From positions 1,242,263-1,306,262 of the forward strand of contig CAWCLO010000004.1 in NCBI GenBank assembly GCA_963796455.1: 64,000 nucleotides of DNA. Direction: 5' to 3'. Source of the DNA: Candidatus Sulfomarinibacteraceae bacterium. GTDB taxonomy: Bacteria; Acidobacteriota; Thermoanaerobaculia; Thermoanaerobaculales; Sulfomarinibacteraceae. The position numbers and the translations under genes are program-made. Shown piece by piece: positions 1-64,000 of the stretch (positions within the stretch are counted from its first letter, which is position 1; every line of letters starts with the position of its first letter). Below the pieces are notes generated by a model. That model ran no database searches. It was not told where the DNA came from and worked only from the letters and a program-made list of their open reading frames with translations.

Positions 1-1499
1 AGCTCGTCCGCGATCACATCAGTGGTCTGATCCACGAAAAATCGGCGGCCGTCGATCTCGCCCACTTCGAATCGCCCGAATATCACGACCTGCTGTATCG
101 GGCGCGATCAGATTCCCACGACCGGCCGGTCCAACTCGTGCAGAACCTGGGTGCGCTGCTGCAGCACACACTCACCCTGTCGGCGATGGCTTTGGTACTC
201 ACCCGGTTTGGTTGGTGGGTCCCCCTGATCCTGCTCGTCAGCACCCTGCCGGCGCTCGCTGTGGTCTCCGGAAACGCCATCCGCCACCACCGGTGGTCCC
301 TGAGCAGCACCGCCAACACCCGCCGAAGCTGGTATTACGACTGGCTTTTGTGTACCAGGGAAAGCGCCGCCGAAACGCGAATCTTCGGTCTCGGCCCCGG
401 TTTTTCTTCAGCCTTCCAATCGCTGCGGAAAAAACTCCGAAAGGGACGCTTCGATCTCAGCCTTGGCGAAGCTGTTGCGGAGATCGCCGCCGCGGTTTTC
501 GCGCTCTTGGTGACCGGATCTATGGTGCTGTGGATGGTCATTCGGACCGCTGCCGGAAGCGCGACCCTGGGCGGGTTGGCCATGTTCTTCCAGGCATTTT
601 CCCAGGGCCAGGCTCTCATGAGATCGCTCCTCGAGTCGGTTGGCCAGGTATGGGGAAACACCCTGTTCCTCGACAATCTTTTTCGTTTTCTCGCGATCGA
701 ATCGACAATCACCGACCCCACCAATCCCAAGTCACCCATTTTCGACTCACCGCCCTCGATTCACCTCCGGACCGTTTCATTCTCCTATCCGAATGCGGAA
801 GAAAAGGTCTTTGACGACCTGGATCTCGAGATCGAGGCAGCATCCACCGCCGCATTGCTCGGCGTCAACGGGGCCGGCAAAACAACCCTCTTCAAGTTGT
901 TGTGCCGTTTTTACGATCCCGAGGGTGGCGCCGTGGAAATAGGCGGTATCGATCTGCGCGAAATGGCCGTCGCGGACGCCCGTCGCCAGGTGAGCATTCT
1001 TTTTCAAGAGCCCGTCCACTACTCCGAAACCGTCCGCCGGAGCATCGCACTCGCCGAGCCGAACAAAGACCTCAGCGACGCTTCGATCGAGCGCGCGCTC
1101 GAGATCTCCGGCGCGCGGGAGATCGTGGACCGGATGCCGGACGGTCTCGATTCCATGCTGGGAACCTGGTTTTCCGGCGGGGCCGAACTGTCGGTCGGCG
1201 AGTGGCAGCGCCTCGCCCTTGCCCGAGCCCTCGTGCGCGAGGCTCCCGTCCTCCTGCTCGATGAACCGACCTCGGCCATGGATTCCTGGGCCGAGGCGGA
1301 GTGGAGGCAACGCCTCCGGCAAATGGCCGGCAAAAAGACGGTGCTCGTGATCACCCACCGCTTGACCACCGCCATGCACGCCGACCGTATCTTCATCATG
1401 GATCGAGGCACCATCGTCGAGTCCGGAAGCCATGCAGAGTTGGTCACCGCAGGCGGGAGATACCAGGCGGCGTGGGATGGACAGTTCGGAGAATTGTGA
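1..1499 (+). CDS. ABC exporter, fused permease + ATPase (peptide/RiPP-exporter-like), 5' end outside window
   Basis: Frame open from base 3 (LVRDHISGLIHEK...FESPEYHDLLYRA); TM helices; Walker A GVNGAGKTT; signature LSVGEWQRLALAR; Walker B LLLDEPTS; H-loop ITHR. Confidence 0.9.
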   Translation, partial: LVRDHISGLIHEKSAAVDLAHFESPEYHDLLYRARSDSHDRPVQLVQNLGALLQHTLTLSAMALVLTRFGWWVPLILLVSTLPALAVVSGNAIRHHRWSLSSTANTRRSWYYDWLLCTRESAAETRIFGLGPGFSSAFQSLRKKLRKGRFDLSLGEAVAEIAAAVFALLVTGSMVLWMVIRTAAGSATLGGLAMFFQAFSQGQALMRSLLESVGQVWGNTLFLDNLFRFLAIESTITDPTNPKSPIFDSPPSIHLRTVSFSYPNAEEKVFDDLDLEIEAASTAALLGVNGAGKTTLFKLLCRFYDPEGGAVEIGGIDLREMAVADARRQVSILFQEPVHYSETVRRSIALAEPNKDLSDASIERALEISGAREIVDRMPDGLDSMLGTWFSGGAELSVGEWQRLALARALVREAPVLLLDEPTSAMDSWAEAEWRQRLRQMAGKKTVLVITHRLTTAMHADRIFIMDRGTIVESGSHAELVTAGGRYQAAWDGQFGEL

Positions 1500-1545
1500 A
1501 CTGTGAATTCTGAATTCGGAGTTCGGAGTTCGGAGTTCGGAGTTT
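1494..1545 (+). repeat. Heptamer tandem array (TTCGGAG x4 plus degenerate units) abutting the ABC stop codon
   Basis: ttgtgaactgtgaattctgaattcggagttcggagttcggagttcggagtttt. Confidence 0.9.
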
Positions 1546-1574
1546 TCATGATCCGCTCTCCCCTCTCCGCTTCC

Positions 1575-2160
1575 GGATCGGTATCCACCGCAGCCGTTCG
1601 ATAGCGATAGCTGGCCGCTCACATTCAAGATGTCATCCTGAGCGGAGCGCCTTTGGCGCCCAGTCGAAGGATCTGCGGTTTGATGTCTTTCCGGTCCGTC
1701 TCATAGATCCTTCGACTACACCCCTGTAGGGGCTCCGCTCAGGATGACATCGGGAGGCGACACTCCCATGCAGGAGAAATCTGTACCGGGTGGTTTCCCC
1801 TCTGCCCCTCCGCCCCTCTGCTCCTCAGCGCTGTGGGGTGCGGTTCACCCTTTCACTTTTTCACCTCACCCCTTCAGGACCGGTACCCACCGCAGCCGTT
1901 CGATCAGCGATATTGGCTGGCCGCTGCATTCAAGATGTCATCCTGAGCGGAGCGCCTTGGCGCCCAGTCGAAGGATCTGCGGTTTGATGTCTTTCCGGTC
2001 CGTCTCATAGATCCTTCGACTACACCCCTGTAGGGGCTCCGCTCAGGATGACATCGGGAGGCGACACTCCCATGCAGGAGAAATCGGTACCGGGCGGTTT
2101 ACCCTCTGCTCCTCAGCGCTGTGGGGTACGGTTCTCCCTTTCACCCTTTCACCCCTTCAG
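1575..2160. repeat. Tandem duplication of a ~304-bp unit, each containing a ~123-bp TGTCATCCTGAGC...GCTCAGGATGACA palindromic element (1629-1751, 1934-2055)
   Basis: Near-identical copies of the palindrome and its flanks about 305 bp apart. Confidence 0.9.
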
Positions 2161-2570
2161 GACCGGTACCCACCGCAGCCGTTCGATAGCGATACCGATA
2201 GCGATAGCGATAGCGAGGCTGCCGAGCGATCCTCTGCCCCTCTGCCCTCGCCCCTCTGCCCCTCTGCCATGTACGGAAAAGTTTCCCTGTCGCCCCTTCT
2301 CCCCTGTCCCCTTTCTCCCTTTCTCCCTTTCTCCCTTTCCCCTTTCACCCCTTCAGGACCGGTACCCACCGCAGCCGTTCGATAGCGATACCGATAGCGA
2401 TAGCGATAGCGAGGCTGCCGAGCGGTCCTCTGCCCCTCTGCTCCTCTGCCCCTCTGCCCCTCTGCCATGTACGGAAAAGTTTCCCTGTCGCCCCTTCTCC
2501 CCTGCTCCCTTTCTCCCTTTCTCCCTTTCTCCCTTTCCCCTTTCTCCCTTTCCCCCTTCTCCCCCGCCTC
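2151..2570. repeat. Tandem duplication of a 196-bp unit built from GATAGC hexamers, CCTCTGCC octamers and TTTCTCCC octamers
   Basis: accccttcaggaccggtacccaccgcagccgttcgatagcg at 2151 and 2347. Confidence 0.9.
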
Positions 2571-2573
2571 CTG

Positions 2574-2579
2574 TATACT
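2574..2579 (+). promoter_or_regulatory. Putative -10 box (TATACT) of a leaderless promoter
   Basis: 8 nt upstream of ATG 2588; no Shine-Dalgarno. Confidence 0.55.
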
Positions 2580-2587
2580 CTCGCGCC

Positions 2588-3028
2588 ATGAATCGAGTCT
2601 CCTGGGAACGTTATTTCATGAACCTCGCGGTGCAGGCCGCGACGCGGTCAACCTGTCCCCGCAAACACGTGGGCGCCATCATCGTCCGCGACAAGACGGT
2701 TCTGTCAACCGGGTACAACGGTTCGATCCGCGGAGCTCCACACTGCACCGAAGTGGGGTGCCTCATGGACAACGACCATTGCGTCCGGACCGTCCACGCC
2801 GAAGCCAACGCCCTGGTCCAGGCGGCGTGCCATGGCATCGCTTTACGGGACGCCCAGATTTATGTCACCGCGTCGCCCTGTTTCAACTGTTTCAAGCTGA
2901 TCGTCAACTCCGGGATTCGCGTCGTTTCCTTCGGCGAGTTCTATCGCGATGAACGGGTGCTCCAATTTGCCGACGAGCTGGGCATCGAAATGAACCATCT
3001 CGGACTCGAAGATCTCAGCCCTGAGTGA
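2588..3028 (+). CDS. dCMP deaminase (ComEB/deoxycytidylate deaminase family)
   Basis: MNRVSWERYFM...RSTC...GYNG; zinc motifs HAEANA and SPCFNC; the ORF extension to 2048 is translated repeat DNA. Confidence 0.9.
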   Translation: MNRVSWERYFMNLAVQAATRSTCPRKHVGAIIVRDKTVLSTGYNGSIRGAPHCTEVGCLMDNDHCVRTVHAEANALVQAACHGIALRDAQIYVTASPCFNCFKLIVNSGIRVVSFGEFYRDERVLQFADELGIEMNHLGLEDLSPE

Positions 3029-3612
3029 TGATCGACGTCGATTTCAATCAGGTCTCGATTCCTCTGGACGGTCAGGAGCTCTTCGGGCGCGACGCACCGA
3101 TCGACGTGGAGATCGGCTCCGGCAAGGGGAAGTTCCTCAACGAGCTGGCTACCACGCATCCCGACCGGAATGTCCTCGCGGTTGAAAGATCGGCCAAATA
3201 TCACCGGCTCTGCTGCGACAGGTCCGCCCGCCGTGGTCTGAGTAACGTGAGGCTGTTGCGAACCACCGGTGAAGACCTCCTCTATCGTTTGCTCGGGCCC
3301 GGGTCCGTCGAGAATATCTTTGTCCTCTTCCCCGATCCTTGGCCGAAAAAGCGACACCACAAACGACGGTTCATCCGGCCTGAAGTGGTTGCCGCGATAG
3401 GCCGCGCGCTGGTGCCGTCGGGCCGATTGCTGGTCAAGAGCGACCACCCGGCCTACGCCGAGGTCATCGGCGAGGTGCTTGCCGGTGCCGAGGGTTTTCG
3501 CACTCTGGATGTGGCGGCTGCCTTTGCCGAGTTGCCGGTCACCGGATTCGAGACCAAGTACCTCGCCGAAGGCCGGCCGATCTTCGCCTGGGCTCTTGAA
3601 CGAATCGACTGA
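3025..3612 (+). CDS. trmB: tRNA (guanine-N7)-methyltransferase
   Basis: EIGSGKG SAM-binding motif; FPDPWPKKRHHKRR signature; T.FE.KY C-terminus. Confidence 0.93.
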   Translation: MMIDVDFNQVSIPLDGQELFGRDAPIDVEIGSGKGKFLNELATTHPDRNVLAVERSAKYHRLCCDRSARRGLSNVRLLRTTGEDLLYRLLGPGSVENIFVLFPDPWPKKRHHKRRFIRPEVVAAIGRALVPSGRLLVKSDHPAYAEVIGEVLAGAEGFRTLDVAAAFAELPVTGFETKYLAEGRPIFAWALERID

Positions 3613-3624
3613 TACATCCGTTTC

Positions 3625-3862
3625 GGAGAAACCGCAGATAGCGCAGATCGACGCAGATAGAAATGAATCGGTGGACGATTCAAAAAGACCGAGTTCTCCG
3701 AAACATCGCCTCATGTTGCTCCTAGCGGAGCTGTCCTCAAAGGCTGTTTCGATCCTTCAAATGACCGGTCCGATATCTGCGCTCATCTGCGTGATCTGCG
3801 GTTTCTCCGGAGATGAGTATCCCGGCCGAAATCCGAATTCCGAATTCCCGAATCCGAAATCC
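3625..3862. mobile_element. MITE-like element: inverted 9-mer arrays (CGCAGATNN x3 / NNATCTGCG x3) + linker + heptamer array
   Basis: ggagaaaccgcagatagcgcagatcgacgcagat ... atctgcgctcatctgcgtgatctgcggtttctcc; an inverted, internally shorter copy is at 33379-33572. Confidence 0.65.
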
Positions 3863-5239
3863 TCAGCCGCTGCTCTCTCCCTCCACCGTTGTCCCGTCGG
3901 AGAGAGTCAGATGCCATTGCAGCCGGACCCGGCTTCGACCAGACGGCACCCGGATGGAGCCGCTCACGACTTCTTCTCCAGGCGCCAGATAGACCTCGAA
4001 GAAGCGAGCGGCGTTGACTCGATTGAGGTTGCCCTGTTCCCATTTTGAATGGTTGAAGGTGCCTAGATCGATCCGCTCGAACGAACCCTTGCTGTCCGCC
4101 ACGATCCAACCTTCATCGACCGAAATCTGGATCCAATTGCCGAAGTTTGCAACTGCGGATGCAAAGGGGCTCGAGTTGGTCAATCGGATCCGCATGGTCC
4201 GACCGTTGCGATCCAAACGCACCTGAATATCAGGTTCGGGGCCGAATCCTTCGAGATAGTGAAGAAGGGTCTCCTGCGGCAAACCCAGCCCGAGATCATC
4301 CGGTGGCAGCACGACCAGGTCCCAACCCGCAACCTCGGGCAAAACGAGGCGATGGATCTCCTGCAACGACTGGTTCAATTTCGCGGCGTCCATCCATCGA
4401 ACCGCGACGGAGTCCCCCTTCTGCCAACGCTTGCCGCTCCACGTCGCCGGTTTTTCAAAGTTGAAGGACCGATCGAGTGGCGAGGTCGTGGAGACGGTCG
4501 TCACCTGCCCCTCCGTCAAGGGATCCAGGTCTTCGAGCGCCGTATTCAATTCGGGAAGCGTCCTTGGTCCGATAACCACCGCCGGCCGTACCCGCACATC
4601 CGAGTCGGCGATCGGCGCCAGCTTTTCTGCCAATGCAAGCGGGCCGAGCTCCCGGACACCACGAAGATCGGCTTCGTCGGTTCCAAATGAGGGCACGATG
4701 CACACCCGCGCAGCCTCGGCCACAAGACGCCCCTGCTCGGTCTGCAGTTGTTCGAAACTCAGAATCGGAACAACCGCAACCCCTGAGGCCTCTGTCAGGG
4801 AGACGATGAAGCCGTCGATTCCTTCAACCAGGTGCGGAAAATCCAGAATGATCTCTGCCGGGATAAAGCTCCCGAATTCCGCCGCCAAACCCCTCCACAC
4901 CGCCTCGGCATCAGCCGAGTCGAGATCGGGTCGAACGCCTTCGACCTCGAGCGCTACGGCAAGAGGGATCGCACCCTCCACCGCCACTGCCGGGAGCAGC
5001 CGGAGCACCGGGGCGCGACCTCCGAGGTCGATGCTCCCGCGGCGGATGACGACCTGGTCGACACCAGCGTTCTTCAGCTTCGCCGCCGTGTCGCCGTCAA
5101 GCCCGGTGGAACCGAGCCACATCACCAGACGCCGCGGCGACGGCGCGACCTCCTGAAATGTCGGATGGTCTCCTCCGCAACCGAACAGACCGGTGAGCAA
5201 AAAAACCGCGGTGATGGATTTCAGGAAATGCACCCTCAT
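3863..5239 (-). CDS. Hypothetical lipoprotein
   Basis: Start MRVHFLKSITAVFLLTGLFGC (lipobox); ATGA overlap with the kinase stop codon. Confidence 0.75.
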   Translation of the reverse strand: MRVHFLKSITAVFLLTGLFGCGGDHPTFQEVAPSPRRLVMWLGSTGLDGDTAAKLKNAGVDQVVIRRGSIDLGGRAPVLRLLPAVAVEGAIPLAVALEVEGVRPDLDSADAEAVWRGLAAEFGSFIPAEIILDFPHLVEGIDGFIVSLTEASGVAVVPILSFEQLQTEQGRLVAEAARVCIVPSFGTDEADLRGVRELGPLALAEKLAPIADSDVRVRPAVVIGPRTLPELNTALEDLDPLTEGQVTTVSTTSPLDRSFNFEKPATWSGKRWQKGDSVAVRWMDAAKLNQSLQEIHRLVLPEVAGWDLVVLPPDDLGLGLPQETLLHYLEGFGPEPDIQVRLDRNGRTMRIRLTNSSPFASAVANFGNWIQISVDEGWIVADSKGSFERIDLGTFNHSKWEQGNLNRVNAARFFEVYLAPGEEVVSGSIRVPSGRSRVRLQWHLTLSDGTTVEGESSG

Positions 5240-8200
5240 GGTTTCATCGTAACAAACAGATCGGTTTCTTCGGGAGAGGAGGGAAACTCGAGGCGGACTC
5301 TGAGGCCTCGCTCGCCATTGGCCGCCTGAACGCGGCCCTGGCACCGGGTCACCACCTGAAGTACCAGAGCGAGACCGAGACCGCTGCCCGAGGAGGTCGT
5401 AGAAAAGTGTGGCACGAAAAGCTCGGTAAGCTGACTCTCGGGCACACCTCCAGCGGTGTCTTCCACTTCCAACACGACCATGTCGCGCTGGCACGACAAA
5501 CGGATCATCACCTCTCCGGTGCCACCACCCAGGGCCTGCACACTGTTTTGCACCAGATTCGAGATCGCGCGTTCGACCCACCGTCGGTCGGCGGTAATGG
5601 CGGGAGGTTTGGGCGAGCTGATCTCCCGCTTGAACCGAATGCCGCTTCGTTCGAGAATCTCGGACCCGCTTGGAATCAAGGCGACGATTCGAGCAAGATC
5701 CACGGGCTCCGGCTCCCACTTTTCCAGTGCGACAAGATTCGAAAATGAGTTGGCGGTCTCACGCAGTCGATCGACCTGAATCCCGATTTCGCGACAGGCT
5801 TCGTCGAGCAACTGCGGCAATGAAGGATCCTGTTTTTCGGCCGCCGCCTGAAGCTCCTGGACCCACAATCGGATCGGGGTCAAGGGGTTTTTGACTTCGT
5901 GAGCAACGATTCGGGCCATCTGATTGAGTTGCCGCACCCGGTCGGCGCTGACCAGTTCCGTCACGTCGTCAACCACTGCGACCAGCCCGCGGGCCCCGTC
6001 GGCAAACGGCACACCTGCGACGCTGATTCGCCAGGTCAACTCCCGTCCCGGTACGGGTTGCACAGTTGCGGCTGCGGATCCTCCGACGGAGGCGGTTTCA
6101 ACGACAGCATCGACCTGGCGACGGAAGAGCTCGCCAAATTCGTCGCGAAGCCTTTCCGCACTCGGGTTGCTATAGCGTTCCCCGCCCTCCGGTCCAAGAA
6201 CAACCACCGCGGGCTCGAGGGTTCTCAGGGTGATCCTGAGCATTTCTTCCTGCAGACGCAGATTTTTCTCGCGGCGCTGGACCTGTTCGTTCATCGAGCC
6301 GACGGCGTCGAGAACCTCCGCCAGATCGGTTTCACGGGGACGCGGCAAGGGTCCCACCGGTTCACCATCGACGAGTTTTCGCGACAGGATAACGAGCTCT
6401 CGAAGCGAAGAGCTCAGTCGCCGTTCGATCCGATTGGTGAGAACCAACGCAGCGAGAGCAGATAGGAGCGCACCGGTGAGGAGCCAGTCGGCAGCGCCCA
6501 GGTCGCTGCCGGCCCGTTTGGGCACGGAGCGATACATATGAAGGAGGAGGCGCATTCCCTGCATCTCGACCGGCCCGGCAACAACCAGACGTTCACCCGA
6601 CCTCATGACCACCGGTTCGTCCCGACCAAGCAGGTACGGTGGGTAGGCCTCCGCCTGCGGCAACTGGGGCAACGCGCCGGTGCTCACCAGATCCGGCCGC
6701 GAGGCGGCCAGGAGGCGGGTTCCCTCCCACAAAGCAACCTCGCCTCCCCATCCCGCAGCGATCCAACGGGCGAGTTCGTCATCGATGGCAAAGCTGCCGC
6801 CGAGGTGGACCGCGGTATAACGCGCCGCTTTGAGCGCCTCGAGACCCCGATCGCTCACGATCTGATCTTCCTGCGTCGTGATGCGCTGGTGGAGCACCAT
6901 GGTGAGAATGGCGAGGGGCACCACAACCCCGCCGGCCACCAACAAACGCAGACGTCCGCCAAAGGTGGAGAAATCCTGCGCTCTGAGCAACGGGGGCATC
7001 GCCAGAACCGTGCCGAGCACAGCCCACAGAAGAGCAAGCGCCGTTCGGACCAACCAATCCGAGAGGGAGGGCTGATTCGTGACGGCTGCAACCAGCCACT
7101 CACCGTTGCGATCCACCCGCGTAAGTCTCCGTTCGTTTCCGACATCGATTCTGGTCCAGCCGCCCCCTTCATGAAAGAGTTCACCCGCCGTCTCGGTATC
7201 GAGGGCCCGGATTTCCCGGTGGACACTGGCCGCGATCTCCCCGGAGCGGGTCAGAACTGCGGACCAGACCTCCCTTTCGTGGGCGTCTTCGAGGGGCAGG
7301 CCCGACTGCCAGTCGCGCAGCCAACCCCACGGTTCGGCCGCAACAAGAAGCTCGAGCCGGTGGCCCTCGAGCTCGTCAACCTGCCATTCACGAACCAGCC
7401 GAATGGACTCACCGGCCGGCATCAGATCGCCCCAACGACTGACTTCGTAGCCCTCATCGTCGAGGAGCCTCAACTCCGATGGAGTTTGCCATTGGTCCAG
7501 GTGCCAACGTCGCGCCAGAACTGCCGTGAGATCAAACAAATTAGTATCGGCGCTGTCGGCGGGCATGAGCCGGTCGGCAAGCAGCGGGCCGCGCGGCAGG
7601 GCGACCCTGCGCGCCAAGGAACCATTGTCATCAAGATCAACCGGTACCCGGACCATCCCAAGGAAGAGACCGAGCCCGGCCAATACACCCGCCGCAGCAA
7701 GCCTTCTACCGAGCACGAAGTTCGATCGATTCAACCCCGGCCAGCCAACCAGCAGCCAGGCCAGAGCGATCATCCATACTCCACCCCAGCCCGCACGACC
7801 GAGATGTTCAGGGAGCCAGGTGAAGCGCTCGACAGGATCTCCGAAAACGGCCGCTGCCGAGGCGGCCGCAAAGGCTCCGATCACCAGCGTTCTCGACCAT
7901 CGAGGTTCGAGAATCCTCGCCAACCGGCTGATCGCCGCCGCGACGAGAAGCACCGCGATTGCCGCCGCCAGATCTGATGGCGGACCATCCGCGGCGAGCA
8001 ATGACCCGGTTCCGACAATGGTCACCAACCAGGCGATTCGGGCCTCGAGCGAGATCGCAAGAACAGCCGCTACCAGCCATGAGATCCAGCGAAAGCTCGC
8101 CGACGCGCCGGCACCTTCACGGAGACTCGCGACAGCCACGCCGACACCGGGACTCGATTCGGCGCGGATCATCGTTGCAACCGGCCAGGTCCCACCGATC

Positions 8201-8859
8201 CCGAGATGATGGCCCCTCGAAGCCGTCATCCCCCAGACCGTGGATCCGGCCAATGAGCTGTGGTCCGAAACCACCACCGCTCCGATCAGGCGCCCTTCAA
8301 CCAGCATGGGCTCGCGAAGCCAGAGGTCGGCGCCACCGAGAGACCATGCGATGCCCCATTGCCGTTGCCCAAGTGGCCGCACATTATGTGGGAATGATTG
8401 CCCGGAACCGCCCCAGGCCACCACTGCGCCACGATCATCAATCAGAAAAATGGTTCTGCCATCGATGCCGCCTGCCACCCCATGCAGGGTTTCGAACGGG
8501 AGTGCTGGATCGATTGCTTCGCCCGTCGCACCGAGCAGACGCAGTAGCATCGGGTCGGCGGCCAGGCCCTCGCCGACGGCAAGCATTCCCCTGCTGTGAT
8601 TTTCGAGTTGCCGAGCCAGGCGTTCGGCCGGGGGATCTTCCGCCGCCGGCCAGAGTGCACCCAACAATGCGATCGCAACCGGCACCCATGGCAACCAACT
8701 CAGCCTTCGCGGTCGGGCCAGCGCCAGCAAACCGGCGCAGAGCACGATGATTGCCCAGGCCGCAGGTTCCCAACCGGGCCACGGCCCGCAGACAACCAGC
8801 GCCACGAGCGCCAGCAACCAGGACTTCAGAGATCCGGATTGTTCCGGTGTTTCTTTCAC
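5236..8859 (-). CDS. Large membrane-bound sensor histidine kinase (NtrY/KinB-like; HAMP, HisKA, HATPase)
   Basis: H-box AHEVKNPLTPI; N-box NLVQNS; G boxes DTAGG, FSTTSSGSGLGL; many TM segments; GTG 8859 chosen because TATACT lies 7 nt upstream. Confidence 0.88.
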   Translation of the reverse strand: MKETPEQSGSLKSWLLALVALVVCGPWPGWEPAAWAIIVLCAGLLALARPRRLSWLPWVPVAIALLGALWPAAEDPPAERLARQLENHSRGMLAVGEGLAADPMLLRLLGATGEAIDPALPFETLHGVAGGIDGRTIFLIDDRGAVVAWGGSGQSFPHNVRPLGQRQWGIAWSLGGADLWLREPMLVEGRLIGAVVVSDHSSLAGSTVWGMTASRGHHLGIGGTWPVATMIRAESSPGVGVAVASLREGAGASASFRWISWLVAAVLAISLEARIAWLVTIVGTGSLLAADGPPSDLAAAIAVLLVAAAISRLARILEPRWSRTLVIGAFAAASAAAVFGDPVERFTWLPEHLGRAGWGGVWMIALAWLLVGWPGLNRSNFVLGRRLAAAGVLAGLGLFLGMVRVPVDLDDNGSLARRVALPRGPLLADRLMPADSADTNLFDLTAVLARRWHLDQWQTPSELRLLDDEGYEVSRWGDLMPAGESIRLVREWQVDELEGHRLELLVAAEPWGWLRDWQSGLPLEDAHEREVWSAVLTRSGEIAASVHREIRALDTETAGELFHEGGGWTRIDVGNERRLTRVDRNGEWLVAAVTNQPSLSDWLVRTALALLWAVLGTVLAMPPLLRAQDFSTFGGRLRLLVAGGVVVPLAILTMVLHQRITTQEDQIVSDRGLEALKAARYTAVHLGGSFAIDDELARWIAAGWGGEVALWEGTRLLAASRPDLVSTGALPQLPQAEAYPPYLLGRDEPVVMRSGERLVVAGPVEMQGMRLLLHMYRSVPKRAGSDLGAADWLLTGALLSALAALVLTNRIERRLSSSLRELVILSRKLVDGEPVGPLPRPRETDLAEVLDAVGSMNEQVQRREKNLRLQEEMLRITLRTLEPAVVVLGPEGGERYSNPSAERLRDEFGELFRRQVDAVVETASVGGSAAATVQPVPGRELTWRISVAGVPFADGARGLVAVVDDVTELVSADRVRQLNQMARIVAHEVKNPLTPIRLWVQELQAAAEKQDPSLPQLLDEACREIGIQVDRLRETANSFSNLVALEKWEPEPVDLARIVALIPSGSEILERSGIRFKREISSPKPPAITADRRWVERAISNLVQNSVQALGGGTGEVMIRLSCQRDMVVLEVEDTAGGVPESQLTELFVPHFSTTSSGSGLGLALVLQVVTRCQGRVQAANGERGLRVRLEFPSSPEETDLFVTMKP

Positions 8860-8961
8860 TGTGGTGAGTATATCTCTGGCAGCAATTCTCAGCAGAACGA
8901 CCCGCGGTGGAATGTCGATTCCCAAACGTCGGTGATCCACCTGACCGATGGTTGCGATGAC

Positions 8962-9051
8962 ATTCCTAATTCCGAAATCCTAATTCCGAAATCCGAAATC
9001 CGAATTCCGAAATCCTAATTCCGAACTCCTGAACTCCGAACTCCGAACTCA
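8962..9051 (-). repeat. Heptamer array (about 12 units TTCGGAG/TTCGGAA/TTCGGAT/TTAGGAW on the minus strand) directly after the aminopeptidase stop
   Basis: attcctaattccgaaatcctaattccgaaatccgaaatccg...aactccgaactccgaactc. Confidence 0.9.
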
Positions 9052-9054
9052 TGA

Positions 9055-10371
9055 TCACTTGTTCCGCATCATCTCCTCGATCTCATCCGCCGCGGTCGGC
9101 AGATCAGATGACAGATTTTCCGCGCCATCCGCGGTAATCAGGAAATCGTTCTCGATCCGGACTCCAAGCGCCTCGGCCGGTATATAGATTCCCGGCTCAT
9201 TGGTGACCACCATGCCCGGCAGCAGGAGCGCCTCATCGGCCGCCCCCGGATCGTGGGCATCCAGTCCCAGCTGGTGGCCGAGACCATGGATGAAGTACTG
9301 CCCCATCTTGCCGCCGTCGGCATCGCGAACCGGCGAGTCCTCGAAGACGGCATAGGCGATCTTGCGAAGATCGAAGACCGATACTCCGGGCCTCATCGCC
9401 TCAGCAGCCCGGTCGTGGGCTTCGAGCACGAGATCGTAAACCTCGCGTTGGCGGTCGCTGAAACGACCGTTGGCCGGGTAGGTCCTGGTCAGATCGCCGC
9501 AGTAGTAGCCATATCGCGCACCGATGTCCACCACCACGAGTTCACCGTCCGAGCAGGTGTCCACATTCTGGTCGTAGTGCAGCGTGGTGGCGTTATATCC
9601 CGAACCGACGATCGATGGGAAGGCCAGGCCCTCCGCGCCGGCTGCCCGGAAGGCTGCATAGACCGCGCCATCGACCACGCCTTCACCGAGCCCCGGCGCG
9701 ATGGTCATTGCTGCCTGTCGTTGGCCGTCGATGGTCGCAGCAATGGCCTTCCGCATGAGCGTGACCTCGCCCTCGTCTTTGCTCACTCTGAGTGCGCTGA
9801 TCATGCCACCCACGTCCCTCGTCGCAAAACTCGGCATGCGCTCACTGAGCCGCGCCAGAAACCGGTGCGTCACCGGCAGTTCGGATGACGATCCGACGGG
9901 CTCGAGGATGGTGCACAATGCCGCATCGGGTTCAGCCAACCAACCCTGGAGTCGTCCTTCAAATCCCGGAACCGGTCTCCTCCGCGCATCGAGGACCATC
10001 TCAGATGGTGCCGTCGAGAGCACTTTACTGAAACCGAGTGCCTCCGCCGCTTCGTCCCCGGGCCCCCACTTGGGTCCCGTCCACCGTTCGACATTTTCGT
10101 CGCGGGGGGGAAGAAACAAGATGTCTCCATTTTCTTCCCCGGGTCGCAAGACGACGATAGCGTTCGGCAACTCCACCCCGCTGAGATAAAAGAAATTCGA
10201 ATCCTGGCGGAATGTTCCGACGTCGCCGTAGCCGCGATCATCGCCCGAACCCCAGATCACGATGGTGCCCTTGCCGACCTTTTCAGCCAACCGGCGTCTT
10301 CTATCGCGATAGATTTCCTTGGGTTGAAGTTCGGCTGCGTAGTTCCCGCCTCGCATGTCTTTCTTGCCCAT
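9055..10371 (-). CDS. pepP: Xaa-Pro aminopeptidase (M24B)
   Basis: FRQDSNFFYLSG N-domain; metal ligands in DIGA..YCGDLTRT, HGLGHQLGLDAHD, NEPGIY, GVRIEND; GGAGG RBS before ATG 10371. Confidence 0.88.
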   Translation of the reverse strand: MGKKDMRGGNYAAELQPKEIYRDRRRRLAEKVGKGTIVIWGSGDDRGYGDVGTFRQDSNFFYLSGVELPNAIVVLRPGEENGDILFLPPRDENVERWTGPKWGPGDEAAEALGFSKVLSTAPSEMVLDARRRPVPGFEGRLQGWLAEPDAALCTILEPVGSSSELPVTHRFLARLSERMPSFATRDVGGMISALRVSKDEGEVTLMRKAIAATIDGQRQAAMTIAPGLGEGVVDGAVYAAFRAAGAEGLAFPSIVGSGYNATTLHYDQNVDTCSDGELVVVDIGARYGYYCGDLTRTYPANGRFSDRQREVYDLVLEAHDRAAEAMRPGVSVFDLRKIAYAVFEDSPVRDADGGKMGQYFIHGLGHQLGLDAHDPGAADEALLLPGMVVTNEPGIYIPAEALGVRIENDFLITADGAENLSSDLPTAADEIEEMMRNK

Positions 10372-10432
10372 TCGATCCTCCAAGTAGTGCTGCGGCAGTC
10401 TACTTGGACGGAAAGCCGAATCCAACCTCGTC

Positions 10433-10525
10433 GAGGCTTGGGACCTGAGGCGTGGGGCTCGGGCTTACGAAGTCCTGGATGAATCTTAAGAACCTTCAAG
10501 TCCCAAGCCACAAGCCCCAAGCCTC
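10433..10525. repeat. Inverted degenerate heptamer arrays (GGCTTGG-type / CCAAGCC-type) between divergent genes
   Basis: gaggcttgggacctgaggcgtggggctcgggctt ... caagtcccaagccacaagccccaagcctc. Confidence 0.65.
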
Positions 10526-10584
10526 CGGTTTGTTGTTCTACAATCACTCAGCCGAGCGGAGGGCGCCGGCGTTTTGGAGGCTTC

Positions 10585-13200
10585 ATGAGAGCTCTTGTCG
10601 CAGTTTTGGCAATCATCCTGAGTTCGCCATTTGTTTTTGCATCCACGATCCCGACTCCGATCGAAGCCTTCGGCCATCAGGTCGGGGCCGATCACAAGAT
10701 GATTCCCTACTCGGACGTTCTCGATTACCTCTCGACGGTGGCTGCGGCCTCCGACCGGGTGTCCATCGAAGACGCGGGTAAGTCGACTCTCGACAACCCG
10801 ATGCGTGTTGTCGTTCTGACCTCCCCGGACAACCAGAAGAATCTCGAGCGAATTCGCGAGATCGCCCGCAAGATCGCCCGACCGGGTGATCTTTCGGAAG
10901 CCGAATCTCAGGCCTTGATCGACGAGGGCAAGGTCATCGCCCTGGTCACCCTCTCCATCCACTCCACCGAGGTGGGCAGCACCCAGATGATCTCCGAGTT
11001 CGTGCACGACTTCGCCACCACCGATGACCCGGAAAAGCTCGCGTGGATGGACGAGGCAGTCCTGATTGTCATGCCCTCGATCAACCCCGACGGGCAGGTG
11101 ATGGTGGTCGACTGGTACAACGAATGGTTGGGCACCGAGTACGAGGGCGGCCGTATGCCGTGGCTCTATCACCACTACGTCGGCCATGACAACAACCGCG
11201 ACTTTTACATGCTCACCCAAAAGGAAACCAAGATCGTCAACCAGGTGCTCTACCACCGCTGGTTTCCACAGTCCTTCCTCGACGAACACCAGATGGGTTC
11301 CACCGGGCCCCGGATGTTCGTGCCGCCGCAGACCGATCCACTGAATGACGAAGTGCATTCGCTGGTCTTCCGCCAGGCCGACATTCTCGGCACCAACATG
11401 AGCTTCCGACTCGAAGAAAACGAAAAAACCGGTGTCGGCCACAACATGATCTTCGATAGTTACTGGCCGGGCGGCACCCGCAACACAGCTTGGTGGAAAA
11501 ACGTCACCGGTCTCCTCACCGAGGTGGCAAGCGTCCGCATCGCCAGCCCCATCTATGTGGATCCCGGCGAGCTCCGCGGCGGCGGTAAGGGCTTTCCAGA
11601 ATACGGACGCCGCTCCAACTTCCCCTCGCCCTGGCCCGGCGGATGGTGGCGTCTCCGCGACATCGTCGAGTACGAGCTCATCGCCACCTGGGCGTACCTC
11701 GAGGCCAATGCCGAAAACCGCAAATCGATACTGAGCAACGTCAACCGCATGGCACGGTGGTCCATCAACAACGGCAAAAACGGGCCGCCTTACGGCTGGA
11801 TCGTTCCCCCGGGACAACACGACCCGGTGGCCGCAGCAAAGATGGTGGATCTCCTGATCGAGCACGGTATCGAGGTGAGCACCGCAACGGAGCCGGTCAC
11901 CGTCGGTTTCTCGGTCTATCCCGCCGGCACGACGGTCATCTCGGCGGCTCAGCCCTATCGACCGTTCCTCCTGACGATGTTGCGTCCGCAGCGCTACCCC
12001 GAGGTCAAGAACGCCACGGACGGAGGCATTCTGGCTCCTTATGACGTGGCCACATGGTCGTTGCCCATCTCCATGGGAGTGGATGTCGTGGAAGCTGATG
12101 TGCCCATTGACGCCGCCCTCACCACCCTGGACAAGGCCGTTCAACCGACGCCGCGGATTGATGGTGCCGCCGCCGGCCACCTGATTCCCGCGTCCGCCGA
12201 CAGTGTTTATCCGGCCATCAACCGGCTGCTCGCCGACGGCCGAAAGGTCTACCGCCTGGCTGCCGATTCCGAAGACGGAACCCGTGGCGACGTCTATATC
12301 CCCGCGGGCGAGATCCGTCCCGGCAAACTGGAAAAAATGGCCGGGGAGCTTCACCTGCCGGTGGAGCCGCTGGCCGAGGCGCCGGCGGGCGAGCTCCTGA
12401 CGATTGCCGGGGGTCGTGTCGGCCTCTTCAAGCCTTGGGTCGCCAGCATGGACGAAGGCTGGACGCGCTTCGTGCTCGAAAACTACGAATTTCCGCTGAC
12501 GACGGTCCCGAACGAGATGATCCGATCCGGCGGATTCACCGACGAGGTGGATGTGCTGCTCTTCCCCGATGTGGACCCCTCGATCATCGCCCGCGGCAAA
12601 CCCGATCCCGGGGGCCGAAGAGCGCGCTATTTTTCTCCCCTGCCCCCTAAATACAGCGGTGGCATCGACCACTGGGATGCGGACAACGGCGACGAAAAGA
12701 AGACAAAGGGCGGAAAACAGATCAAAGACTGGGTCGAGAACGGCGGCACGGTGGTCGCTCTGGATTCATCGACCGAGTACTTCATCGATCTCTTCAGCCT
12801 CCCGGTGAGCAACGTGCTGGACAAGGTCTCGCGCGACAGCTTCAACTGCCCGGGCTCGGCCCTCAAGGTCCACATGAACACCTCGAGCCCGTTGAGCTTT
12901 GGCATGGAGGACGAAGAGGCTGTCTACTTCGGCAGCTCGCCGGCCTTTCAGACCAGGGTGCCCGACGCCCGTTTCGGCCGAACGGTGGTCGCCCGCTACC
13001 CTGACGACCACCAGGACATCCTCGTGAGTGGTTTTCTCGAAGGCGCCAAACTGCTCGAAAAGAAGGCCGCCATGGTGGAGTTCACCGTCGGCAAGGGCCG
13101 TGTGATCCTGATCGGTTTCCGCGCCCAGCACCGGGCCCAGCCACTGCGAACATTTAAACTGCTTTTCAATTCTCTCTACGACCTGGAGGCCTCGGAGTAA
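10585..13200 (+). CDS. Secreted M14 zinc carboxypeptidase-family protein with C-terminal GATase-like domain
   Basis: Signal peptide; IHSTE (HxxE), NPDG, DNNRD, DEHQMG; GGAGG RBS. Confidence 0.88.
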   Translation: MRALVAVLAIILSSPFVFASTIPTPIEAFGHQVGADHKMIPYSDVLDYLSTVAAASDRVSIEDAGKSTLDNPMRVVVLTSPDNQKNLERIREIARKIARPGDLSEAESQALIDEGKVIALVTLSIHSTEVGSTQMISEFVHDFATTDDPEKLAWMDEAVLIVMPSINPDGQVMVVDWYNEWLGTEYEGGRMPWLYHHYVGHDNNRDFYMLTQKETKIVNQVLYHRWFPQSFLDEHQMGSTGPRMFVPPQTDPLNDEVHSLVFRQADILGTNMSFRLEENEKTGVGHNMIFDSYWPGGTRNTAWWKNVTGLLTEVASVRIASPIYVDPGELRGGGKGFPEYGRRSNFPSPWPGGWWRLRDIVEYELIATWAYLEANAENRKSILSNVNRMARWSINNGKNGPPYGWIVPPGQHDPVAAAKMVDLLIEHGIEVSTATEPVTVGFSVYPAGTTVISAAQPYRPFLLTMLRPQRYPEVKNATDGGILAPYDVATWSLPISMGVDVVEADVPIDAALTTLDKAVQPTPRIDGAAAGHLIPASADSVYPAINRLLADGRKVYRLAADSEDGTRGDVYIPAGEIRPGKLEKMAGELHLPVEPLAEAPAGELLTIAGGRVGLFKPWVASMDEGWTRFVLENYEFPLTTVPNEMIRSGGFTDEVDVLLFPDVDPSIIARGKPDPGGRRARYFSPLPPKYSGGIDHWDADNGDEKKTKGGKQIKDWVENGGTVVALDSSTEYFIDLFSLPVSNVLDKVSRDSFNCPGSALKVHMNTSSPLSFGMEDEEAVYFGSSPAFQTRVPDARFGRTVVARYPDDHQDILVSGFLEGAKLLEKKAAMVEFTVGKGRVILIGFRAQHRAQPLRTFKLLFNSLYDLEASE

Positions 13201-13402
13201 AACCGTTCAAATCGACTGGTCCTGCTTCGACTCGTTCCATCTCCGTTGGTTGAGATGTTGAACGCCGGGAAGACGGGAGGCTGAGGATAAAGGATGGGTC
13301 ATTTGATCATCGCCAGATCACCGTCCGTGTCCTCGATCTTGCAACAGCAGCCCGAAACCCCCAATATTCAGATGTGGTGACGCTGCGAAAAAAGGGGGAC
13401 TC

Positions 13403-14961
13403 ATGTTCGGTGACAGCTCTCGGATGAGGCAACGGGCGGTGGGCTTCGCCTTGGCAACAGTTGTTGCGCTCTGTCTTTCTTGCGCCGCCCCGGAGGAACC
13501 GGGCAGACCCAACATCCTATTCATCGCCGTAGACGATCTCCGCCCCGAATTCGGCTGCTATGGCGCCGAGTCCATGGTGAGCCCGAATATCGACCGGCTC
13601 GCCGCCGAGCGTCTGATCTTCACCGGGCCTATTGCCAACAGCCGTCTGCAACCCATCCCGCGCCAGCCTGATGACCGGCTTACGACCCGACACCCTCCGA
13701 GTCTGGGACTTAAAACCGATATCCGCGAACCCAACCCCGAGCGTTGTCACCCTCCCAGCATTTCAAACACCACGGCTACTACCCGTGGGCATCGGCAAGA
13801 TCTACCACAACAACAACCCCGATCATGCCACGTGGAGCGAAGAGAAGCTGTACATCGACGGCTATCCCTTCGACCCCGACGCGGTGTACCGGGGTGAAGA
13901 GGGCATCCGCGGTCAGGAAGAAAAAGGCGCGACTGATCGAAGCCGGCAAAGAGGCGCATCGATCGATTCGGCAAATGGTACTTGAAATCCGAGGCCACCG
14001 AAAACGTCGACATGCCCGACAACGGCGTACTATGACGGTGCGCAGACCGACGTGGCGATCGAGAAGCTCGCCGAACTCCAGCCGAAGGCAAGCCGTTCTT
14101 CTTCGCCGTTGGTTATTATCGGCCCCATCTGCCATTCAACGCCCCACAAAAATACTGGGATCTTTACGACCGCGAGCGAGATCCCGTTGGCAGCGAATCC
14201 CGATCTTCCCGACGGTCTGCCTTCAATGGCGATCAACAATCTGCGTGAGATTCGCGGATACACCGGTTTTCGGGACCTCGAACACCCCACGGTCGGCAGC
14301 CTCGACGAGGAACGCTCCCGCCTGCTTCGACACGGCTATTTCGCCTCGGTGAGCTATGTGGATGCCCAGGTCGGGCAGGCTCCTGAACGCCCTCGAAGAG
14401 CTCGGTCTGGATGAGAACACCATCGTCATACTTTGGGGCGATCACGGGTGGAAGCTCGGCGAGCACAACAGTTGGTGCAAGATGACGAATTTGGAGATCG
14501 ACGCCCGGGTACCGCTCATTCTCCGTGTGCCCGACATGACAAACGTTGGTGCGATCACCAAAGGTTTGGTGGAGTTTGTCGATGTCTACCCCACTCTCTG
14601 CGATCTCACCGGCGTTCCGGTCCCGCCGGACATTGAGGGAACGAGCTTCAAACCGCTTATCGACGATCCCACCCGAGCCTGGAAAAAAGCAGCATTCACG
14701 CAGTTTCTTCGTGAGGGAGTCTGGATCGATCCGGACGGCGTGGAATACATGGGCTACTCGGTCCGCACTGATCGATTCCGTTACACCGAGTGGCTGGACT
14801 GGGAAACTGGAGAACTGAAGGCTACCGAACTCTATGATCACGAGACCGATCCATCGGAGACCGCGAATGTCGCCGGCGATACAGACTACGCCGGTTCGTT
14901 GCAGCAGATGGCTGAGATTCTCGACGCGGGTTGGACCGCAGCCGCTCCCGAAGTCCGGTAG
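13403..14961 (+). pseudogene. Formylglycine-dependent sulfatase (iduronate-2-sulfatase-like) broken by many frameshifts (pseudogene or assembly errors)
   Basis: Fragments in alternating frames: [72 protein letters not shown]. Confidence 0.85.
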
Positions 14962-15014
14962 GCAGAAGCGGACACCCCTCCGAAGGCCCAGTCCGGCAGA
15001 CGTCAGCTCGGTGC

Positions 15015-15500
15015 CTATTCGGACTGTGTTTCCAACTCCTTGATCTCTTCCGCAAAATCGCGAGCCAGATCGTTCGGGATCGGAATCGTCAGGTTGTATT
15101 GCGTGAAACGCCAGCCCCGGTCAGATAGGACCAATACGCCGGTGCCGCGACAGGTTCCATAGTTCTCGTTCGAGAGCATCTCGTCGAACCAGGCGGTTTT
15201 GCCGTCCGCTGAAAAAAAGATGTTGCGCTCGGTCTTGGTGTAGGTCCAACCGCGCCCCTTGGAAAAATAGGGCTCGGCAAAGGCCTTGAAGTCATCCACC
15301 GACCAGCGCTCGGTTGCATCCGTACCCATGAACACGGCGTCGTCGGTGAAGAGACTGAAATAGAGCTCCCCGTTCGCCTCTGACGCGGCCGTGTGAAGGG
15401 CCGTCAGAACCGCGTCAACATCCTTTTCGGGATTCTCCGCCGCCACCGTCGCAGCCATTGCCAGTAAAGCGACCACCGCGAACACAGTCTGTTTCTTCAT
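15015..15500 (-). CDS. Secreted SnoaL/NTF2-like protein
   Basis: Signal peptide; YFSLFTDDAVFMGTDATERW...AWFDE...RGTGVL...W.FTQYNL pattern. Confidence 0.8.
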   Translation of the reverse strand: MKKQTVFAVVALLAMAATVAAENPEKDVDAVLTALHTAASEANGELYFSLFTDDAVFMGTDATERWSVDDFKAFAEPYFSKGRGWTYTKTERNIFFSADGKTAWFDEMLSNENYGTCRGTGVLVLSDRGWRFTQYNLTIPIPNDLARDFAEEIKELETQSE

Positions 15501-15510
15501 TCCATCCTCC

Positions 15511-16710
15511 CTACAAAAATTCCAGGATTCGCCCGATGGCGGACACCAGACCGCGCAGACCCAGGGCCACGCTGACCAGCACGACTGCTCCCATCGCCAC
15601 GTTCTGCCACTTCGAGTTCACGCCGCTTGCGCCGAGGAACGAGCGATCGTTCATGGCCATCCACAGAAAAACCGCCACCAGGGGCAGCAGAAGGCCGTTG
15701 AAGGCCTGGGCCAGAATGATCACCGGCACCGGCCGCACACCGGCTATTCCAAAAAACATCCCGGCGAGCAGGACGCCCAGCCACACCAGACGGAATCGGG
15801 TGCTTCGAGTCGACCACCCCTCCTCACCCGCGCCACCGAGCAGAGATCGCGAAGCGAGCGCGGCGGCCAGCGGCGCGGTGATCGCCGAGGTGAACCCTGC
15901 GGCGAAGAGACCGATCGCCAACGACACCCCGGCCCACGACCCGAGCCGCTGATCGAGCAGCGCCGCCAGGCGGTCGTATTCGAGCCCGCCACCAAGAGCG
16001 CTGCCGACGACCATGACCCCGAGTGAGATCACTCCACCACCGATCACCGCCACTGCGAGTCCCGAGCGCATTTCGGAAAGACCGCTGTCCCGGGCCAGGG
16101 CCGAACCGAGAAAGAGGTTGTAGGGAACCACCGTCGTCCCGACCAGACCGAGGACGAGAACGGTTGCGCCGGTTGGAATTCTGGGAATCGTCAGACCCGC
16201 CGCCAGTTCTGCAAGATCGGGCCCCAGGCGAAAGGCGGTGATCAGAAACAGAAGGCCCATGAGGGCCACCAGAGCTCCAAGCCCACGGGCGATCCAGCGG
16301 GTGTTGCCGGTGGCGAGCAGCGCGGCGGCACCGATCCCGCAGGCGAGCGTCAGCAGCGCCGGCGGCAGATCCCAGATCAGCCGCAGACCGGCGACTCCAC
16401 CGAGCAGATTACCCGCCTCATAGGCCGCACACCCGAGGATGATTCCTGCCGCCACGATCGTGGGCACCCAACGCCATCGTGATTTCGAGAACCTGAAACG
16501 GATGGCCTCACCGAGTTCTTTGCCGGTGAGCACGGTGATTCTTCCCGAGGCTTCCTGCAGCACCAGACAAGCGATGACCGAAAAAAGCAGCGACCACGCC
16601 AGCGCAAAAACGAAGTCGCTTCCAGCCCGCGCGGCCGTCGTGATCGTCCCCGGCCCGATAAATGCCGCGGCGATCACCGACCAGAAAAGGACGTTGAGAA
16701 GGCGCTTCAT
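15511..16710 (-). CDS. NRAMP-superfamily transporter (YcsG-like)
   Basis: AAFIGPGTITT, GTTVVPYNLFL and about 11 TM helices; lacks the DPGN motif of canonical MntH. Confidence 0.82.
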   Translation of the reverse strand: MKRLLNVLFWSVIAAAFIGPGTITTAARAGSDFVFALAWSLLFSVIACLVLQEASGRITVLTGKELGEAIRFRFSKSRWRWVPTIVAAGIILGCAAYEAGNLLGGVAGLRLIWDLPPALLTLACGIGAAALLATGNTRWIARGLGALVALMGLLFLITAFRLGPDLAELAAGLTIPRIPTGATVLVLGLVGTTVVPYNLFLGSALARDSGLSEMRSGLAVAVIGGGVISLGVMVVGSALGGGLEYDRLAALLDQRLGSWAGVSLAIGLFAAGFTSAITAPLAAALASRSLLGGAGEEGWSTRSTRFRLVWLGVLLAGMFFGIAGVRPVPVIILAQAFNGLLLPLVAVFLWMAMNDRSFLGASGVNSKWQNVAMGAVVLVSVALGLRGLVSAIGRILEFL

Positions 16711-16749
16711 TCAGGAAACCCCTTTCCCGCGTCCGAGTCCGGAGAACCC

Positions 16750-17180
<431 letters not shown>

Positions 17181-17208
17181 GGGACGGAAACGAGGCGATC
17201 GGCGTGGC

Positions 17209-20200
17209 TCATTCAGGAATTCCCCATCCCCCGCCACCGGGGGTCTCCAGCACGAGCCGGTCGCCCTCCCTGACGGTGCATCCGTCGATTCCGCGGAGGT
17301 CGCGGCGGGTGCCATCGGCAGAAATGATGACCTGACGCCCCACTTTGCCGTCACTGCCACCGGCCATACCGAAGGGCTCGCTCACCCGGTGCTGGGAGAG
17401 AATCGAAAACTCGAGATCGTCGAGGAATTCAATTTCTCGGACCAATCCCTCACCGCCGCACCACCGCCCGTCCCCACCCGAGCCCTTTCTCAGAGCGAAG
17501 CGGTGAAGGCGGACCGGGTAGCGGTGCTCGATCACCTCGGGGTCGGTGATCCTGGTGTTGGTCATGTGGCTGTGAACACCGCTCTCGCCGTCGAAACCCT
17601 GCACGGCTCCGCTCCCGCCACCGATGGTCTCGTAGTAGCCGAAGTCCTGGTTGCCGAAGGTGATGTTGTTCATCGTGCCCTGGCTGCAGGCGGCCAGTTG
17701 CAATGCCTCGATCAGGGTATCGACCAATCGCTGGCTGGTTTCCACGTTGCCTCCGACCACTGCGGGGCAGAGTTCCGGATCATCGACATAGGGTGGATTG
17801 AGCATTCCCTCGGGAATCCTGATTTCGACCGGTTCGAGCAGACCCTCGTTGAGCGGCAACTCCTCCTCCACCAGCAAACGCATCACATACATCGTGACGC
17901 TGTGGACGATGGCGGGGGTGGCATTGAGGTTTCCTGGATGAACCGACGCGCTGCCGGAAAAATCGAGGACGGCCGAATCTCCGTCGATCGTGAACGCCGC
18001 ACACAACGGCGCCCCGTCATCGAGCAGTTGCCGGCCCCGATGCACTCCATTCGACAAACGCCCGAGGGCCAGCCGGACCTGTTGGGCCGCCTGGAGGCGA
18101 AGCTCGTCCATGTGGTGCACGACGTGGTCGAACCCGACTCGTGCCGCGAGCCGCTTGAGGGCTTCCCGGCCGCGAAAGATCGCCGCAAGCATCGCCCGAA
18201 GATCAGCCAGATTGTCATCGAGGGTACGCGTCGGATAGGGGCCCCCGCTCAGCATTTTTTCGAGGCGGCGCCACCTGGGTTTGTCGCCCTCCATGAGAAG
18301 AGTCGGCGGCAGCACCACTCCCTCTTCGACCAGCGAGTGGGCATCCGGTGGGACCGATCCGGGCCGGATGCCTCCGATCTCGGCATGGTGCGCCCGACAG
18401 GCCACATAGCCCAACAACCGCTCACCTTCATGAACCGGCGCGACCAGCGTCACATCCGGGAGATGGGAGCCGCCAAAGGCCGGGTGATTGGTCACGACCA
18501 CATCGCCGGGCTTCATCGGCCGGTGCGCAACAAGCTGACGGACACAGAGACCCATCGCACCGAGATGGACCGGGATGTGCGGTGCGTTGACCACCAGACG
18601 GCCCTCAGGATCGAGCAACGTACAGGAAAAGTCCTCGCGTTCTTTGATATTGGTCGAAATCGCCGTGCGTTTGAGCAACTCGCCCATCTCGGTCGCGATC
18701 GATGAAAAACGGTGGCTCATGAGTTCGAGTTCGACCGCCTCGGGCCGGCTCGTCCGGTCCGCAATCTCGCCGGCCGACGAGACCTCGGAATCGCGGGAGA
18801 CACTCACACCGCCATCACCGAGGCTTTCGGCCCGCCACCCGCCGGGAAGGACCAGCGCGCTGTGCTCCTGTTGAATCAAGGCCGGACCTTCAACCACCGA
18901 CCCTGTGGCGAAATCCGCCACCTCATGACATCCGACTTCACGCCAGGAACCATCGAGAAAACAACTCTGGGTCCTTGTCACAGGTGCGGCGGCCCAATCA
19001 AAGGAACCTTCCGTCGAAACGGGCACCTCTTCTTCGCGGAGACTTCGAATCACGACCCGGAGTGAAACGACCTCGATTCCCCGGCCGGCCGGGCGATAGG
19101 AAAAAAGCTTGTAGTAGGCGTCTTCGAACTGGCGGCCGAGATCACCTTCCGGTTCAGGCTCGATTTCCAGTGACGCGTCCTGACCGGCGTAACGCAGTTC
19201 GAGGATTCTCCGCGGTGCGTCGATCGATGCGTCATCAACCCCCTCCCGAACGAGCGCGACGGTCGCCTCGGTCTGGAGCTCTGCAAACCAGGCGTCGAGG
19301 GTGTCCGCCACATCTTCAAGAGGCCTGAGCACCTCGCGTTGGGAAAACCGTTCGATCACTGCGTGCCCGAGACCCAGGGCACTCAAAAGCCCGGCATCGC
19401 CCGGCAGGAGAACCCTTTCGATTCCCAGGATCTCCGCCACCCGGCAGGCGTGTTGCCCGCCGGCGCCGCCGAAGGCCACCAGTGCATACCCCGCGGGGTC
19501 GACCCCCTTGCGAACCGAGATGTGGCGGATCGCCTCGGCCATCCGTTCATCGGCGATTCTGAGCAGACCTTCGAGAATCTCCTCGTCGCTCTCCGATCCG
19601 CCGAGATCCTTCTTGAGGTCCGCAAAGGCGGCGCGCGCTGCTTCGAGATCGACCGGGATCGGAAACCTCTCCGGCACCAGACGTCCGAGAAGCAGGTTCA
19701 CATCGGTCAACGACAGCGGACCGCCGGCGCCATACGAGGCCGGCCCGGGATCAGCCCCCGCACTCTCCGGACCGACCGCGAGCCGCCCCCGCTCGACCCG
19801 GCAGATCGAACCTCCGCCCGCCGCAACGGTCTCGATGGCGAGGGCGGGCACGGCCAGAGAAACCGGCCCAACCTGATGTGAAAACACGTACTCGAAGTCA
19901 CCGTCATACTTCGAGACATCGGTGCTGGTTCCCCCCATATCGAAAGCAATGATCTTGGCGGCGTGGTTTCGGCGCCCGGTCAAGGCGGCGCCGACAACCC
20001 CTCCGGCCGGTCCGCTCAAGAGGCTATCCATCGAGTGATAGTTGGCAGCACTGACCAACCCGCCCGCACTGGTCATCACGTGCAGAGACGACTCATCGTG
20101 CGACAACCCGATGGTGACTGCATCCAGATAGTTTGTAATCACCGGGCCCAGATAGGCATCGGTCGCGCAGGTCTCCGACCGGCGCAACAGCCCTTGAAAC

Positions 20201-20997
20201 GGGCTCAGCGTGCTCGACCGGGCGACATATTCAAAACCCGCGTCGACCAGGATCTCCTCGAGCATCTCCTCGTGTTTCGGGTTGCGATGACCGTGGAGCA
20301 AGGTGATGCTCGCACAGAGAAAACCATCTCCTGACAATTCGGCCACGTCCCGACGAACCTTCTCCGGATCCATCTCGCGCAGGACCTCTCCCGCAGCCGA
20401 CATTCGTTCTTCAACCCCGACAACCCGCTCCGGGAGTGGATCGGGTCGGACGATGTGGAGGGCAAAAAGATCAGGACGGTGTTGATCACCGATGTGAAGA
20501 AGATCCTCGAAACCCGCGGTGATGAAGTGGGCCATCCTTGCTCCACCGCGTTCGAGCAACGCGTTGGTCCCCCGGGTCGTGGCGAGCCGCAAGGCAACCG
20601 GTGGCAGCTCCCGATCGAGGGGCGTCGAGGTGATCAGTCGGGCGGCGAGCAGCGGCGCCTCTTCACCCGATCGGAGCTCCACAGAATCTCCGATCCGAAA
20701 TGCCGATTCATCGATGCTGCGTAAAACAACCGCCCCACGGTTTCGATCATGGGAAACGATCTCGAACCCTTCACCATCCCCGAGCACCGCGATGCGAAAA
20801 CCGTTCAAAAAATTTTCAGGAAGGTCCGACGCACCTTCGAGGGCGAGCGTCCCGTCATTTTCGATCTTTGTGATGCGGTCACGAAGCGACCCACTCGAAA
20901 GGACTTTGCAGCGCCGCATCCGCCCTTCCGGATCGCGGGCGATGCAATCAGTAAAAGTCCCGCCGGTATCGATCCAGATTTGCCAGGGCGTCACCAA
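17209..20997 (-). CDS. Fused hydantoinase A/B, ATP-dependent 5-oxoprolinase (OplA/OPLAH-type)
   Basis: [71 protein letters not shown]. Confidence 0.92.
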
Positions 20998-21039
20998 CTT
21001 TCCCTCGCGGGATGGTCCATAGTTGGCCGAATCGCACGT

Positions 21040-21195
21040 TGTGGTGCGGCCGTCCCGGCCTCACGTCTCGAGGTTGCCCCGACAAAGTGCGGGCGAGACG
21101 CCCGCACCACAAAAGCCATCTCAAACTCGTGTGGGGCCGGTGTTTCGCGAGGAGGCCGGGTGAGCGTCATCCCTAATTCCTAATTCCTAATTCTT
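21040..21195. repeat. GTGG-type REP doublet (21040-21111) plus TTAGGAA heptamer array (21170-21195) at the DUF2891 stop
   Basis: tgtggtgcggccgtcccggcctcac ... gtgcgggcgagacgcccgcaccac; ccctaattcctaattcctaattct. Confidence 0.7.
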
Positions 21196-22296
21196 TTACC
21201 GGCCCTTGTCCGTCACCAGATAGGTCGCAAAGCTGCCGAGCCAGTGGCCGCCTTCATAGTGTTCGCCGGTCACCGATGCGAGGCCCGATGCGCTGTGGTT
21301 GGCCGCGGCTGCCTTCAAAGCTGCGCGTCGCGGATCGTCATCGGGCAGACCCGAGGAAATGCCGTCGAGCATCCACGCGCGGCTCAGATTGAGGCCATCG
21401 AGGTGCGCGAGTTTTCCGTCCGTGCGATCGGTGACCACCCCGATGGGGAGCCAGTCGGCGCCGCCATCGGTCGGGATACCGGGCATGAAACCGTCGAGCC
21501 ATTTGGCAAACTGGTGGGGCGGGAAAACTCGTCGCATCAGATCGGCTTCGGCGAGACACGGAGACAAAAAGTCCTGCCCTGAGGGTTCGTAGCTCATCGG
21601 ACACGACAGGTCTTCGAGATAGAACTCGAGACTTTTGCCCTTGATGAGGACCTCCATGTCCTCATTCCCGACGGCCTCGGCCCAATCGAGGATGAGGCCG
21701 AAGGCAAAAGCGGTCTGGCTGTGTTCCCCCGTCCGAATTGGGTAGTGGAGCTTGGGCAACCAGTCGGAGATACGTTGGGCGGCCTCGGCCTCCAGTGGAG
21801 CGATGTTCTTCGCCCAGCCTCGTGCGGCATCGTCATCCCATACCCGCAACTCCTCCGCCAAACACAGCAACCAGGCAAGGCCATAGGGTCGTTCGTAAGA
21901 AGCTCGCCCTTCACCGGCGAGGTACGCCGCCTCCCCCGCCATTTTTTCGCCGCTCAGGCTTCTGGCCAGAGCCGTTCTTGCAGCGGCCGAAAACTCGGCA
22001 TCCGGGTAGAGCCTCGCGAGCCTGGCCAGAAGCCAGTGCCCGTGCACCGAACTGTGCCAATCGAAACATCCGTAGAAGGCCGGAGTCAGATCACGCGGCG
22101 GACCCACATCGTCATCGGACTGCATGACGTGACCGATCTTATTGGGATATTCCTGGTGGACGCACTCGAGAGCAAGCGCAGCGAAACGACCGGCGGTCTC
22201 GTTGTCCACTGTCGCTTCTTCGGCGACACCAGGCGACGAGGACAATACCAAAACGGCCAGCACAGACCGGCAGATGACGCGGATCATATCGGGCAC
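21196..22296 (-). CDS. Secreted DUF2891 family protein
   Basis: EYPNK, PAFYGCFDWHSSVHGHWLL, ERPYGLAWLL, HLDGLNLSRAW, HYEGGHWLGSFA. Confidence 0.88.
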   Translation of the reverse strand: MPDMIRVICRSVLAVLVLSSSPGVAEEATVDNETAGRFAALALECVHQEYPNKIGHVMQSDDDVGPPRDLTPAFYGCFDWHSSVHGHWLLARLARLYPDAEFSAAARTALARSLSGEKMAGEAAYLAGEGRASYERPYGLAWLLCLAEELRVWDDDAARGWAKNIAPLEAEAAQRISDWLPKLHYPIRTGEHSQTAFAFGLILDWAEAVGNEDMEVLIKGKSLEFYLEDLSCPMSYEPSGQDFLSPCLAEADLMRRVFPPHQFAKWLDGFMPGIPTDGGADWLPIGVVTDRTDGKLAHLDGLNLSRAWMLDGISSGLPDDDPRRAALKAAAANHSASGLASVTGEHYEGGHWLGSFATYLVTDKGR

Positions 22297-23349
22297 CTAT
22301 GCCCGGCGGCTGCGGAAGAAGAGCGCCTGTTTGTGGATCGGTTCGGCACGTTCCTCGAGCTCGGCGAGCTGCATTTCGTTGAGCGGGTTGAAGGTACGCG
22401 CGATCTCGATGTCCTCCTCCAGCTGCGGAATGTTGTCGACGCCGACAATCACGGTGCTCACGGGCAACGACAAAACATAGCGCATGGCCTCACGCATGTT
22501 GAGCTTGCCCGGTACGGTGCCGGCATAACGAGATTCCGGGTCCTCCGGGGCCTTCCAAGACGAAAGGAGGAGACCGCGAGCCGGGATCTTCATCCCGATG
22601 ATCCCCATCTCCTTTTCGACCGCAAGCGGAAGCAACTCGTTCTTGAAGCTCAAATAGTGCGGATCCGCCGCGTTCAATGCCAGCAGCACGGTATCGAAAT
22701 CGAAGCGTTTGATGGCTTCGATGAGTACATCCGGGTCGGCGTGACCCGAAATGCCGATGTGACGGACGATCCCCTGCTCCCGAGCCTCGACCAGTGCTTC
22801 GATGGCGCCACCGGGTGCAAAGACCTCGTCGATCTGCGACATACGCGACAGATTGTGCATCTGCCAGAGATCGATGTGGTCCGTCTTCAAGAGCTTGAGT
22901 GAGCGCTCGAGCAGTTTGAAGGATCCGTCCCGGGTCCGGTCGTGGGTCTTTGTGGCAAGGTAGACCTCGCCTCGCCTCTTCGGCATGACCTCGCCGAAAT
23001 ATTGTTCGGACCAGCGATGCTCGACTCCACCGTAGCGCGCCGAGGTATCGGCATAGTTGACGCCGAGGTCGAGGGCCTTTTCGATCAGCGGCACCGCGAC
23101 ATCGAAATTGTCGGGCTGTTCGATGGCCGCCTGCCCACCGAGGCTGAAGATCCCGACCTGGAAACCCGTCTTGCCGAGGTTGCGGGTCGGCATGGCGTCG
23201 GGTGTGACCGGGTTGTTCGGTAAGGCCGGGATTTTTCCGGTCGTCTCACCCATCACACCCTTGGCCACGAAGCCTGCCGCTGCGGCCGTTCCGAGTTTGA
23301 TCACATCTCGTCTTTGGATCTTTGCGCCTTTGTTCTCAGAATCTGCCAT
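22297..23349 (-). CDS. Aldo/keto reductase with twin-arginine-like signal
   Basis: QRRDVIKLG; LGKTG; DTSARYG; LATKT; DHIDLWQMH; IGISGH. Confidence 0.87.
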   Translation of the reverse strand: MADSENKGAKIQRRDVIKLGTAAAAGFVAKGVMGETTGKIPALPNNPVTPDAMPTRNLGKTGFQVGIFSLGGQAAIEQPDNFDVAVPLIEKALDLGVNYADTSARYGGVEHRWSEQYFGEVMPKRRGEVYLATKTHDRTRDGSFKLLERSLKLLKTDHIDLWQMHNLSRMSQIDEVFAPGGAIEALVEAREQGIVRHIGISGHADPDVLIEAIKRFDFDTVLLALNAADPHYLSFKNELLPLAVEKEMGIIGMKIPARGLLLSSWKAPEDPESRYAGTVPGKLNMREAMRYVLSLPVSTVIVGVDNIPQLEEDIEIARTFNPLNEMQLAELEERAEPIHKQALFFRSRRA

Positions 23350-23405
23350 GGCTCTTCCCCCGCGCCAATAGTACATCGACCGTCGCAAGATCGGAGACCG
23401 ATCTT

Positions 23406-23963
23406 TCACCTGACCTTGCGTACGTTCTCCATGGTGCCATCGGCGCCGTCGTAGTCCTCGACTTCGACGTGACCGTCTGCATCGATCGTCAGCGCGGCCG
23501 CCACGTGGAGTGTGCCGCTCCCCCGACCAAATCCATCGACCACGAACTCGGCGATGCCAAATGGGTACCCGAGGGAATCCTCACCAAAGGTGGTTTCTTC
23601 AACCTGGATCCGACGTGGTGTGAGAAAGAGATACCGGTATCCCCGTCCCTCCTCCTCGACGACAACCAGCGCCACCGGCATCTGCAGGGCGCCGAGCATC
23701 AGCCGACCGTCGTTGCGACCCGTCAGGGCCGACAAAAGCGCCCCTTGCCCACCCTCTTCGAGCACGGCGGCAAGGTGCTGCGCCTGTTCGACGGAGGTGA
23801 ACCGGTTGGCGACCAGGGTGATCGACATTCGACGGGTATCGGTGGTCGAACGAATCACGCCATCGGCCGAAAACTCGCGTCCGGGTTCTTCAGCCCACAG
23901 AGGCTGCATCGACGCGGCGATCATCATCATTCCTGAAAACACGGTCAAACGGTGGTTCTTCAT
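23406..23963 (-). CDS. Hypothetical secreted protein
   Basis: Signal-like N-terminus, typical codon usage, co-directional with the AKR. Confidence 0.7.
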   Translation of the reverse strand: MKNHRLTVFSGMMMIAASMQPLWAEEPGREFSADGVIRSTTDTRRMSITLVANRFTSVEQAQHLAAVLEEGGQGALLSALTGRNDGRLMLGALQMPVALVVVEEEGRGYRYLFLTPRRIQVEETTFGEDSLGYPFGIAEFVVDGFGRGSGTLHVAAALTIDADGHVEVEDYDGADGTMENVRKVR

Positions 23964-24037
23964 TCATCCCTCACAGAGGATTTTTGCGGCTCACAGGATA
24001 CCCGCGACCGTCGAGGAGTTGAAGTGATCATTGGCCC

Positions 24038-24090
24038 CTCCTCCCCTCTGCCGCTCTGCCCGTCTGCCCGTCTGTTCCTCCGCTCCGCCG
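24038..24090 (+). repeat. Degenerate CCTCTGCC octamer array
   Basis: ctcctcccctctgccgctctgcccgtctgcccgtctgttcctccgctccgcc. Confidence 0.6.
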
Positions 24091-24127
24091 CCCAAATCGG
24101 CTTCAGCCGAAACTCTGAAGGCACTCC

Positions 24128-24157
24128 TTTACACTTCACTCCCGACCTGTGTAAACT
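24128..24157 (+). promoter_or_regulatory. Putative sigma70 promoter of the HMGCS operon
   Basis: TTTACA-N18-TAAACT; GGAGG RBS before ATG 24227. Confidence 0.45.
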
Positions 24158-24226
24158 GATTTTCGACGCAGTGCGTCAATACATAAGATAACGGATCTCA
24201 TTACAGTTTCACGACTTGGAGGCCCC

Positions 24227-25285
24227 ATGAGCGTAGGAATTGTCGGTTACGGCGCCTTTTTACCGCGCCGTCGAATCAAACTCGAGGAGATCGCCAAGGT
24301 GTGGGGCGCGGACGCCCCCTCCTACCGCCGCGGGCTCCAACTCAACGAGAAATCGGTGCCGGGCGCGGACGAGGACACCGTCACGATGTCGGTCGAGGCG
24401 ACGCGCAATGCATTTGCCCGTTCTGGCGGGGTCGACCCGAAGGAGATCGGCGCCCTCTACATCGGCTCCGAATCGCACCCCTATGCGGTGAAGCCCTCGG
24501 GCACCATCGTCGCGGAGGCGGTCGGAGCCACCCCGGACATCCACATCGCCGACTTCGAGTTTGCCTGCAAGGCGGGAACCGAAAGCATGTTCGTGGCTCA
24601 ATCGCTGGTCAAGTCCGGCGAGGTCAAGTACGCGGTCGGCATCGGGGCCGACACCTCCCAGGGTGCCCCCGGCGACGCCCTCGAGTACTCGGCGGCAGCC
24701 GGCGCCGCGGCATTCATCTTCGGCGACGACGATGACCGCAATCTGGCCGAGGTCCTGGCCACCTATTCGTGGACCACCGACACCCCGGACTTCTGGCGCC
24801 GTGAGTACATGCACTATCCCCGCCACGGAAGCCGTTTCACCGGCGAACCGGCCTATTTCCGCACCACCATGAATTCGGCAAACGGCATCATGGAGAAAGC
24901 GGGCCTCGAGCCCGGCGACTTCGCCCACGCCATCTTCCACCAGCCCAACGGCAAGTTTCCGATGCGGGTCGGCAAAAAACTCGGTTTCACCCAGGAACAG
25001 CTCGAAACCGGCTGGCTTTCGCCCTGGCTCGGCAACACCTACTCCGGCGCCTCGCCCATCGGTCTGACCGCGGTGCTCGACATCGCCAAACCGGGCGACC
25101 TGGTGCTGATCACTTCCTTTGGTTCGGGTGCCGGATCCGACTCCTTCGTTTTCCGCGTCACCGACCGCATCGAGCAGGTCCGCGATCTTGCCGCAAAGAC
25201 CCGGCCCCAGCTCGATGAAAACCAGATCTACGTGGACTACGGCACCTACGCCAAGCTCCGCGGCAAGATCCGCATGGGCGAGTGA
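24227..25285 (+). CDS. Hydroxymethylglutaryl-CoA synthase, archaeal type
   Basis: [11 protein letters not shown] (Glu), EFACKAGT (Cys), [17 protein letters not shown] (His), [15 protein letters not shown]. Confidence 0.9.
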
Positions 25286-25295
25286 GGGGGTGGTG

Positions 25296-26459
25296 ATGCG
25301 AGACGTTGCTGTAGTCGGAGTTGGAATGACCGAGTTCGGCGAGCTGTGGGGCAAGAGCCTGCGGACCATCTGGGCCGAGGCCGCATTTGCCGCCATCGCC
25401 GACGCCGGAGTCGATTCGATCGATCTCATCACCATCGGGTGCATGTCGCCCGGGCTCTTCGTGGGCCAGGAGCACCTCGCTTCCCTGCTCGCGGACGAAC
25501 TCGGAATGGCCGGCACCGCCGCCTCGCGCGTCGAGTCGGCGTGCGCTTCCGGTGGGCTCGCGCTGAGGACCGGTTTCGCCGAGGTCGCCTCGGGTCTGTC
25601 GGACACGGTCCTGGTGACCGGAGTCGAAAAGATGACCGATGTGGATGGCGCCGACGCCACCTATGCACTCGGCACCGCCGCCGATCAGGAATGGGAGGGC
25701 TTCCACGGAATCACCTTCCCGGGTCTCTATGCCATGTTGGCCCGCGCCCACATGCAGCGCTTTGGAACCACGGTCGAGCAGATGGCGGCCGTTGCAGTGA
25801 AAAACCATAACAACGGATTGCTCAACCCGCACGCCCAGTACCACCTCAAGATCACGGTGGAAGACGTGCTGCAATCGACCATGGTGGCCGATCCGTTGCA
25901 CCTCTTCGACTGCTCGCCGGTCACCGATGGTGCCGCGGCGCTGGTTCTGACGACCGTCGAAAAGGCCAAGAAGCTCTCCGGCGACCGTCCGGTAGTGACC
26001 ATCACCGGCTCGGGGCTCGCCACCGACACCATTACCCTCGCCAATCGAGAAGATCTGAGCGAGCTCGCCGCGGTCCGCAAGGCGGCCGATCGGGCCTATC
26101 AGATGGCCGGCAAGAAACCCGGCGACCTCGATGTGGTCGAGGTCCACGACTGCTTCACGATTGCCGAGATCATGGCCACCGAAGCCATCGGGCTCTTCGA
26201 GCCCGGCAAGGGCGCCGCGGCGGTCGAGGAAGGCCTCACCGCCATCGGCGGCAAGATCCCGGTCAACACCTCCGGCGGTCTCAAATCCAAGGGACATCCG
26301 GTCGGAGCAACCGGCGTCGCCCAGGTGGCGGAGATCACGGATCAGCTTCGCGGCGAAGCCGGCGACCGCCAGGTCGCGGGGGCCAAAACGGGTCTCGCCC
26401 AGAACATGGGTGGATCGGGCGGCAGTTCGATCGTCCACATCCTGGAGGTGCAATCATGA
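25296..26459 (+). CDS. Acetyl-CoA acetyltransferase (archaeal/SCP2-type thiolase)
   Basis: RVESACASG (Cys), [31 protein letters not shown]. Confidence 0.92.
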
Positions 26460-26854
26460 TTTCCCCGGGTCGTTCCTGGCGTGAGTTTCCGCAGCGCTAC
26501 CGTCTCGAGGCCGCCAAGTGCACAATCTGTGGCAAGGTTCACTATCCGCCGCGAGTGAGGTGTTCCAAGTGCGGCGCCTCCACCTTCGAGGACATCGTGC
26601 TTCCCCGTGAAGGCAAGATCGTCACCTTCACGATCGTGCGCGTGCCGCCGGCCGGTTTCACCGAGCAAACCCCGTTGCCGATAGCACTCGTGGAGTTGAT
26701 GGATGGAGTTCGGGTCATGGTCCAGGTCGGCGACGTCGCCGATCCAAACGATCTCGAAATCGGCATGCCGGTTCGTCTCGAGTTCCGCCGAATTTCGTGG
26801 GATGGCGAGGCCGGGTTGATCTTCTACGGCCACAAGGCAGTGTGCGCCTTATAA
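26456..26854 (+). CDS. DUF35 Zn-ribbon/OB-fold protein (thiolase partner)
   Basis: CTICG..YPPR..CSKC zinc ribbon followed by OB fold; ATGA overlap with the thiolase. Confidence 0.9.
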
Positions 26855-26906
26855 TTCGGAATCATTATTGATTGACTGGGCCCCGGGCTTCGGAGACAAT
26901 GGAACC

Positions 26907-27278
26907 ATGAGCCAGGATGATTTTTCGAGCAATCTCTGTTCCATCAATGAGATCGATCCCGAGCGCGTTGCCTTGGTCCAGAAACAGGCGCTCCCCGACA
27001 GAACGATCGAACGGCTCAGCCGGCTGTTTTCGGCATTGTCCGATCCCACACGTATCAAGATCCTTCACGCCCTCAAGGTGACGGACGAATTGTGTGTCTG
27101 CGATCTTGCAGCTCTTGCGGAGCTGTCGGTATCGGCGGTCAGTCATCAACTGCGTCTTCTGCGGGATCGCGATCTCGTCCAAGCCCGGCGCGACGGTCGG
27201 ATGGTTTTCTACAGTCTGGCGGATGATCACATCAAGGTCCTGATGGGAACCGGTGTGGAGCACGCCGACGAAGACTGA
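26907..27278 (+). CDS. ArsR/SmtB (CadC-like) metal-responsive repressor
   Basis: LSDPTRIKIL, ELCVCDL, SAVSHQLRLLR, YSLADDHI. Confidence 0.9.
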   Translation: MSQDDFSSNLCSINEIDPERVALVQKQALPDRTIERLSRLFSALSDPTRIKILHALKVTDELCVCDLAALAELSVSAVSHQLRLLRDRDLVQARRDGRMVFYSLADDHIKVLMGTGVEHADED

Positions 27279-27665
27279 AATCGGAGTTCGGAGTTCGGAG
27301 TTTGGAATTCGGAATTCCGCCCACCCTGAAGCACCGCCATCCGGAGTGACCAATGATTCTTTGGAGGCGGGTCCTTCAGGGCCCGCCACCAATCGCGACA
27401 GGTCCCTTCAACCGCATCGGGCGTTGACACCATCCGTTGGCGCAACCTAAAGGATGCGCCTACATTTTGCTTTGCAGACCCCAATTGTCATCCTGAGTGA
27501 GGCCGTCGGACGGCCTAAGACTCGTGACAAAGAGAGCTCTCCCCTGCCCCTCTGCGTCAGTCGCTATCGCTATCGGGATCGCTATCACTATCGAATGGTT
27601 GGCCGGTCTCCCTTTCTCCCCTTTCTCCCTTTCTCCCTTTCTCCCTTTCTCCCTTTCCCTCTGCC
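27279..27665. repeat. Composite spacer: TTCGGAG array, two REP-like hairpins (27361-27392, 27436-27463), TGTCATCCTGAG arm, TCGCTA hexamers, TTTCTCCC array
   Basis: Direct reading of the sequence. Confidence 0.8.
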
Positions 27666-27721
27666 ATAGTCGGACGCGGGTGAGGGTGTGAAAAGCCGGC
27701 ACCGATACAATGAAATGACCG

Positions 27722-29413
27722 ATGAAGCTCCACTTCAAGTCCGCAAGCGGTTCGCCTACCGGTCCTGGAAAGGCCGCCGGCAAAGGTTGCGGCACATTAT
27801 TCTTCGGTCTATTCTTCGCGATGGGGATGCTCTTTGTCGTGTTTCTGCTCGGCGAGGCATTCAGAACGGCAGCACCCTGGTTCTGGGAAGCAACAGACTG
27901 CACCATCATCTCCTCGGGGGTTTCAGAAACCGGTGACGACGAACACCCATATCTACCCCGCGCCCATTTCAGCTACGAGTTTGATGGCACCATCCGCGAA
28001 AGTAGAGCCTTCTACCGAAATTACAAGGGCACATCCAGCTACGATCGCGCACGCGATTGGGCCGCTCCCTACCCAGAAGGCAGCCACGCGACCTGCTACG
28101 TGAGCCCCGATCAACCGGCGCTGGCAGTTCTCGAGCGCCGGCAGCCGTGGATCGTTCTCCTCGTCCTGTTCCCGATGATCTTCGTTGCGATTGGCGCAGG
28201 CGGTCTGTGGGCTGTTTGGAAAGCTACCCCTGATGCCGAGGACGATGAAACCCAATCCATCTCGCAGAAGGCCGCCGGCGGTCGCGGACAGAAGGTGATG
28301 TTGGTGGTCGGTCTGATCTTCACGGTCGTCGGAGGCGCGATCTTCGTGCCGCTCTTTGCTCTTCCAATCACCCGTCTTGCCATATCCCTGTCCTGGAACG
28401 AAACACCCTGCACCATCGTATATTCGGGGATTCGATCCTGGGAGACCGACGACGGTTCCTCCCACCGTGCGGACGTGCACTACGATTACGAAAGCGGCGG
28501 TCGAATGTGGCGCTCCAACACGGTCGATTTCTTTTCGATCGTCACCACCGGCCGCAAAGACGCTCGGGCTGTGCGTGACCGCCATCCTCGGGGCGAGTCC
28601 CGCACCTGCTACGTCAGTTCCCGCGACCCTTCGAAGTCGGTCCTCGAGCGCCAATTCCGACTGAAACACCTCCTCGGCGGAATCCCGGTCATCTTTCTGA
28701 TCGCCGGTCTGGCGCTGACCAAACACGGTTTGAAGAAACTGCGCAGAGGAAGCGACGCCAAGCAGGCGATCGAAGAAGAGGAAGAGAAGTCCCGCGATCC
28801 GATCATCCTCGAACCAACGATGGGCCCCATGGGCAAGGTCTTCGGCACCCTCTTTTTCGCTCTTTTCTGGAACGGCATCGTTTCGATCTTCCTGTGGCAG
28901 GTCGTCAAGTCCTGGCGGCGCGGCGATCCGGAGTGGTTCCACACCTTCTTCCTCATCCCCTTCGTGCTGGTAGGCATCGCCTCCATAATCTTCGTTTTTT
29001 ATTTCCTGCTCGCGACCGCCAATCCCCGGCCCAGGATCAGCCTCGCATCTGGACAACCTCGTCTCGGAGACACCGTCCAGATCGAGTGGTTCTTCAGCGG
29101 CCGCGCCTCTCGAATCGGCCACCTCGAAATAACTCTCGAGGGTCGTGAGGAAGCCACCTATCAAAGGGGCACCAACACCTACACCGAAAAAGAGGTTTTC
29201 GCCACCCATACGCTCGTCGATACCCGGAATGACTGGGAGATTCCACAGGGCAGCGCGTTGGTGCTGCTGCCTGACGACACTATGCACAGCCTCGCCGCCG
29301 ACAACAACAAAATCATCTGGGAGATCAAGGTCAGCGGCGACATCAGACGATGGCCGGATATCGACGAAGCCCTCCCGATCACCGTCAAACCGCTCCCCAT
29401 CGAGGTTCTGTGA
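27722..29413 (+). CDS. Membrane protein with two DUF3592-like domains and a C-terminal beta-sandwich
   Basis: Two repeats of TM-W.(A/E)T.C.I..S...Y.Y.....CYVS...P...VLER. Confidence 0.75.
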   Translation: MKLHFKSASGSPTGPGKAAGKGCGTLFFGLFFAMGMLFVVFLLGEAFRTAAPWFWEATDCTIISSGVSETGDDEHPYLPRAHFSYEFDGTIRESRAFYRNYKGTSSYDRARDWAAPYPEGSHATCYVSPDQPALAVLERRQPWIVLLVLFPMIFVAIGAGGLWAVWKATPDAEDDETQSISQKAAGGRGQKVMLVVGLIFTVVGGAIFVPLFALPITRLAISLSWNETPCTIVYSGIRSWETDDGSSHRADVHYDYESGGRMWRSNTVDFFSIVTTGRKDARAVRDRHPRGESRTCYVSSRDPSKSVLERQFRLKHLLGGIPVIFLIAGLALTKHGLKKLRRGSDAKQAIEEEEEKSRDPIILEPTMGPMGKVFGTLFFALFWNGIVSIFLWQVVKSWRRGDPEWFHTFFLIPFVLVGIASIIFVFYFLLATANPRPRISLASGQPRLGDTVQIEWFFSGRASRIGHLEITLEGREEATYQRGTNTYTEKEVFATHTLVDTRNDWEIPQGSALVLLPDDTMHSLAADNNKIIWEIKVSGDIRRWPDIDEALPITVKPLPIEVL

Positions 29414-29778
29414 TGAAACTCGTCATCACGACCTCCGAGGGTGGAAGCTGGTACAAACCGGGAGAGACCATCAAAGTCAACACCGAGTGGTATCTCGACG
29501 ACGAGGACGACGCGATCGAAGTTCGCCTCTTCTGGCATACCTCGGGCACCGGCACACAGGACGTGGGAATCATGCAGACCCGACGGATCGACCGACCCGA
29601 GCGCAATGGCAATCGATCATTCCAACTCAGGGTTCCGCGCGGCCCCTACTCCTTTTCCGGCAAGCTCATCACCCTTTCGTGGGCGATCGAGGTCGTGGTC
29701 CTGCCAGGTGGCGAAACCGAGCGCTGCGATCTCATCATCGGTCCACAACCGGTTGAGGTCGATCTCACACAATCATGA
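29413..29778 (+). CDS. Hypothetical protein (arrestin/SpoOM-like beta-sandwich?)
   Basis: TGATG overlap; EVRLFWHTSG.G..D and PYSFSGKLITLSW. Confidence 0.65.
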   Translation: MKLVITTSEGGSWYKPGETIKVNTEWYLDDEDDAIEVRLFWHTSGTGTQDVGIMQTRRIDRPERNGNRSFQLRVPRGPYSFSGKLITLSWAIEVVVLPGGETERCDLIIGPQPVEVDLTQS

Positions 29779-30359
29779 AAACCAGGCGGCCCGCCGATAA
29801 TCCATTTGCCAGCCACCGGGTCGAGGCCCTCCCCTATCGCAACGCGGACGCCTCGGTATCCGGGCTTGTGGACCGGATCAGGGAGATGGGCGGTCGAGCA
29901 GCCATCGTCGGGCCTGAAGGCAGCGGCAAAACCACCCTGCTTGAAGAGCTCGCCTCGTGCTGCGAAGACCGTGCCGTCATGATTCGTCTGCCCGGGAGTT
30001 GTGCCCACCCGTGGCGCACTGCGCGGCAGCAGGTCCCCGATCACCTGGATTCGAATCGGTCGGTATTCGTCGACGGTTCCGAACAGCTCAGAGTGATCGG
30101 TTGGCTGAGACTTCGAGTGGCGACACGCAGGGCCGGCTCGTTGGTGGTCACCCTCCACCGGCCCGGCCGCCTCCCGACACTGATCGAGTGCCGCACCGAT
30201 CCGGATCTCTTGCGCAAGCTCGTCGCCGAGCTGGCACCGGAAGATGCCGCCGAACTCGACCCGATGCTCGATGCACTCTTCCATCGCCACGCGGGAGATA
30301 TCAGGCTGTGCCTGCGGGAGTTGTATGACGTGTATGCAGGACGCAAGGAAAAGGTTTGA
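29775..30359 (+). CDS. Small P-loop ATPase
   Basis: Walker A GPEGSGKTT; Walker B-like VFVDGSEQ; ATGA overlap. Confidence 0.75.
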   Translation: MKTRRPADNPFASHRVEALPYRNADASVSGLVDRIREMGGRAAIVGPEGSGKTTLLEELASCCEDRAVMIRLPGSCAHPWRTARQQVPDHLDSNRSVFVDGSEQLRVIGWLRLRVATRRAGSLVVTLHRPGRLPTLIECRTDPDLLRKLVAELAPEDAAELDPMLDALFHRHAGDIRLCLRELYDVYAGRKEKV

Positions 30360-30455
30360 GGTTTGAGTTTTGAGGTTTGAGTTTCATCGCAGTGTTTTCG
30401 AGACGATCGAGGCCTCGCAACCGCCAACTCAAAACTCAGAACTCAAAACTCTTTC
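30352..30455. repeat. Inverted heptamer arrays (TTTGAGG/TTTGAGT vs AACTCAA) between convergent genes
   Basis: aggtttgaggtttgagttttgaggtttgagtttc ... aactcaaaactcagaactcaaaactc. Confidence 0.8.
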
Positions 30456-30456
30456 T

Positions 30457-30882
30457 CTACTCCTTCTCCACAGGTCGATCGGCGCTCATCTGAATCCCTT
30501 TGGCGCCGGCCTTTCGAGCCAGATCGAGCACACGCACCACAACGCCGTAATCGGCTCCCTGGTCACCCTTGAGGATGATGCCGTCATCGGGAGCGCGCTC
30601 GACGAGCTGTTTGATTCGAGCCTCGAGCTCCGAATCGGGCACGAGCCGGTCGTCGATCCAAACCGTCCCGTCGGTTGCCACCTTGACCTCGGGTGGTTTT
30701 TCTTCCTTGTTGATGCCGACCGACTCTGCGGTCTCCGCCTCGGGCAGTTTGAGCTTGAGTCGTTCGTCGCTGACGAACTGGGTGGTCACCGCGTAGAAGA
30801 TCAGCAGCAGGAAGATGACGTCGATCAGCGGCGACATCTGAACTTCCGGTTTGCGTCCGGTGCGAAGGGGCGCCAGTCGCAT
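30457..30882 (-). CDS. exbD: ExbD/TolR biopolymer transport protein
   Basis: MSPLIDVIFLLLIF; KGD..ADYG.VV.VLD. Confidence 0.88.
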   Translation of the reverse strand: MRLAPLRTGRKPEVQMSPLIDVIFLLLIFYAVTTQFVSDERLKLKLPEAETAESVGINKEEKPPEVKVATDGTVWIDDRLVPDSELEARIKQLVERAPDDGIILKGDQGADYGVVVRVLDLARKAGAKGIQMSADRPVEKE

Positions 30883-31514
30883 CAGGATTCCTCTTTCTCA
30901 TCCTCGACACGTTCGTGCTCACGGACCAGGTGGAGAAAATCGAGAATCTGGGCCTCGATTTCCGCCAGGATGGTGATCGCACGCGACTCGAGATAGGAGT
31001 GGGTGAAGAGTGCCGGGATGGCGATCACCAGACCGGTCGCCGTTGTGATCAGAGCCTGCGAGATACCCGACGACAAAGCTTCGGTGATTCCCGAACCGGC
31101 GGTCGCGACAACCGAAAAGATCTTGATCATACCGATGACCGTGCCCAGGAGGCCGAGCAGCGGTGCGCCGGCAACGATCGTTGCAAGGGCCGGCAATCCA
31201 CGCTGCAACCCCATCAATTGCAGGCGACCCGTGTCCTCGAGAATCTCCTTGAGTTCCTCATAGGGTGCGTGGCGGTTTTCGACCAGAGCCGTCACCAGAT
31301 CGGCGAAAGGCCCCGGGTGGCGCCGGCAGTAATCGGTCGCGGCGCGGAACTTGTTGCTCGCGAGCAGCCCTGAAAGCGTCTCCACGGTCGTATTTTGCAG
31401 GTAATTCGAGCGCCGCAGAATGAACATCCGCTCGAGGATGATGGCGAGGGCGACCAGCGAAAGGATCCCGAGAGGGATCATCACCGGACCGCCGTTGATT
31501 AGAATATCGACCAC
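30882..31514 (-). CDS. exbB: ExbB/TolQ/MotA proton-channel protein
   Basis: APLLGLLGTVIGMI; GISQALITTATGLVIAIPA. Confidence 0.9.
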   Translation of the reverse strand: MVDILINGGPVMIPLGILSLVALAIILERMFILRRSNYLQNTTVETLSGLLASNKFRAATDYCRRHPGPFADLVTALVENRHAPYEELKEILEDTGRLQLMGLQRGLPALATIVAGAPLLGLLGTVIGMIKIFSVVATAGSGITEALSSGISQALITTATGLVIAIPALFTHSYLESRAITILAEIEAQILDFLHLVREHERVEDEKEES

Positions 31515-31535
31515 ACAGAACTCCTATTCTCAGGA

Positions 31536-32471
31536 TCACCGGCCGCGGGAAGGGCGGCCGGTATTGTAAAGGAAGGTGATGGTAACACCTTCACCATCCA
31601 CCGCTCCGAGATCTGCCGGCAGCGGTTCAAAGGGCGAAGAATCGTGAATTGCATCGCGCGCCGCGAAGTCCATCGGCGGTTTGCCCGATTCATCCATAAT
31701 GCGCAAACCGGTCACCGTCCCATCCGGCTGGATGAAGAATCTGATTTTGACCACGCCCTGGACACCGAGCAGTGCGATCTCCGGGATTCTCCAGTGGCGC
31801 CGGATCTTGGCCAACATGGCTTTGGCGTAGGGGCCCCAGTCGTACCACTGGGTATCGAATGAGAGCCCGCCTGTATCGACCGAGCCGCCGTCGTCGCGGT
31901 CCGGGGTCTCGGGGATCCCGCCGGTGTCAGGCGGCAGCGCCCACGCCCCGGGCGGTGGAAGCTGAATCGCCGGCTGCTGCGGCTGCGCCTCTGCGGCTTC
32001 CTCGCCGGCACCCTCATCTTCAGGTCGTTGTTCGTCGGGACGCTCGGCCGGTTCATCTTCCGGCTGAGGTTGCGGCGGTGGGACCTGCGGCACCGGGCGG
32101 CCCTGCATCTGCGGCGGCGCACCCGAGCCGAGAAATTGGTTGCCGTCAGCCTGTACGAGCTGTGGCGTGGATCCGCGAACGGTCGGCGCAGCGGCGGCCT
32201 CGCCTTCGCCACCGTGGGCCTGCCGGTCCATATCCGAAAGTGGAACCTGATCCGACACCGGTGGCTCCTCGCGGTCGTCCGGGAGATCCACGAATTCGAA
32301 TTCGAGCGGTTGTTGGGCATCCGCCGACGTCTCTGGCACCAACTCCACCGCCGCCGCATCTTTGGTCGGCACGAGTTGGACGAGACGATCCGCGACGATA
32401 AAGATCAGCAGCAGATGGAGCAGCAGCGAGATCTCCAGCGCGCGGCGGAATAAGCTCTTGTTCTTTCGCAC
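31536..32471 (-). CDS. tonB: TonB/TolA-family energy transducer
   Basis: N-terminal TM SLLLH; Pro/Glu/Gln-rich linker; TonB_C-like domain (IRRHW.IP...F.I.PDG.V...SG..PMD). Confidence 0.78.
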   Translation of the reverse strand: MRKNKSLFRRALEISLLLHLLLIFIVADRLVQLVPTKDAAAVELVPETSADAQQPLEFEFVDLPDDREEPPVSDQVPLSDMDRQAHGGEGEAAAAPTVRGSTPQLVQADGNQFLGSGAPPQMQGRPVPQVPPPQPQPEDEPAERPDEQRPEDEGAGEEAAEAQPQQPAIQLPPPGAWALPPDTGGIPETPDRDDGGSVDTGGLSFDTQWYDWGPYAKAMLAKIRRHWRIPEIALLGVQGVVKIRFFIQPDGTVTGLRIMDESGKPPMDFAARDAIHDSSPFEPLPADLGAVDGEGVTITFLYNTGRPSRGR

Positions 32472-32778
32472 GGTCCTAACCTAGCAATTTCCTTGCCATT
32501 GTTGTTTGCCTTGAGATGCCACGCCCATGGACCTCATCGAAGCAGTGAACAGCGTCCTGGCCTGCGTCAAATCCATATTTTCTCGAAAGCCCTCACCAGG
32601 TGTCCCGGTGCCGCTTTGGCAGATAGTAGCCACCCTGACTCAATAACGCCATGCCTATTCCTAAAGATTCCTTGAGCGACGGTCTCTATCGTCATACGGG
32701 GAAATTGTATTGCGGATGCATCTGTTACCGAATGGACGGCAACCTCATACACCAAACAACGACTATTCGGAGGACCCA

Positions 32779-33378
32779 ATGAAGAAAATACTGATCATCG
32801 CTGCGCTCGTCATCGCAGTCGGTTTCGGTACCGCCGCCGCCGCAGGAACCTACGCCATCGACAGCACCCATTCGACCGTCGGATTCAAGGTCCGGCATCT
32901 GGTATCGAAGGTCAGCGGTGAGTTCACAGAATTCGACGCCACCATCACCGCCGACTTCGACAACCTCGATGCGAGCAATGTGGAGTTCGTGATCCAGACC
33001 GCCAGCATCGACACCGCCAACGAAAAACGCGACGGCCATCTGCGTTCACCCGATTTCTTCGATGCCGAGAACCACCCCCAGATCACCTTCAAGAGCAAGA
33101 GGATCACAAAAGTCGACAAGGACACCTTTTCGGTCGTCGGTGATCTGACCATGCGCGGCGTCAGCAAGGAGATCACCCTCAGGGTCGACTATCTCGGTGA
33201 GATGGAGGCCTTCGGCGAAACCCGTGCGGGCTACGAACTGTCCACCACCATCAATCGGAAGGATTTCGGCGTGTCATGGAACAGAGCCCTCGATGCCGGC
33301 GGATTCGTTCTCGGCGAAGATGTCGATGTTTCAATCACCCTCGCCGCCGTCAAGGACAAGGACGAAGAATCAGAGTAG
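32779..33378 (+). CDS. yceI: YceI-family polyisoprenoid-binding periplasmic protein
   Basis: Signal peptide; IDSTHSTVGF.VRH; RDGHLRSPDFFD; INRKDFG; GGAGG RBS. Confidence 0.92.
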   Translation: MKKILIIAALVIAVGFGTAAAAGTYAIDSTHSTVGFKVRHLVSKVSGEFTEFDATITADFDNLDASNVEFVIQTASIDTANEKRDGHLRSPDFFDAENHPQITFKSKRITKVDKDTFSVVGDLTMRGVSKEITLRVDYLGEMEAFGETRAGYELSTTINRKDFGVSWNRALDAGGFVLGEDVDVSITLAAVKDKDEESE

Positions 33379-33572
33379 TTCGGATTTCGGATTTCGGATT
33401 TCGGATTTCGGATTTCGGAGTTCGGAGTTCGGAGTTCGGAGTTCGGAGTTCGGCCAGGATACTCGCCCAGGAGAAACCGCAGATCACGCAGATGAACGCT
33501 GATATCGGATCGGTCTTTTGAGTCATCCTCTTTTTCATTTCTATCTGCGTCGATCTGCGCTATCTGCGGTTT
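33379..33572. mobile_element. Heptamer array (TTCGGAT x5, TTCGGAG x5) + linker + 9-mer inverted-repeat MITE-like unit; inverted relative of 3625-3862
   Basis: Reverse complement matches 3629-3691 and 3770-3845, including the linker gagtatccyggccgaa. Confidence 0.7.
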
Positions 33573-33645
33573 GTGATGTGCGCGGATGGCAATTCGGTTC
33601 GCGGCAAGAAGAAGGCTGCACGAGCACTGGTATACGATAGCGGCC

Positions 33646-34998
33646 ATGAGCAATTTTGATTTTGATTTCTTCGTCATCGGTGCGGGTTCCGGTGGGGTTC
33701 GTGCGGCCAGGATGGCGTCTGGTTTTGGCGCCAGAGTCGCGGTTGCCGAGTCTTCACGGCTCGGCGGCACCTGCGTCAACCTCGGTTGCGTTCCAAAAAA
33801 GCTGATGGTCTACGCCTCGGGGTACAGCGCCGATTTCACCGACTCCGCCGGCTTTGGCTGGACTGTGCCGGCACCGAGTTTTGACTGGCAAACCCTGGTT
33901 GAGAACCGCGACCGGGAGATCAGCCGCCTCAATGGGATCTATCAAGGCATCCTCGAAGGCGCCGGGGTTCAGATCATCGAAGGCAGGGCGAGGCTCCTCG
34001 ATCGCCACACCGTCGAGATCAACGACTCTACCGTGACCGCCGACAAGATCCTGATCGCCACCGGAGGCCGGCCCTTCAAGGCGCCGATCGAGGGCAGCGA
34101 ATTCGGCGTGACATCCGATGAGATCTTTCATCTCGACGAACTGCCGAAAAAGCTCATCATCACCGGCGGTGGATATATCGCGGTGGAGTTCGCATGCATC
34201 TTCAACGGTTTGGGGAGCGAGGTCACGCTGAACTATCGTGGTCCGCTTTTTCTCCGTGGATTTGACGACGATGTCCGGACCACCCTCGCGGAGGAAATGC
34301 GGCAGAACGGTATCGATCTTCGCTTCGAGACCCTGATCGATCGTATCGATCGCAAGGGCGACCGGTTGCAGGCCACCTTGAGCACCGGCGGCACTCTCGA
34401 GGCCGATCAGCTGTTGTGTGCGCTGGGGCGCCGGCCAAACACCGAGAATCTCGGGCTCGAAGAGATCGGCGTCGATCTCGCAGTCAATGGGGCCGTCCTG
34501 GTCGACGAGAACTTCCAGTCCACGGTCCCCGGCATCTACGCAATCGGCGACTGTATCGATCGCATTGCGCTCACACCGGTCGCCCTGGCCGAAGGCATGG
34601 CTCTGGTACAGACCCTCTTCAACAACAACCCGACCACGGTCAACTACACCAACGTCCCGTCGGCGGTTTTCAGCCAACCGCCCATCGGCACCGTCGGTCT
34701 GTCCGAGAACGAGGCGCGCGAGGCCGGCATTGATGTGGAGATCTATCGTTCCTCGTTCCGACCGATGCGCAACACGATGTCGGGGCGCGAAGGCAAGGTG
34801 ATGATGAAGTTGGTGGTGGATCGAAAATCAGACCGCGTCGTCGGTGTGCACATGGTGGGCGCCGATGCGGGCGAGATCGTCCAGGGGATGGCGGTGGCCC
34901 TGAAGGCCGGCGCCACCAAGGCAACCTTCGACTCGACGATCGGCATTCATCCGACAGCCGCCGAAGAGTTCGTCACGATGCGCACGCCCGTCGATTGA
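33646..34998 (+). CDS. gor: Glutathione-disulfide reductase
   Basis: GAGSGG; GGTCVNLGCVPKK redox disulfide; GGGYIAVEF; HPTAAEEF; TACGAT 7 nt before ATG. Confidence 0.93.
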   Translation: MSNFDFDFFVIGAGSGGVRAARMASGFGARVAVAESSRLGGTCVNLGCVPKKLMVYASGYSADFTDSAGFGWTVPAPSFDWQTLVENRDREISRLNGIYQGILEGAGVQIIEGRARLLDRHTVEINDSTVTADKILIATGGRPFKAPIEGSEFGVTSDEIFHLDELPKKLIITGGGYIAVEFACIFNGLGSEVTLNYRGPLFLRGFDDDVRTTLAEEMRQNGIDLRFETLIDRIDRKGDRLQATLSTGGTLEADQLLCALGRRPNTENLGLEEIGVDLAVNGAVLVDENFQSTVPGIYAIGDCIDRIALTPVALAEGMALVQTLFNNNPTTVNYTNVPSAVFSQPPIGTVGLSENEAREAGIDVEIYRSSFRPMRNTMSGREGKVMMKLVVDRKSDRVVGVHMVGADAGEIVQGMAVALKAGATKATFDSTIGIHPTAAEEFVTMRTPVD

Positions 34999-35056
34999 AT
35001 GGGGATCGCAGTCGAACGTTCCAGAATCAATGGGCCGAACGTTGCGATGGAAATTC

Positions 35057-35659
35057 CTAATTCCGAATTCCGAATTCCGAATTCTCTTTGAGCGCTTCGC
35101 TCAAAGACTCTGGCGTATTGCAGTTGGCAACCACACCCGGATCGTCGACTTCGAGATCGACCGCGACGATTTCCCGCAACACCTCTCGCATGGTCGGACC
35201 ATTCAGATCGCCGGCCACAATCGAGGCCACGATCGATCGATCGATGACGATCGGATGCCCATGTTTTCCCCTGAAAGAGGCGATCACGGCTCCACCCTCG
35301 GCGGCGCCGAGCTTGCGAATCGTTTCGGCTTGAACAAGCGGGTGATCGACCGGCAGCACGGCCAGACGGTCCCAGTCCTCGCTCTGGACGAGAAAGCTCA
35401 ACCCGACCCGAATCGACGCAAACATGTCGAGGCCGTGTTCGGGGAGCGGCAGCGCCTCGAGACCGTCGATAAAAGGGCCCTGTGATTCCGGCGGCAGAGT
35501 CGCAGCCACACGTACGGCTCCAGCCCCTTGAAGAGCGTCCGAACATGCCTGCAGAAAACTCCGCCCATCCGGCAACCCAGCCCAAGCCTTTGGCCCACCA
35601 AAGCGCTTGCCCTCGCCCCCGGCAAGGATCAAACCCGCAAGCTGAATCGAAGGATTCAT
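35057..35659 (-). CDS. MobA/MocA-like molybdopterin nucleotidyltransferase
   Basis: LILAGGEGKRFGGPK; VDHP; GKHGHP; NCNTPE; near a Mo-hydroxylase operon; last codons come from a TTCGGAA array. Confidence 0.82.
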   Translation of the reverse strand: MNPSIQLAGLILAGGEGKRFGGPKAWAGLPDGRSFLQACSDALQGAGAVRVAATLPPESQGPFIDGLEALPLPEHGLDMFASIRVGLSFLVQSEDWDRLAVLPVDHPLVQAETIRKLGAAEGGAVIASFRGKHGHPIVIDRSIVASIVAGDLNGPTMREVLREIVAVDLEVDDPGVVANCNTPESLSEALKENSEFGIRN

Positions 35660-35671
35660 GGAGATACCGAA

Positions 35672-35732
35672 AGCAGAGGAGCAGAGGGGCCTACAGGCGG
35701 AGGAGCAGAGGGGCAGAGGAGCAGAGGAGCAC
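35672..35732 (+). repeat. GCAGAGGR octamer array (left arm around the four-helix-bundle gene)
   Basis: gcagaggagcagaggggc...ggagcagaggggcagaggagcagaggagcac. Confidence 0.85.
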
Positions 35733-35771
35733 AGGCTTCCGTCAGGATCTCGACATCCGGGTGGTCCAGCT

Positions 35772-36221
35772 TCACTTGTCGGCCCGATTTTTGATGGGAA
35801 GAATCCAAGGATCCGGATATGAGATCATTTTTACCAACATCTTCAGCACCTTCTCATACTCCAGTTTGAGCCGGGTTGCAGATTCCTTGTCGAGATATCC
35901 GCACTCCTCTGCAAATTGCACCCACGTTTGCGTCTCAGCCGCCTCAGCCTCTGCGTGATTTAACGAGTTCTGGAACGCTGCTCGGTACCGCCTCTTTCTC
36001 CAAGCTTCAGCAATATTTGCACACACCGATCGTGATGACCTCCGAATCTGGTCGGTTAACGAGTATCGCTCCTCTCTCGGAAACGATTTCGACAAAACAA
36101 AAACCTCGTTCGCTAACCGGAAGGCCAACGCATAGGTTTCCAGCTGATCATGCCTCGCGATACCGGCCTTCATAGGGTCCGAAACCAGATTTACGTCATT
36201 GTTTTCAGGGTATTCGTCCAA
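35772..36221 (-). CDS. Four-helix-bundle protein (23S rRNA IVP / bAvd-like family); start may be ATG 36173
   Basis: FPREERYSLTDQIRRSSRSVCANIAEAWRKRRY...AEAEAAETQTW; visibly more AT-rich than its neighbours. Confidence 0.92.
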   Translation of the reverse strand: MDEYPENNDVNLVSDPMKAGIARHDQLETYALAFRLANEVFVLSKSFPREERYSLTDQIRRSSRSVCANIAEAWRKRRYRAAFQNSLNHAEAEAAETQTWVQFAEECGYLDKESATRLKLEYEKVLKMLVKMISYPDPWILPIKNRADK

Positions 36222-36228
36222 AGCTCAT

Positions 36229-36262
36229 CTCCTCTGCTCCTCTGCCCCTCCGCTCCTCCGCC
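36229..36262 (+). repeat. YCCTCYGC octamer array (right arm, inverted relative to 35672-35732)
   Basis: ctcctctgctcctctgcccctccgctcctccgcc. Confidence 0.85.
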
Positions 36263-36281
36263 AGCCGAGGGTTCGTACCAT

Positions 36282-37049
36282 TTAACTCTTCCACAAACAC
36301 ACCCTGCGGACTCCGGTGATCTGGGACGTCACGGCTCCCTGTTCGACGGCGCGCACGACTCCGGCGGGGTCGTCGACCAGGGTGCCGCAGAGGACGTCGA
36401 TCCCGAACTGGTGCAGCATCGGCGTCAGCGGCGTGCTCGGACCGAGCATCATCACGAATGCATCCGTGCGGACCCTGGCGAGGACCTCCGGCAGCGTCCG
36501 GTTGAGCAGCGTGGTGGCAGTGACGGCCACGACATCGGCCTCGGGCAGCAGCTCTGCCATGGCCTCGGCATCGAGGTCGTCGTCGCGCCGGTTGGCGCCG
36601 CGCTCGAAGACCCAGAGTTGGCCGCAACTCTCCGCCAACCGGTCGGCAAAGGGAAACCGACCGACCATGGCCACGTTCTTGCCCTGTCCGTAGTCGCGAA
36701 GAATCTCGACGGCCTTGGCTTCGGTGAGACCCTGGGCGATCGGACCGAGAACGGAGTTGGCGGCCGCAAGCCCGATGGCCGCTTCCGGAGGGGACTCCGA
36801 GCGGATGAGTCCCGCCAACTCGATGATCGGCAGCGCATCCAGCGTCCCCGCCTTTCGAATCGGCTGCGAACCGTGGAGATGATCTTCCGAGCGCAGACTC
36901 GAGGCCATCCCTGCGCCCAGACTGGTCCGGACCACCGTCCAGTACGGCCCGACTCTGAGATCGAAGAGATCGGCCCGCGGCGCGGCGGCCACAGCATCGA
37001 GGATCACATCGGCAAAGATGCCGGAGGAGGAGAAGGAGTCGTTTTCCAT
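36282..37049 (-). CDS. DUF364/DUF4213 Rossmann-like protein
   Basis: AIGLAAANS, VAMVGRFP, VTATTLLNRT, LGPSTP; the ORF extension to 37853 is antisense to the Fe-S subunit. Confidence 0.82.
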   Translation of the reverse strand: MENDSFSSSGIFADVILDAVAAAPRADLFDLRVGPYWTVVRTSLGAGMASSLRSEDHLHGSQPIRKAGTLDALPIIELAGLIRSESPPEAAIGLAAANSVLGPIAQGLTEAKAVEILRDYGQGKNVAMVGRFPFADRLAESCGQLWVFERGANRRDDDLDAEAMAELLPEADVVAVTATTLLNRTLPEVLARVRTDAFVMMLGPSTPLTPMLHQFGIDVLCGTLVDDPAGVVRAVEQGAVTSQITGVRRVCLWKS

Positions 37050-37139
37050 GCCGACCAGAGTACAATCACCACATGAATTCTCTCGATTGAAAATGCAAGA
37101 GCAATCCCGACCCCTTTTCTGGGTCGAACGGGAGGCACC

Positions 37140-37763
37140 ATGGCAAAAAAACCCGATCCGACAACCGAAACGAAAAAAGGCGTCACCCGAAGAGGTTTCC
37201 TGAGTTCGGTCGGCGCCGGCGCGGCGGTCGTCGCCACCGGCGTCAGCAGCCGGGCGGAGGCGATTCCGGAGATCACCGATCCGGACGAGATGGTGCAGGT
37301 GGCCCTGAAGATCAATGGCCGCCTTCACCAGATCCTCGTCGAACCCCGCTGGACGCTGCTTTTTGTTCTGCGCGAACGGCTCGGCATCACCGGAACCAAG
37401 GCCGGATGCGAACGGGGCGAGTGCGGCAGTTGCACCGTCCTGATCGACGGGCTCCCTCGATATGCCTGTATGACTTTGACGGTCGAGGCCGAGGGCGGCG
37501 AGATCACGACCGTCGAGGGCTTGCTCGAAGGCGAAGAACTGGGTGAGACCCAGAAGGCATTTGTCGAGGAAGACGCGTTCCAGTGTGGCTACTGCACGCC
37601 GGGTCAGATCATGGCGGCCGAGGGTCTGTTGCGCGCCAATCCCTCCCCCACCCTGCACCAGATCCACCACGGCATGAGCGGCAATCTGTGCCGCTGCGGA
37701 GCTTACGCCCACATCACCAATGCGGTGGCCACGGCAGCCAAAAACAAGAAGGGAGAGAGCTGA
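37140..37763 (+). CDS. Molybdenum hydroxylase 2x[2Fe-2S] subunit with Tat signal (PaoA/YagT-like)
   Basis: TRRGFL; GCERGECGSCT...C; QCGYCTPG; GNLCRC. Confidence 0.92.
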   Translation: MAKKPDPTTETKKGVTRRGFLSSVGAGAAVVATGVSSRAEAIPEITDPDEMVQVALKINGRLHQILVEPRWTLLFVLRERLGITGTKAGCERGECGSCTVLIDGLPRYACMTLTVEAEGGEITTVEGLLEGEELGETQKAFVEEDAFQCGYCTPGQIMAAEGLLRANPSPTLHQIHHGMSGNLCRCGAYAHITNAVATAAKNKKGES

Positions 37764-40066
37764 TGGAAAACGAGACTCCCTATTGGATTGACGGACCGGT
37801 CCCGGAAACCCCCGAGGGCTCGAGTGAATACCCGGAGCCCTGGAAAAAAACAACCATCGTCGGCACCAGGGTTCCCAGGGTCGACGGTTACGAACGGGTC
37901 AGCGGCAGCGCCGTCTACCCCCACGATGTATCGCTCCCTGAGATGCTTCACGGGGCGATTCTCCGTTGTCCGCACGCCCACGCCAGGGTCGTGAGTGTAG
38001 ATACCAGCAAAGCGGAGAAAATGCCCGGCGTTCGTGCAGTGCTCAGCGGCGCCTCCCCCGGCGCTGATATCCCCTGGTATGAACGGAGGGGCAAATCCTA
38101 TAGCAAGCTCTTCGATTCTCATTGTCGGCACGAGGGTGAAGAGGTGGCAGTGGTTGCAGCCGAGACGCTGCCCCAGGCAGTCGATGCCATCCGCGCCATC
38201 GAGGTCCGGTACGAAGTCCTGCCCTTTGTCATCGATGACCACAAAGCGCTCGAACCCTCGGCGCCCGCCGTTCATGAGGACGGAAATTTGGTCGGCGAGC
38301 CTTCGGTCCGCGAACGCGGCGATATCACCTCCGGGTTCGCTGCTGCGGAGGTGATCGTCGAGCGCACCTACAGCACCTCCTGCCAGATCCACGCGCCAAT
38401 GGAGCCCCACGGCTCGGTGGCCAGGTGGGAAGGTTCCAGGCTCACGGTCTGGGACAGCACCCAGGGCGTATACAGCGTGCAACAGAGCATGGCTCAGGCT
38501 CTGGGCCTGCCGCTCGCGAATGTGCGGGTCATCGGCCACTACATGGGCGGCGGCTTCGGCGCCAAGCTCGAAACCGGAAAATATACGGTCTACGCCGCGC
38601 TGATGGCCAAGTCCACGGGGCGACCTGTCAAGATCTTCTTGCCGCGCGAAGACTGCATGCGGGTCACGGGTAACCGTCCGGGAAACACCATGACCGTGAA
38701 GATCGGAGCCAAAAAGAACGGCGAGCTGACCGCCATCGACTACAAAAGCCTCGGCTCCAACGGCGCCTACCCCTACAACGCCGGCACCAGCACCATGGCT
38801 GCCTATCTCTACACTTGTCCGAACCTGCGCACCGAAGACGTGTCGGTCTACACCAACGCCGGCAAGTCCAGACCGATGCGCGGACCCGGCTTCCCGCAAT
38901 GCGCGTGGGCACTCGAACAAGCGATGGACGAATTGGCCCAAAAACTCGAAATCGGCCCCATCGATCTCCGACTCCGCAATCTCTCCGATGTCGCGCAGAT
39001 CCGCGACGGAATGCCCTACACCTCGAACGAGCTCGTCGCCTGTCTCGAAAAAGGCGCCGAGGCCTTTGATTGGAAGTCCGGCAGTTCCACCTCGGGAGAC
39101 GAAAAACACCTGCGCCGGGGAGTCGGCATGGCAGCGTGTTTCTGGGGCTACGCCGGAGGCCCGCCGTCAACTGTGATCGTCAAGTTTCACTCCGACGGCA
39201 GCGTCAACTTGAACATGGGTGCATCCGACATCGGGACCGGTACCAAGACCTGGGCCGCCATGATCGTGGCCGAGGAACTCGGGGTCCCGGTTGAACAAAT
39301 TCAGATCGAGCACGCCGATACGGCGACCACCCAGTACGCCACTTCTTCCGGTGGCAGCAAGACGGTTCCTTCGGATTCACCCGCTGTTCGCGCGGCCGCC
39401 TATGCGGTAAAAAAACAGCTCATCGAGATGGCGGCTGAACAACTCGAAACTGAAATCTCAGGGCTTGAAATGCGCGGCCGCGAGATTATCAGTCGGGCGG
39501 ATTCTGAACAGAAGATCGATGTCACAGCGCTCAACAAACTGAACCGGCAGGGTCTCGTGGTCGGCACCGGCTATCGCGAACCCAACCCGGAGGACAAGAT
39601 CACATGGCCCTTCGGTGCCCAGTTCTGCGAGGTGGAGGTCAATACCCGCACTGGAGAAGTGAGGCTTCTCCGTTTCCTCGGTGCGCACGATTCGGGCCGG
39701 GTCCTCAACCGCTTGACCTATGACAACCAGCTCTTTGGCGGTATCACGATGGGGGTCGGTCTCGGAATGACCGAAGAACGGGTACTTGACCGCCAGACAG
39801 GCAAGATGGCCAACGCCAACCTCCACGACTACAAGGTTCCGACGATCAAAGATGTCGCGCTCGAGCACATCTGTCTGCCGATCGACCACCCCGACAACGA
39901 GTTCAATACAACCGGCACGAAGGGACTCGGCGAACCGGCGACGATCCCTACCGCAGCGGCCTATGCAAACGCCATCAACGATGCCCTCGGTCTGAGAATC
40001 GCAGAGGGACCGATCACCCCAACGAGAATCCTGAATGCCCTCCAGACGCAGGGAAAGGGGGCCTGA
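37763..40066 (+). CDS. Xanthine dehydrogenase/aldehyde oxidoreductase molybdopterin-binding subunit (PaoC/YagR-like)
   Basis: HAPMEPH, GGGFGAK, MRGPG, DIGTGT, KGLGEP; TGATG overlap. Confidence 0.92.
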   Translation: MENETPYWIDGPVPETPEGSSEYPEPWKKTTIVGTRVPRVDGYERVSGSAVYPHDVSLPEMLHGAILRCPHAHARVVSVDTSKAEKMPGVRAVLSGASPGADIPWYERRGKSYSKLFDSHCRHEGEEVAVVAAETLPQAVDAIRAIEVRYEVLPFVIDDHKALEPSAPAVHEDGNLVGEPSVRERGDITSGFAAAEVIVERTYSTSCQIHAPMEPHGSVARWEGSRLTVWDSTQGVYSVQQSMAQALGLPLANVRVIGHYMGGGFGAKLETGKYTVYAALMAKSTGRPVKIFLPREDCMRVTGNRPGNTMTVKIGAKKNGELTAIDYKSLGSNGAYPYNAGTSTMAAYLYTCPNLRTEDVSVYTNAGKSRPMRGPGFPQCAWALEQAMDELAQKLEIGPIDLRLRNLSDVAQIRDGMPYTSNELVACLEKGAEAFDWKSGSSTSGDEKHLRRGVGMAACFWGYAGGPPSTVIVKFHSDGSVNLNMGASDIGTGTKTWAAMIVAEELGVPVEQIQIEHADTATTQYATSSGGSKTVPSDSPAVRAAAYAVKKQLIEMAAEQLETEISGLEMRGREIISRADSEQKIDVTALNKLNRQGLVVGTGYREPNPEDKITWPFGAQFCEVEVNTRTGEVRLLRFLGAHDSGRVLNRLTYDNQLFGGITMGVGLGMTEERVLDRQTGKMANANLHDYKVPTIKDVALEHICLPIDHPDNEFNTTGTKGLGEPATIPTAAAYANAINDALGLRIAEGPITPTRILNALQTQGKGA

Positions 40067-40067
40067 A

Positions 40068-41039
40068 ATGCTTCCGAAATTCACCTATTCCAGGCCTGAA
40101 AACCTCAAAGCCGCTCTGGCCGTTCTCGATGAACGACCGGCGGTGATCCACGGCGGGGGCACCGATCTGCTCGGGTGTCTCCGCGAAGGCGTCATCAAAT
40201 CCGAAACAGTGCTTTCGCTCTCGGCGATCGACGGACTCGCCGGCATCCGCGCCGCTGACGGCGGCCTGAGAATCGGCGCCCTGACCACGGTGGCGGAGGT
40301 GGCCGCAGACAAGGCCGTGGGCGCCAGGTATCAGGCGCTATCGGAGGCCGCCGAATCGGTCGCCAGTCCCCAGCTCCGCAACCAGGGAACCATCGCAGGC
40401 AACCTCTGCCAGAAGCCCCGCTGCTGGTATTACCGCGGCGACTTCGACTGCCTGCGCAAGGGCGGGGACATGTGTTACGCCGTCGAAGGCGAGAACCAAT
40501 ACCACTGCATCTTCGGTGGCGACATGTGCTATATCGTCCACCCGTCGGACACCGCGCCCGCTTTTGCAGCTCTTGGGGCCATCTGCCGGATCGCCGGCCC
40601 GAGCGGCAGCCGGTCGGTCCCGGTGGAAAAACTGCACGTCTTGCCCGGTGATGATCCTCAGCGCGAAACGGTGCTCGAGCCCGACGAGATCCTCACCGAG
40701 ATCATGTTGCCGGTTGCTCCGGCCGGGCTGCGTTCGTCCTACCGCAAGGTGAGGACGCGAGGCGCCTGGGACTTCGCGCTGGCAGGTGTCGCCTTGGCTC
40801 TCGTTTTCGATGGCGACACCGTCAAATCGGCAAGGGTTTTTCTCTCGGCGGCAGCGCCGATTCCGTGGCGCGCCACCGGAGTCGAGACGGCGATCACCGG
40901 GACCACCCTCGATGACGCCACCATCGCCAAGGCCGCCAAGGCTGCGGTCGCGGGCGCCGAGCCTCTCGAGTTGAACGGATACAAGGTGCCGCTCTTCGAA
41001 GGTCTCGTGACCGAACAATTGGAGGCGATCAGGGGGTAG
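40068..41039 (+). CDS. Molybdenum hydroxylase FAD subunit with [4Fe-4S] insertion (PaoB/YagS-like)
   Basis: GGGTDL; ASPQLRNQGTIAGNL; PRCWYYR..C....G..C...C..VHPSD. Confidence 0.92.
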   Translation: MLPKFTYSRPENLKAALAVLDERPAVIHGGGTDLLGCLREGVIKSETVLSLSAIDGLAGIRAADGGLRIGALTTVAEVAADKAVGARYQALSEAAESVASPQLRNQGTIAGNLCQKPRCWYYRGDFDCLRKGGDMCYAVEGENQYHCIFGGDMCYIVHPSDTAPAFAALGAICRIAGPSGSRSVPVEKLHVLPGDDPQRETVLEPDEILTEIMLPVAPAGLRSSYRKVRTRGAWDFALAGVALALVFDGDTVKSARVFLSAAAPIPWRATGVETAITGTTLDDATIAKAAKAAVAGAEPLELNGYKVPLFEGLVTEQLEAIRG

Positions 41040-41044
41040 CCAAG

Positions 41045-41740
41045 TTAAGTTCGGAGTTCGGAATCCCGGACCCGCAGATCCTTCGACTTCGCGCCCGGGG
41101 CGCTTCGCTCAGGATGACATCTTGAAGGACAGTGCCGCTCCCGATCCCGTTCCCGAAGGGGAGAATAAGCCCTGACATCGCAGAGGAGCATGGGGCGGAG
41201 GGGGCGCTTGCTTTCGATAAGCAACTGTCGGTTCATTTCTGTAGTCCGACTCGTGATTCGTACGCGTACCCGAAGAGAGAACTACACATCGCGGAAATCA
41301 CCGGTAGGTCAATGTTGCCTCACGATGTCATCCTGAACGCCAGATGCCCAATGGGCGCGCGTGGCGCCTCCCGATGTCATCCTGAGCGGAGCCCGCCCTG
41401 GGGCGCAGTCGAAGGATCTATGAGATGGACCAAAGCCCCCGTGTGCCGCAGATCCTTCGACTGCGCGCCGAAGGCGCTTCGCTCAGGATGACATCTTGAA
41501 CGACAGTTCCGATCCCGCTCCCGTTCCCGTGCGGGAGGATCAGCCTCAACATCGCAGAGGGGCATGGGTTGGAAGGGCAGGGGGCGTTCGCTATCGCTAT
41601 CGGGATCGCTATCGATATCGAACGGCTGCAACGGATACAGACATCGAAAGACAGGAAGGGCCTGACCCGTTGGTGGTTCGCGATAGGGGTCGTGTCTCTC
41701 CGTCTCCCTTTCTCCCCTGCTCCCTTTCTCCCTTTCTGGG
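41045..41740. repeat. Composite spacer: TTCGGAG units, palindrome half (41076-41121), TCCCGN hexamers, full palindrome (41373-41495), TCGCTA hexamers, TTTCTCCC array
   Basis: Direct reading of the sequence. Confidence 0.8.
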
Positions 41741-41752
41741 CGGGCCGAGGGG

Positions 41753-44326
41753 CTACCGCGGCATCACGAAGATGGGATCCTCCGAGCTGCCGTCGATCAC
41801 GGTGAGATAGGCCAGGAAGGTTCCGTCGCCCTCGACAACGATGGTCCCCACCGGGTTGGGTGGGTTGTAACCACCGGAGCCGAAGAGCTCTTCAACCGAC
41901 AGATGGCGCATCGATCGAGCCGCGACCGTGACCGTGGTTTCGGCCGCCACGACCCCGTTGCCGTTGAGCAACTTGCAGTTGAAGCTCATCGCCTGATTGC
42001 CGGTGACCAGACCGACATTTGTACGGTAGTCATCGAGCATCCGCACTCCGGGGAGCACGGCTTTGTCATTGGACCACTCGGTCGAGGTGACGGTCCGGAC
42101 ACCGTTGCCGGAAGTGCCGCCATTCGGCCCTGCGGTCGAAACCCGCGAGGAAGCCGTTATCGAACCGGAAGCCTCGATCGCCAGGCTCCCCGTCCCGTTC
42201 ACGACTGCAAAAAGCGTCAGGAGGACATCGTCGATCCTGACGGTCTCGAAGGCATCCAGCTGAACATCTACCGGAGGCCACGGTCCGCCCGGAACCTTGT
42301 CGTTTTCGGCGTGGTACTCGATGGTGGCCACAACCGGGCCGCCGCTTGCATTCCAGAGCGACAATTCGGAGGTCCAGGGGGAGCCGGATTTTCCGATCTC
42401 CCTGGCCGCCACCGGCACCGTCCAGTTGCTTGACGGCCCCTTGCCGAGCACCACCGCCGAATCGGTCGACGAATTGTCGATCACCGTGGCGTTGGCGATC
42501 CCGGCCTGGTCCATGGTGACCCGGACGGTCATGGGCAGCGCCGAATACCCGAGATTCGGGAAGAGCTCCGACACCCGCCACTGCCCCTGTTCACCGGCAG
42601 TTACGGTTCGTTGCACACCCGATCCCACGAGCCCCTCATTGCTGCGGAACAGCTCGAAGGTCGCGCTGACATCGGCGCCAGATCCGGCAGTGACCGAAAC
42701 ATTCGAACGAAACCACATGTCGTTGACCAGACCCGGCATCGACACGGTATCGGCGCCAGGGACCTGATCGGAGGGCAGACCGGAACCGAGATTTCCGAAA
42801 GACTGCTGCGCATAGGTCCTCGTCACGATCACGGGATCCTCGCCATCCGTGTCATTCGAGAGGACACGCAGCGGGCCCTTTCCGTCACTGGATCCAAAAA
42901 GCCCGCCAACGATGTCGGGAAAAATCAGGGTCGAACTCCCGGGCAAGGAACGTGAGACGGTGATCTCCGAACCACCCGCAGGCTGATAGGTCATCTCCAA
43001 CACCGCGCTGCGATTTGTCGGGTTGGCGATGGTCACTTCGGATCGCCACGGCGTGCCGTCAACACCGTTGATGGATGCGATCACAGGCACCGTGACGCCA
43101 TCGATGGTCGCCATTGCCGAGGGGTAGAGATAGCGAGTGCAGGTTACGTCCAGGCCGTTGAACGGAGCGCAACAATTGGCGAACATCAACGAAGAGCTGT
43201 CGTCGGTATGGCCGAAGCCGAGCCCGTGCCCGAGTTCGTGGGTGATCACCAGCTCGAAAGTACTCAGCGAGAGACAGTTGCCGAGGCCGTTGTTGGCGAC
43301 CACGAACCACGAGCCCGCGGTGTACCAGGTTTCACCATCAAAAGCGTGTTGTGCACCAAACCACGGACCGCCGAATGCGAGTGTGCCGCTGCAGCTGTTG
43401 AGATCGTCGATCTCGTCACAGGGGTCGTTGAAGACCACGATGTCGTCACCGGAGTTGGGGTTGGACCCGTCCTCCCCATCGACACATGTCAAGGTGTAGT
43501 CCTTGGTCCCGGCGTATTCGAGGTTGAGATTCGTGCCACCGATCCCCATCCACCGATCGACCGCATTCTGGACCTGATCGAATCCTCCCCCCTCAAATGT
43601 CACATCACCCGTGCTGTCGGCCGAGATGGAGGCCGAACCGCCGTTGTCGAAGGTCTCCCAACGAATCGGAGTGCCCTCGTAGCTGAGAATCGCGCAGCCG
43701 TTCGGAGCGGCTTTGAGCTGTTTCCAGATATGGGCGGAGCGGGCCATCATGCCGTCCCACTCCCAGCCCAGCTCTCCTGCCAGGGACCGGTGAAGCTGTT
43801 CGAGGAACAGCTTTTCGTCAACCGGTGCCGGAATCATCCCGATCCCGGGGGTGGCGACACCCAACCGTTTCAGTCCGCGAGCTTCCTCCATCGGCACCAG
43901 CACCGCAGCGCCCTTCGAATCGAGTTCACGCCGCAGCACGCTGTCCGCCAGCAAACGCGGACGCAGACGGCCATCGAGGCCGATGCCGGCGAATATCAGA
44001 TAGTCCTGGCCTTTTGCCAATCTCGGCGACCCTTCGACGGCCCAGCCCATTCCATCGGTGGCGCCACCAGGCACCAGGACCTCGGCGATCTCGCCGACCG
44101 TCAACGAGCCCGAAACCACCGACAGCACCTCGACCTCGGTCACGGTCGAAAGCATGCCCGACCGGGCCACCGGCCGGCTCGAACCGGCGCGGACAAAGAC
44201 GACCGCATCGCAATGGCGTGCCTCCTCACCGGGATCGGCGGCGGGTATGACAGTGGTCGCTGCCGCCGGATACGCAAAAACGAGGATCACAAAGGACAAC
44301 AGGATTCGGGCTGAAGGCGAAGACAT
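41753..44326 (-). CDS. Secreted metzincin (matrixin/M10-like) protease with prodomain and duplicated C-terminal domain
   Basis: Signal peptide; HELGHGLGFGH plus Met-turn SSLM; two repeats starting VPV.A...G..G.PW.SE. Confidence 0.85.
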   Translation of the reverse strand: MSSPSARILLSFVILVFAYPAAATTVIPAADPGEEARHCDAVVFVRAGSSRPVARSGMLSTVTEVEVLSVVSGSLTVGEIAEVLVPGGATDGMGWAVEGSPRLAKGQDYLIFAGIGLDGRLRPRLLADSVLRRELDSKGAAVLVPMEEARGLKRLGVATPGIGMIPAPVDEKLFLEQLHRSLAGELGWEWDGMMARSAHIWKQLKAAPNGCAILSYEGTPIRWETFDNGGSASISADSTGDVTFEGGGFDQVQNAVDRWMGIGGTNLNLEYAGTKDYTLTCVDGEDGSNPNSGDDIVVFNDPCDEIDDLNSCSGTLAFGGPWFGAQHAFDGETWYTAGSWFVVANNGLGNCLSLSTFELVITHELGHGLGFGHTDDSSSLMFANCCAPFNGLDVTCTRYLYPSAMATIDGVTVPVIASINGVDGTPWRSEVTIANPTNRSAVLEMTYQPAGGSEITVSRSLPGSSTLIFPDIVGGLFGSSDGKGPLRVLSNDTDGEDPVIVTRTYAQQSFGNLGSGLPSDQVPGADTVSMPGLVNDMWFRSNVSVTAGSGADVSATFELFRSNEGLVGSGVQRTVTAGEQGQWRVSELFPNLGYSALPMTVRVTMDQAGIANATVIDNSSTDSAVVLGKGPSSNWTVPVAAREIGKSGSPWTSELSLWNASGGPVVATIEYHAENDKVPGGPWPPVDVQLDAFETVRIDDVLLTLFAVVNGTGSLAIEASGSITASSRVSTAGPNGGTSGNGVRTVTSTEWSNDKAVLPGVRMLDDYRTNVGLVTGNQAMSFNCKLLNGNGVVAAETTVTVAARSMRHLSVEELFGSGGYNPPNPVGTIVVEGDGTFLAYLTVIDGSSEDPIFVMPR

Positions 44327-44424
44327 GATATCCAGTATTGATCTTTGGGTCTTTCGGATCAACAGCAAAGGGTGAGACAAATCACCTATTGACCGAAAAT
44401 TAACGTGGATCCGATTGAAGACCC

Positions 44425-44637
44425 GTGGGCGGGCCCTAAAGGACCCGCCTACAAAGCTCAGCGCCTGATGATGTCATCCTGAGCGGAGCCCGCGACTCCG
44501 ATGTCTCATGAGTGCTCGGGCCGCCTCACGACGTCGTCCCCAGCGGAGCACGCGACCCCGATGTCTACCAAGTGCTTACCACGCCTAATGATGTCATCCT
44601 GAGCGCAGCCCGCCCTGGGGCGGAGTCGAAGGATCTA
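44425..44637. repeat. GTAG-type REP (44425-44452) followed by three 60-bp-spaced GATGTCATCC units ending in an intact palindrome arm
   Basis: Units start at 44470, 44530, 44590. Confidence 0.8.
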
Positions 44638-44657
44638 TGGGATGGAGGAGCGAAGAA

Positions 44658-46172
44658 TCAAGATGACTGCGGCGGCTTCTCCAGGCGCTCATAGACCTCG
44701 AGCAGGCCCCGCAGACGCTCCCGCACATCTTCGCCGAGCATCGCCGGGGTGATCCGGAAGCGCCAATTGCCCTCCCCTACCGCCGGCGTGTTCATACGGC
44801 AATCGCCGCCGAGACCCAGCAGGTCCTGGTGCGGAACAATGGCGGTTTCAGCCACCGAACCCAGCGCCATCCGGATCAGATCCCAATGGACCTCGCTGCC
44901 GCCGCTACCAGCATAGCCTCTGACCAGCTCCGCCTCCTCGTCACTGGCATCTTCGAGATACCAGCCCACCGAGGTGTTGTTGTCGTGGGTCCCGGTATAA
45001 ACCACCAGATTCCGCTGGTGGTTGTACGGGATGAAGGTCGATCGCGGTTCGGGGTCGAAGGCGAAGTGGAGGATGGCCATCCCCGGCAGACCCAGCTCGT
45101 CGCGCAGCTCGACCACATCGGGCGAGATCTCGCCGAGATCCTCCGCCACCAGCGGCAAGGAGCCGAGAGCCTCCCGTAAGGCGTCGAAGAAGGGCATCCC
45201 AGGGCCCTTGCGCCATCTTCCGTTGATGGCCGTTTCCTCGTCCGCCGGAACCTCCCAATAACCCGCAAATCCGCGGAAATGATCCAAGCGCACCAGATCA
45301 ACCATCTCGAGCACGTGGCGCACCCGGTCAATCCACCACGAATAACCGTCGCCCGCCATCCGCTCCCAGTCGTAGATCGGGTTCCCCCAGAGTTGACCGG
45401 TATCCGAGAAATAGTCGGGAGGCACGCCGGCGACCACGGTCGGCCGCAGATTGTCATCGAGCAGAAAGAGCTCGGGGTGAGCCCACACATCCGCCGAATC
45501 ACCGGCCACAAAGATCGGGATATCGCCAAAGATCCCGACCCCGGCGTTGGCGGCAACCGAATGCAGGGCGCCCCATTGACGGAAAAAGAGCATCTGACAG
45601 AACTCGACGAACTCGATCTCCTCGCCGTGATTTTCCCGCCACTCCGCGATGGCAGAGGATTCGCGCATGGCGAGCGGTTGCGGCCACTCGTACCAGGCCG
45701 CTCCCTGGTGCGCGTCGCGCAGCGCACGAAAAAGGGCATAGTCTGTAAGCCAGCTGCCGTGCAGGATCCGAAAGGCGTCGAGATCGCGTTCGATCTCCTT
45801 GAATGCACCCTCTTTGCAGCGTGCAAAGGCCCGGCGCAGCATCTCGAGCTTGAAGGGCACCACCTCATCGAACTCGACCCACTCGTCCGGCAACTCGGGC
45901 GCCATTTCGAGATCCTCTTGACTCAGCAGGCCGTCTTCGGCTAGGAGTTCCGGGCTCACCAGCAGTTCGTTGCCTGCAAAGGTGGAGATCGCCGAATAGG
46001 GCGAATTTCCCGGTCCGGGTGGGTGGAGGGGCAGGACCTGCCACCACCGCACACCGGCTGCCGCCAGCCAGCGCACATAGGCGGCGGCACTCGGGCCCAG
46101 ATCGCCGATCCCGAATCGGGACGGCAAAGAGGTCGGATGAAGGATGACGCCGGCCGTGCGTTGGTTTGCCAT
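44658..46172 (-). CDS. malQ: 4-alpha-glucanotransferase (GH77)
   Basis: GVILHPTSLP; GVPPDYFS.TGQLWGNP; RLDHFRGF; AEDLG; YTGTHDN. Confidence 0.95.
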   Translation of the reverse strand: MANQRTAGVILHPTSLPSRFGIGDLGPSAAAYVRWLAAAGVRWWQVLPLHPPGPGNSPYSAISTFAGNELLVSPELLAEDGLLSQEDLEMAPELPDEWVEFDEVVPFKLEMLRRAFARCKEGAFKEIERDLDAFRILHGSWLTDYALFRALRDAHQGAAWYEWPQPLAMRESSAIAEWRENHGEEIEFVEFCQMLFFRQWGALHSVAANAGVGIFGDIPIFVAGDSADVWAHPELFLLDDNLRPTVVAGVPPDYFSDTGQLWGNPIYDWERMAGDGYSWWIDRVRHVLEMVDLVRLDHFRGFAGYWEVPADEETAINGRWRKGPGMPFFDALREALGSLPLVAEDLGEISPDVVELRDELGLPGMAILHFAFDPEPRSTFIPYNHQRNLVVYTGTHDNNTSVGWYLEDASDEEAELVRGYAGSGGSEVHWDLIRMALGSVAETAIVPHQDLLGLGGDCRMNTPAVGEGNWRFRITPAMLGEDVRERLRGLLEVYERLEKPPQSS

Positions 46173-46210
46173 ATGGCTCCATCCTACCTCGGACCGGCCT
46201 TCCTGCCGTC

Positions 46211-46590
46211 GCAGAGGAGCAAGGGAGAAAGGGAGAAACGGGGAAAGGGAGAACCACTCTTCACGAATATCCCCTGTATGTAGCTGCCGCCCCAAGATGT
46301 CATCCTGAGCGCAGCCCGCCCTGGGGCGGAGTCGAAGGATCTATGAGATGGACCAAAGCCCCCGTGTCCGCAGATCCTTCGACTCGGCCGTCGGACGGCC
46401 TCCCTCAGGATGACATCTTGAACGATCGTGCCGCTCCCGAAACGAAGAAACCAGCCTTAACGGCTGGTCGTTCGTGATAAGGGCCGAGTCTCCCTTTCTC
46501 CCTTTCTCCCTTTCTCCCTTTCCTCTTCTCCCTTTCTCCCTTCTCCCTCTCTCCCTTTCTCCTCTCCCTTTCTCCCTTTCTCCTCTGCCC
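46211..46590. repeat. Composite spacer: GGGAGAAA array | palindrome (46296-46417) | TTTCTCCC array (about 12 units)
   Basis: Left and right arrays are inverted complements. Confidence 0.85.
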
Positions 46591-46653
46591 GAAACGGGAA
46601 CGAAGTCCCCGATTCCTGTGTTACCGTTTTCTGTCAGCAATTGGGGGGAAGAA

Positions 46654-49125
46654 TTGCATCCTGAAGTCCATCTGAAACAACCGACGCCCGAAGAGTTCCG
46701 CGAGCGCTTTCTCCACTATCTCCGCTACACCAGCGGCATCGAACTCCGCCACGCACGGGCTGCCGATCATCTGGCGGCTCTCGAACGTGCGGTGCGCGAG
46801 ACGATGATCGATCGGGCGATCCTCACCAGCCGTACTTACGACAAACAACGTCCGAAGACGGTCCACTACCTGTCGATGGAGTATCTGCTCGGGCGCTTGA
46901 TGCACAACAACCTGATCGCCACCGGTCTGCTCGACACCGCGCGCGACGCGATGCAGCTGCTCGGGCTCTCGCTCGACACCATCATCGAGGAAGAGCCCGA
47001 CCCCGGGCTCGGCAATGGTGGCCTCGGCCGTCTCGCCGCTTGTTTCCTCGATTCGCTCGCGACCCTCGACTATCCCGCCTATGGCTATGGCCTGCGTTAC
47101 GAGTTCGGGATGTTCCGTCAGGCGTTCCAGGACGGCTGGCAGGTCGAACAGGCCGACACCTGGCTCGAGGGAGGCTTCCCCTGGGAAGTGGCCCGCCGTG
47201 ATCTGACGGTTCCGGTGCGCGTCGGCGGACAGGTCGACTGGTCGGCGACCGAAGACGGCAAGCACAAACCGAGCTGGGAGGGTTACCGGGTCGCCTACGG
47301 CATCCCCTACGACGTGCTGGTTGCGGGCTACGACACCAACACGGTCTCGATCCTCCGTCTGTGGTGCGCCCAGGCCGGTTCGGAGTTCGATTTCCACATC
47401 TTCTCCCGCGGCAACTATGTCCAGGCGGTGGCCGAGCGCGAGCGCGTCGAGGCCGTCACCCGCGTCCTTTATCCCGCCGACGACATCGAGGCCGGCCGCC
47501 GGTTGCGCCTGCTCCAGGAGTACTTCCTGGTGGCGTGCTCGGTGCGCGACGTGATGGATCGTTTCAAACGCCGCTTTGGCGAGGCCTGGGAGCTTCTGCC
47601 CGACGCGGTCTCGTTCCAGCTCAATGACACCCACCCGGCATTGACCGTTGCCGAGGTGATGCGATTCCTGGTCGATGAGGCCGGTGTGAACTGGGCACCG
47701 GCGTGGGAGATCACCCAGGCCACCTGCTCTTACACCAATCACACCCTGCTGCCCGAAGCTCTCGAAACCTGGCCGGTTTCGCTGATGGAACCGTTGATCC
47801 CGCGCCACGTCCAGATCATCTACGAGATCAACCGCCGCTTCATGGAGTCGATCAACAAGAAATTCACCGGCGAACCGGATCGTCTGCGCCGAATGTCGAT
47901 TCTGCAGGAAGACGGCGACAAGAGATTCCGTATGGCCAACCTGGCCATCATCGGCAGCCACAAGGTCAACGGCGTGGCCAAGCTCCACACCGAGCTCCTA
48001 CGGACCCGTGTGGTCAAGGACTTTGCGGATCTCTGGCCCGAGAAGTTCCTGCCGGTCACCAACGGCGTCACCCCGCGGCGTTGGCTGATGGCCTGCAACC
48101 CGAGGTTGGCCTCGGCCATCACCAACCGCATCGGTGACGGGTGGGCCTCGGATCTCAACCGGCTCGCAGAACTCGCCCCCTTTGCCGACGACCCGGCCTT
48201 TCGCGACGAGTTTCTGGCGATCAAACACGCCAACAAACAGGATCTGGCGGCATTGGTCGATGAACTGACCGGCATCGAACTCGACCCCGACTCGCTCTAC
48301 GACGTGCAGATCAAACGCCTGCATGAGTACAAACGCCAACTTCTCAACATCATGCATGTGATCCTGCTCTATCGTCGGATCAAGGCGAATCCCTCAGCAG
48401 AGGTCCAACCGCGCAGCTTCATCTTTGGTGCCAAGGCCGCGCCGTCCTACCACATGGCCAAGGAGATCATCCGGCTGATCAACGGGGTCGCCGAGGTCGT
48501 CAACGACGACTCCGATGTGGACGGGCGGATCAAGGTTGTCTTCGTGCCCGATTACCGGGTCACCCTGGCCGAAAAGATCATCCCCGCCGCCGATCTCTCC
48601 GAGCAAATCTCCACCGCCGGGATGGAGGCTTCGGGCACCGGCAACATGAAGCTGGCGCTCAACGGCGCCCTCACCATCGGTACCCTCGACGGCGCGAATA
48701 TCGAGATCAAGGACGCGGTCGGCGACGATAACATCTTCATCTTCGGCTACACCGCCCAGGAGGTGGAGACGGCGCTGACCACCGGTGCGCACCAGCCATG
48801 GGTGCTCTATCGCGCCGATGAGGAGCTTGCGGGGGTGATCGACGATCTTCGGGACGGCACCTTCGTCGGCGGCAATGCCGGGTTGCTGCGGAATATCTGG
48901 TCTTCGTTGATGGAACACGGTGATCGTTATCTCTGTCTCGCCGACTTCCGCTCCTATGTCGAGGCGCAGGAACAGGCGGCGGCGCTTTATGCCGATCGCC
49001 ACGCCTGGGCCACGGCCGCAATCCGCAATGTGGCGGCGATGGGATATTTCTCGTCCGATCGAGCGATCACCGAGTATGCGGAGAAGATCTGGAATCTCGA
49101 GCCGGTCGAGGTGAGTGAGGGCTAG
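46654..49125 (+). CDS. glgP: Glycogen/starch phosphorylase (GT35)
   Basis: YLSMEY; GLGNGGLGRLAACF; QLNDTHP; QIKRLHEYKRQ; PLP site EASGTGNMK; TTG start inferred. Confidence 0.95.
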   Translation: MHPEVHLKQPTPEEFRERFLHYLRYTSGIELRHARAADHLAALERAVRETMIDRAILTSRTYDKQRPKTVHYLSMEYLLGRLMHNNLIATGLLDTARDAMQLLGLSLDTIIEEEPDPGLGNGGLGRLAACFLDSLATLDYPAYGYGLRYEFGMFRQAFQDGWQVEQADTWLEGGFPWEVARRDLTVPVRVGGQVDWSATEDGKHKPSWEGYRVAYGIPYDVLVAGYDTNTVSILRLWCAQAGSEFDFHIFSRGNYVQAVAERERVEAVTRVLYPADDIEAGRRLRLLQEYFLVACSVRDVMDRFKRRFGEAWELLPDAVSFQLNDTHPALTVAEVMRFLVDEAGVNWAPAWEITQATCSYTNHTLLPEALETWPVSLMEPLIPRHVQIIYEINRRFMESINKKFTGEPDRLRRMSILQEDGDKRFRMANLAIIGSHKVNGVAKLHTELLRTRVVKDFADLWPEKFLPVTNGVTPRRWLMACNPRLASAITNRIGDGWASDLNRLAELAPFADDPAFRDEFLAIKHANKQDLAALVDELTGIELDPDSLYDVQIKRLHEYKRQLLNIMHVILLYRRIKANPSAEVQPRSFIFGAKAAPSYHMAKEIIRLINGVAEVVNDDSDVDGRIKVVFVPDYRVTLAEKIIPAADLSEQISTAGMEASGTGNMKLALNGALTIGTLDGANIEIKDAVGDDNIFIFGYTAQEVETALTTGAHQPWVLYRADEELAGVIDDLRDGTFVGGNAGLLRNIWSSLMEHGDRYLCLADFRSYVEAQEQAAALYADRHAWATAAIRNVAAMGYFSSDRAITEYAEKIWNLEPVEVSEG

Positions 49126-49143
49126 AGAGAGGCGTGGATCTCA

Positions 49144-49833
49144 TAGATCCTTCGACTCCGCCCCAGGGCGGGCTCCGCTCAGGATGACATCGGGAAGCGA
49201 CATTCGCGCCCTTTGGACATCCGGGTCACCGGTTCCGCTTCGAATGACATCAAGAGGCGCCATTCGCGCCCATTAGCCGCTCGAGACCATCGCATCCGAG
49301 GGTCAGGAGTGCCACTTCAATATGTCATCCTGAGCGCAGCAAACGCCTCGATGTTTCCCAAGAACCCGCGGCCCTTCATGATGTCATCCTGAGCGGAGCC
49401 GCCCTGGGGCGGAGTCGAAGGATCTATCGCGCGCTCGGGAGTTACCCAAGGCCGCAGATCTTGCGGCTTCGCGCCGTAGACGCCCCGTTGTCTCCCAAGA
49501 ACCCGCGGCCCTTCATGATGTCATCCTGAGCGGAGCCGCTCTGGGCGGAGTCGAAGGATCTATCGCGCGCTCGGGAGTTACCCAAGGCCACAGATCCTGC
49601 GACTTCGCGCCGTAGACGCCTCGATGTTTCCCAAGAACCCGCGGCCCTTCATGATGTCATCCTGAGCGGAGCCGCTCTGGGCGGAGTCGAAGGATCTATC
49701 GCGCGCTCGGGAGTTACCCAAGGCCGCAGATCTTGCGGCTTCGCGCCGTAGACGCCCCGTTGTCTCCCAAGAACCCGCGGCCCTTCATGATGTCATCCTG
49801 AGCGGAGCCGCTCTGGGCGGAGTCGAAGGATCT
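49144..49833. repeat. Palindrome arm with 60-bp tail (49144-49290), then a tandem array of ~136-bp units, each starting with a TGTCATCCTGAGC...GTCGAAGGATCT arm
   Basis: Arms at 49382, 49519, 49655, 49791; inter-arm sequences nearly identical, alternating A/B variants. Confidence 0.9.
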
Positions 49834-49865
49834 ATGGCATGCGCGGAAACGTCTCGAAACCGGTG

Positions 49866-50882
49866 CTATGCAACGCACCAATACTCACGCCCCTCGCGAA
49901 GCCCCCTCGCATTGAGGGCGTCACGGATGATCTGCCTCGCCCCACGCGAGGCCACGGCGACCAGAACCAAGGTTCCTTCGCCCACAAAAATCGCCGGGTC
50001 GCCCGCATCCTTGATCGGAATCTCACGAAGCGTCGATCCGATCTTCTCGGGGTCGATATCGAGGAAACACTCGATCTCGGCGCCGCCACGCAGAAGATGC
50101 TTTGAAAGCCGCCGCCCGGTCTGGCCGGCACCCCATACGATCAATCTTTGGCATTCGGTCAACGGACCGCTGAGCAGGTACTTCGCCTTGCAGCGAAGGA
50201 AATTCTCCACCGAATAACGACCGTCAACCTTCGTCAAACGTTCGGTATGATCCCTCCAAAAGAAAAGGAAACGTTCGATCTTCGAAAAACTGACCCCGGC
50301 CTCGAGCATGCGCAGCCAGAGATCGAAATCCTCCGGCCAACCATTGTCTTCATAGCCCCCCACCTTGGTCATCAACTCTCGCCGCACCATCACCGACGGA
50401 TGGGCCACCGGCGATTCGACAAAACGCTCCCGACCGATGGTCTCCGGTGTACACAATGAGTTGAGCCAGCTCTCGTAAATACGAAAGCCCTCACCCACCC
50501 CGTGCCAACGGAAGTGCCGGACCCAGCTCGAAACCACGCCCACCCAAGGCATCTCCTCGAGTTCGGCGACCTGAAGCTCCAGGCGCCGCGGGTGGCTGAT
50601 ATCGTCGGCGTCCATCCGGGCGACGAAGGGCGCCCGGCAGTGCTCGAGCCCGTTGTTCAGGGCCTCCACCAGACCTTTCGGCTCCTGTCGGATGAGGTTG
50701 ACGCGCTCGTCATCGGAGGCCCATTTTTCGAGCAGTTCGCGCGACCCGTCTTCGGAACCGTCATCCACCACCACCACCTCGAAATTGGTGAGGGTCTGTC
50801 GATTCAGGCTCGCGATGCACTGTTCGAGATAGTCCTTGGCGTCGCGGACCGGGAGCAAAACGGAAACAAGCGGTTCGGCCAT
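49866..50882 (-). CDS. Glycosyltransferase family 2 with C-terminal Rossmann-like domain
   Basis: VSVLLPV; VVDDGSED; ARMDADD; HPSVM; EDFDLWLR; WGAG. Confidence 0.9.
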   Translation of the reverse strand: MAEPLVSVLLPVRDAKDYLEQCIASLNRQTLTNFEVVVVDDGSEDGSRELLEKWASDDERVNLIRQEPKGLVEALNNGLEHCRAPFVARMDADDISHPRRLELQVAELEEMPWVGVVSSWVRHFRWHGVGEGFRIYESWLNSLCTPETIGRERFVESPVAHPSVMVRRELMTKVGGYEDNGWPEDFDLWLRMLEAGVSFSKIERFLFFWRDHTERLTKVDGRYSVENFLRCKAKYLLSGPLTECQRLIVWGAGQTGRRLSKHLLRGGAEIECFLDIDPEKIGSTLREIPIKDAGDPAIFVGEGTLVLVAVASRGARQIIRDALNARGLREGREYWCVA

Positions 50883-50963
50883 GACGAAGAAGACTAACAA
50901 TTCTCGCCGAGAAATGTTGCGTCCTGGATCACCGTCAGCTACATTTTGCCCCTCCGGGAAATC

Positions 50964-52160
50964 ATGAAACAGTCAAAACTCCGCTTTGTCATTCTCACCC
51001 TCGGGCTCACCATCCTGGCCGGGTGCTCGAGCATCCATCGCAACCCGGTGCCTGTCGGAGCAGCGGACCGAGCGGTCGTCCCGGGAATGCAAGATATTCG
51101 CGATTGGGGCGACGAACCGAGCGCTCACTTCCAGGAAGACCTCATCGAAAGCGTGCGCACCGAGCTTGCGGCCCTGGAAGAAAGCGGCGACACCGGCACT
51201 ACCGGCGCCCTGGTCCTCTCGGGTGGCGGTTCGAACGGCGCCTTTGGAGCCGGTTTTCTGAACGGCTGGTCCGATGCCGGCACCCGACCGGTCTTCAAAT
51301 TGGTGACCGGCATCTCCACCGGTGCGCTGTTGGCCCCATTCGCGTTTCTCGGTCCCGACTACGACTCCGATATGGAACGGCTCTACACCACCACGACCAA
51401 CAAAGAGATCTACAAGATCCGAAGCCCATTCACCGCCCTCAAGAAGGACTCCCTCGCCCGCACCGACCGCTTTGCAAAGACCCTCGAAACCATCATCGAC
51501 GCACCCCTGCTCGCCGAGATCGCCGCCGAGCACCGGCGCGGGCGCAGACTGTTTGTTGGGACGACCAACCTCGATGCCCAACGGCTCGTTGTGTGGAACA
51601 TGGGGGCGATTGCCGCCAGCGAGGATCCCCACGCCCTCGATCTGTTCCGCCAGGTGATGCTCGCTTCAGCATCGATCCCGGTCGCGTTCCCTCCGGTGTA
51701 TATCCCGGTCCAGGTTGACGGCGCGTTTTACGACGAAATGCATGTCGATGGCGGGGTGATCGCCGAGCTGTTCCTGTGGGGCGCGATGGTCGACATCTCC
51801 GAAGCGATGACCGAACTCGGTGTCAGCCCCGAGCGCGCGAAGTCGATGGAGATCTACATCATCCGCAATTCTCAGATCGACCCCGAACCGGTCCAGGTCG
51901 AATCAAAACTGGTGGACATCGCCTCGCGCTCGATGATCACGCTGCTCAAGGCGGTGGCGATGGGTGACCTCGTCCGGGTTTGGGCCCGGGCGAATGAGGC
52001 TGGGGTCGGTTTCAACTACATCGGAATCCCGCCCGAACACCCCGAGGCCGATTCCAGCACATTCGACCCTGACGATATGCGGCGGCTGTACGACCTCGGG
52101 CACTCCATGGCCCTCGAACAGAACCCGTGGCGAACGGATCCGCCGGCCATCGCTCAGTAA
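50964..52160 (+). CDS. Patatin-like phospholipase lipoprotein
   Basis: Lipobox LAGC; LSGGGSNGAF; GISTG nucleophile; ASASIP; VDGG. Confidence 0.9.
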   Translation: MKQSKLRFVILTLGLTILAGCSSIHRNPVPVGAADRAVVPGMQDIRDWGDEPSAHFQEDLIESVRTELAALEESGDTGTTGALVLSGGGSNGAFGAGFLNGWSDAGTRPVFKLVTGISTGALLAPFAFLGPDYDSDMERLYTTTTNKEIYKIRSPFTALKKDSLARTDRFAKTLETIIDAPLLAEIAAEHRRGRRLFVGTTNLDAQRLVVWNMGAIAASEDPHALDLFRQVMLASASIPVAFPPVYIPVQVDGAFYDEMHVDGGVIAELFLWGAMVDISEAMTELGVSPERAKSMEIYIIRNSQIDPEPVQVESKLVDIASRSMITLLKAVAMGDLVRVWARANEAGVGFNYIGIPPEHPEADSSTFDPDDMRRLYDLGHSMALEQNPWRTDPPAIAQ

Positions 52161-52187
52161 CGCCCTGCACGAATCTTCATCTCGAGG

Positions 52188-52216
52188 TGCAGGCGGGTTC
52201 TCGAGGGCCCGCCTAC
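52188..52216. repeat. GTAG-type REP-like hairpin between convergent genes
   Basis: aggcgggttctcgagggcccgcctac; related to 44425-44452 and 27361-27392. Confidence 0.6.
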
Positions 52217-52254
52217 AAGAATGTTCGCCAGCGGCCGGTTCTAGAGAGACCCAC

Positions 52255-52818
52255 TCACTTCTTCTTCAAAATGAAAAACAACGAATCACCCGGCTCCAAC
52301 TCCTCGTAGCGCTCCAACATCACCACGTCGAAAAGACCGCCGAAGATCTCTTCCACATCCGACTCTTCATAGAACTGGAAATGGAGCCCACCATGGTTCT
52401 CGATCTTGTCGCCATACCACAGGGCATGGGCCAGCAAGCCGTGGCCTTCGAGGACCTCGGCCTGGCGCGGGACCGAGCGTTCGAGATCGCTGCGCTCGAG
52501 GTGCTGCAGGACCTTGTTTGAAAAAATGCAGTCGAATCGCCGGTCGGTCTCGATGGAGACGGCATCGAGAACCATGAGGTCCGCCTCGGAATTGGCCTGC
52601 CGATAGGCATCCAAAAAGAGTTCGGACCGGTCCGATCCGGTCACCCGGTAGGTCTTCGACAAAATGTCGAAGTCAGCACCCGGCCCCATCCCGAGTTCGA
52701 GGACGGTGGATCCCTTCTTCAGATGCTTCGAAAGTTTCTCGATGAGCTCCTGCCCGTCGTGGCCTTTGGCCATCTCGAGGTATTCTTCGATGCCTTCCTG
52801 GGTTTCGAAATAACCCAT
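52255..52818 (-). CDS. Class I SAM-dependent methyltransferase
   Basis: VLELGMGPG; FDCIFSNKVLQH. Confidence 0.87.
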   Translation of the reverse strand: MGYFETQEGIEEYLEMAKGHDGQELIEKLSKHLKKGSTVLELGMGPGADFDILSKTYRVTGSDRSELFLDAYRQANSEADLMVLDAVSIETDRRFDCIFSNKVLQHLERSDLERSVPRQAEVLEGHGLLAHALWYGDKIENHGGLHFQFYEESDVEEIFGGLFDVVMLERYEELEPGDSLFFILKKK

Positions 52819-52889
52819 CAGCGGATTCGTCGATCATCGGTCGAATGCATGTTGTTTGGTTGAAACATACAGTTGGCAACACGCGGGGC

Positions 52890-53122
52890 CGGATCTGTGT
52901 TCCACATCCAAGCCGCGACCCAGTTACCCCATGGCCGCCCATGCCGCCCCACGATGTCACCCCGGGGAGCAACCCGCGACCCGGATGCCCGATGGGCGCG
53001 AATGCCGCCCCCAGATGTCATCCTGACCCGATCAAGCGACCCCCGATATCGCCTATGCACTGACAGCCATTAATGATGTCATCCTGAGCGGAGCCCGCCC
53101 TGGGGCGCAGTCGAAGGATCTA
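52890..53122. repeat. 61-bp-stepped GATGTCAYCC units ending in an intact palindrome arm that supplies the pyrD stop codon
   Basis: Units at 52953, 53014, 53075; TAG = reverse complement of cta 53120-53122 in gaaggatcta. Confidence 0.75.
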
Positions 53123-54165
53123 TGAGATGGAAGACAAAGCCTTGACGATCCGCTTCACCAAACCCGGCCCCTCATAGACGAGGCCCGTATATACCTGCAC
53201 CAGCGTCGCACCGGCATCGATCTTGGCCTGCGCATCCTCCGGGCCCATGATGCCGCCGACGCCGACAATCGGGATCGCGCCACCCGTGTGCTCATGAATA
53301 CGCGCAATCATCCGGGTGCTCATGTCCGTCAGGGCGGCACCCGAAAGCCCACCCTCCTCCTCGGCCTTTGGATGATCGATCGTGTCTCGGCTGATGGTGG
53401 TGTTGGTGGCAATGATGCCGTCGAGACCGCTCGCCACGATCACGTCCACCGCGGTCAACAACTGCTCATCCGTCAGATCGGGCGCCAGCTTGACCAGCAC
53501 CGGAACCGGGTGACTGAGGGCCTCCGCGGACAAGTCACGCCGCTCTGCGATCCTCCCCAACAATTCACCGAGAAATCCAGGTTCCTGCAGCTTGCGCAAT
53601 CCAGGCGTGTTGGGCGACGAGATATTGACCGCCAGGTAGTCGCCCAGAGGCGCGAAGAGATCCACCAAGTCGCTCGTAGTCGACGGCGGCATCTTCGAGC
53701 GGCGTCTGCTTCTGTTTACCGATATTGACGCCGATGATCGGCCCACCGGGTGGCCGATTGGAGAGCCTCTTGGCCACATACATCGCACCCTCTCCCGGAA
53801 AACCCATCCGGTTGATGACCGAACGCTCCTCAACCAAACGAAACACCCGCGGTTTGGGGTTGCCCGGTTGCGGGTTCGGGGTCACCGTCCCGACCTCGAT
53901 GTGACCGAAACCGAGACATCCAAGACCGCGCCAGCCGTCGGCGTCCTTGTCATAGCCGGCGGCCAGACCGACCCGATTCGGAAACTTTGAGCCCAAAAAC
54001 CTCAACGGGCTCGGCATCGGGATGCGAGTACATCGCAGCCACAGCCGCGCGCAACCCGGGGATCCGCCCCACCCGGGCGATCGCCTTCAGAGACAAACCG
54101 TGGGCGGTCTCAGGATCGAGTTGAAAAAGGAGCGACCGCGAAATCGGGTAAAGAAGTCCAGCCAT
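53120..54165 (-). CDS. pyrD: Dihydroorotate dehydrogenase (quinone, class 2); two apparent frameshifts (~53985, ~53670)
   Basis: DPETAH; NRVGLAAGYDKD; GNPKPRVFRL; INRMGF; NISSPNTPGLR; KLAPDL; TNTT; GGLSG; GVGGI spread over three frames. Confidence 0.88.
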
Positions 54166-54959
54166 CAGTCATCGATCATACGCATTCTCGGCGGCAGCGG
54201 CGAGCGGCGTTTTGGTGCGATGCGCTGCCGAAGCCGGACCGGCTTGGCCTCCCAGTTCTTCCCGCGCGCCCTCAAGTTGAGTATTTCGACAAAAACCGAA
54301 AAGCCCATGGCGAAGTAGATGTAGCCCTTCGGAATATGCTGGCCGAGTCCCTCCGCTATCAACGACATGCCGATCAGGAGGAGAAAGGACAACGCCAGGA
54401 TTTTGATCGTCGGGTGATCTTCGACGAAGTCAGAGATCGGGCCCGCGGCGAGCATCATGACTGCAACCGATATCATTACCGCCGCCACCATCACCGGCAC
54501 GTGCTCCGCCATGCCGATGGCGGTGATCACCGAGTCCAAGGAAAACACGAGGTCGAGGACCATGATCTGGGCGATCACCCCGGCGAATGAGGCCGCCGGT
54601 CCGCGGCCGTGTTCCTCCTCGTCGCCCTCGAGGTTGTGGTGGATCTCATAAGTCGCCTTGCCGAGCAAAAAGAGCCCACCACCTACCAGGACAACATCGC
54701 GAGCCGTGAAGGGATCGCCGAAGAGCATGAAGAGCTGAACGGTCAGCTTGGCCACCCATGCCAGCGACAGCAGGAGGAGGACTCGCATGATCATCGCGCC
54801 TGCGAGACCGAGGGTCCGCGCTCTTGGGCGTTGATCCTTGGGCAACCTTCCCGACAGAATCGAGATGAAGATGATGTTGTCGATGCCGAGGACGATCTCG
54901 AGCGCGGTCAGCGTCGCAAGCGCGATCCAGGCTTGAGGATCGGTCATCCATTCGAACAT
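54165..54959 (-). CDS. TerC-family membrane protein
   Basis: LEIVLGIDNIIFI; DLVFSLDSVITA; IPKGYIYFAMGFS. Confidence 0.92.
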   Translation of the reverse strand: MFEWMTDPQAWIALATLTALEIVLGIDNIIFISILSGRLPKDQRPRARTLGLAGAMIMRVLLLLSLAWVAKLTVQLFMLFGDPFTARDVVLVGGGLFLLGKATYEIHHNLEGDEEEHGRGPAASFAGVIAQIMVLDLVFSLDSVITAIGMAEHVPVMVAAVMISVAVMMLAAGPISDFVEDHPTIKILALSFLLLIGMSLIAEGLGQHIPKGYIYFAMGFSVFVEILNLRARGKNWEAKPVRLRQRIAPKRRSPLPPRMRMIDD

Positions 54960-55057
54960 GATGCCCCCTGCTCTCGGTGTGGTGGCAGCTTAGCGCAGCT
55001 CTGCATTCGTATCCGAAGACCGAGCCCGTGTCCGCCTTCGAACCACGGCCCCTTCCC

Positions 55058-55254
55058 GATGTCATCCTGAGCGCAACCCGCGACCCGGATGCCTAGTGGA
55101 CTTTCGCCTACGATGTCATCCTGTCGCCCCCCGGATGTCATCCTGAGCGGAGCCCGCCCTGGGGCGTAGTCGAAGGATCTATGGGACGGACCGAAAAAGC
55201 CGAAGACGCAGATCCTTCGACTCGGCCGTCGGACGACCTCGCTCAGGATGACAT
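55058..55254. repeat. Degenerate GATGTCATCC units plus full palindromic element (55134-55254)
   Basis: gatgtcatcctgagcggagcc...gtcgaaggatct / agatccttcgact...gctcaggatgacat. Confidence 0.85.
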
Positions 55255-55285
55255 ATTGAAGAGACGGTCCTCTCAGGCAGCTCAA

Positions 55286-56191
55286 TCAATCCCAAAGCCG
55301 CTCCGGATAAACACCCTCATCAACCAATTCTCGGAGCACCTTCGCGGTCTCTACGCGATCCTCCCTGGAGGTCATGCCGCACCAACGGCCGCCCTCGTCC
55401 AGGACCTTGACCCGTGCCTGCCCCCCACCCACCGCCTCGCGCACGGCGACGGGCAGGTAGTACTCGTCCTTCGGGCCCGGCTCAGCCTCGAGAAACGTGA
55501 GGAAACCACGCTCGAGATGACCCACCAGACTGTCGGTAAAGCCCCACAGATTCATGGACACAAGAGAGTCGAGAGGTTCAATATGCGTCGTTCCACCATC
55601 GTCCTGCCAACGCGCCGCACCACCGGCACGTTGAATCGAAAGGACCTCCTGCAATCCGAGCAAATAACCGTTTTCATCCTGAACACACAACGCACGGGAC
55701 ACCGAGCCCGAGACCGGCAGCGCCTCGCCAAGCCGATAACCCACCATGGCCCACTGAGGCACCTCAGCACCCGCCGTCTCCACCAGATAACCCCCAAGCG
55801 CCGCCACCGCCCGACGACCATAGAAGTCGTCTGCATTGGCAGCCACAAAAGGACCATCAATATGCTCCGCCGCCACCAACACCGCGTGACCGGTTCCCCA
55901 TGGCTTGCTGCGATCAGCGGGCACCGAATACCCATCCGGCAGCTCGTCAAGCTCCTGGTGGGCATAGACCACCTCGACCTTGCTGCCCGCTCCCCCATCC
56001 ACGTGGGCCCTGATCTCCTCTTCGGTCTCGCGGCGGATCACCATCACCACCCGGCCGAACCCCGCCCTCGCGGCGTCGTAGATCGTGTAGTCCATCAGGG
56101 CCGCGCCGCCTGGGCCAACCGGGTCGAGTTGTTTGAGCCCGCCATATCGCGAGCCGACCCCCGCGGCGAGGATCATCAAGCTTGGTTTCAT
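55286..56191 (-). CDS. Sugar-phosphate nucleotidyltransferase family protein
   Basis: ILAAGVGSRYGGLKQ; KPWGTGHA; NADDFYG; SMNLWGF; EYYLP; ATGA overlap with the upstream peptidase. Confidence 0.88.
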   Translation of the reverse strand: MKPSLMILAAGVGSRYGGLKQLDPVGPGGAALMDYTIYDAARAGFGRVVMVIRRETEEEIRAHVDGGAGSKVEVVYAHQELDELPDGYSVPADRSKPWGTGHAVLVAAEHIDGPFVAANADDFYGRRAVAALGGYLVETAGAEVPQWAMVGYRLGEALPVSGSVSRALCVQDENGYLLGLQEVLSIQRAGGAARWQDDGGTTHIEPLDSLVSMNLWGFTDSLVGHLERGFLTFLEAEPGPKDEYYLPVAVREAVGGGQARVKVLDEGGRWCGMTSREDRVETAKVLRELVDEGVYPERLWD

Positions 56192-57529
56192 GGTTCGGGT
56201 TCCTCCTCGGGGCCGCCTTCGACCCACCGGATCACAGTCTTCTTGGCGGTTTCGTGGTCTTCCGCGCCCAACGTTTCGATAACGGTGAAATGGTTGCCGT
56301 CGCCGAGCCAGAACTGGTGCTGATCGAGCACATGGTTGACGGGAAATGCCAGCGCCGCCCACGGATCCTTCGCACCATAGATCGACATCACCCGCTCGCC
56401 CTCCGTCAGCAACCACTCTTCGAGCTTGCGCATCGGCTCGGGATCATAATTCTGTTCCGACCAGTTCGGGGCCCACCGGCAATTCGGGTAGTCCGTCTCC
56501 GACAAAAGATCTTCAAGCCCCGCCGTACCGAGACCGTAGTAACCCAGCTCGGTACAAAACTGGTGAAACGGCGGCGAATCGAGATTGTCATCCGCAAACC
56601 AGCTGATCCCCACCACCTCGATCAGCTTTTCGAAAAGTTCCTCCGGCCCGGCGTTCGCCGCCGGTAAATCCTCGCAGTCAGCATCGGAGTACTGCCAGAA
56701 CGAGAACGGAAATTCGAGCACCGAATACTCCAGCACCCGCATTTCCCCAACCGAAAGCCCGTAGCCCTTCTCCTCGGCGTAGGCGCTGAAGAGCGGCAGG
56801 ATCTTCTGCTTATTCCGGAGGGCCGTGCGCTGAAACTCGGTGATTCGGCCACGACACTCCTCCGTCCCGACGATGGACAAGAAAGCATCAATCCGCGGAT
56901 CCTCGAGCGCCCGCGGCAATGGTGAATCGTAGGCCACCGTCGCCACCACGTCATCCGGATAGTGCGACCTGAAAACCAGCGCCATCTGGCCGCCCTTGCT
57001 CCAACCGGCAGAAACCCACGGCCCGGGATAGATCTCGAGCAACATGCCCACGATCCGGTGATAGTCATTCGATGCCTGTTCGAGAGTGAGCAGCTCCCAA
57101 TCCATCGTCTCGGGAAGCGAATCCCCCACAAAACGGTGCTCGACCCGAATCTGGTTTGCGGTCAGGATGTTTGCCAACTCACCGATCTGGTTTTCTCCCA
57201 GGGAGTAGCCCTCGGTGATCAGCACCACCGGCCGGTCAAAACCGCGGTGGGTCAGCAGAATTCGCTGCTCGAATGTGCCCGCTTGATGGATCCGCGTGAT
57301 CGAGCGGTTGCTCGAGGCGCAGATCGAAGCTGTCGTAAAAGTAGTTTTCAGAACTCAGCACGCTCACGGTCAATCCGGGAAGATCTGCAAGACGTTGCTG
57401 GACGGGCGGCTCCGACGGCCCGCAACCCCAGGCGAGAACCACCACAAAGAAAATCGCCAGTGCGGGCGGGACGCCCGCACCACCAAGGCCCTTGCATGTG
57501 ATGGTGGTGCAGGCGTCTCGCCTGCACAT
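56188..57529 (-). CDS. Serine aminopeptidase lipoprotein (S28/S37, PS-10-like); frameshift near 57280; start uncertain (57529 or 57637)
   Basis: LAWGC lipobox; QPLDH..P..G then (other frame) TFEQRILLTHRGFDRPVVLITEGY; VEHRF; GWSKGG nucleophile; YGAKDPW; GNH. Confidence 0.8.
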
Positions 57530-57623
57530 GCCCTCGGTCTTGAACAGCGGGATCGTCTGATCGACGAGCCCACCACAAAGGCCCTTGAGGGTGATGGTGG
57601 TGCAGGCGTCTCGCCTGCACATG
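57460..57623. repeat. Three GTGG-type REP hairpins
   Basis: gtgcgggcgggacgcccgcaccac; gtggtgcaggcgtctcgcctgcac twice, 93 bp apart. Confidence 0.8.
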
Positions 57624-57633
57624 TCCGCCATCC

Positions 57634-58617
57634 TCACAATTCCACCTCAGTCCCCAGACCCAACGCCTTGGCCGCTTCCAACACCACCGCAGCCGCAGCC
57701 AGATCCTGGACCGCATTGCCCACGGTCTTGAAGAGCGTGATCTCCTGATCATCGGCCCGACCGGGAGCCGTACCCGCCACGATCTCACCGATCTCCGCCG
57801 GCCGCACGTCTTCCGCCAGAAGCCCCTCTTCGATCGCCATCACCAGGTCACCCGCCTCGGTGCGCCAGGTTGCGCGTGAGTCCACCACCAGCCGCGCCCG
57901 AGCCACCGTCTCCCCGGGGATCTCCCGCGTGTCGGCACGATACGTACCGATGGCATTGATGTGGGTTCCAGGGGCGATGTGGGCGTCTGAAAGTACCGGT
58001 GTATTCGAGGAAGAGGCGGTGCAGATGACATCGGCATCGATGACCCCTTCAACCCGGTGCAGAATGCGCACCGGAATCTGCAGCGAGTCGGCCAGATCCT
58101 CGGCGAGCCGCAGCGCCTGCTCCGGGTCGGCATCAAATACCAGTGCCTCACGGATCGACCGCACACAGCACACGGCCTCGATCTGACGCCGGCCCTGTGA
58201 CCCGGCGCCGATGACCGCAGCCACCGCCGAATCCTCACGCGCCAGCGCATCGGTCGCCACCCCCGAGGCGGCCCCGGTTCGAATGGCGGTCAAAACCTCG
58301 GCATCCATCACCGCCTGCACCCGGCCGGTGGTGGCGTCGAAGACGGTCATCAAAGCCTGGATGGTCGGCATCTCGCGCTCGGCGTTGTCGGGCACCACCG
58401 TAACGACCTTGAGCCCCAGACGAGCCGTCTGCGGCAAGAGGGCCGGCATGAAAAGAGCGCCTGCGTCGCCGCCGAGCTCCACATGGGTGCGCACCGGCAC
58501 CTCCGCCTCACCCGCCGATAACTGGACAAAGGCGTTGCCGACCGCGGCGATGGTCGCCTCCATCGACAGAGCCTCGGCCACATCCGACGCCGACAAAAAC
58601 AAAACTTTCCCACTCAT
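57634..58617 (-). CDS. Ornithine cyclodeaminase/mu-crystallin family (probable Delta1-pyrroline-2-carboxylate reductase)
   Basis: LTAIRTGAAS; IGAGSQG; HINAIG; FKTVGNAVQD; coupled to the proline-racemase-family gene. Confidence 0.85.
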   Translation of the reverse strand: MSGKVLFLSASDVAEALSMEATIAAVGNAFVQLSAGEAEVPVRTHVELGGDAGALFMPALLPQTARLGLKVVTVVPDNAEREMPTIQALMTVFDATTGRVQAVMDAEVLTAIRTGAASGVATDALAREDSAVAAVIGAGSQGRRQIEAVCCVRSIREALVFDADPEQALRLAEDLADSLQIPVRILHRVEGVIDADVICTASSSNTPVLSDAHIAPGTHINAIGTYRADTREIPGETVARARLVVDSRATWRTEAGDLVMAIEEGLLAEDVRPAEIGEIVAGTAPGRADDQEITLFKTVGNAVQDLAAAAVVLEAAKALGLGTEVEL

Positions 58618-59661
58618 CGGAGGATGAATCCTTCCCTCAATGGGTCATCGGGATCAATGAAAAACTCGTTGCGACCGGTGATCGAGGCCGAGCCTTCGAC
58701 CTCCGGCACCACCGCCGGGTAGGGCCCGAACTTGGTCTCCTCCAGCGCCTTCACCGTGAATCGCGAACCGATGATGCTCTCGATGACCATCGACTGGCCG
58801 ATCTTCAGATCGCCGCGGGCCACGTGAATCGCGGCGCGGGCCGAAACCCCGGTTCCCGTGGGCGATCTATCCACCTCGCCCTCGGCAAAGATGCAGACAT
58901 TGCGCGAATCGGCATCATCCGAAAGCGGCACACCCGTGAAGATCGTGCCGTAGAGAAAACCGAGATCCGCCTCGAATGGGTGTTGGATAGGCAGGCTTTC
59001 CATCACCGCCCGCTTGATGGCCATCCCCTTCTCGATGAGCTGGGAGTGGCTTTCGGGCCCGAGGGTCAGACCGACCTGTTCGGCCTCGACAAAGGCGTAG
59101 AAGGCGCCGCCGTAGGCCACATCGAGACGGACCGCGCCGAGACCAGGCACCTGCACCACCTGATCGGCCAGCAGGACAAAAGATGGAACGTTCTCGAAAG
59201 CCACCGAACTGACCCGGCCGCCGGAAACCCGCGCTCGGGCCGTGATCAACCCCGCCGGGCTGTCGATGCGAACGGTTGTTTCGGGCTCCGACGCCTCCAT
59301 CATCCCGGTTTCCAGCGCCACCGTCACCACCGCGATGATGCCGTGGCCGCACATCGTCGAATAACCCTCGTTGTGGAGGAAGAGGACACCGAAGTCGGCC
59401 TCCTCGGTCTCGGGCGGGACGATCACGCATCCGTACATATCGGCGTGACCGCGCGGCTCCCACATCAGTGCGGTACGGAGGGCGTCGTGGTTCTCCCAGC
59501 GCATCGCGCCGACGCTCGAGGATCGTCGATCCCGCAAGATCCGGGTAACCCGACACGATCACCCGCAGCGGTTCACCCGCCGTGTGGGCGTCGATCGTCA
59601 CGACCCGATGCGCCGATTCCGGTGCGCGCCAGTCCAGCGCGCGAAGGGTATTGATCGTCAT
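58614..59661 (-). CDS. Proline racemase family, probable trans-3-hydroxy-L-proline dehydratase; frameshift near 59505
   Basis: [28 protein letters not shown] and DRSPTGTG (Cys/Thr catalytic pair). Confidence 0.85.
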
Positions 59662-59710
59662 CTCTCTCCCGGACCCACATTGTACGCAGACCCGCGTCCG
59701 TGTCCGATGT

Positions 59711-60050
59711 GAAAGGGGGAAAGGGAGAAAGGGGGCCACGCGCCCTCACATGATCCGAAATACTCAGGCTCTCATTCTGGAGCCAGTCATCCTGGGCAGT
59801 GCAAGCGACCCCGTTGCCTCCTGGGCCCTGCAACCCTTAATGATGTCATCCTGAGCGGAGCCCGCCCTCGGGCGTAGTCGAAAGGTATCTATGGGATGAA
59901 CCGAAGAAACCGAAGACGCAGATCCTTCGACTGCGCGCCGAAGGCGCTTCGCTCAGGATGACATATTGAAAAGACCACCAACTTTTTCAAGGCACTCCGT
60001 ATCGTGCCCACCCAAACTAACCCGAGGTCCTCCCGAGCCGATCAAGGGAC
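59711..60050. repeat. GGGAGAAA array, stepped unit and full palindromic element (59842-59964); first of two ~250-bp direct repeats
   Basis: Colinear with 62578-62830. Confidence 0.8.
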
Positions 60051-62370
60051 TCCAAAGACAGATTCGTGGGGAACTCGTCTCGCTCCCCCGGGAGGCCAGG
60101 GAGGACTCGCTCACGGCTCCAGGTTTCTGAACCTTCTCGTCGGCGCCCGTCGACCGACCGGGTTCACCCGTCGCAACCGCAACGTCCAGATCTTCGTGCG
60201 GTCGGCGTCCCGGTAGATCGTGCCGCCGGTCTCGAAATGCCTCGCATCGGACGACAGCGTCTCCCGACGCCTCCGTCCACACGGTCGAGGTCACCGTGTA
60301 CACGACCTCGCCATCGGCTGCCAGCACGGCAGTGTCGAGGACATCGCCACCGAGCGGCCCCGCCGAGCACTCGGAACCCGTCGTCGCCTCACAGGTCCAG
60401 GACACCGATGTCAGGATCTCCGGAAAGTTGCACTGGACGTGGACCCCTTCGCGCGGCTGGTCGGACGGGTTGGAAACGGTGACGGTGTGCGTCAGCTGGT
60501 CATCCCGGTAGGCGTCGGAGAGGCCATTTGTCACGGCAATCGGGATCGTCAACGCGTTGAATTCCTGATCCCATCGCGAAAAACCGGGCTTGCCGTCACG
60601 GAGCGCGATCACCAACAGCTCATCGTCATTCGCGAACAATCGAAGCGGGCTGCCCGCGACCGCTCGCGACGTTTCGATGCCATGGTTGTCGCCCCATTTC
60701 TGGAGCTCGCCATGGTCACCCAGCGCCCGCAGGGTGAACAGCTGCTCCCCGATCCACACCACGTCCGCGATGGCGTTTTCCAGGGAATCGGTCATCTCGA
60801 GCGTGTGGCCATCAAAGAACTGGCCTGCACCCGAGATCACCAGCTCGCCGCTCGGCTTGACCCGGACCGGATGAACGAGGCGGTCGCCGGCAACATAACT
60901 CGAAGTCAGCGAGCTTGCGATCGTACCGTCCTCTCGGAGCTCTTCCCACCAGAGGCTGGGCCAGTCTTCCATGAAGTACAGGCGCCGCGTCGGACCGTTC
61001 CAAACGAACTCCACCGGTTGCGATCTGGGATCGAGCTGGTCTATCAGGCTTCCGTCCGGGTCGTAAGTCTGGTGAGCCCTCCGGTATTCGTCGGGTCCGT
61101 CGTCCGTAACCAGGTATTGGCCGGCACACGCGAGATTTCCCGCCGGGTAGGCCGTGTTGACGTACGGCGATTCAGAACCCGGTGTCGCTCTGCCGAGATC
61201 GATCGAGGTGATCTCGCCTGTCGGGTAGCCGAGGTACAGCGACTGGTTGGCCGGCGAGTACGCCATCACGCGCGGGTTGCCGAGCAACGGGATCGAGGGA
61301 AGGTAGTCGTGCGCCTCCGCCGACCAGCGGAAGACGTTGCCGCGATCGAAGTGCGAGAGCAGAATCGTGCCGGTCGGACCGATCGCGACGGCGTCTGGCT
61401 CGAACTCGAGGCCCGTGGGATCAATCGGGTCGCCCGGCTGCCGTTCGACCAACAGGCCGAGCGGAATCGCTTCGGCCGCCACGCGGTCGCCGTCGCGGTG
61501 GAACGAAATAATGTCGCCGCCATCGACGGCGATCTTGAGCGGCTCGTGGGACGGCGTGTACTCCCCACCCCGCCGCAGGTTCTCGGAGTACGCAATGATC
61601 GTTCCGTCACGGACGATGTACGGCTGACCATCGGCGAACACCAGGTCTGAAAATGAGCCCGCGAAGCTGCCAGCATAGCTGAGGTCCTTGGTCCCGTAGA
61701 CCACCCCGGAGTTGTCCGCGACCTTTGACTCATCAGGAAAGACATAGCAGCGGCTTCCGATCGGGTAATCGCCGTGGTACGGGCTGTCTTCCAGATAGCC
61801 GATCGAGCCCTCCTGCGAGACGGTGAACCTGGCGATGTCGAGCGGAATCCCGTAGGTCCCAACACCAAAGACGATCCCCGAGCCAGGTGCCGGGCCAAAC
61901 CCTGCCACCGGAAACCAGTAATGGGGTTCGGAGACGTCGTGGAGGAGAATCCCGGTCTGCCGGTCGATCGTCGTCAGGAAATCGCCCTCGGAGAGGCCCA
62001 GCACGTCGCCGATCACGAAGAGTTCCTCGACCTCGCCTTCCATGTCCGGGAGACGAGTCTCGTTGCTGCCATCTCTCGCCATTCGCGACGTCCGGCGCCC
62101 GAAGCTGACATACAAGGCGTCGCTCGCCGCCGCAAATGCGGAGGGCGTCTCTTCGAACTCGATCACCTCCAGCCAGCTTCGCGACGCGAGATCATACCGC
62201 TCGACCGACGCCAGCGACGAGTAAGCGAAGAACACGACGCCTTCCGATTCAACTGCCGCGATCCACGGATATTCTGGAGCCTCCGCGGCCCATACCACGC
62301 TCAGAAGCACGGCACACGACACACACGACGCCGCGAATCGCGCCGACAGTGCCGTGTATTGAATTCGCAT
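59953..62370 (-). CDS. Large secreted beta-rich protein with C-terminal DUF11-like Ig domain; true 3' end possibly ~60110 through a frameshift near 60236
   Basis: Signal peptide MRIQY...VVWA; repeated beta-propeller-like segments; THTVTVSN...WTC....GS.C...V.YTV. Confidence 0.7.
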   Translation of the reverse strand: MRIQYTALSARFAASCVSCAVLLSVVWAAEAPEYPWIAAVESEGVVFFAYSSLASVERYDLASRSWLEVIEFEETPSAFAAASDALYVSFGRRTSRMARDGSNETRLPDMEGEVEELFVIGDVLGLSEGDFLTTIDRQTGILLHDVSEPHYWFPVAGFGPAPGSGIVFGVGTYGIPLDIARFTVSQEGSIGYLEDSPYHGDYPIGSRCYVFPDESKVADNSGVVYGTKDLSYAGSFAGSFSDLVFADGQPYIVRDGTIIAYSENLRRGGEYTPSHEPLKIAVDGGDIISFHRDGDRVAAEAIPLGLLVERQPGDPIDPTGLEFEPDAVAIGPTGTILLSHFDRGNVFRWSAEAHDYLPSIPLLGNPRVMAYSPANQSLYLGYPTGEITSIDLGRATPGSESPYVNTAYPAGNLACAGQYLVTDDGPDEYRRAHQTYDPDGSLIDQLDPRSQPVEFVWNGPTRRLYFMEDWPSLWWEELREDGTIASSLTSSYVAGDRLVHPVRVKPSGELVISGAGQFFDGHTLEMTDSLENAIADVVWIGEQLFTLRALGDHGELQKWGDNHGIETSRAVAGSPLRLFANDDELLVIALRDGKPGFSRWDQEFNALTIPIAVTNGLSDAYRDDQLTHTVTVSNPSDQPREGVHVQCNFPEILTSVSWTCEATTGSECSAGPLGGDVLDTAVLAADGEVVYTVTSTVWTEASGDAVVRCEAFRDRRHDLPGRRPHEDLDVAVATGEPGRSTGADEKVQKPGAVSESSLASRGSETSSPRICLWSPLIGSGGPRVSLGGHDTECLEKVGGLFNMSS

Positions 62371-62544
62371 GATGCCTGCCTTCACAAACACTATAGGTCC
62401 GCCGAAATCCTCTGGCAACGCACCCCCGAGAAATTGAGACTGCGAAAGCGTCACCTGCCATCCTGCACGATCACGAATCCGCTCCAACAACCCACACCGT
62501 CCGGCAACGCCCTTCCCAACCTCTTCCGGAAGTTCACACAACCC

Positions 62545-63078
62545 CGGTGCCGCCTGGGTGCTCGGACCTCTAAATGATCAAGCGACCTCGATGTCACCTG
62601 GGTGCTCGCAACCCTTGTTGATGTCATCCTGAGCGAGCCCGTCCTCGGGCGCAGTCGAAGGATCTATGGGACGAACCGAAGAATCCGAAAACGCAGATCC
62701 TTCGAATCGGCCGCCGGACGGCCTCCCTCAGGATGACATATTGAAAAACCTCCAACGTTTTCAACGCAATCCGTGTCGTGCCCACCCAAACCTATCCCGA
62801 CGTCACCCCGAGCCGATCAAGCGACCCCGATGCCGCCTGTACGCTGACAGCCCTCAATGATGTCCCCCCGGACCGATCAAGCGACCTCGACGCCGCCTGT
62901 GCTCTGACAGCCTTTAATGATGTCATCCTGAGCGGAGCCCGCCCTGGGGCGTAGTCGAAGGATCTATGGCATGGGCGCCACCGGCGCCCCTTCTCCCTTT
63001 CCTCCCTCTCTCCCCTGCTCCCCTGCCAACGGTTGACGTGCCGAAAATCCAAAATTCGAAATCCGAAATCCGAAATCT
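62545..63078. repeat. Composite spacer: palindrome (62620-62739), 60-bp-stepped units (62799, 62859, 62919) ending in an arm, C-rich octamers, AATCCGA heptamers
   Basis: Direct reading of the sequence. Confidence 0.85.
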
Positions 63079-63093
63079 GCCCCCGCAGTCCCT

Positions 63094-63102
63094 GCTATCA
63101 TC
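63094..63102 (+). promoter_or_regulatory. Putative extended -10 promoter (TGcTATCAT) for icmF
   Basis: Followed by GGAGG RBS and TTG 63130. Confidence 0.45.
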
Positions 63103-63129
63103 TATGCAATCCCAGAACGGGGAGGCCCA

Positions 63130-64000
63130 TTGACCAAACCTGACCGCTATCAGGCTGAAAACAAGGTACGTTTCGTGACGGCTGCGTCGCTCTTCGACGG
63201 CCACGACGCCGCCATCAACATCATGCGCCGCATCCTGCAGGCGCACGGCGCGGAGGTGATCCACCTCGGCCACAACCGCTCGGTGAAGGAGATCGTCGAC
63301 GCCGCCGTCCAGGAGGACGCCCAGGGCATCGCGGTCTAGCTCCTACCAGGGCGGCCACATCGAGTTCTTCAAGTACATGATCGATCTCTTGAAAGAACGC
63401 GGCGCCTGTCACATCAAGGTCTACGGCGGCGGCGGCGGGGTGATCGTCCCGCGCGAGATCAAAGAGCTCGAAGCCTACGGCGTGACCAAGATCTTCTCCC
63501 CCGACGACGGCCGAACAATGGGTCTCGACGGCATGATCGCCTCGATGATCGAGGGCGCCGATTTCGACCCCGCCCAGATGGACTCCACCGGCCCCCTCGG
63601 CCACAGCGTCGACCGCTGGCTGGCGGTGGCGCGCGCCATCACCCGGGTCGAAGAAGGCCTCGAGGTCGAGATCACCCCACGCGACAACCCCGCCCCGGTC
63701 CTCGGCACCACCGGCACCGGCGGCGCCGGCAAATCATCCCTCACCGACGAACTCGTCCTCCGATTCCTGGCCGACGACCCCGACCGCACCATCGCCATCA
63801 TCTCGGTGGACCCCACCAAGCGCAAAACCGGCGGCGCCCTCCTCGGCGACCGCATCCGCCTGAACTCCCTCGGCCGCGACCGCGTCTTCATGCGTTCACT
63901 CGCCACCCGCCAGGCCCACCGCGCCCTGACCAAAAACATCGAAGACTCCATCGCCGTCTGCCAGTCAGCCGGCTTCGACCTGATCATTGTGGGTCCAACT
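63130..64000 (+). CDS. icmF: Fused isobutyryl-CoA mutase/MeaB-like GTPase, N-terminal part; +1 frameshift at ~63337; runs off the window
   Basis: B12 motif [26 protein letters not shown] in the shifted frame; [29 protein letters not shown]. Confidence 0.9.

What the first reader, a model, noticed from the sequence alone, without database searches (positions are those of the whole stretch)
1494..63078. Polarised, telomere-like 7-8-nt tandem arrays at the edges of intergenic spacers
Seen: more than 20 short arrays from several motif families (TTCGGAD, TTAGGAA, TTTGAGK, GGCTTGG, GCAGAGGR, GGGAGAAA) follow one rule. On the + strand the G-rich form sits at the left edge of a spacer (1500, 10433, 16750, 27279, 30352, 33379, 35672, 41045, 46211, 59711). 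The C-rich form sits at the right edge (2480-2570, 3826, 8962, 10497, 17030-17180, 21170, 27608, 30427, 35052, 36229, 41695, 46490, 62988-63078). This holds for tandem, convergent and divergent gene pairs, so it is not set by transcription direction. The G-rich strand always runs 5'->3' away from the adjacent gene, often starting within 0-5 nt of a stop codon. Ordinary slippage microsatellites would be randomly oriented. Inference, three options: (i) inverted termini of a family of non-autonomous elements; (ii) templated G-rich repeat addition to both 3' ends of a break, which is the polarity telomerase produces; (iii) functional boundaries, where any transcript across the spacer can fold into a long stem or meets a C-rich Rho-loading tract before the next gene.
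Basis: partly seen in the sequence, partly recalled or inferred. Interest (0 to 1): 0.85.

Follow-up and report, generated by a model that had tools for sequence, protein, structure and literature searches.

The report
Repeat arms of vanished gene cassettes
Hundreds of gaps between this bacterium's genes are bracketed by short repeat runs that face each other; they match the arms around small four-helix-bundle and predicted-nuclease genes and are likely relics of mobile cassettes, which would explain a long-unexplained excess of 7-base repeats in bacterial genomes.

Summary
G-rich-left/C-rich-right arrays number 1041 versus 417, and same-family neighbours face inward 114 versus 4. The rule is per family; some inner 6-nt families are C-rich first.

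The arrays are best read as inverted arms of small gene cassettes and their gene-less relics:
- A four-helix-bundle (FHB, TIGR02436) gene sits between facing arrays at 35772-36221.
- The orthologous gap holds GxxExxY cassettes or lone arrays of other families in congeners.
- Arms flank 58/75 FHB relatives across phyla and 22/22 GxxExxY genes.
- Arrays occur in 14/18 FHB-rich and 0/17 FHB-free genome samples.

Edge position largely follows from insertion into 30-50-nt native spacers. Telomerase-like addition is unsupported: no RT was found. An RNA-stem function shows no G·U bias. How the cassettes move is inferred, not shown.

The polarity was published for single heptamers in Xanthomonas and Nostoc (PMC4692102). 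This scan noted FHB-heptamer cassettes before on other DNA (190 notes).

The parts
1491..1544 (+). 7-nt array, inward-pointing, overlapping the stop codon at 1497-1499
1797..2563 (-). stack of right-hand 8-nt arrays of two families with inner 6-nt arrays, partly tandem-duplicated; ends just upstream of a -10-like box of gene 2588
3633..3800 (.). facing 9-10-nt arrays of the type that flanks GxxExxY genes, no gene inside (likely relic)
3826..3862 (-). 7-nt array abutting the stop of gene 3863-5239
8962..9047 (-). 7-nt array, 11 copies, 7 nt from the stop of the Xaa-Pro aminopeptidase gene
10433..10523 (.). facing degenerate 7-nt arrays forming a gene-less hairpin in a divergent spacer
16750..16839 (+). 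left 8-nt array followed by a 7-nt array
17034..17179 (-). right 8-nt arrays of two families; a REP-like palindrome lies between these and the left arrays
21172..21193 (-). 7-nt array 2 nt from a stop codon
24034..24074 (-). 8-nt array that breaks the side rule (C-rich form nearer the left gene)
27281..27317 (+). 7-nt array 2 nt after a stop codon
27561..27657 (-). inner 6-nt array and right 8-nt array
30352..30451 (.). facing 7-nt arrays filling a 97-nt convergent spacer
33377..33453 (+). 7-nt array, 11 copies, starting in the stop codon
33470..33568 (.). gene-less facing arrays of GxxExxY type, sharing its interior with 3633-3800
35052..35084 (-). 7-nt array overlapping the 3' end of the NTP-transferase gene
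35672..35735 (+). downstream 8-nt arm of the FHB cassette
35772..36221 (-). four-helix-bundle gene (TIGR02436, E 1.4e-30; relative of PDB 2gsc and 2rld), co-directional with its neighbours
36229..36262 (-). upstream 8-nt arm of the FHB cassette, about 20 nt behind the upstream stop
41048..41062 (+). short 7-nt array after a stop
41135..41620 (.). inner 6-nt arrays (C-rich first) among REP-like palindromes
41703..41737 (-). right 8-nt array 15 nt from a stop
46216..46583 (.). facing 8-nt arrays around a REP-like palindrome; the spacer is empty (57-78 nt) in 3 of 6 congeners
59711..59735 (+). left 8-nt array
62988..63077 (-). right 8-nt and 7-nt arrays ending upstream of a -10-like box

Best explanation
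The arrays match the inverted arms that flank small four-helix-bundle (FHB) and GxxExxY predicted-nuclease genes, and they are likely the arms and gene-less relics of mobile cassettes that likely replace one another in the same short gaps between genes. Shown: (1) FHB and GxxExxY genes carry facing arrays whose period goes with the protein subfamily; (2) the same spacer in congeners holds a different cassette, lone arms of another family, or nothing; (3) array-bearing spacers are native spacers plus roughly 300-400 nt (about 30-50 nt native in tandem and convergent pairs), so the arms end up against the stop codon on one side and the -10 box on the other; (4) REP-like palindromes lie between arms, and a cassette with terminal repeats and 9-bp target duplications sits in or beside arrays. 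Inferred: the cassette gene is lost while the arms stay and change copy number by slippage; later insertions between the arms keep them at the edges; movement is DNA-level, homing-like replacement in which the cassette protein recognises its arms and host recombination does the joining (about 0.35 for this step); the C-poor arm comes first because the reverse order would put a Rho-loading tract right behind a stop codon (about 0.4).
For: FHB gene between facing 8-nt arrays in the window, and further FHB and GxxExxY genes with their own arrays in G000. Orthologous spacer 35660-36281, 10 of 12 loci resolvable: intact GxxExxY cassette 4, decayed 2, lone array of another family 4. Spacer 46173-46617: empty in 3 of 6, facing heptamers of another family in 3 of 6. 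Inverted arms in 58 of 75 relatives of the window FHB across many phyla (5 of 80 dropped for short flanks), 56 of 58 G>C on the upstream arm; 16 of 30 best phylum hits by a strict unit test, 0 direct, control 1 of 150; 22 of 22 GxxExxY genes, control 5 of 200. Period 8:7 is 46:8 in the window subfamily and 5:11 in the other set, p 8e-5. 7-8-nt arrays in 14 of 18 samples from genomes with at least 5 FHB genes and 0 of 17 from genomes with none (5 of 40 samples under 10 kb were dropped, none with an array). Spacer medians with and without arrays: 354/51, 365/52, 400/29, 610/212 nt; a -10-like hexamer follows 165 of 222 start-side arrays versus 86 in shuffles. 9-bp duplications in 20 of 67 tip pairs (36 with at most one mismatch; other lengths at most 1 exact), and 39 of 67 pairs touch an array.
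Against: No insertion of a plain (TIR-less) FHB or GxxExxY cassette was caught with exact junctions, and no enzyme activity is shown; FHB has no known catalytic role (recalled). G000 has only about 4 plain FHB and 3 GxxExxY cassettes against 639 array-bearing spacers. The edge-hugging heptamer families share almost no inner flank sequence (25 of 171, 2 of 50, 2 of 46), so their cassette origin cannot be traced copy by copy. 335 of 639 spacers are one-sided. The genome-level link compares related genomes, samples 20 kb each, and GC content and lineage differ. It shows co-occurrence, not direction: arrays could be host-made landing pads that the genes exploit, as shown for the TIR cassette.
Confidence: 0.62

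Rival explanations
1. Host-maintained functional boundaries: the arrays are kept because, in RNA, they form stems (RNase III processing, transcript stabilisation) or tune Rho termination; the small genes merely colonise them.
For: Post-stop arrays are G>C in 232 of 266 and YC-poor in 234 of 266 on the sense strand. Convergent spacers are occupied twice as often (190 of 409 versus about 21% elsewhere). Rho and RNase III are encoded. Facing arrays fold into long stems (no shuffle control). The same spacers carry arrays across congeners about 75% identical.
Against: No G·U over A·C excess in arms: 87:105, 22:22, 42:31 (per locus 15:4, p 0.02, the one hint in favour) and 115:97 in co-directional spacers. 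Half the spacers are one-sided. Families are swapped and kin have empty alleles. Rehm et al. found no regulatory role (PMC4692102, discussion).
Confidence: 0.17
2. Telomerase-like templated addition of G-rich units to both 3' ends of a break.
For: The polarity fits. Near-identical cassette copies in congener G008 differ in tip-array length and sequence at both ends. Bacterial RTs can make tandem-repeat DNA (DRT10, PMC12632851, abstract).
Against: RVT_1 was not found in G000 (90.5% complete) nor in 14 of 25 genus genomes, several of them array-rich. There are more than 15 unit families with mixed variants, and no outer-to-inner order in the main heptamer group. Arrays of three or more units of the same family were already present at 12 of 21 orthologous sites that lack the FHB cassette (one holds a gene-less derivative with the same tips, read by eye). 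Some families are C-rich first. DRT10 synthesis is protein-primed.
Confidence: 0.05
3. Ordinary slippage microsatellites, with orientation filtered afterwards by selection.
For: Copy numbers vary in unit steps; arrays are almost all intergenic; slippage surely acts on them once they exist.
Against: Same-family facing pairs are 114:4; a few shared families recur hundreds of times; 0 of 17 FHB-free samples have any 7-8-nt array; arms mirror each other around genes.
Confidence: 0.06
4. Arrays are accumulated target-site duplications left by repeated insertion and excision of the multicopy TIR cassette.
For: The cassette duplicates its target and sits in arrays; filled sites in G008 have one to three more units than empty orthologues.
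Against: Duplications are direct and 9 bp in G000, which cannot give inverted non-palindromic arms or a 7-nt period. It could only lengthen the palindromic 8-nt family of G008.
Confidence: 0.05

Closest known systems
G-rich heptamer repeats of Xanthomonas and Nostoc (Rehm et al. 2015, PMC4692102; passages and discussion read)
   Same: Intergenic, about 4 units, G-rich strand on the sense strand just after stops and on the antisense strand before starts, and 70-75 convergent inverted pairs in Xanthomonas. This is the same polarity rule.
   Different: One family per genome, read as G-quadruplex formers, with no link to a gene or to mobility. Here there are more than 15 families, most without G3 tracts, tied to FHB/GxxExxY cassettes.
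Long heptameric simple sequence repeats of bacteria (Mrazek 2007 as summarised in PMC4679880; Beggiatoaceae heptamers, PMC4679880, passages read)
   Same: 7-nt units dominate (202 of 267 post-stop arrays), intergenic, oriented to neighbouring ORFs, origin unexplained.
   Different: Those papers propose polymerase slippage or RNA-binding regulation; facing pairs and cassette genes do not appear in the passages read.
ORF-bearing 23S rRNA intervening sequences (S23p; PMC4990558, passages read)
   Same: An FHB-family ORF inside terminal inverted repeats, heptamer tandem repeats of variable number upstream of the ORF, sporadic horizontal spread, mobility mechanism unknown.
   Different: Here the unit lies between protein-coding genes, not in rRNA, mostly without the gene, and RNase III excision is untested.
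MITEs / mobile insertion cassettes moved by DDE transposases (recalled)
   Same: The roughly 65-copy FHB cassette of G000 has terminal inverted repeats and 9-bp target duplications.
   Different: Its arrays lie outside the terminal repeats and are its targets; the plain cassettes have tandem arms instead of unique TIRs.
REP/REPIN-RAYT systems (recalled; PMC3116915 seen as a search listing only)
   Same: Intergenic, paired, inverted and multicopy; a REP-like palindrome with 90 near-full copies nests between the arms.
   Different: The arms are tandem arrays, not palindromic REP units, and the associated genes are not HUH transposases.

Membership tests
Heptameric long SSRs / Xanthomonas-type polarised repeats | 5-11-nt units, mostly 7, about 4 copies, intergenic | tested here: met
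   202 of 267 have period 7, median 4.6 copies; 189 of 1710 lie in called genes
Heptameric long SSRs / Xanthomonas-type polarised repeats | G-rich strand on sense after stops, antisense before starts | tested here: met
   232 of 266 after stops; 1041:417 overall
Heptameric long SSRs / Xanthomonas-type polarised repeats | units carry G-tracts able to form G-quadruplexes | tested here: not met
   most family consensus units lack three consecutive G; no biophysics done
ORF-bearing 23S rRNA intervening sequence | FHB/S23p-family ORF within terminal inverted repeats | tested here: met
ORF-bearing 23S rRNA intervening sequence | located inside an rRNA gene | tested here: not met
   flanked by protein-coding genes; no Rfam match in the window
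ORF-bearing 23S rRNA intervening sequence | excised from the transcript by RNase III | not testable with these tools
   RNase III gene present; no RNA run available
MITE / DDE-moved cassette | unique terminal inverted repeats with fixed-length target duplication | tested here: inconclusive
   met for the multicopy FHB cassette (9 bp, 20 of 67 exact); the arrays lie outside its tips, and duplications at the outer ends of the arrays were not tested
MITE / DDE-moved cassette | cognate transposase with the same ends | not tested
   not searched
Telomerase / DRT10-type repeat addition | a reverse transcriptase in the genome | tested here: not met
   0 RVT_1 matches in G000, 90.5% complete; 11 of 25 in the genus
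Telomerase / DRT10-type repeat addition | one templated unit, added in order at a 3' end | tested here: not met
   more than 15 families; no variant order in the main heptamer group
Telomerase / DRT10-type repeat addition | template non-coding RNA | not tested
   no candidate RT locus to examine
REP/REPIN-RAYT | palindromic REP units flanking a RAYT gene | tested here: inconclusive
   6 Y1_Tnp matches, two with inverted flanks; their flanks were not compared with the arrays

The most novel reading that the evidence does not exclude
FHB (IVP/S23p) and GxxExxY proteins are the engines of an undescribed, transposase-free class of mobile cassette. Each protein subfamily reads its own 6-10-nt tandem arms, and the cassettes home into stop/-10 junctions by replacing older arms. 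Their relics are the source of the polarised heptamer and octamer repeats reported across bacteria.
Probability: 0.3. Interest if true: 0.85.

Novelty: new variant of a known kind. Interest (0 to 1): 0.58.

Why it matters
The excess of 7-nt tandem repeats in many bacterial genomes, and their orientation to genes, are published but unexplained (PMC4692102, PMC4679880). So are the function of the S23p/FHB protein and how intervening sequences move (PMC4990558). This genome ties these questions together. Array-bearing spacers make up 337 kb, about 7% of the genome, the arm period tracks the protein subfamily, and arrays appear only in samples from genomes that carry the gene. That makes the origin of these repeats directly testable with a 120-residue protein and a 30-nt oligonucleotide. 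The arrays also act as landing pads for other elements, so they shape where intergenic DNA grows.

Tried and rejected
Reads: no RNA holder listed; 17 of 19 listed runs hold at most 0.20 of the words, all as contigs. Laying four runs on 33600-37800 gave short pieces, and no contig bridged the FHB cassette, so neither artefact nor empty alleles could be judged from reads. One array stayed unchecked against reads.

RT search: 0 in G000. GIY-YIG: one match in a 668-aa frame, so not a stand-alone gene.

Replication strand bias: rejected. Invasion of coding 3' ends: the repeat register extends only into the stop codon (0.43-0.45 versus 0.26-0.28; 27 of 261 exact), although single cases in congeners do supply a new stop. 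Telomere-like gradient: absent in the main heptamer group; the two families that show order (46:6, 25:0) do so at the inner end, next to an element tip. RNA-stem selection by G·U bias: not found.

Other cargo between arms: a scan of short ORFs gave 34 further candidates, mostly repeat translations, host genes, two RAYT-like ORFs and an integron-like cluster; none was scanned against Pfam. Co-directionality of cassettes (stop at the upstream arm in 39 of 52, 13 of 19 and 15 of 22) has no chance control and is only suggestive. A protein alignment failed on a stop codon; no structure was predicted because solved relatives exist.

Literature: ten searches found no paper linking FHB or GxxExxY genes to inverted tandem arms outside rRNA. 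The library lacks most subscription papers, and supplements were not read. The organism's name comes from no call of mine. The tally 117 of 201 includes unpublished G060; no other claim rests on it.
Full report
1. Observation. The window is G000:C4:1242263-1306262. TRF finds arrays at or next to the listed places; the one at 10433 is degenerate and was read by eye and by folding. With my own gene calls, 33 of 39 intergenic arrays in the window lie on the expected side. Genome-wide, arrays of period 5-10 with at least 3 copies follow the G-left/C-right rule 1041 times and break it 417 times, in all four gene-pair contexts. With families derived from the data, most are 80-100% polarised, and same-family neighbours within 300 nt face inward 114 times, outward 4 times (180:22 within 1500 nt). 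GC skew plays no part. The rule belongs to each family rather than to G content: three 6-nt families are C-rich first, and these sit deep inside spacers.

2. Position. 639 spacers carry arrays: 134 with the same family on both sides, 170 with different families, 335 on one side only. Stop-side arrays lie a median 20 nt from the gene (142 of 520 within 5 nt); start-side arrays lie a median 75 nt away (0 of 411 within 5 nt). On the start side a -10-like hexamer follows in 165 of 222 cases versus 86 in shuffles, with a peak 8-11 nt from the array. Spacers without arrays have medians of 29-52 nt (212 nt for divergent pairs); spacers with arrays have medians of 354-610 nt. The simplest reading is that the insert is the spacer. 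It went into a gap of a few dozen bases, so its ends touch the stop codon and the promoter core, and no targeting of stops is needed. The repeat register reaches into the stop codon but no further.

3. What lies between facing arrays. Mostly no gene (median gap 176 nt); in the window the gaps hold short loops or REP-like palindromes. At 35772-36221, however, a four-helix-bundle gene (TIGR02436; weak match to DGR Avd; relatives 2gsc and 2rld) lies between facing 8-nt arrays. Three more plain FHB genes and three GxxExxY (PF13366) genes in G000 have their own facing arrays. The gene-less elements at 3633-3800 and 33470-33568 use the array type seen around a GxxExxY gene.

4. Orthologous spacers. 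In 12 congener loci of about 75% identity the same gaps recur with the same polarity but other contents. The FHB gap holds an intact GxxExxY cassette in 4 of 10 resolvable loci, a decayed one in 2, and a lone post-stop array of another family in 4. The gap 46173-46617 is 57-78 nt and empty in 3 of 6 loci and holds facing heptamers in the other 3. Pure promoter spacers such as 37050-37139 stay free of arrays in all 12.

5. Breadth. Among relatives of the window protein from many phyla, 58 of 75 have inverted arms, 56 of those 58 are G>C on the upstream arm, and the period is 8 in 46. The 30 best TIGR02436 hits in the phylum give 16 strict inverted pairs, 11 of period 7, against 1 of 150 control genes; the period difference has p 8e-5. 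All 22 GxxExxY genes examined in the genus have inverted arms, against 5 of 200 controls. In 10-20-kb samples, 14 of 18 genomes with at least 5 FHB genes show 7-8-nt arrays and 0 of 17 FHB-free genomes do (five shorter samples dropped; kin are not independent).

6. Arrays as landing pads. G000 has 73 TIGR02436 matches, about 65-69 of them one family in a cassette with unique terminal repeats. At first this looked like the source of the arrays. In G008, near-identical copies have different arrays at each tip. At 21 orthologous sites of five such copies, the same array family is already there in 12 (one with a gene-less derivative of the cassette), another family in 3, and two units or fewer in 6 (read by eye). 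So this cassette parasitises arrays; it does not make them.

7. Mechanism. Shown: arms flank FHB and GxxExxY genes; arm period tracks the subfamily; contents of a spacer are replaced between species; secondary elements lie in and between arms. Inferred: loss of the gene leaves arms that slip in copy number; movement is a DNA-level, homing-like replacement that uses the arms, with the predicted PD-(D/E)XK nuclease GxxExxY and the FHB oligomer (pentameric and Avd-like, recalled) as the likely readers. The arms show no G·U excess on the transcribed strand, which fits a strand-symmetric DNA role better than a selected RNA stem. Polarity may be filtered by Rho: 234 of 266 post-stop arrays are poorer in YC on the sense strand, the C-first families are inner layers, and rho is present. 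Against this account: no exact junction of a plain cassette was caught, the edge-hugging heptamer families share little inner flank, and co-occurrence does not give direction.

8. Rivals. Telomerase-like addition lacks an RT in G000 and in 14 of 25 genus genomes, lacks a single unit and lacks a gradient; DRT10 makes protein-primed repeats (PMC12632851, abstract only). Plain slippage cannot give inward pairs. A host boundary function remains possible at about 0.17.

9. Prior knowledge. Rehm et al. (PMC4692102; passages and discussion read) report the same polarity and 70-75 convergent pairs for one heptamer in Xanthomonas, function unknown. MacGregor (PMC4679880; passages) reports oriented heptamers in Beggiatoaceae. 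Warrier et al. (PMC4990558; passages) note variable heptamer repeats before the S23p ORF of a 23S intervening sequence. PMC8700078 and 10.1101/2021.01.26.428298 (passages) added nothing. Ten searches found no paper on array-armed FHB or GxxExxY cassettes between protein-coding genes. The scan's own notes hold 190 findings with such words in at least 186 genomes, and one on polarised spacers in a Bacteroidota genome; these are not independent support.

10. Verdict. The pattern is real and far beyond chance. The polarity itself is known; the link to swappable FHB and GxxExxY cassettes, with subfamily-specific period and a presence/absence match, is a new variant that makes an old question testable. 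Interest 0.58.

Noticed in passing
G000, about 65-69 loci outside the window (e.g. L005-L030); congeners L084-L103: Multicopy cassette carrying a 117-aa FHB gene. 57 intact copies compared: median 90% identity, none identical, dN/dS 0.13. A long leader hairpin covers the ribosome site; 9-bp target duplications; a recent burst of near-identical copies in G008. Already reported by other notes of this scan.
   Followed up: partly
G000:C4:853000-872100 (outside the window): A run of small, low-GC, same-strand ORFs each with inverted flanks, like an integron cassette array.
   Followed up: no
window 49343-49835; 1628-1752 and many spacers: A REP-like palindrome with 90 near-full copies genome-wide, here also as a 136-nt tandem repeat. 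No stand-alone GIY-YIG gene was found.
   Followed up: partly
window 13403-14961: Sulfatase gene in pieces; two ORFs match different parts of arylsulfatase models. Pseudogene or assembly error.
   Followed up: no
window 53120-54017: Dihydroorotate dehydrogenase appears split over two overlapping frames; the 181-aa call matches only the C-terminal half.
   Followed up: no
window 2570-2590, 63090-63120 and genome-wide: Many genes have a -10-like box only a few bases before the start codon, suggesting leaderless transcripts; arrays often end where a -35 box would be.
   Followed up: partly
L111, L117, L124, L128, L089: In congeners an array sometimes replaces the last codons of a gene and supplies its stop codon.
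   Followed up: partly
G006, several contigs: Eleven RVT_1 matches, several identical in score, probably multicopy group II introns.
   Followed up: no
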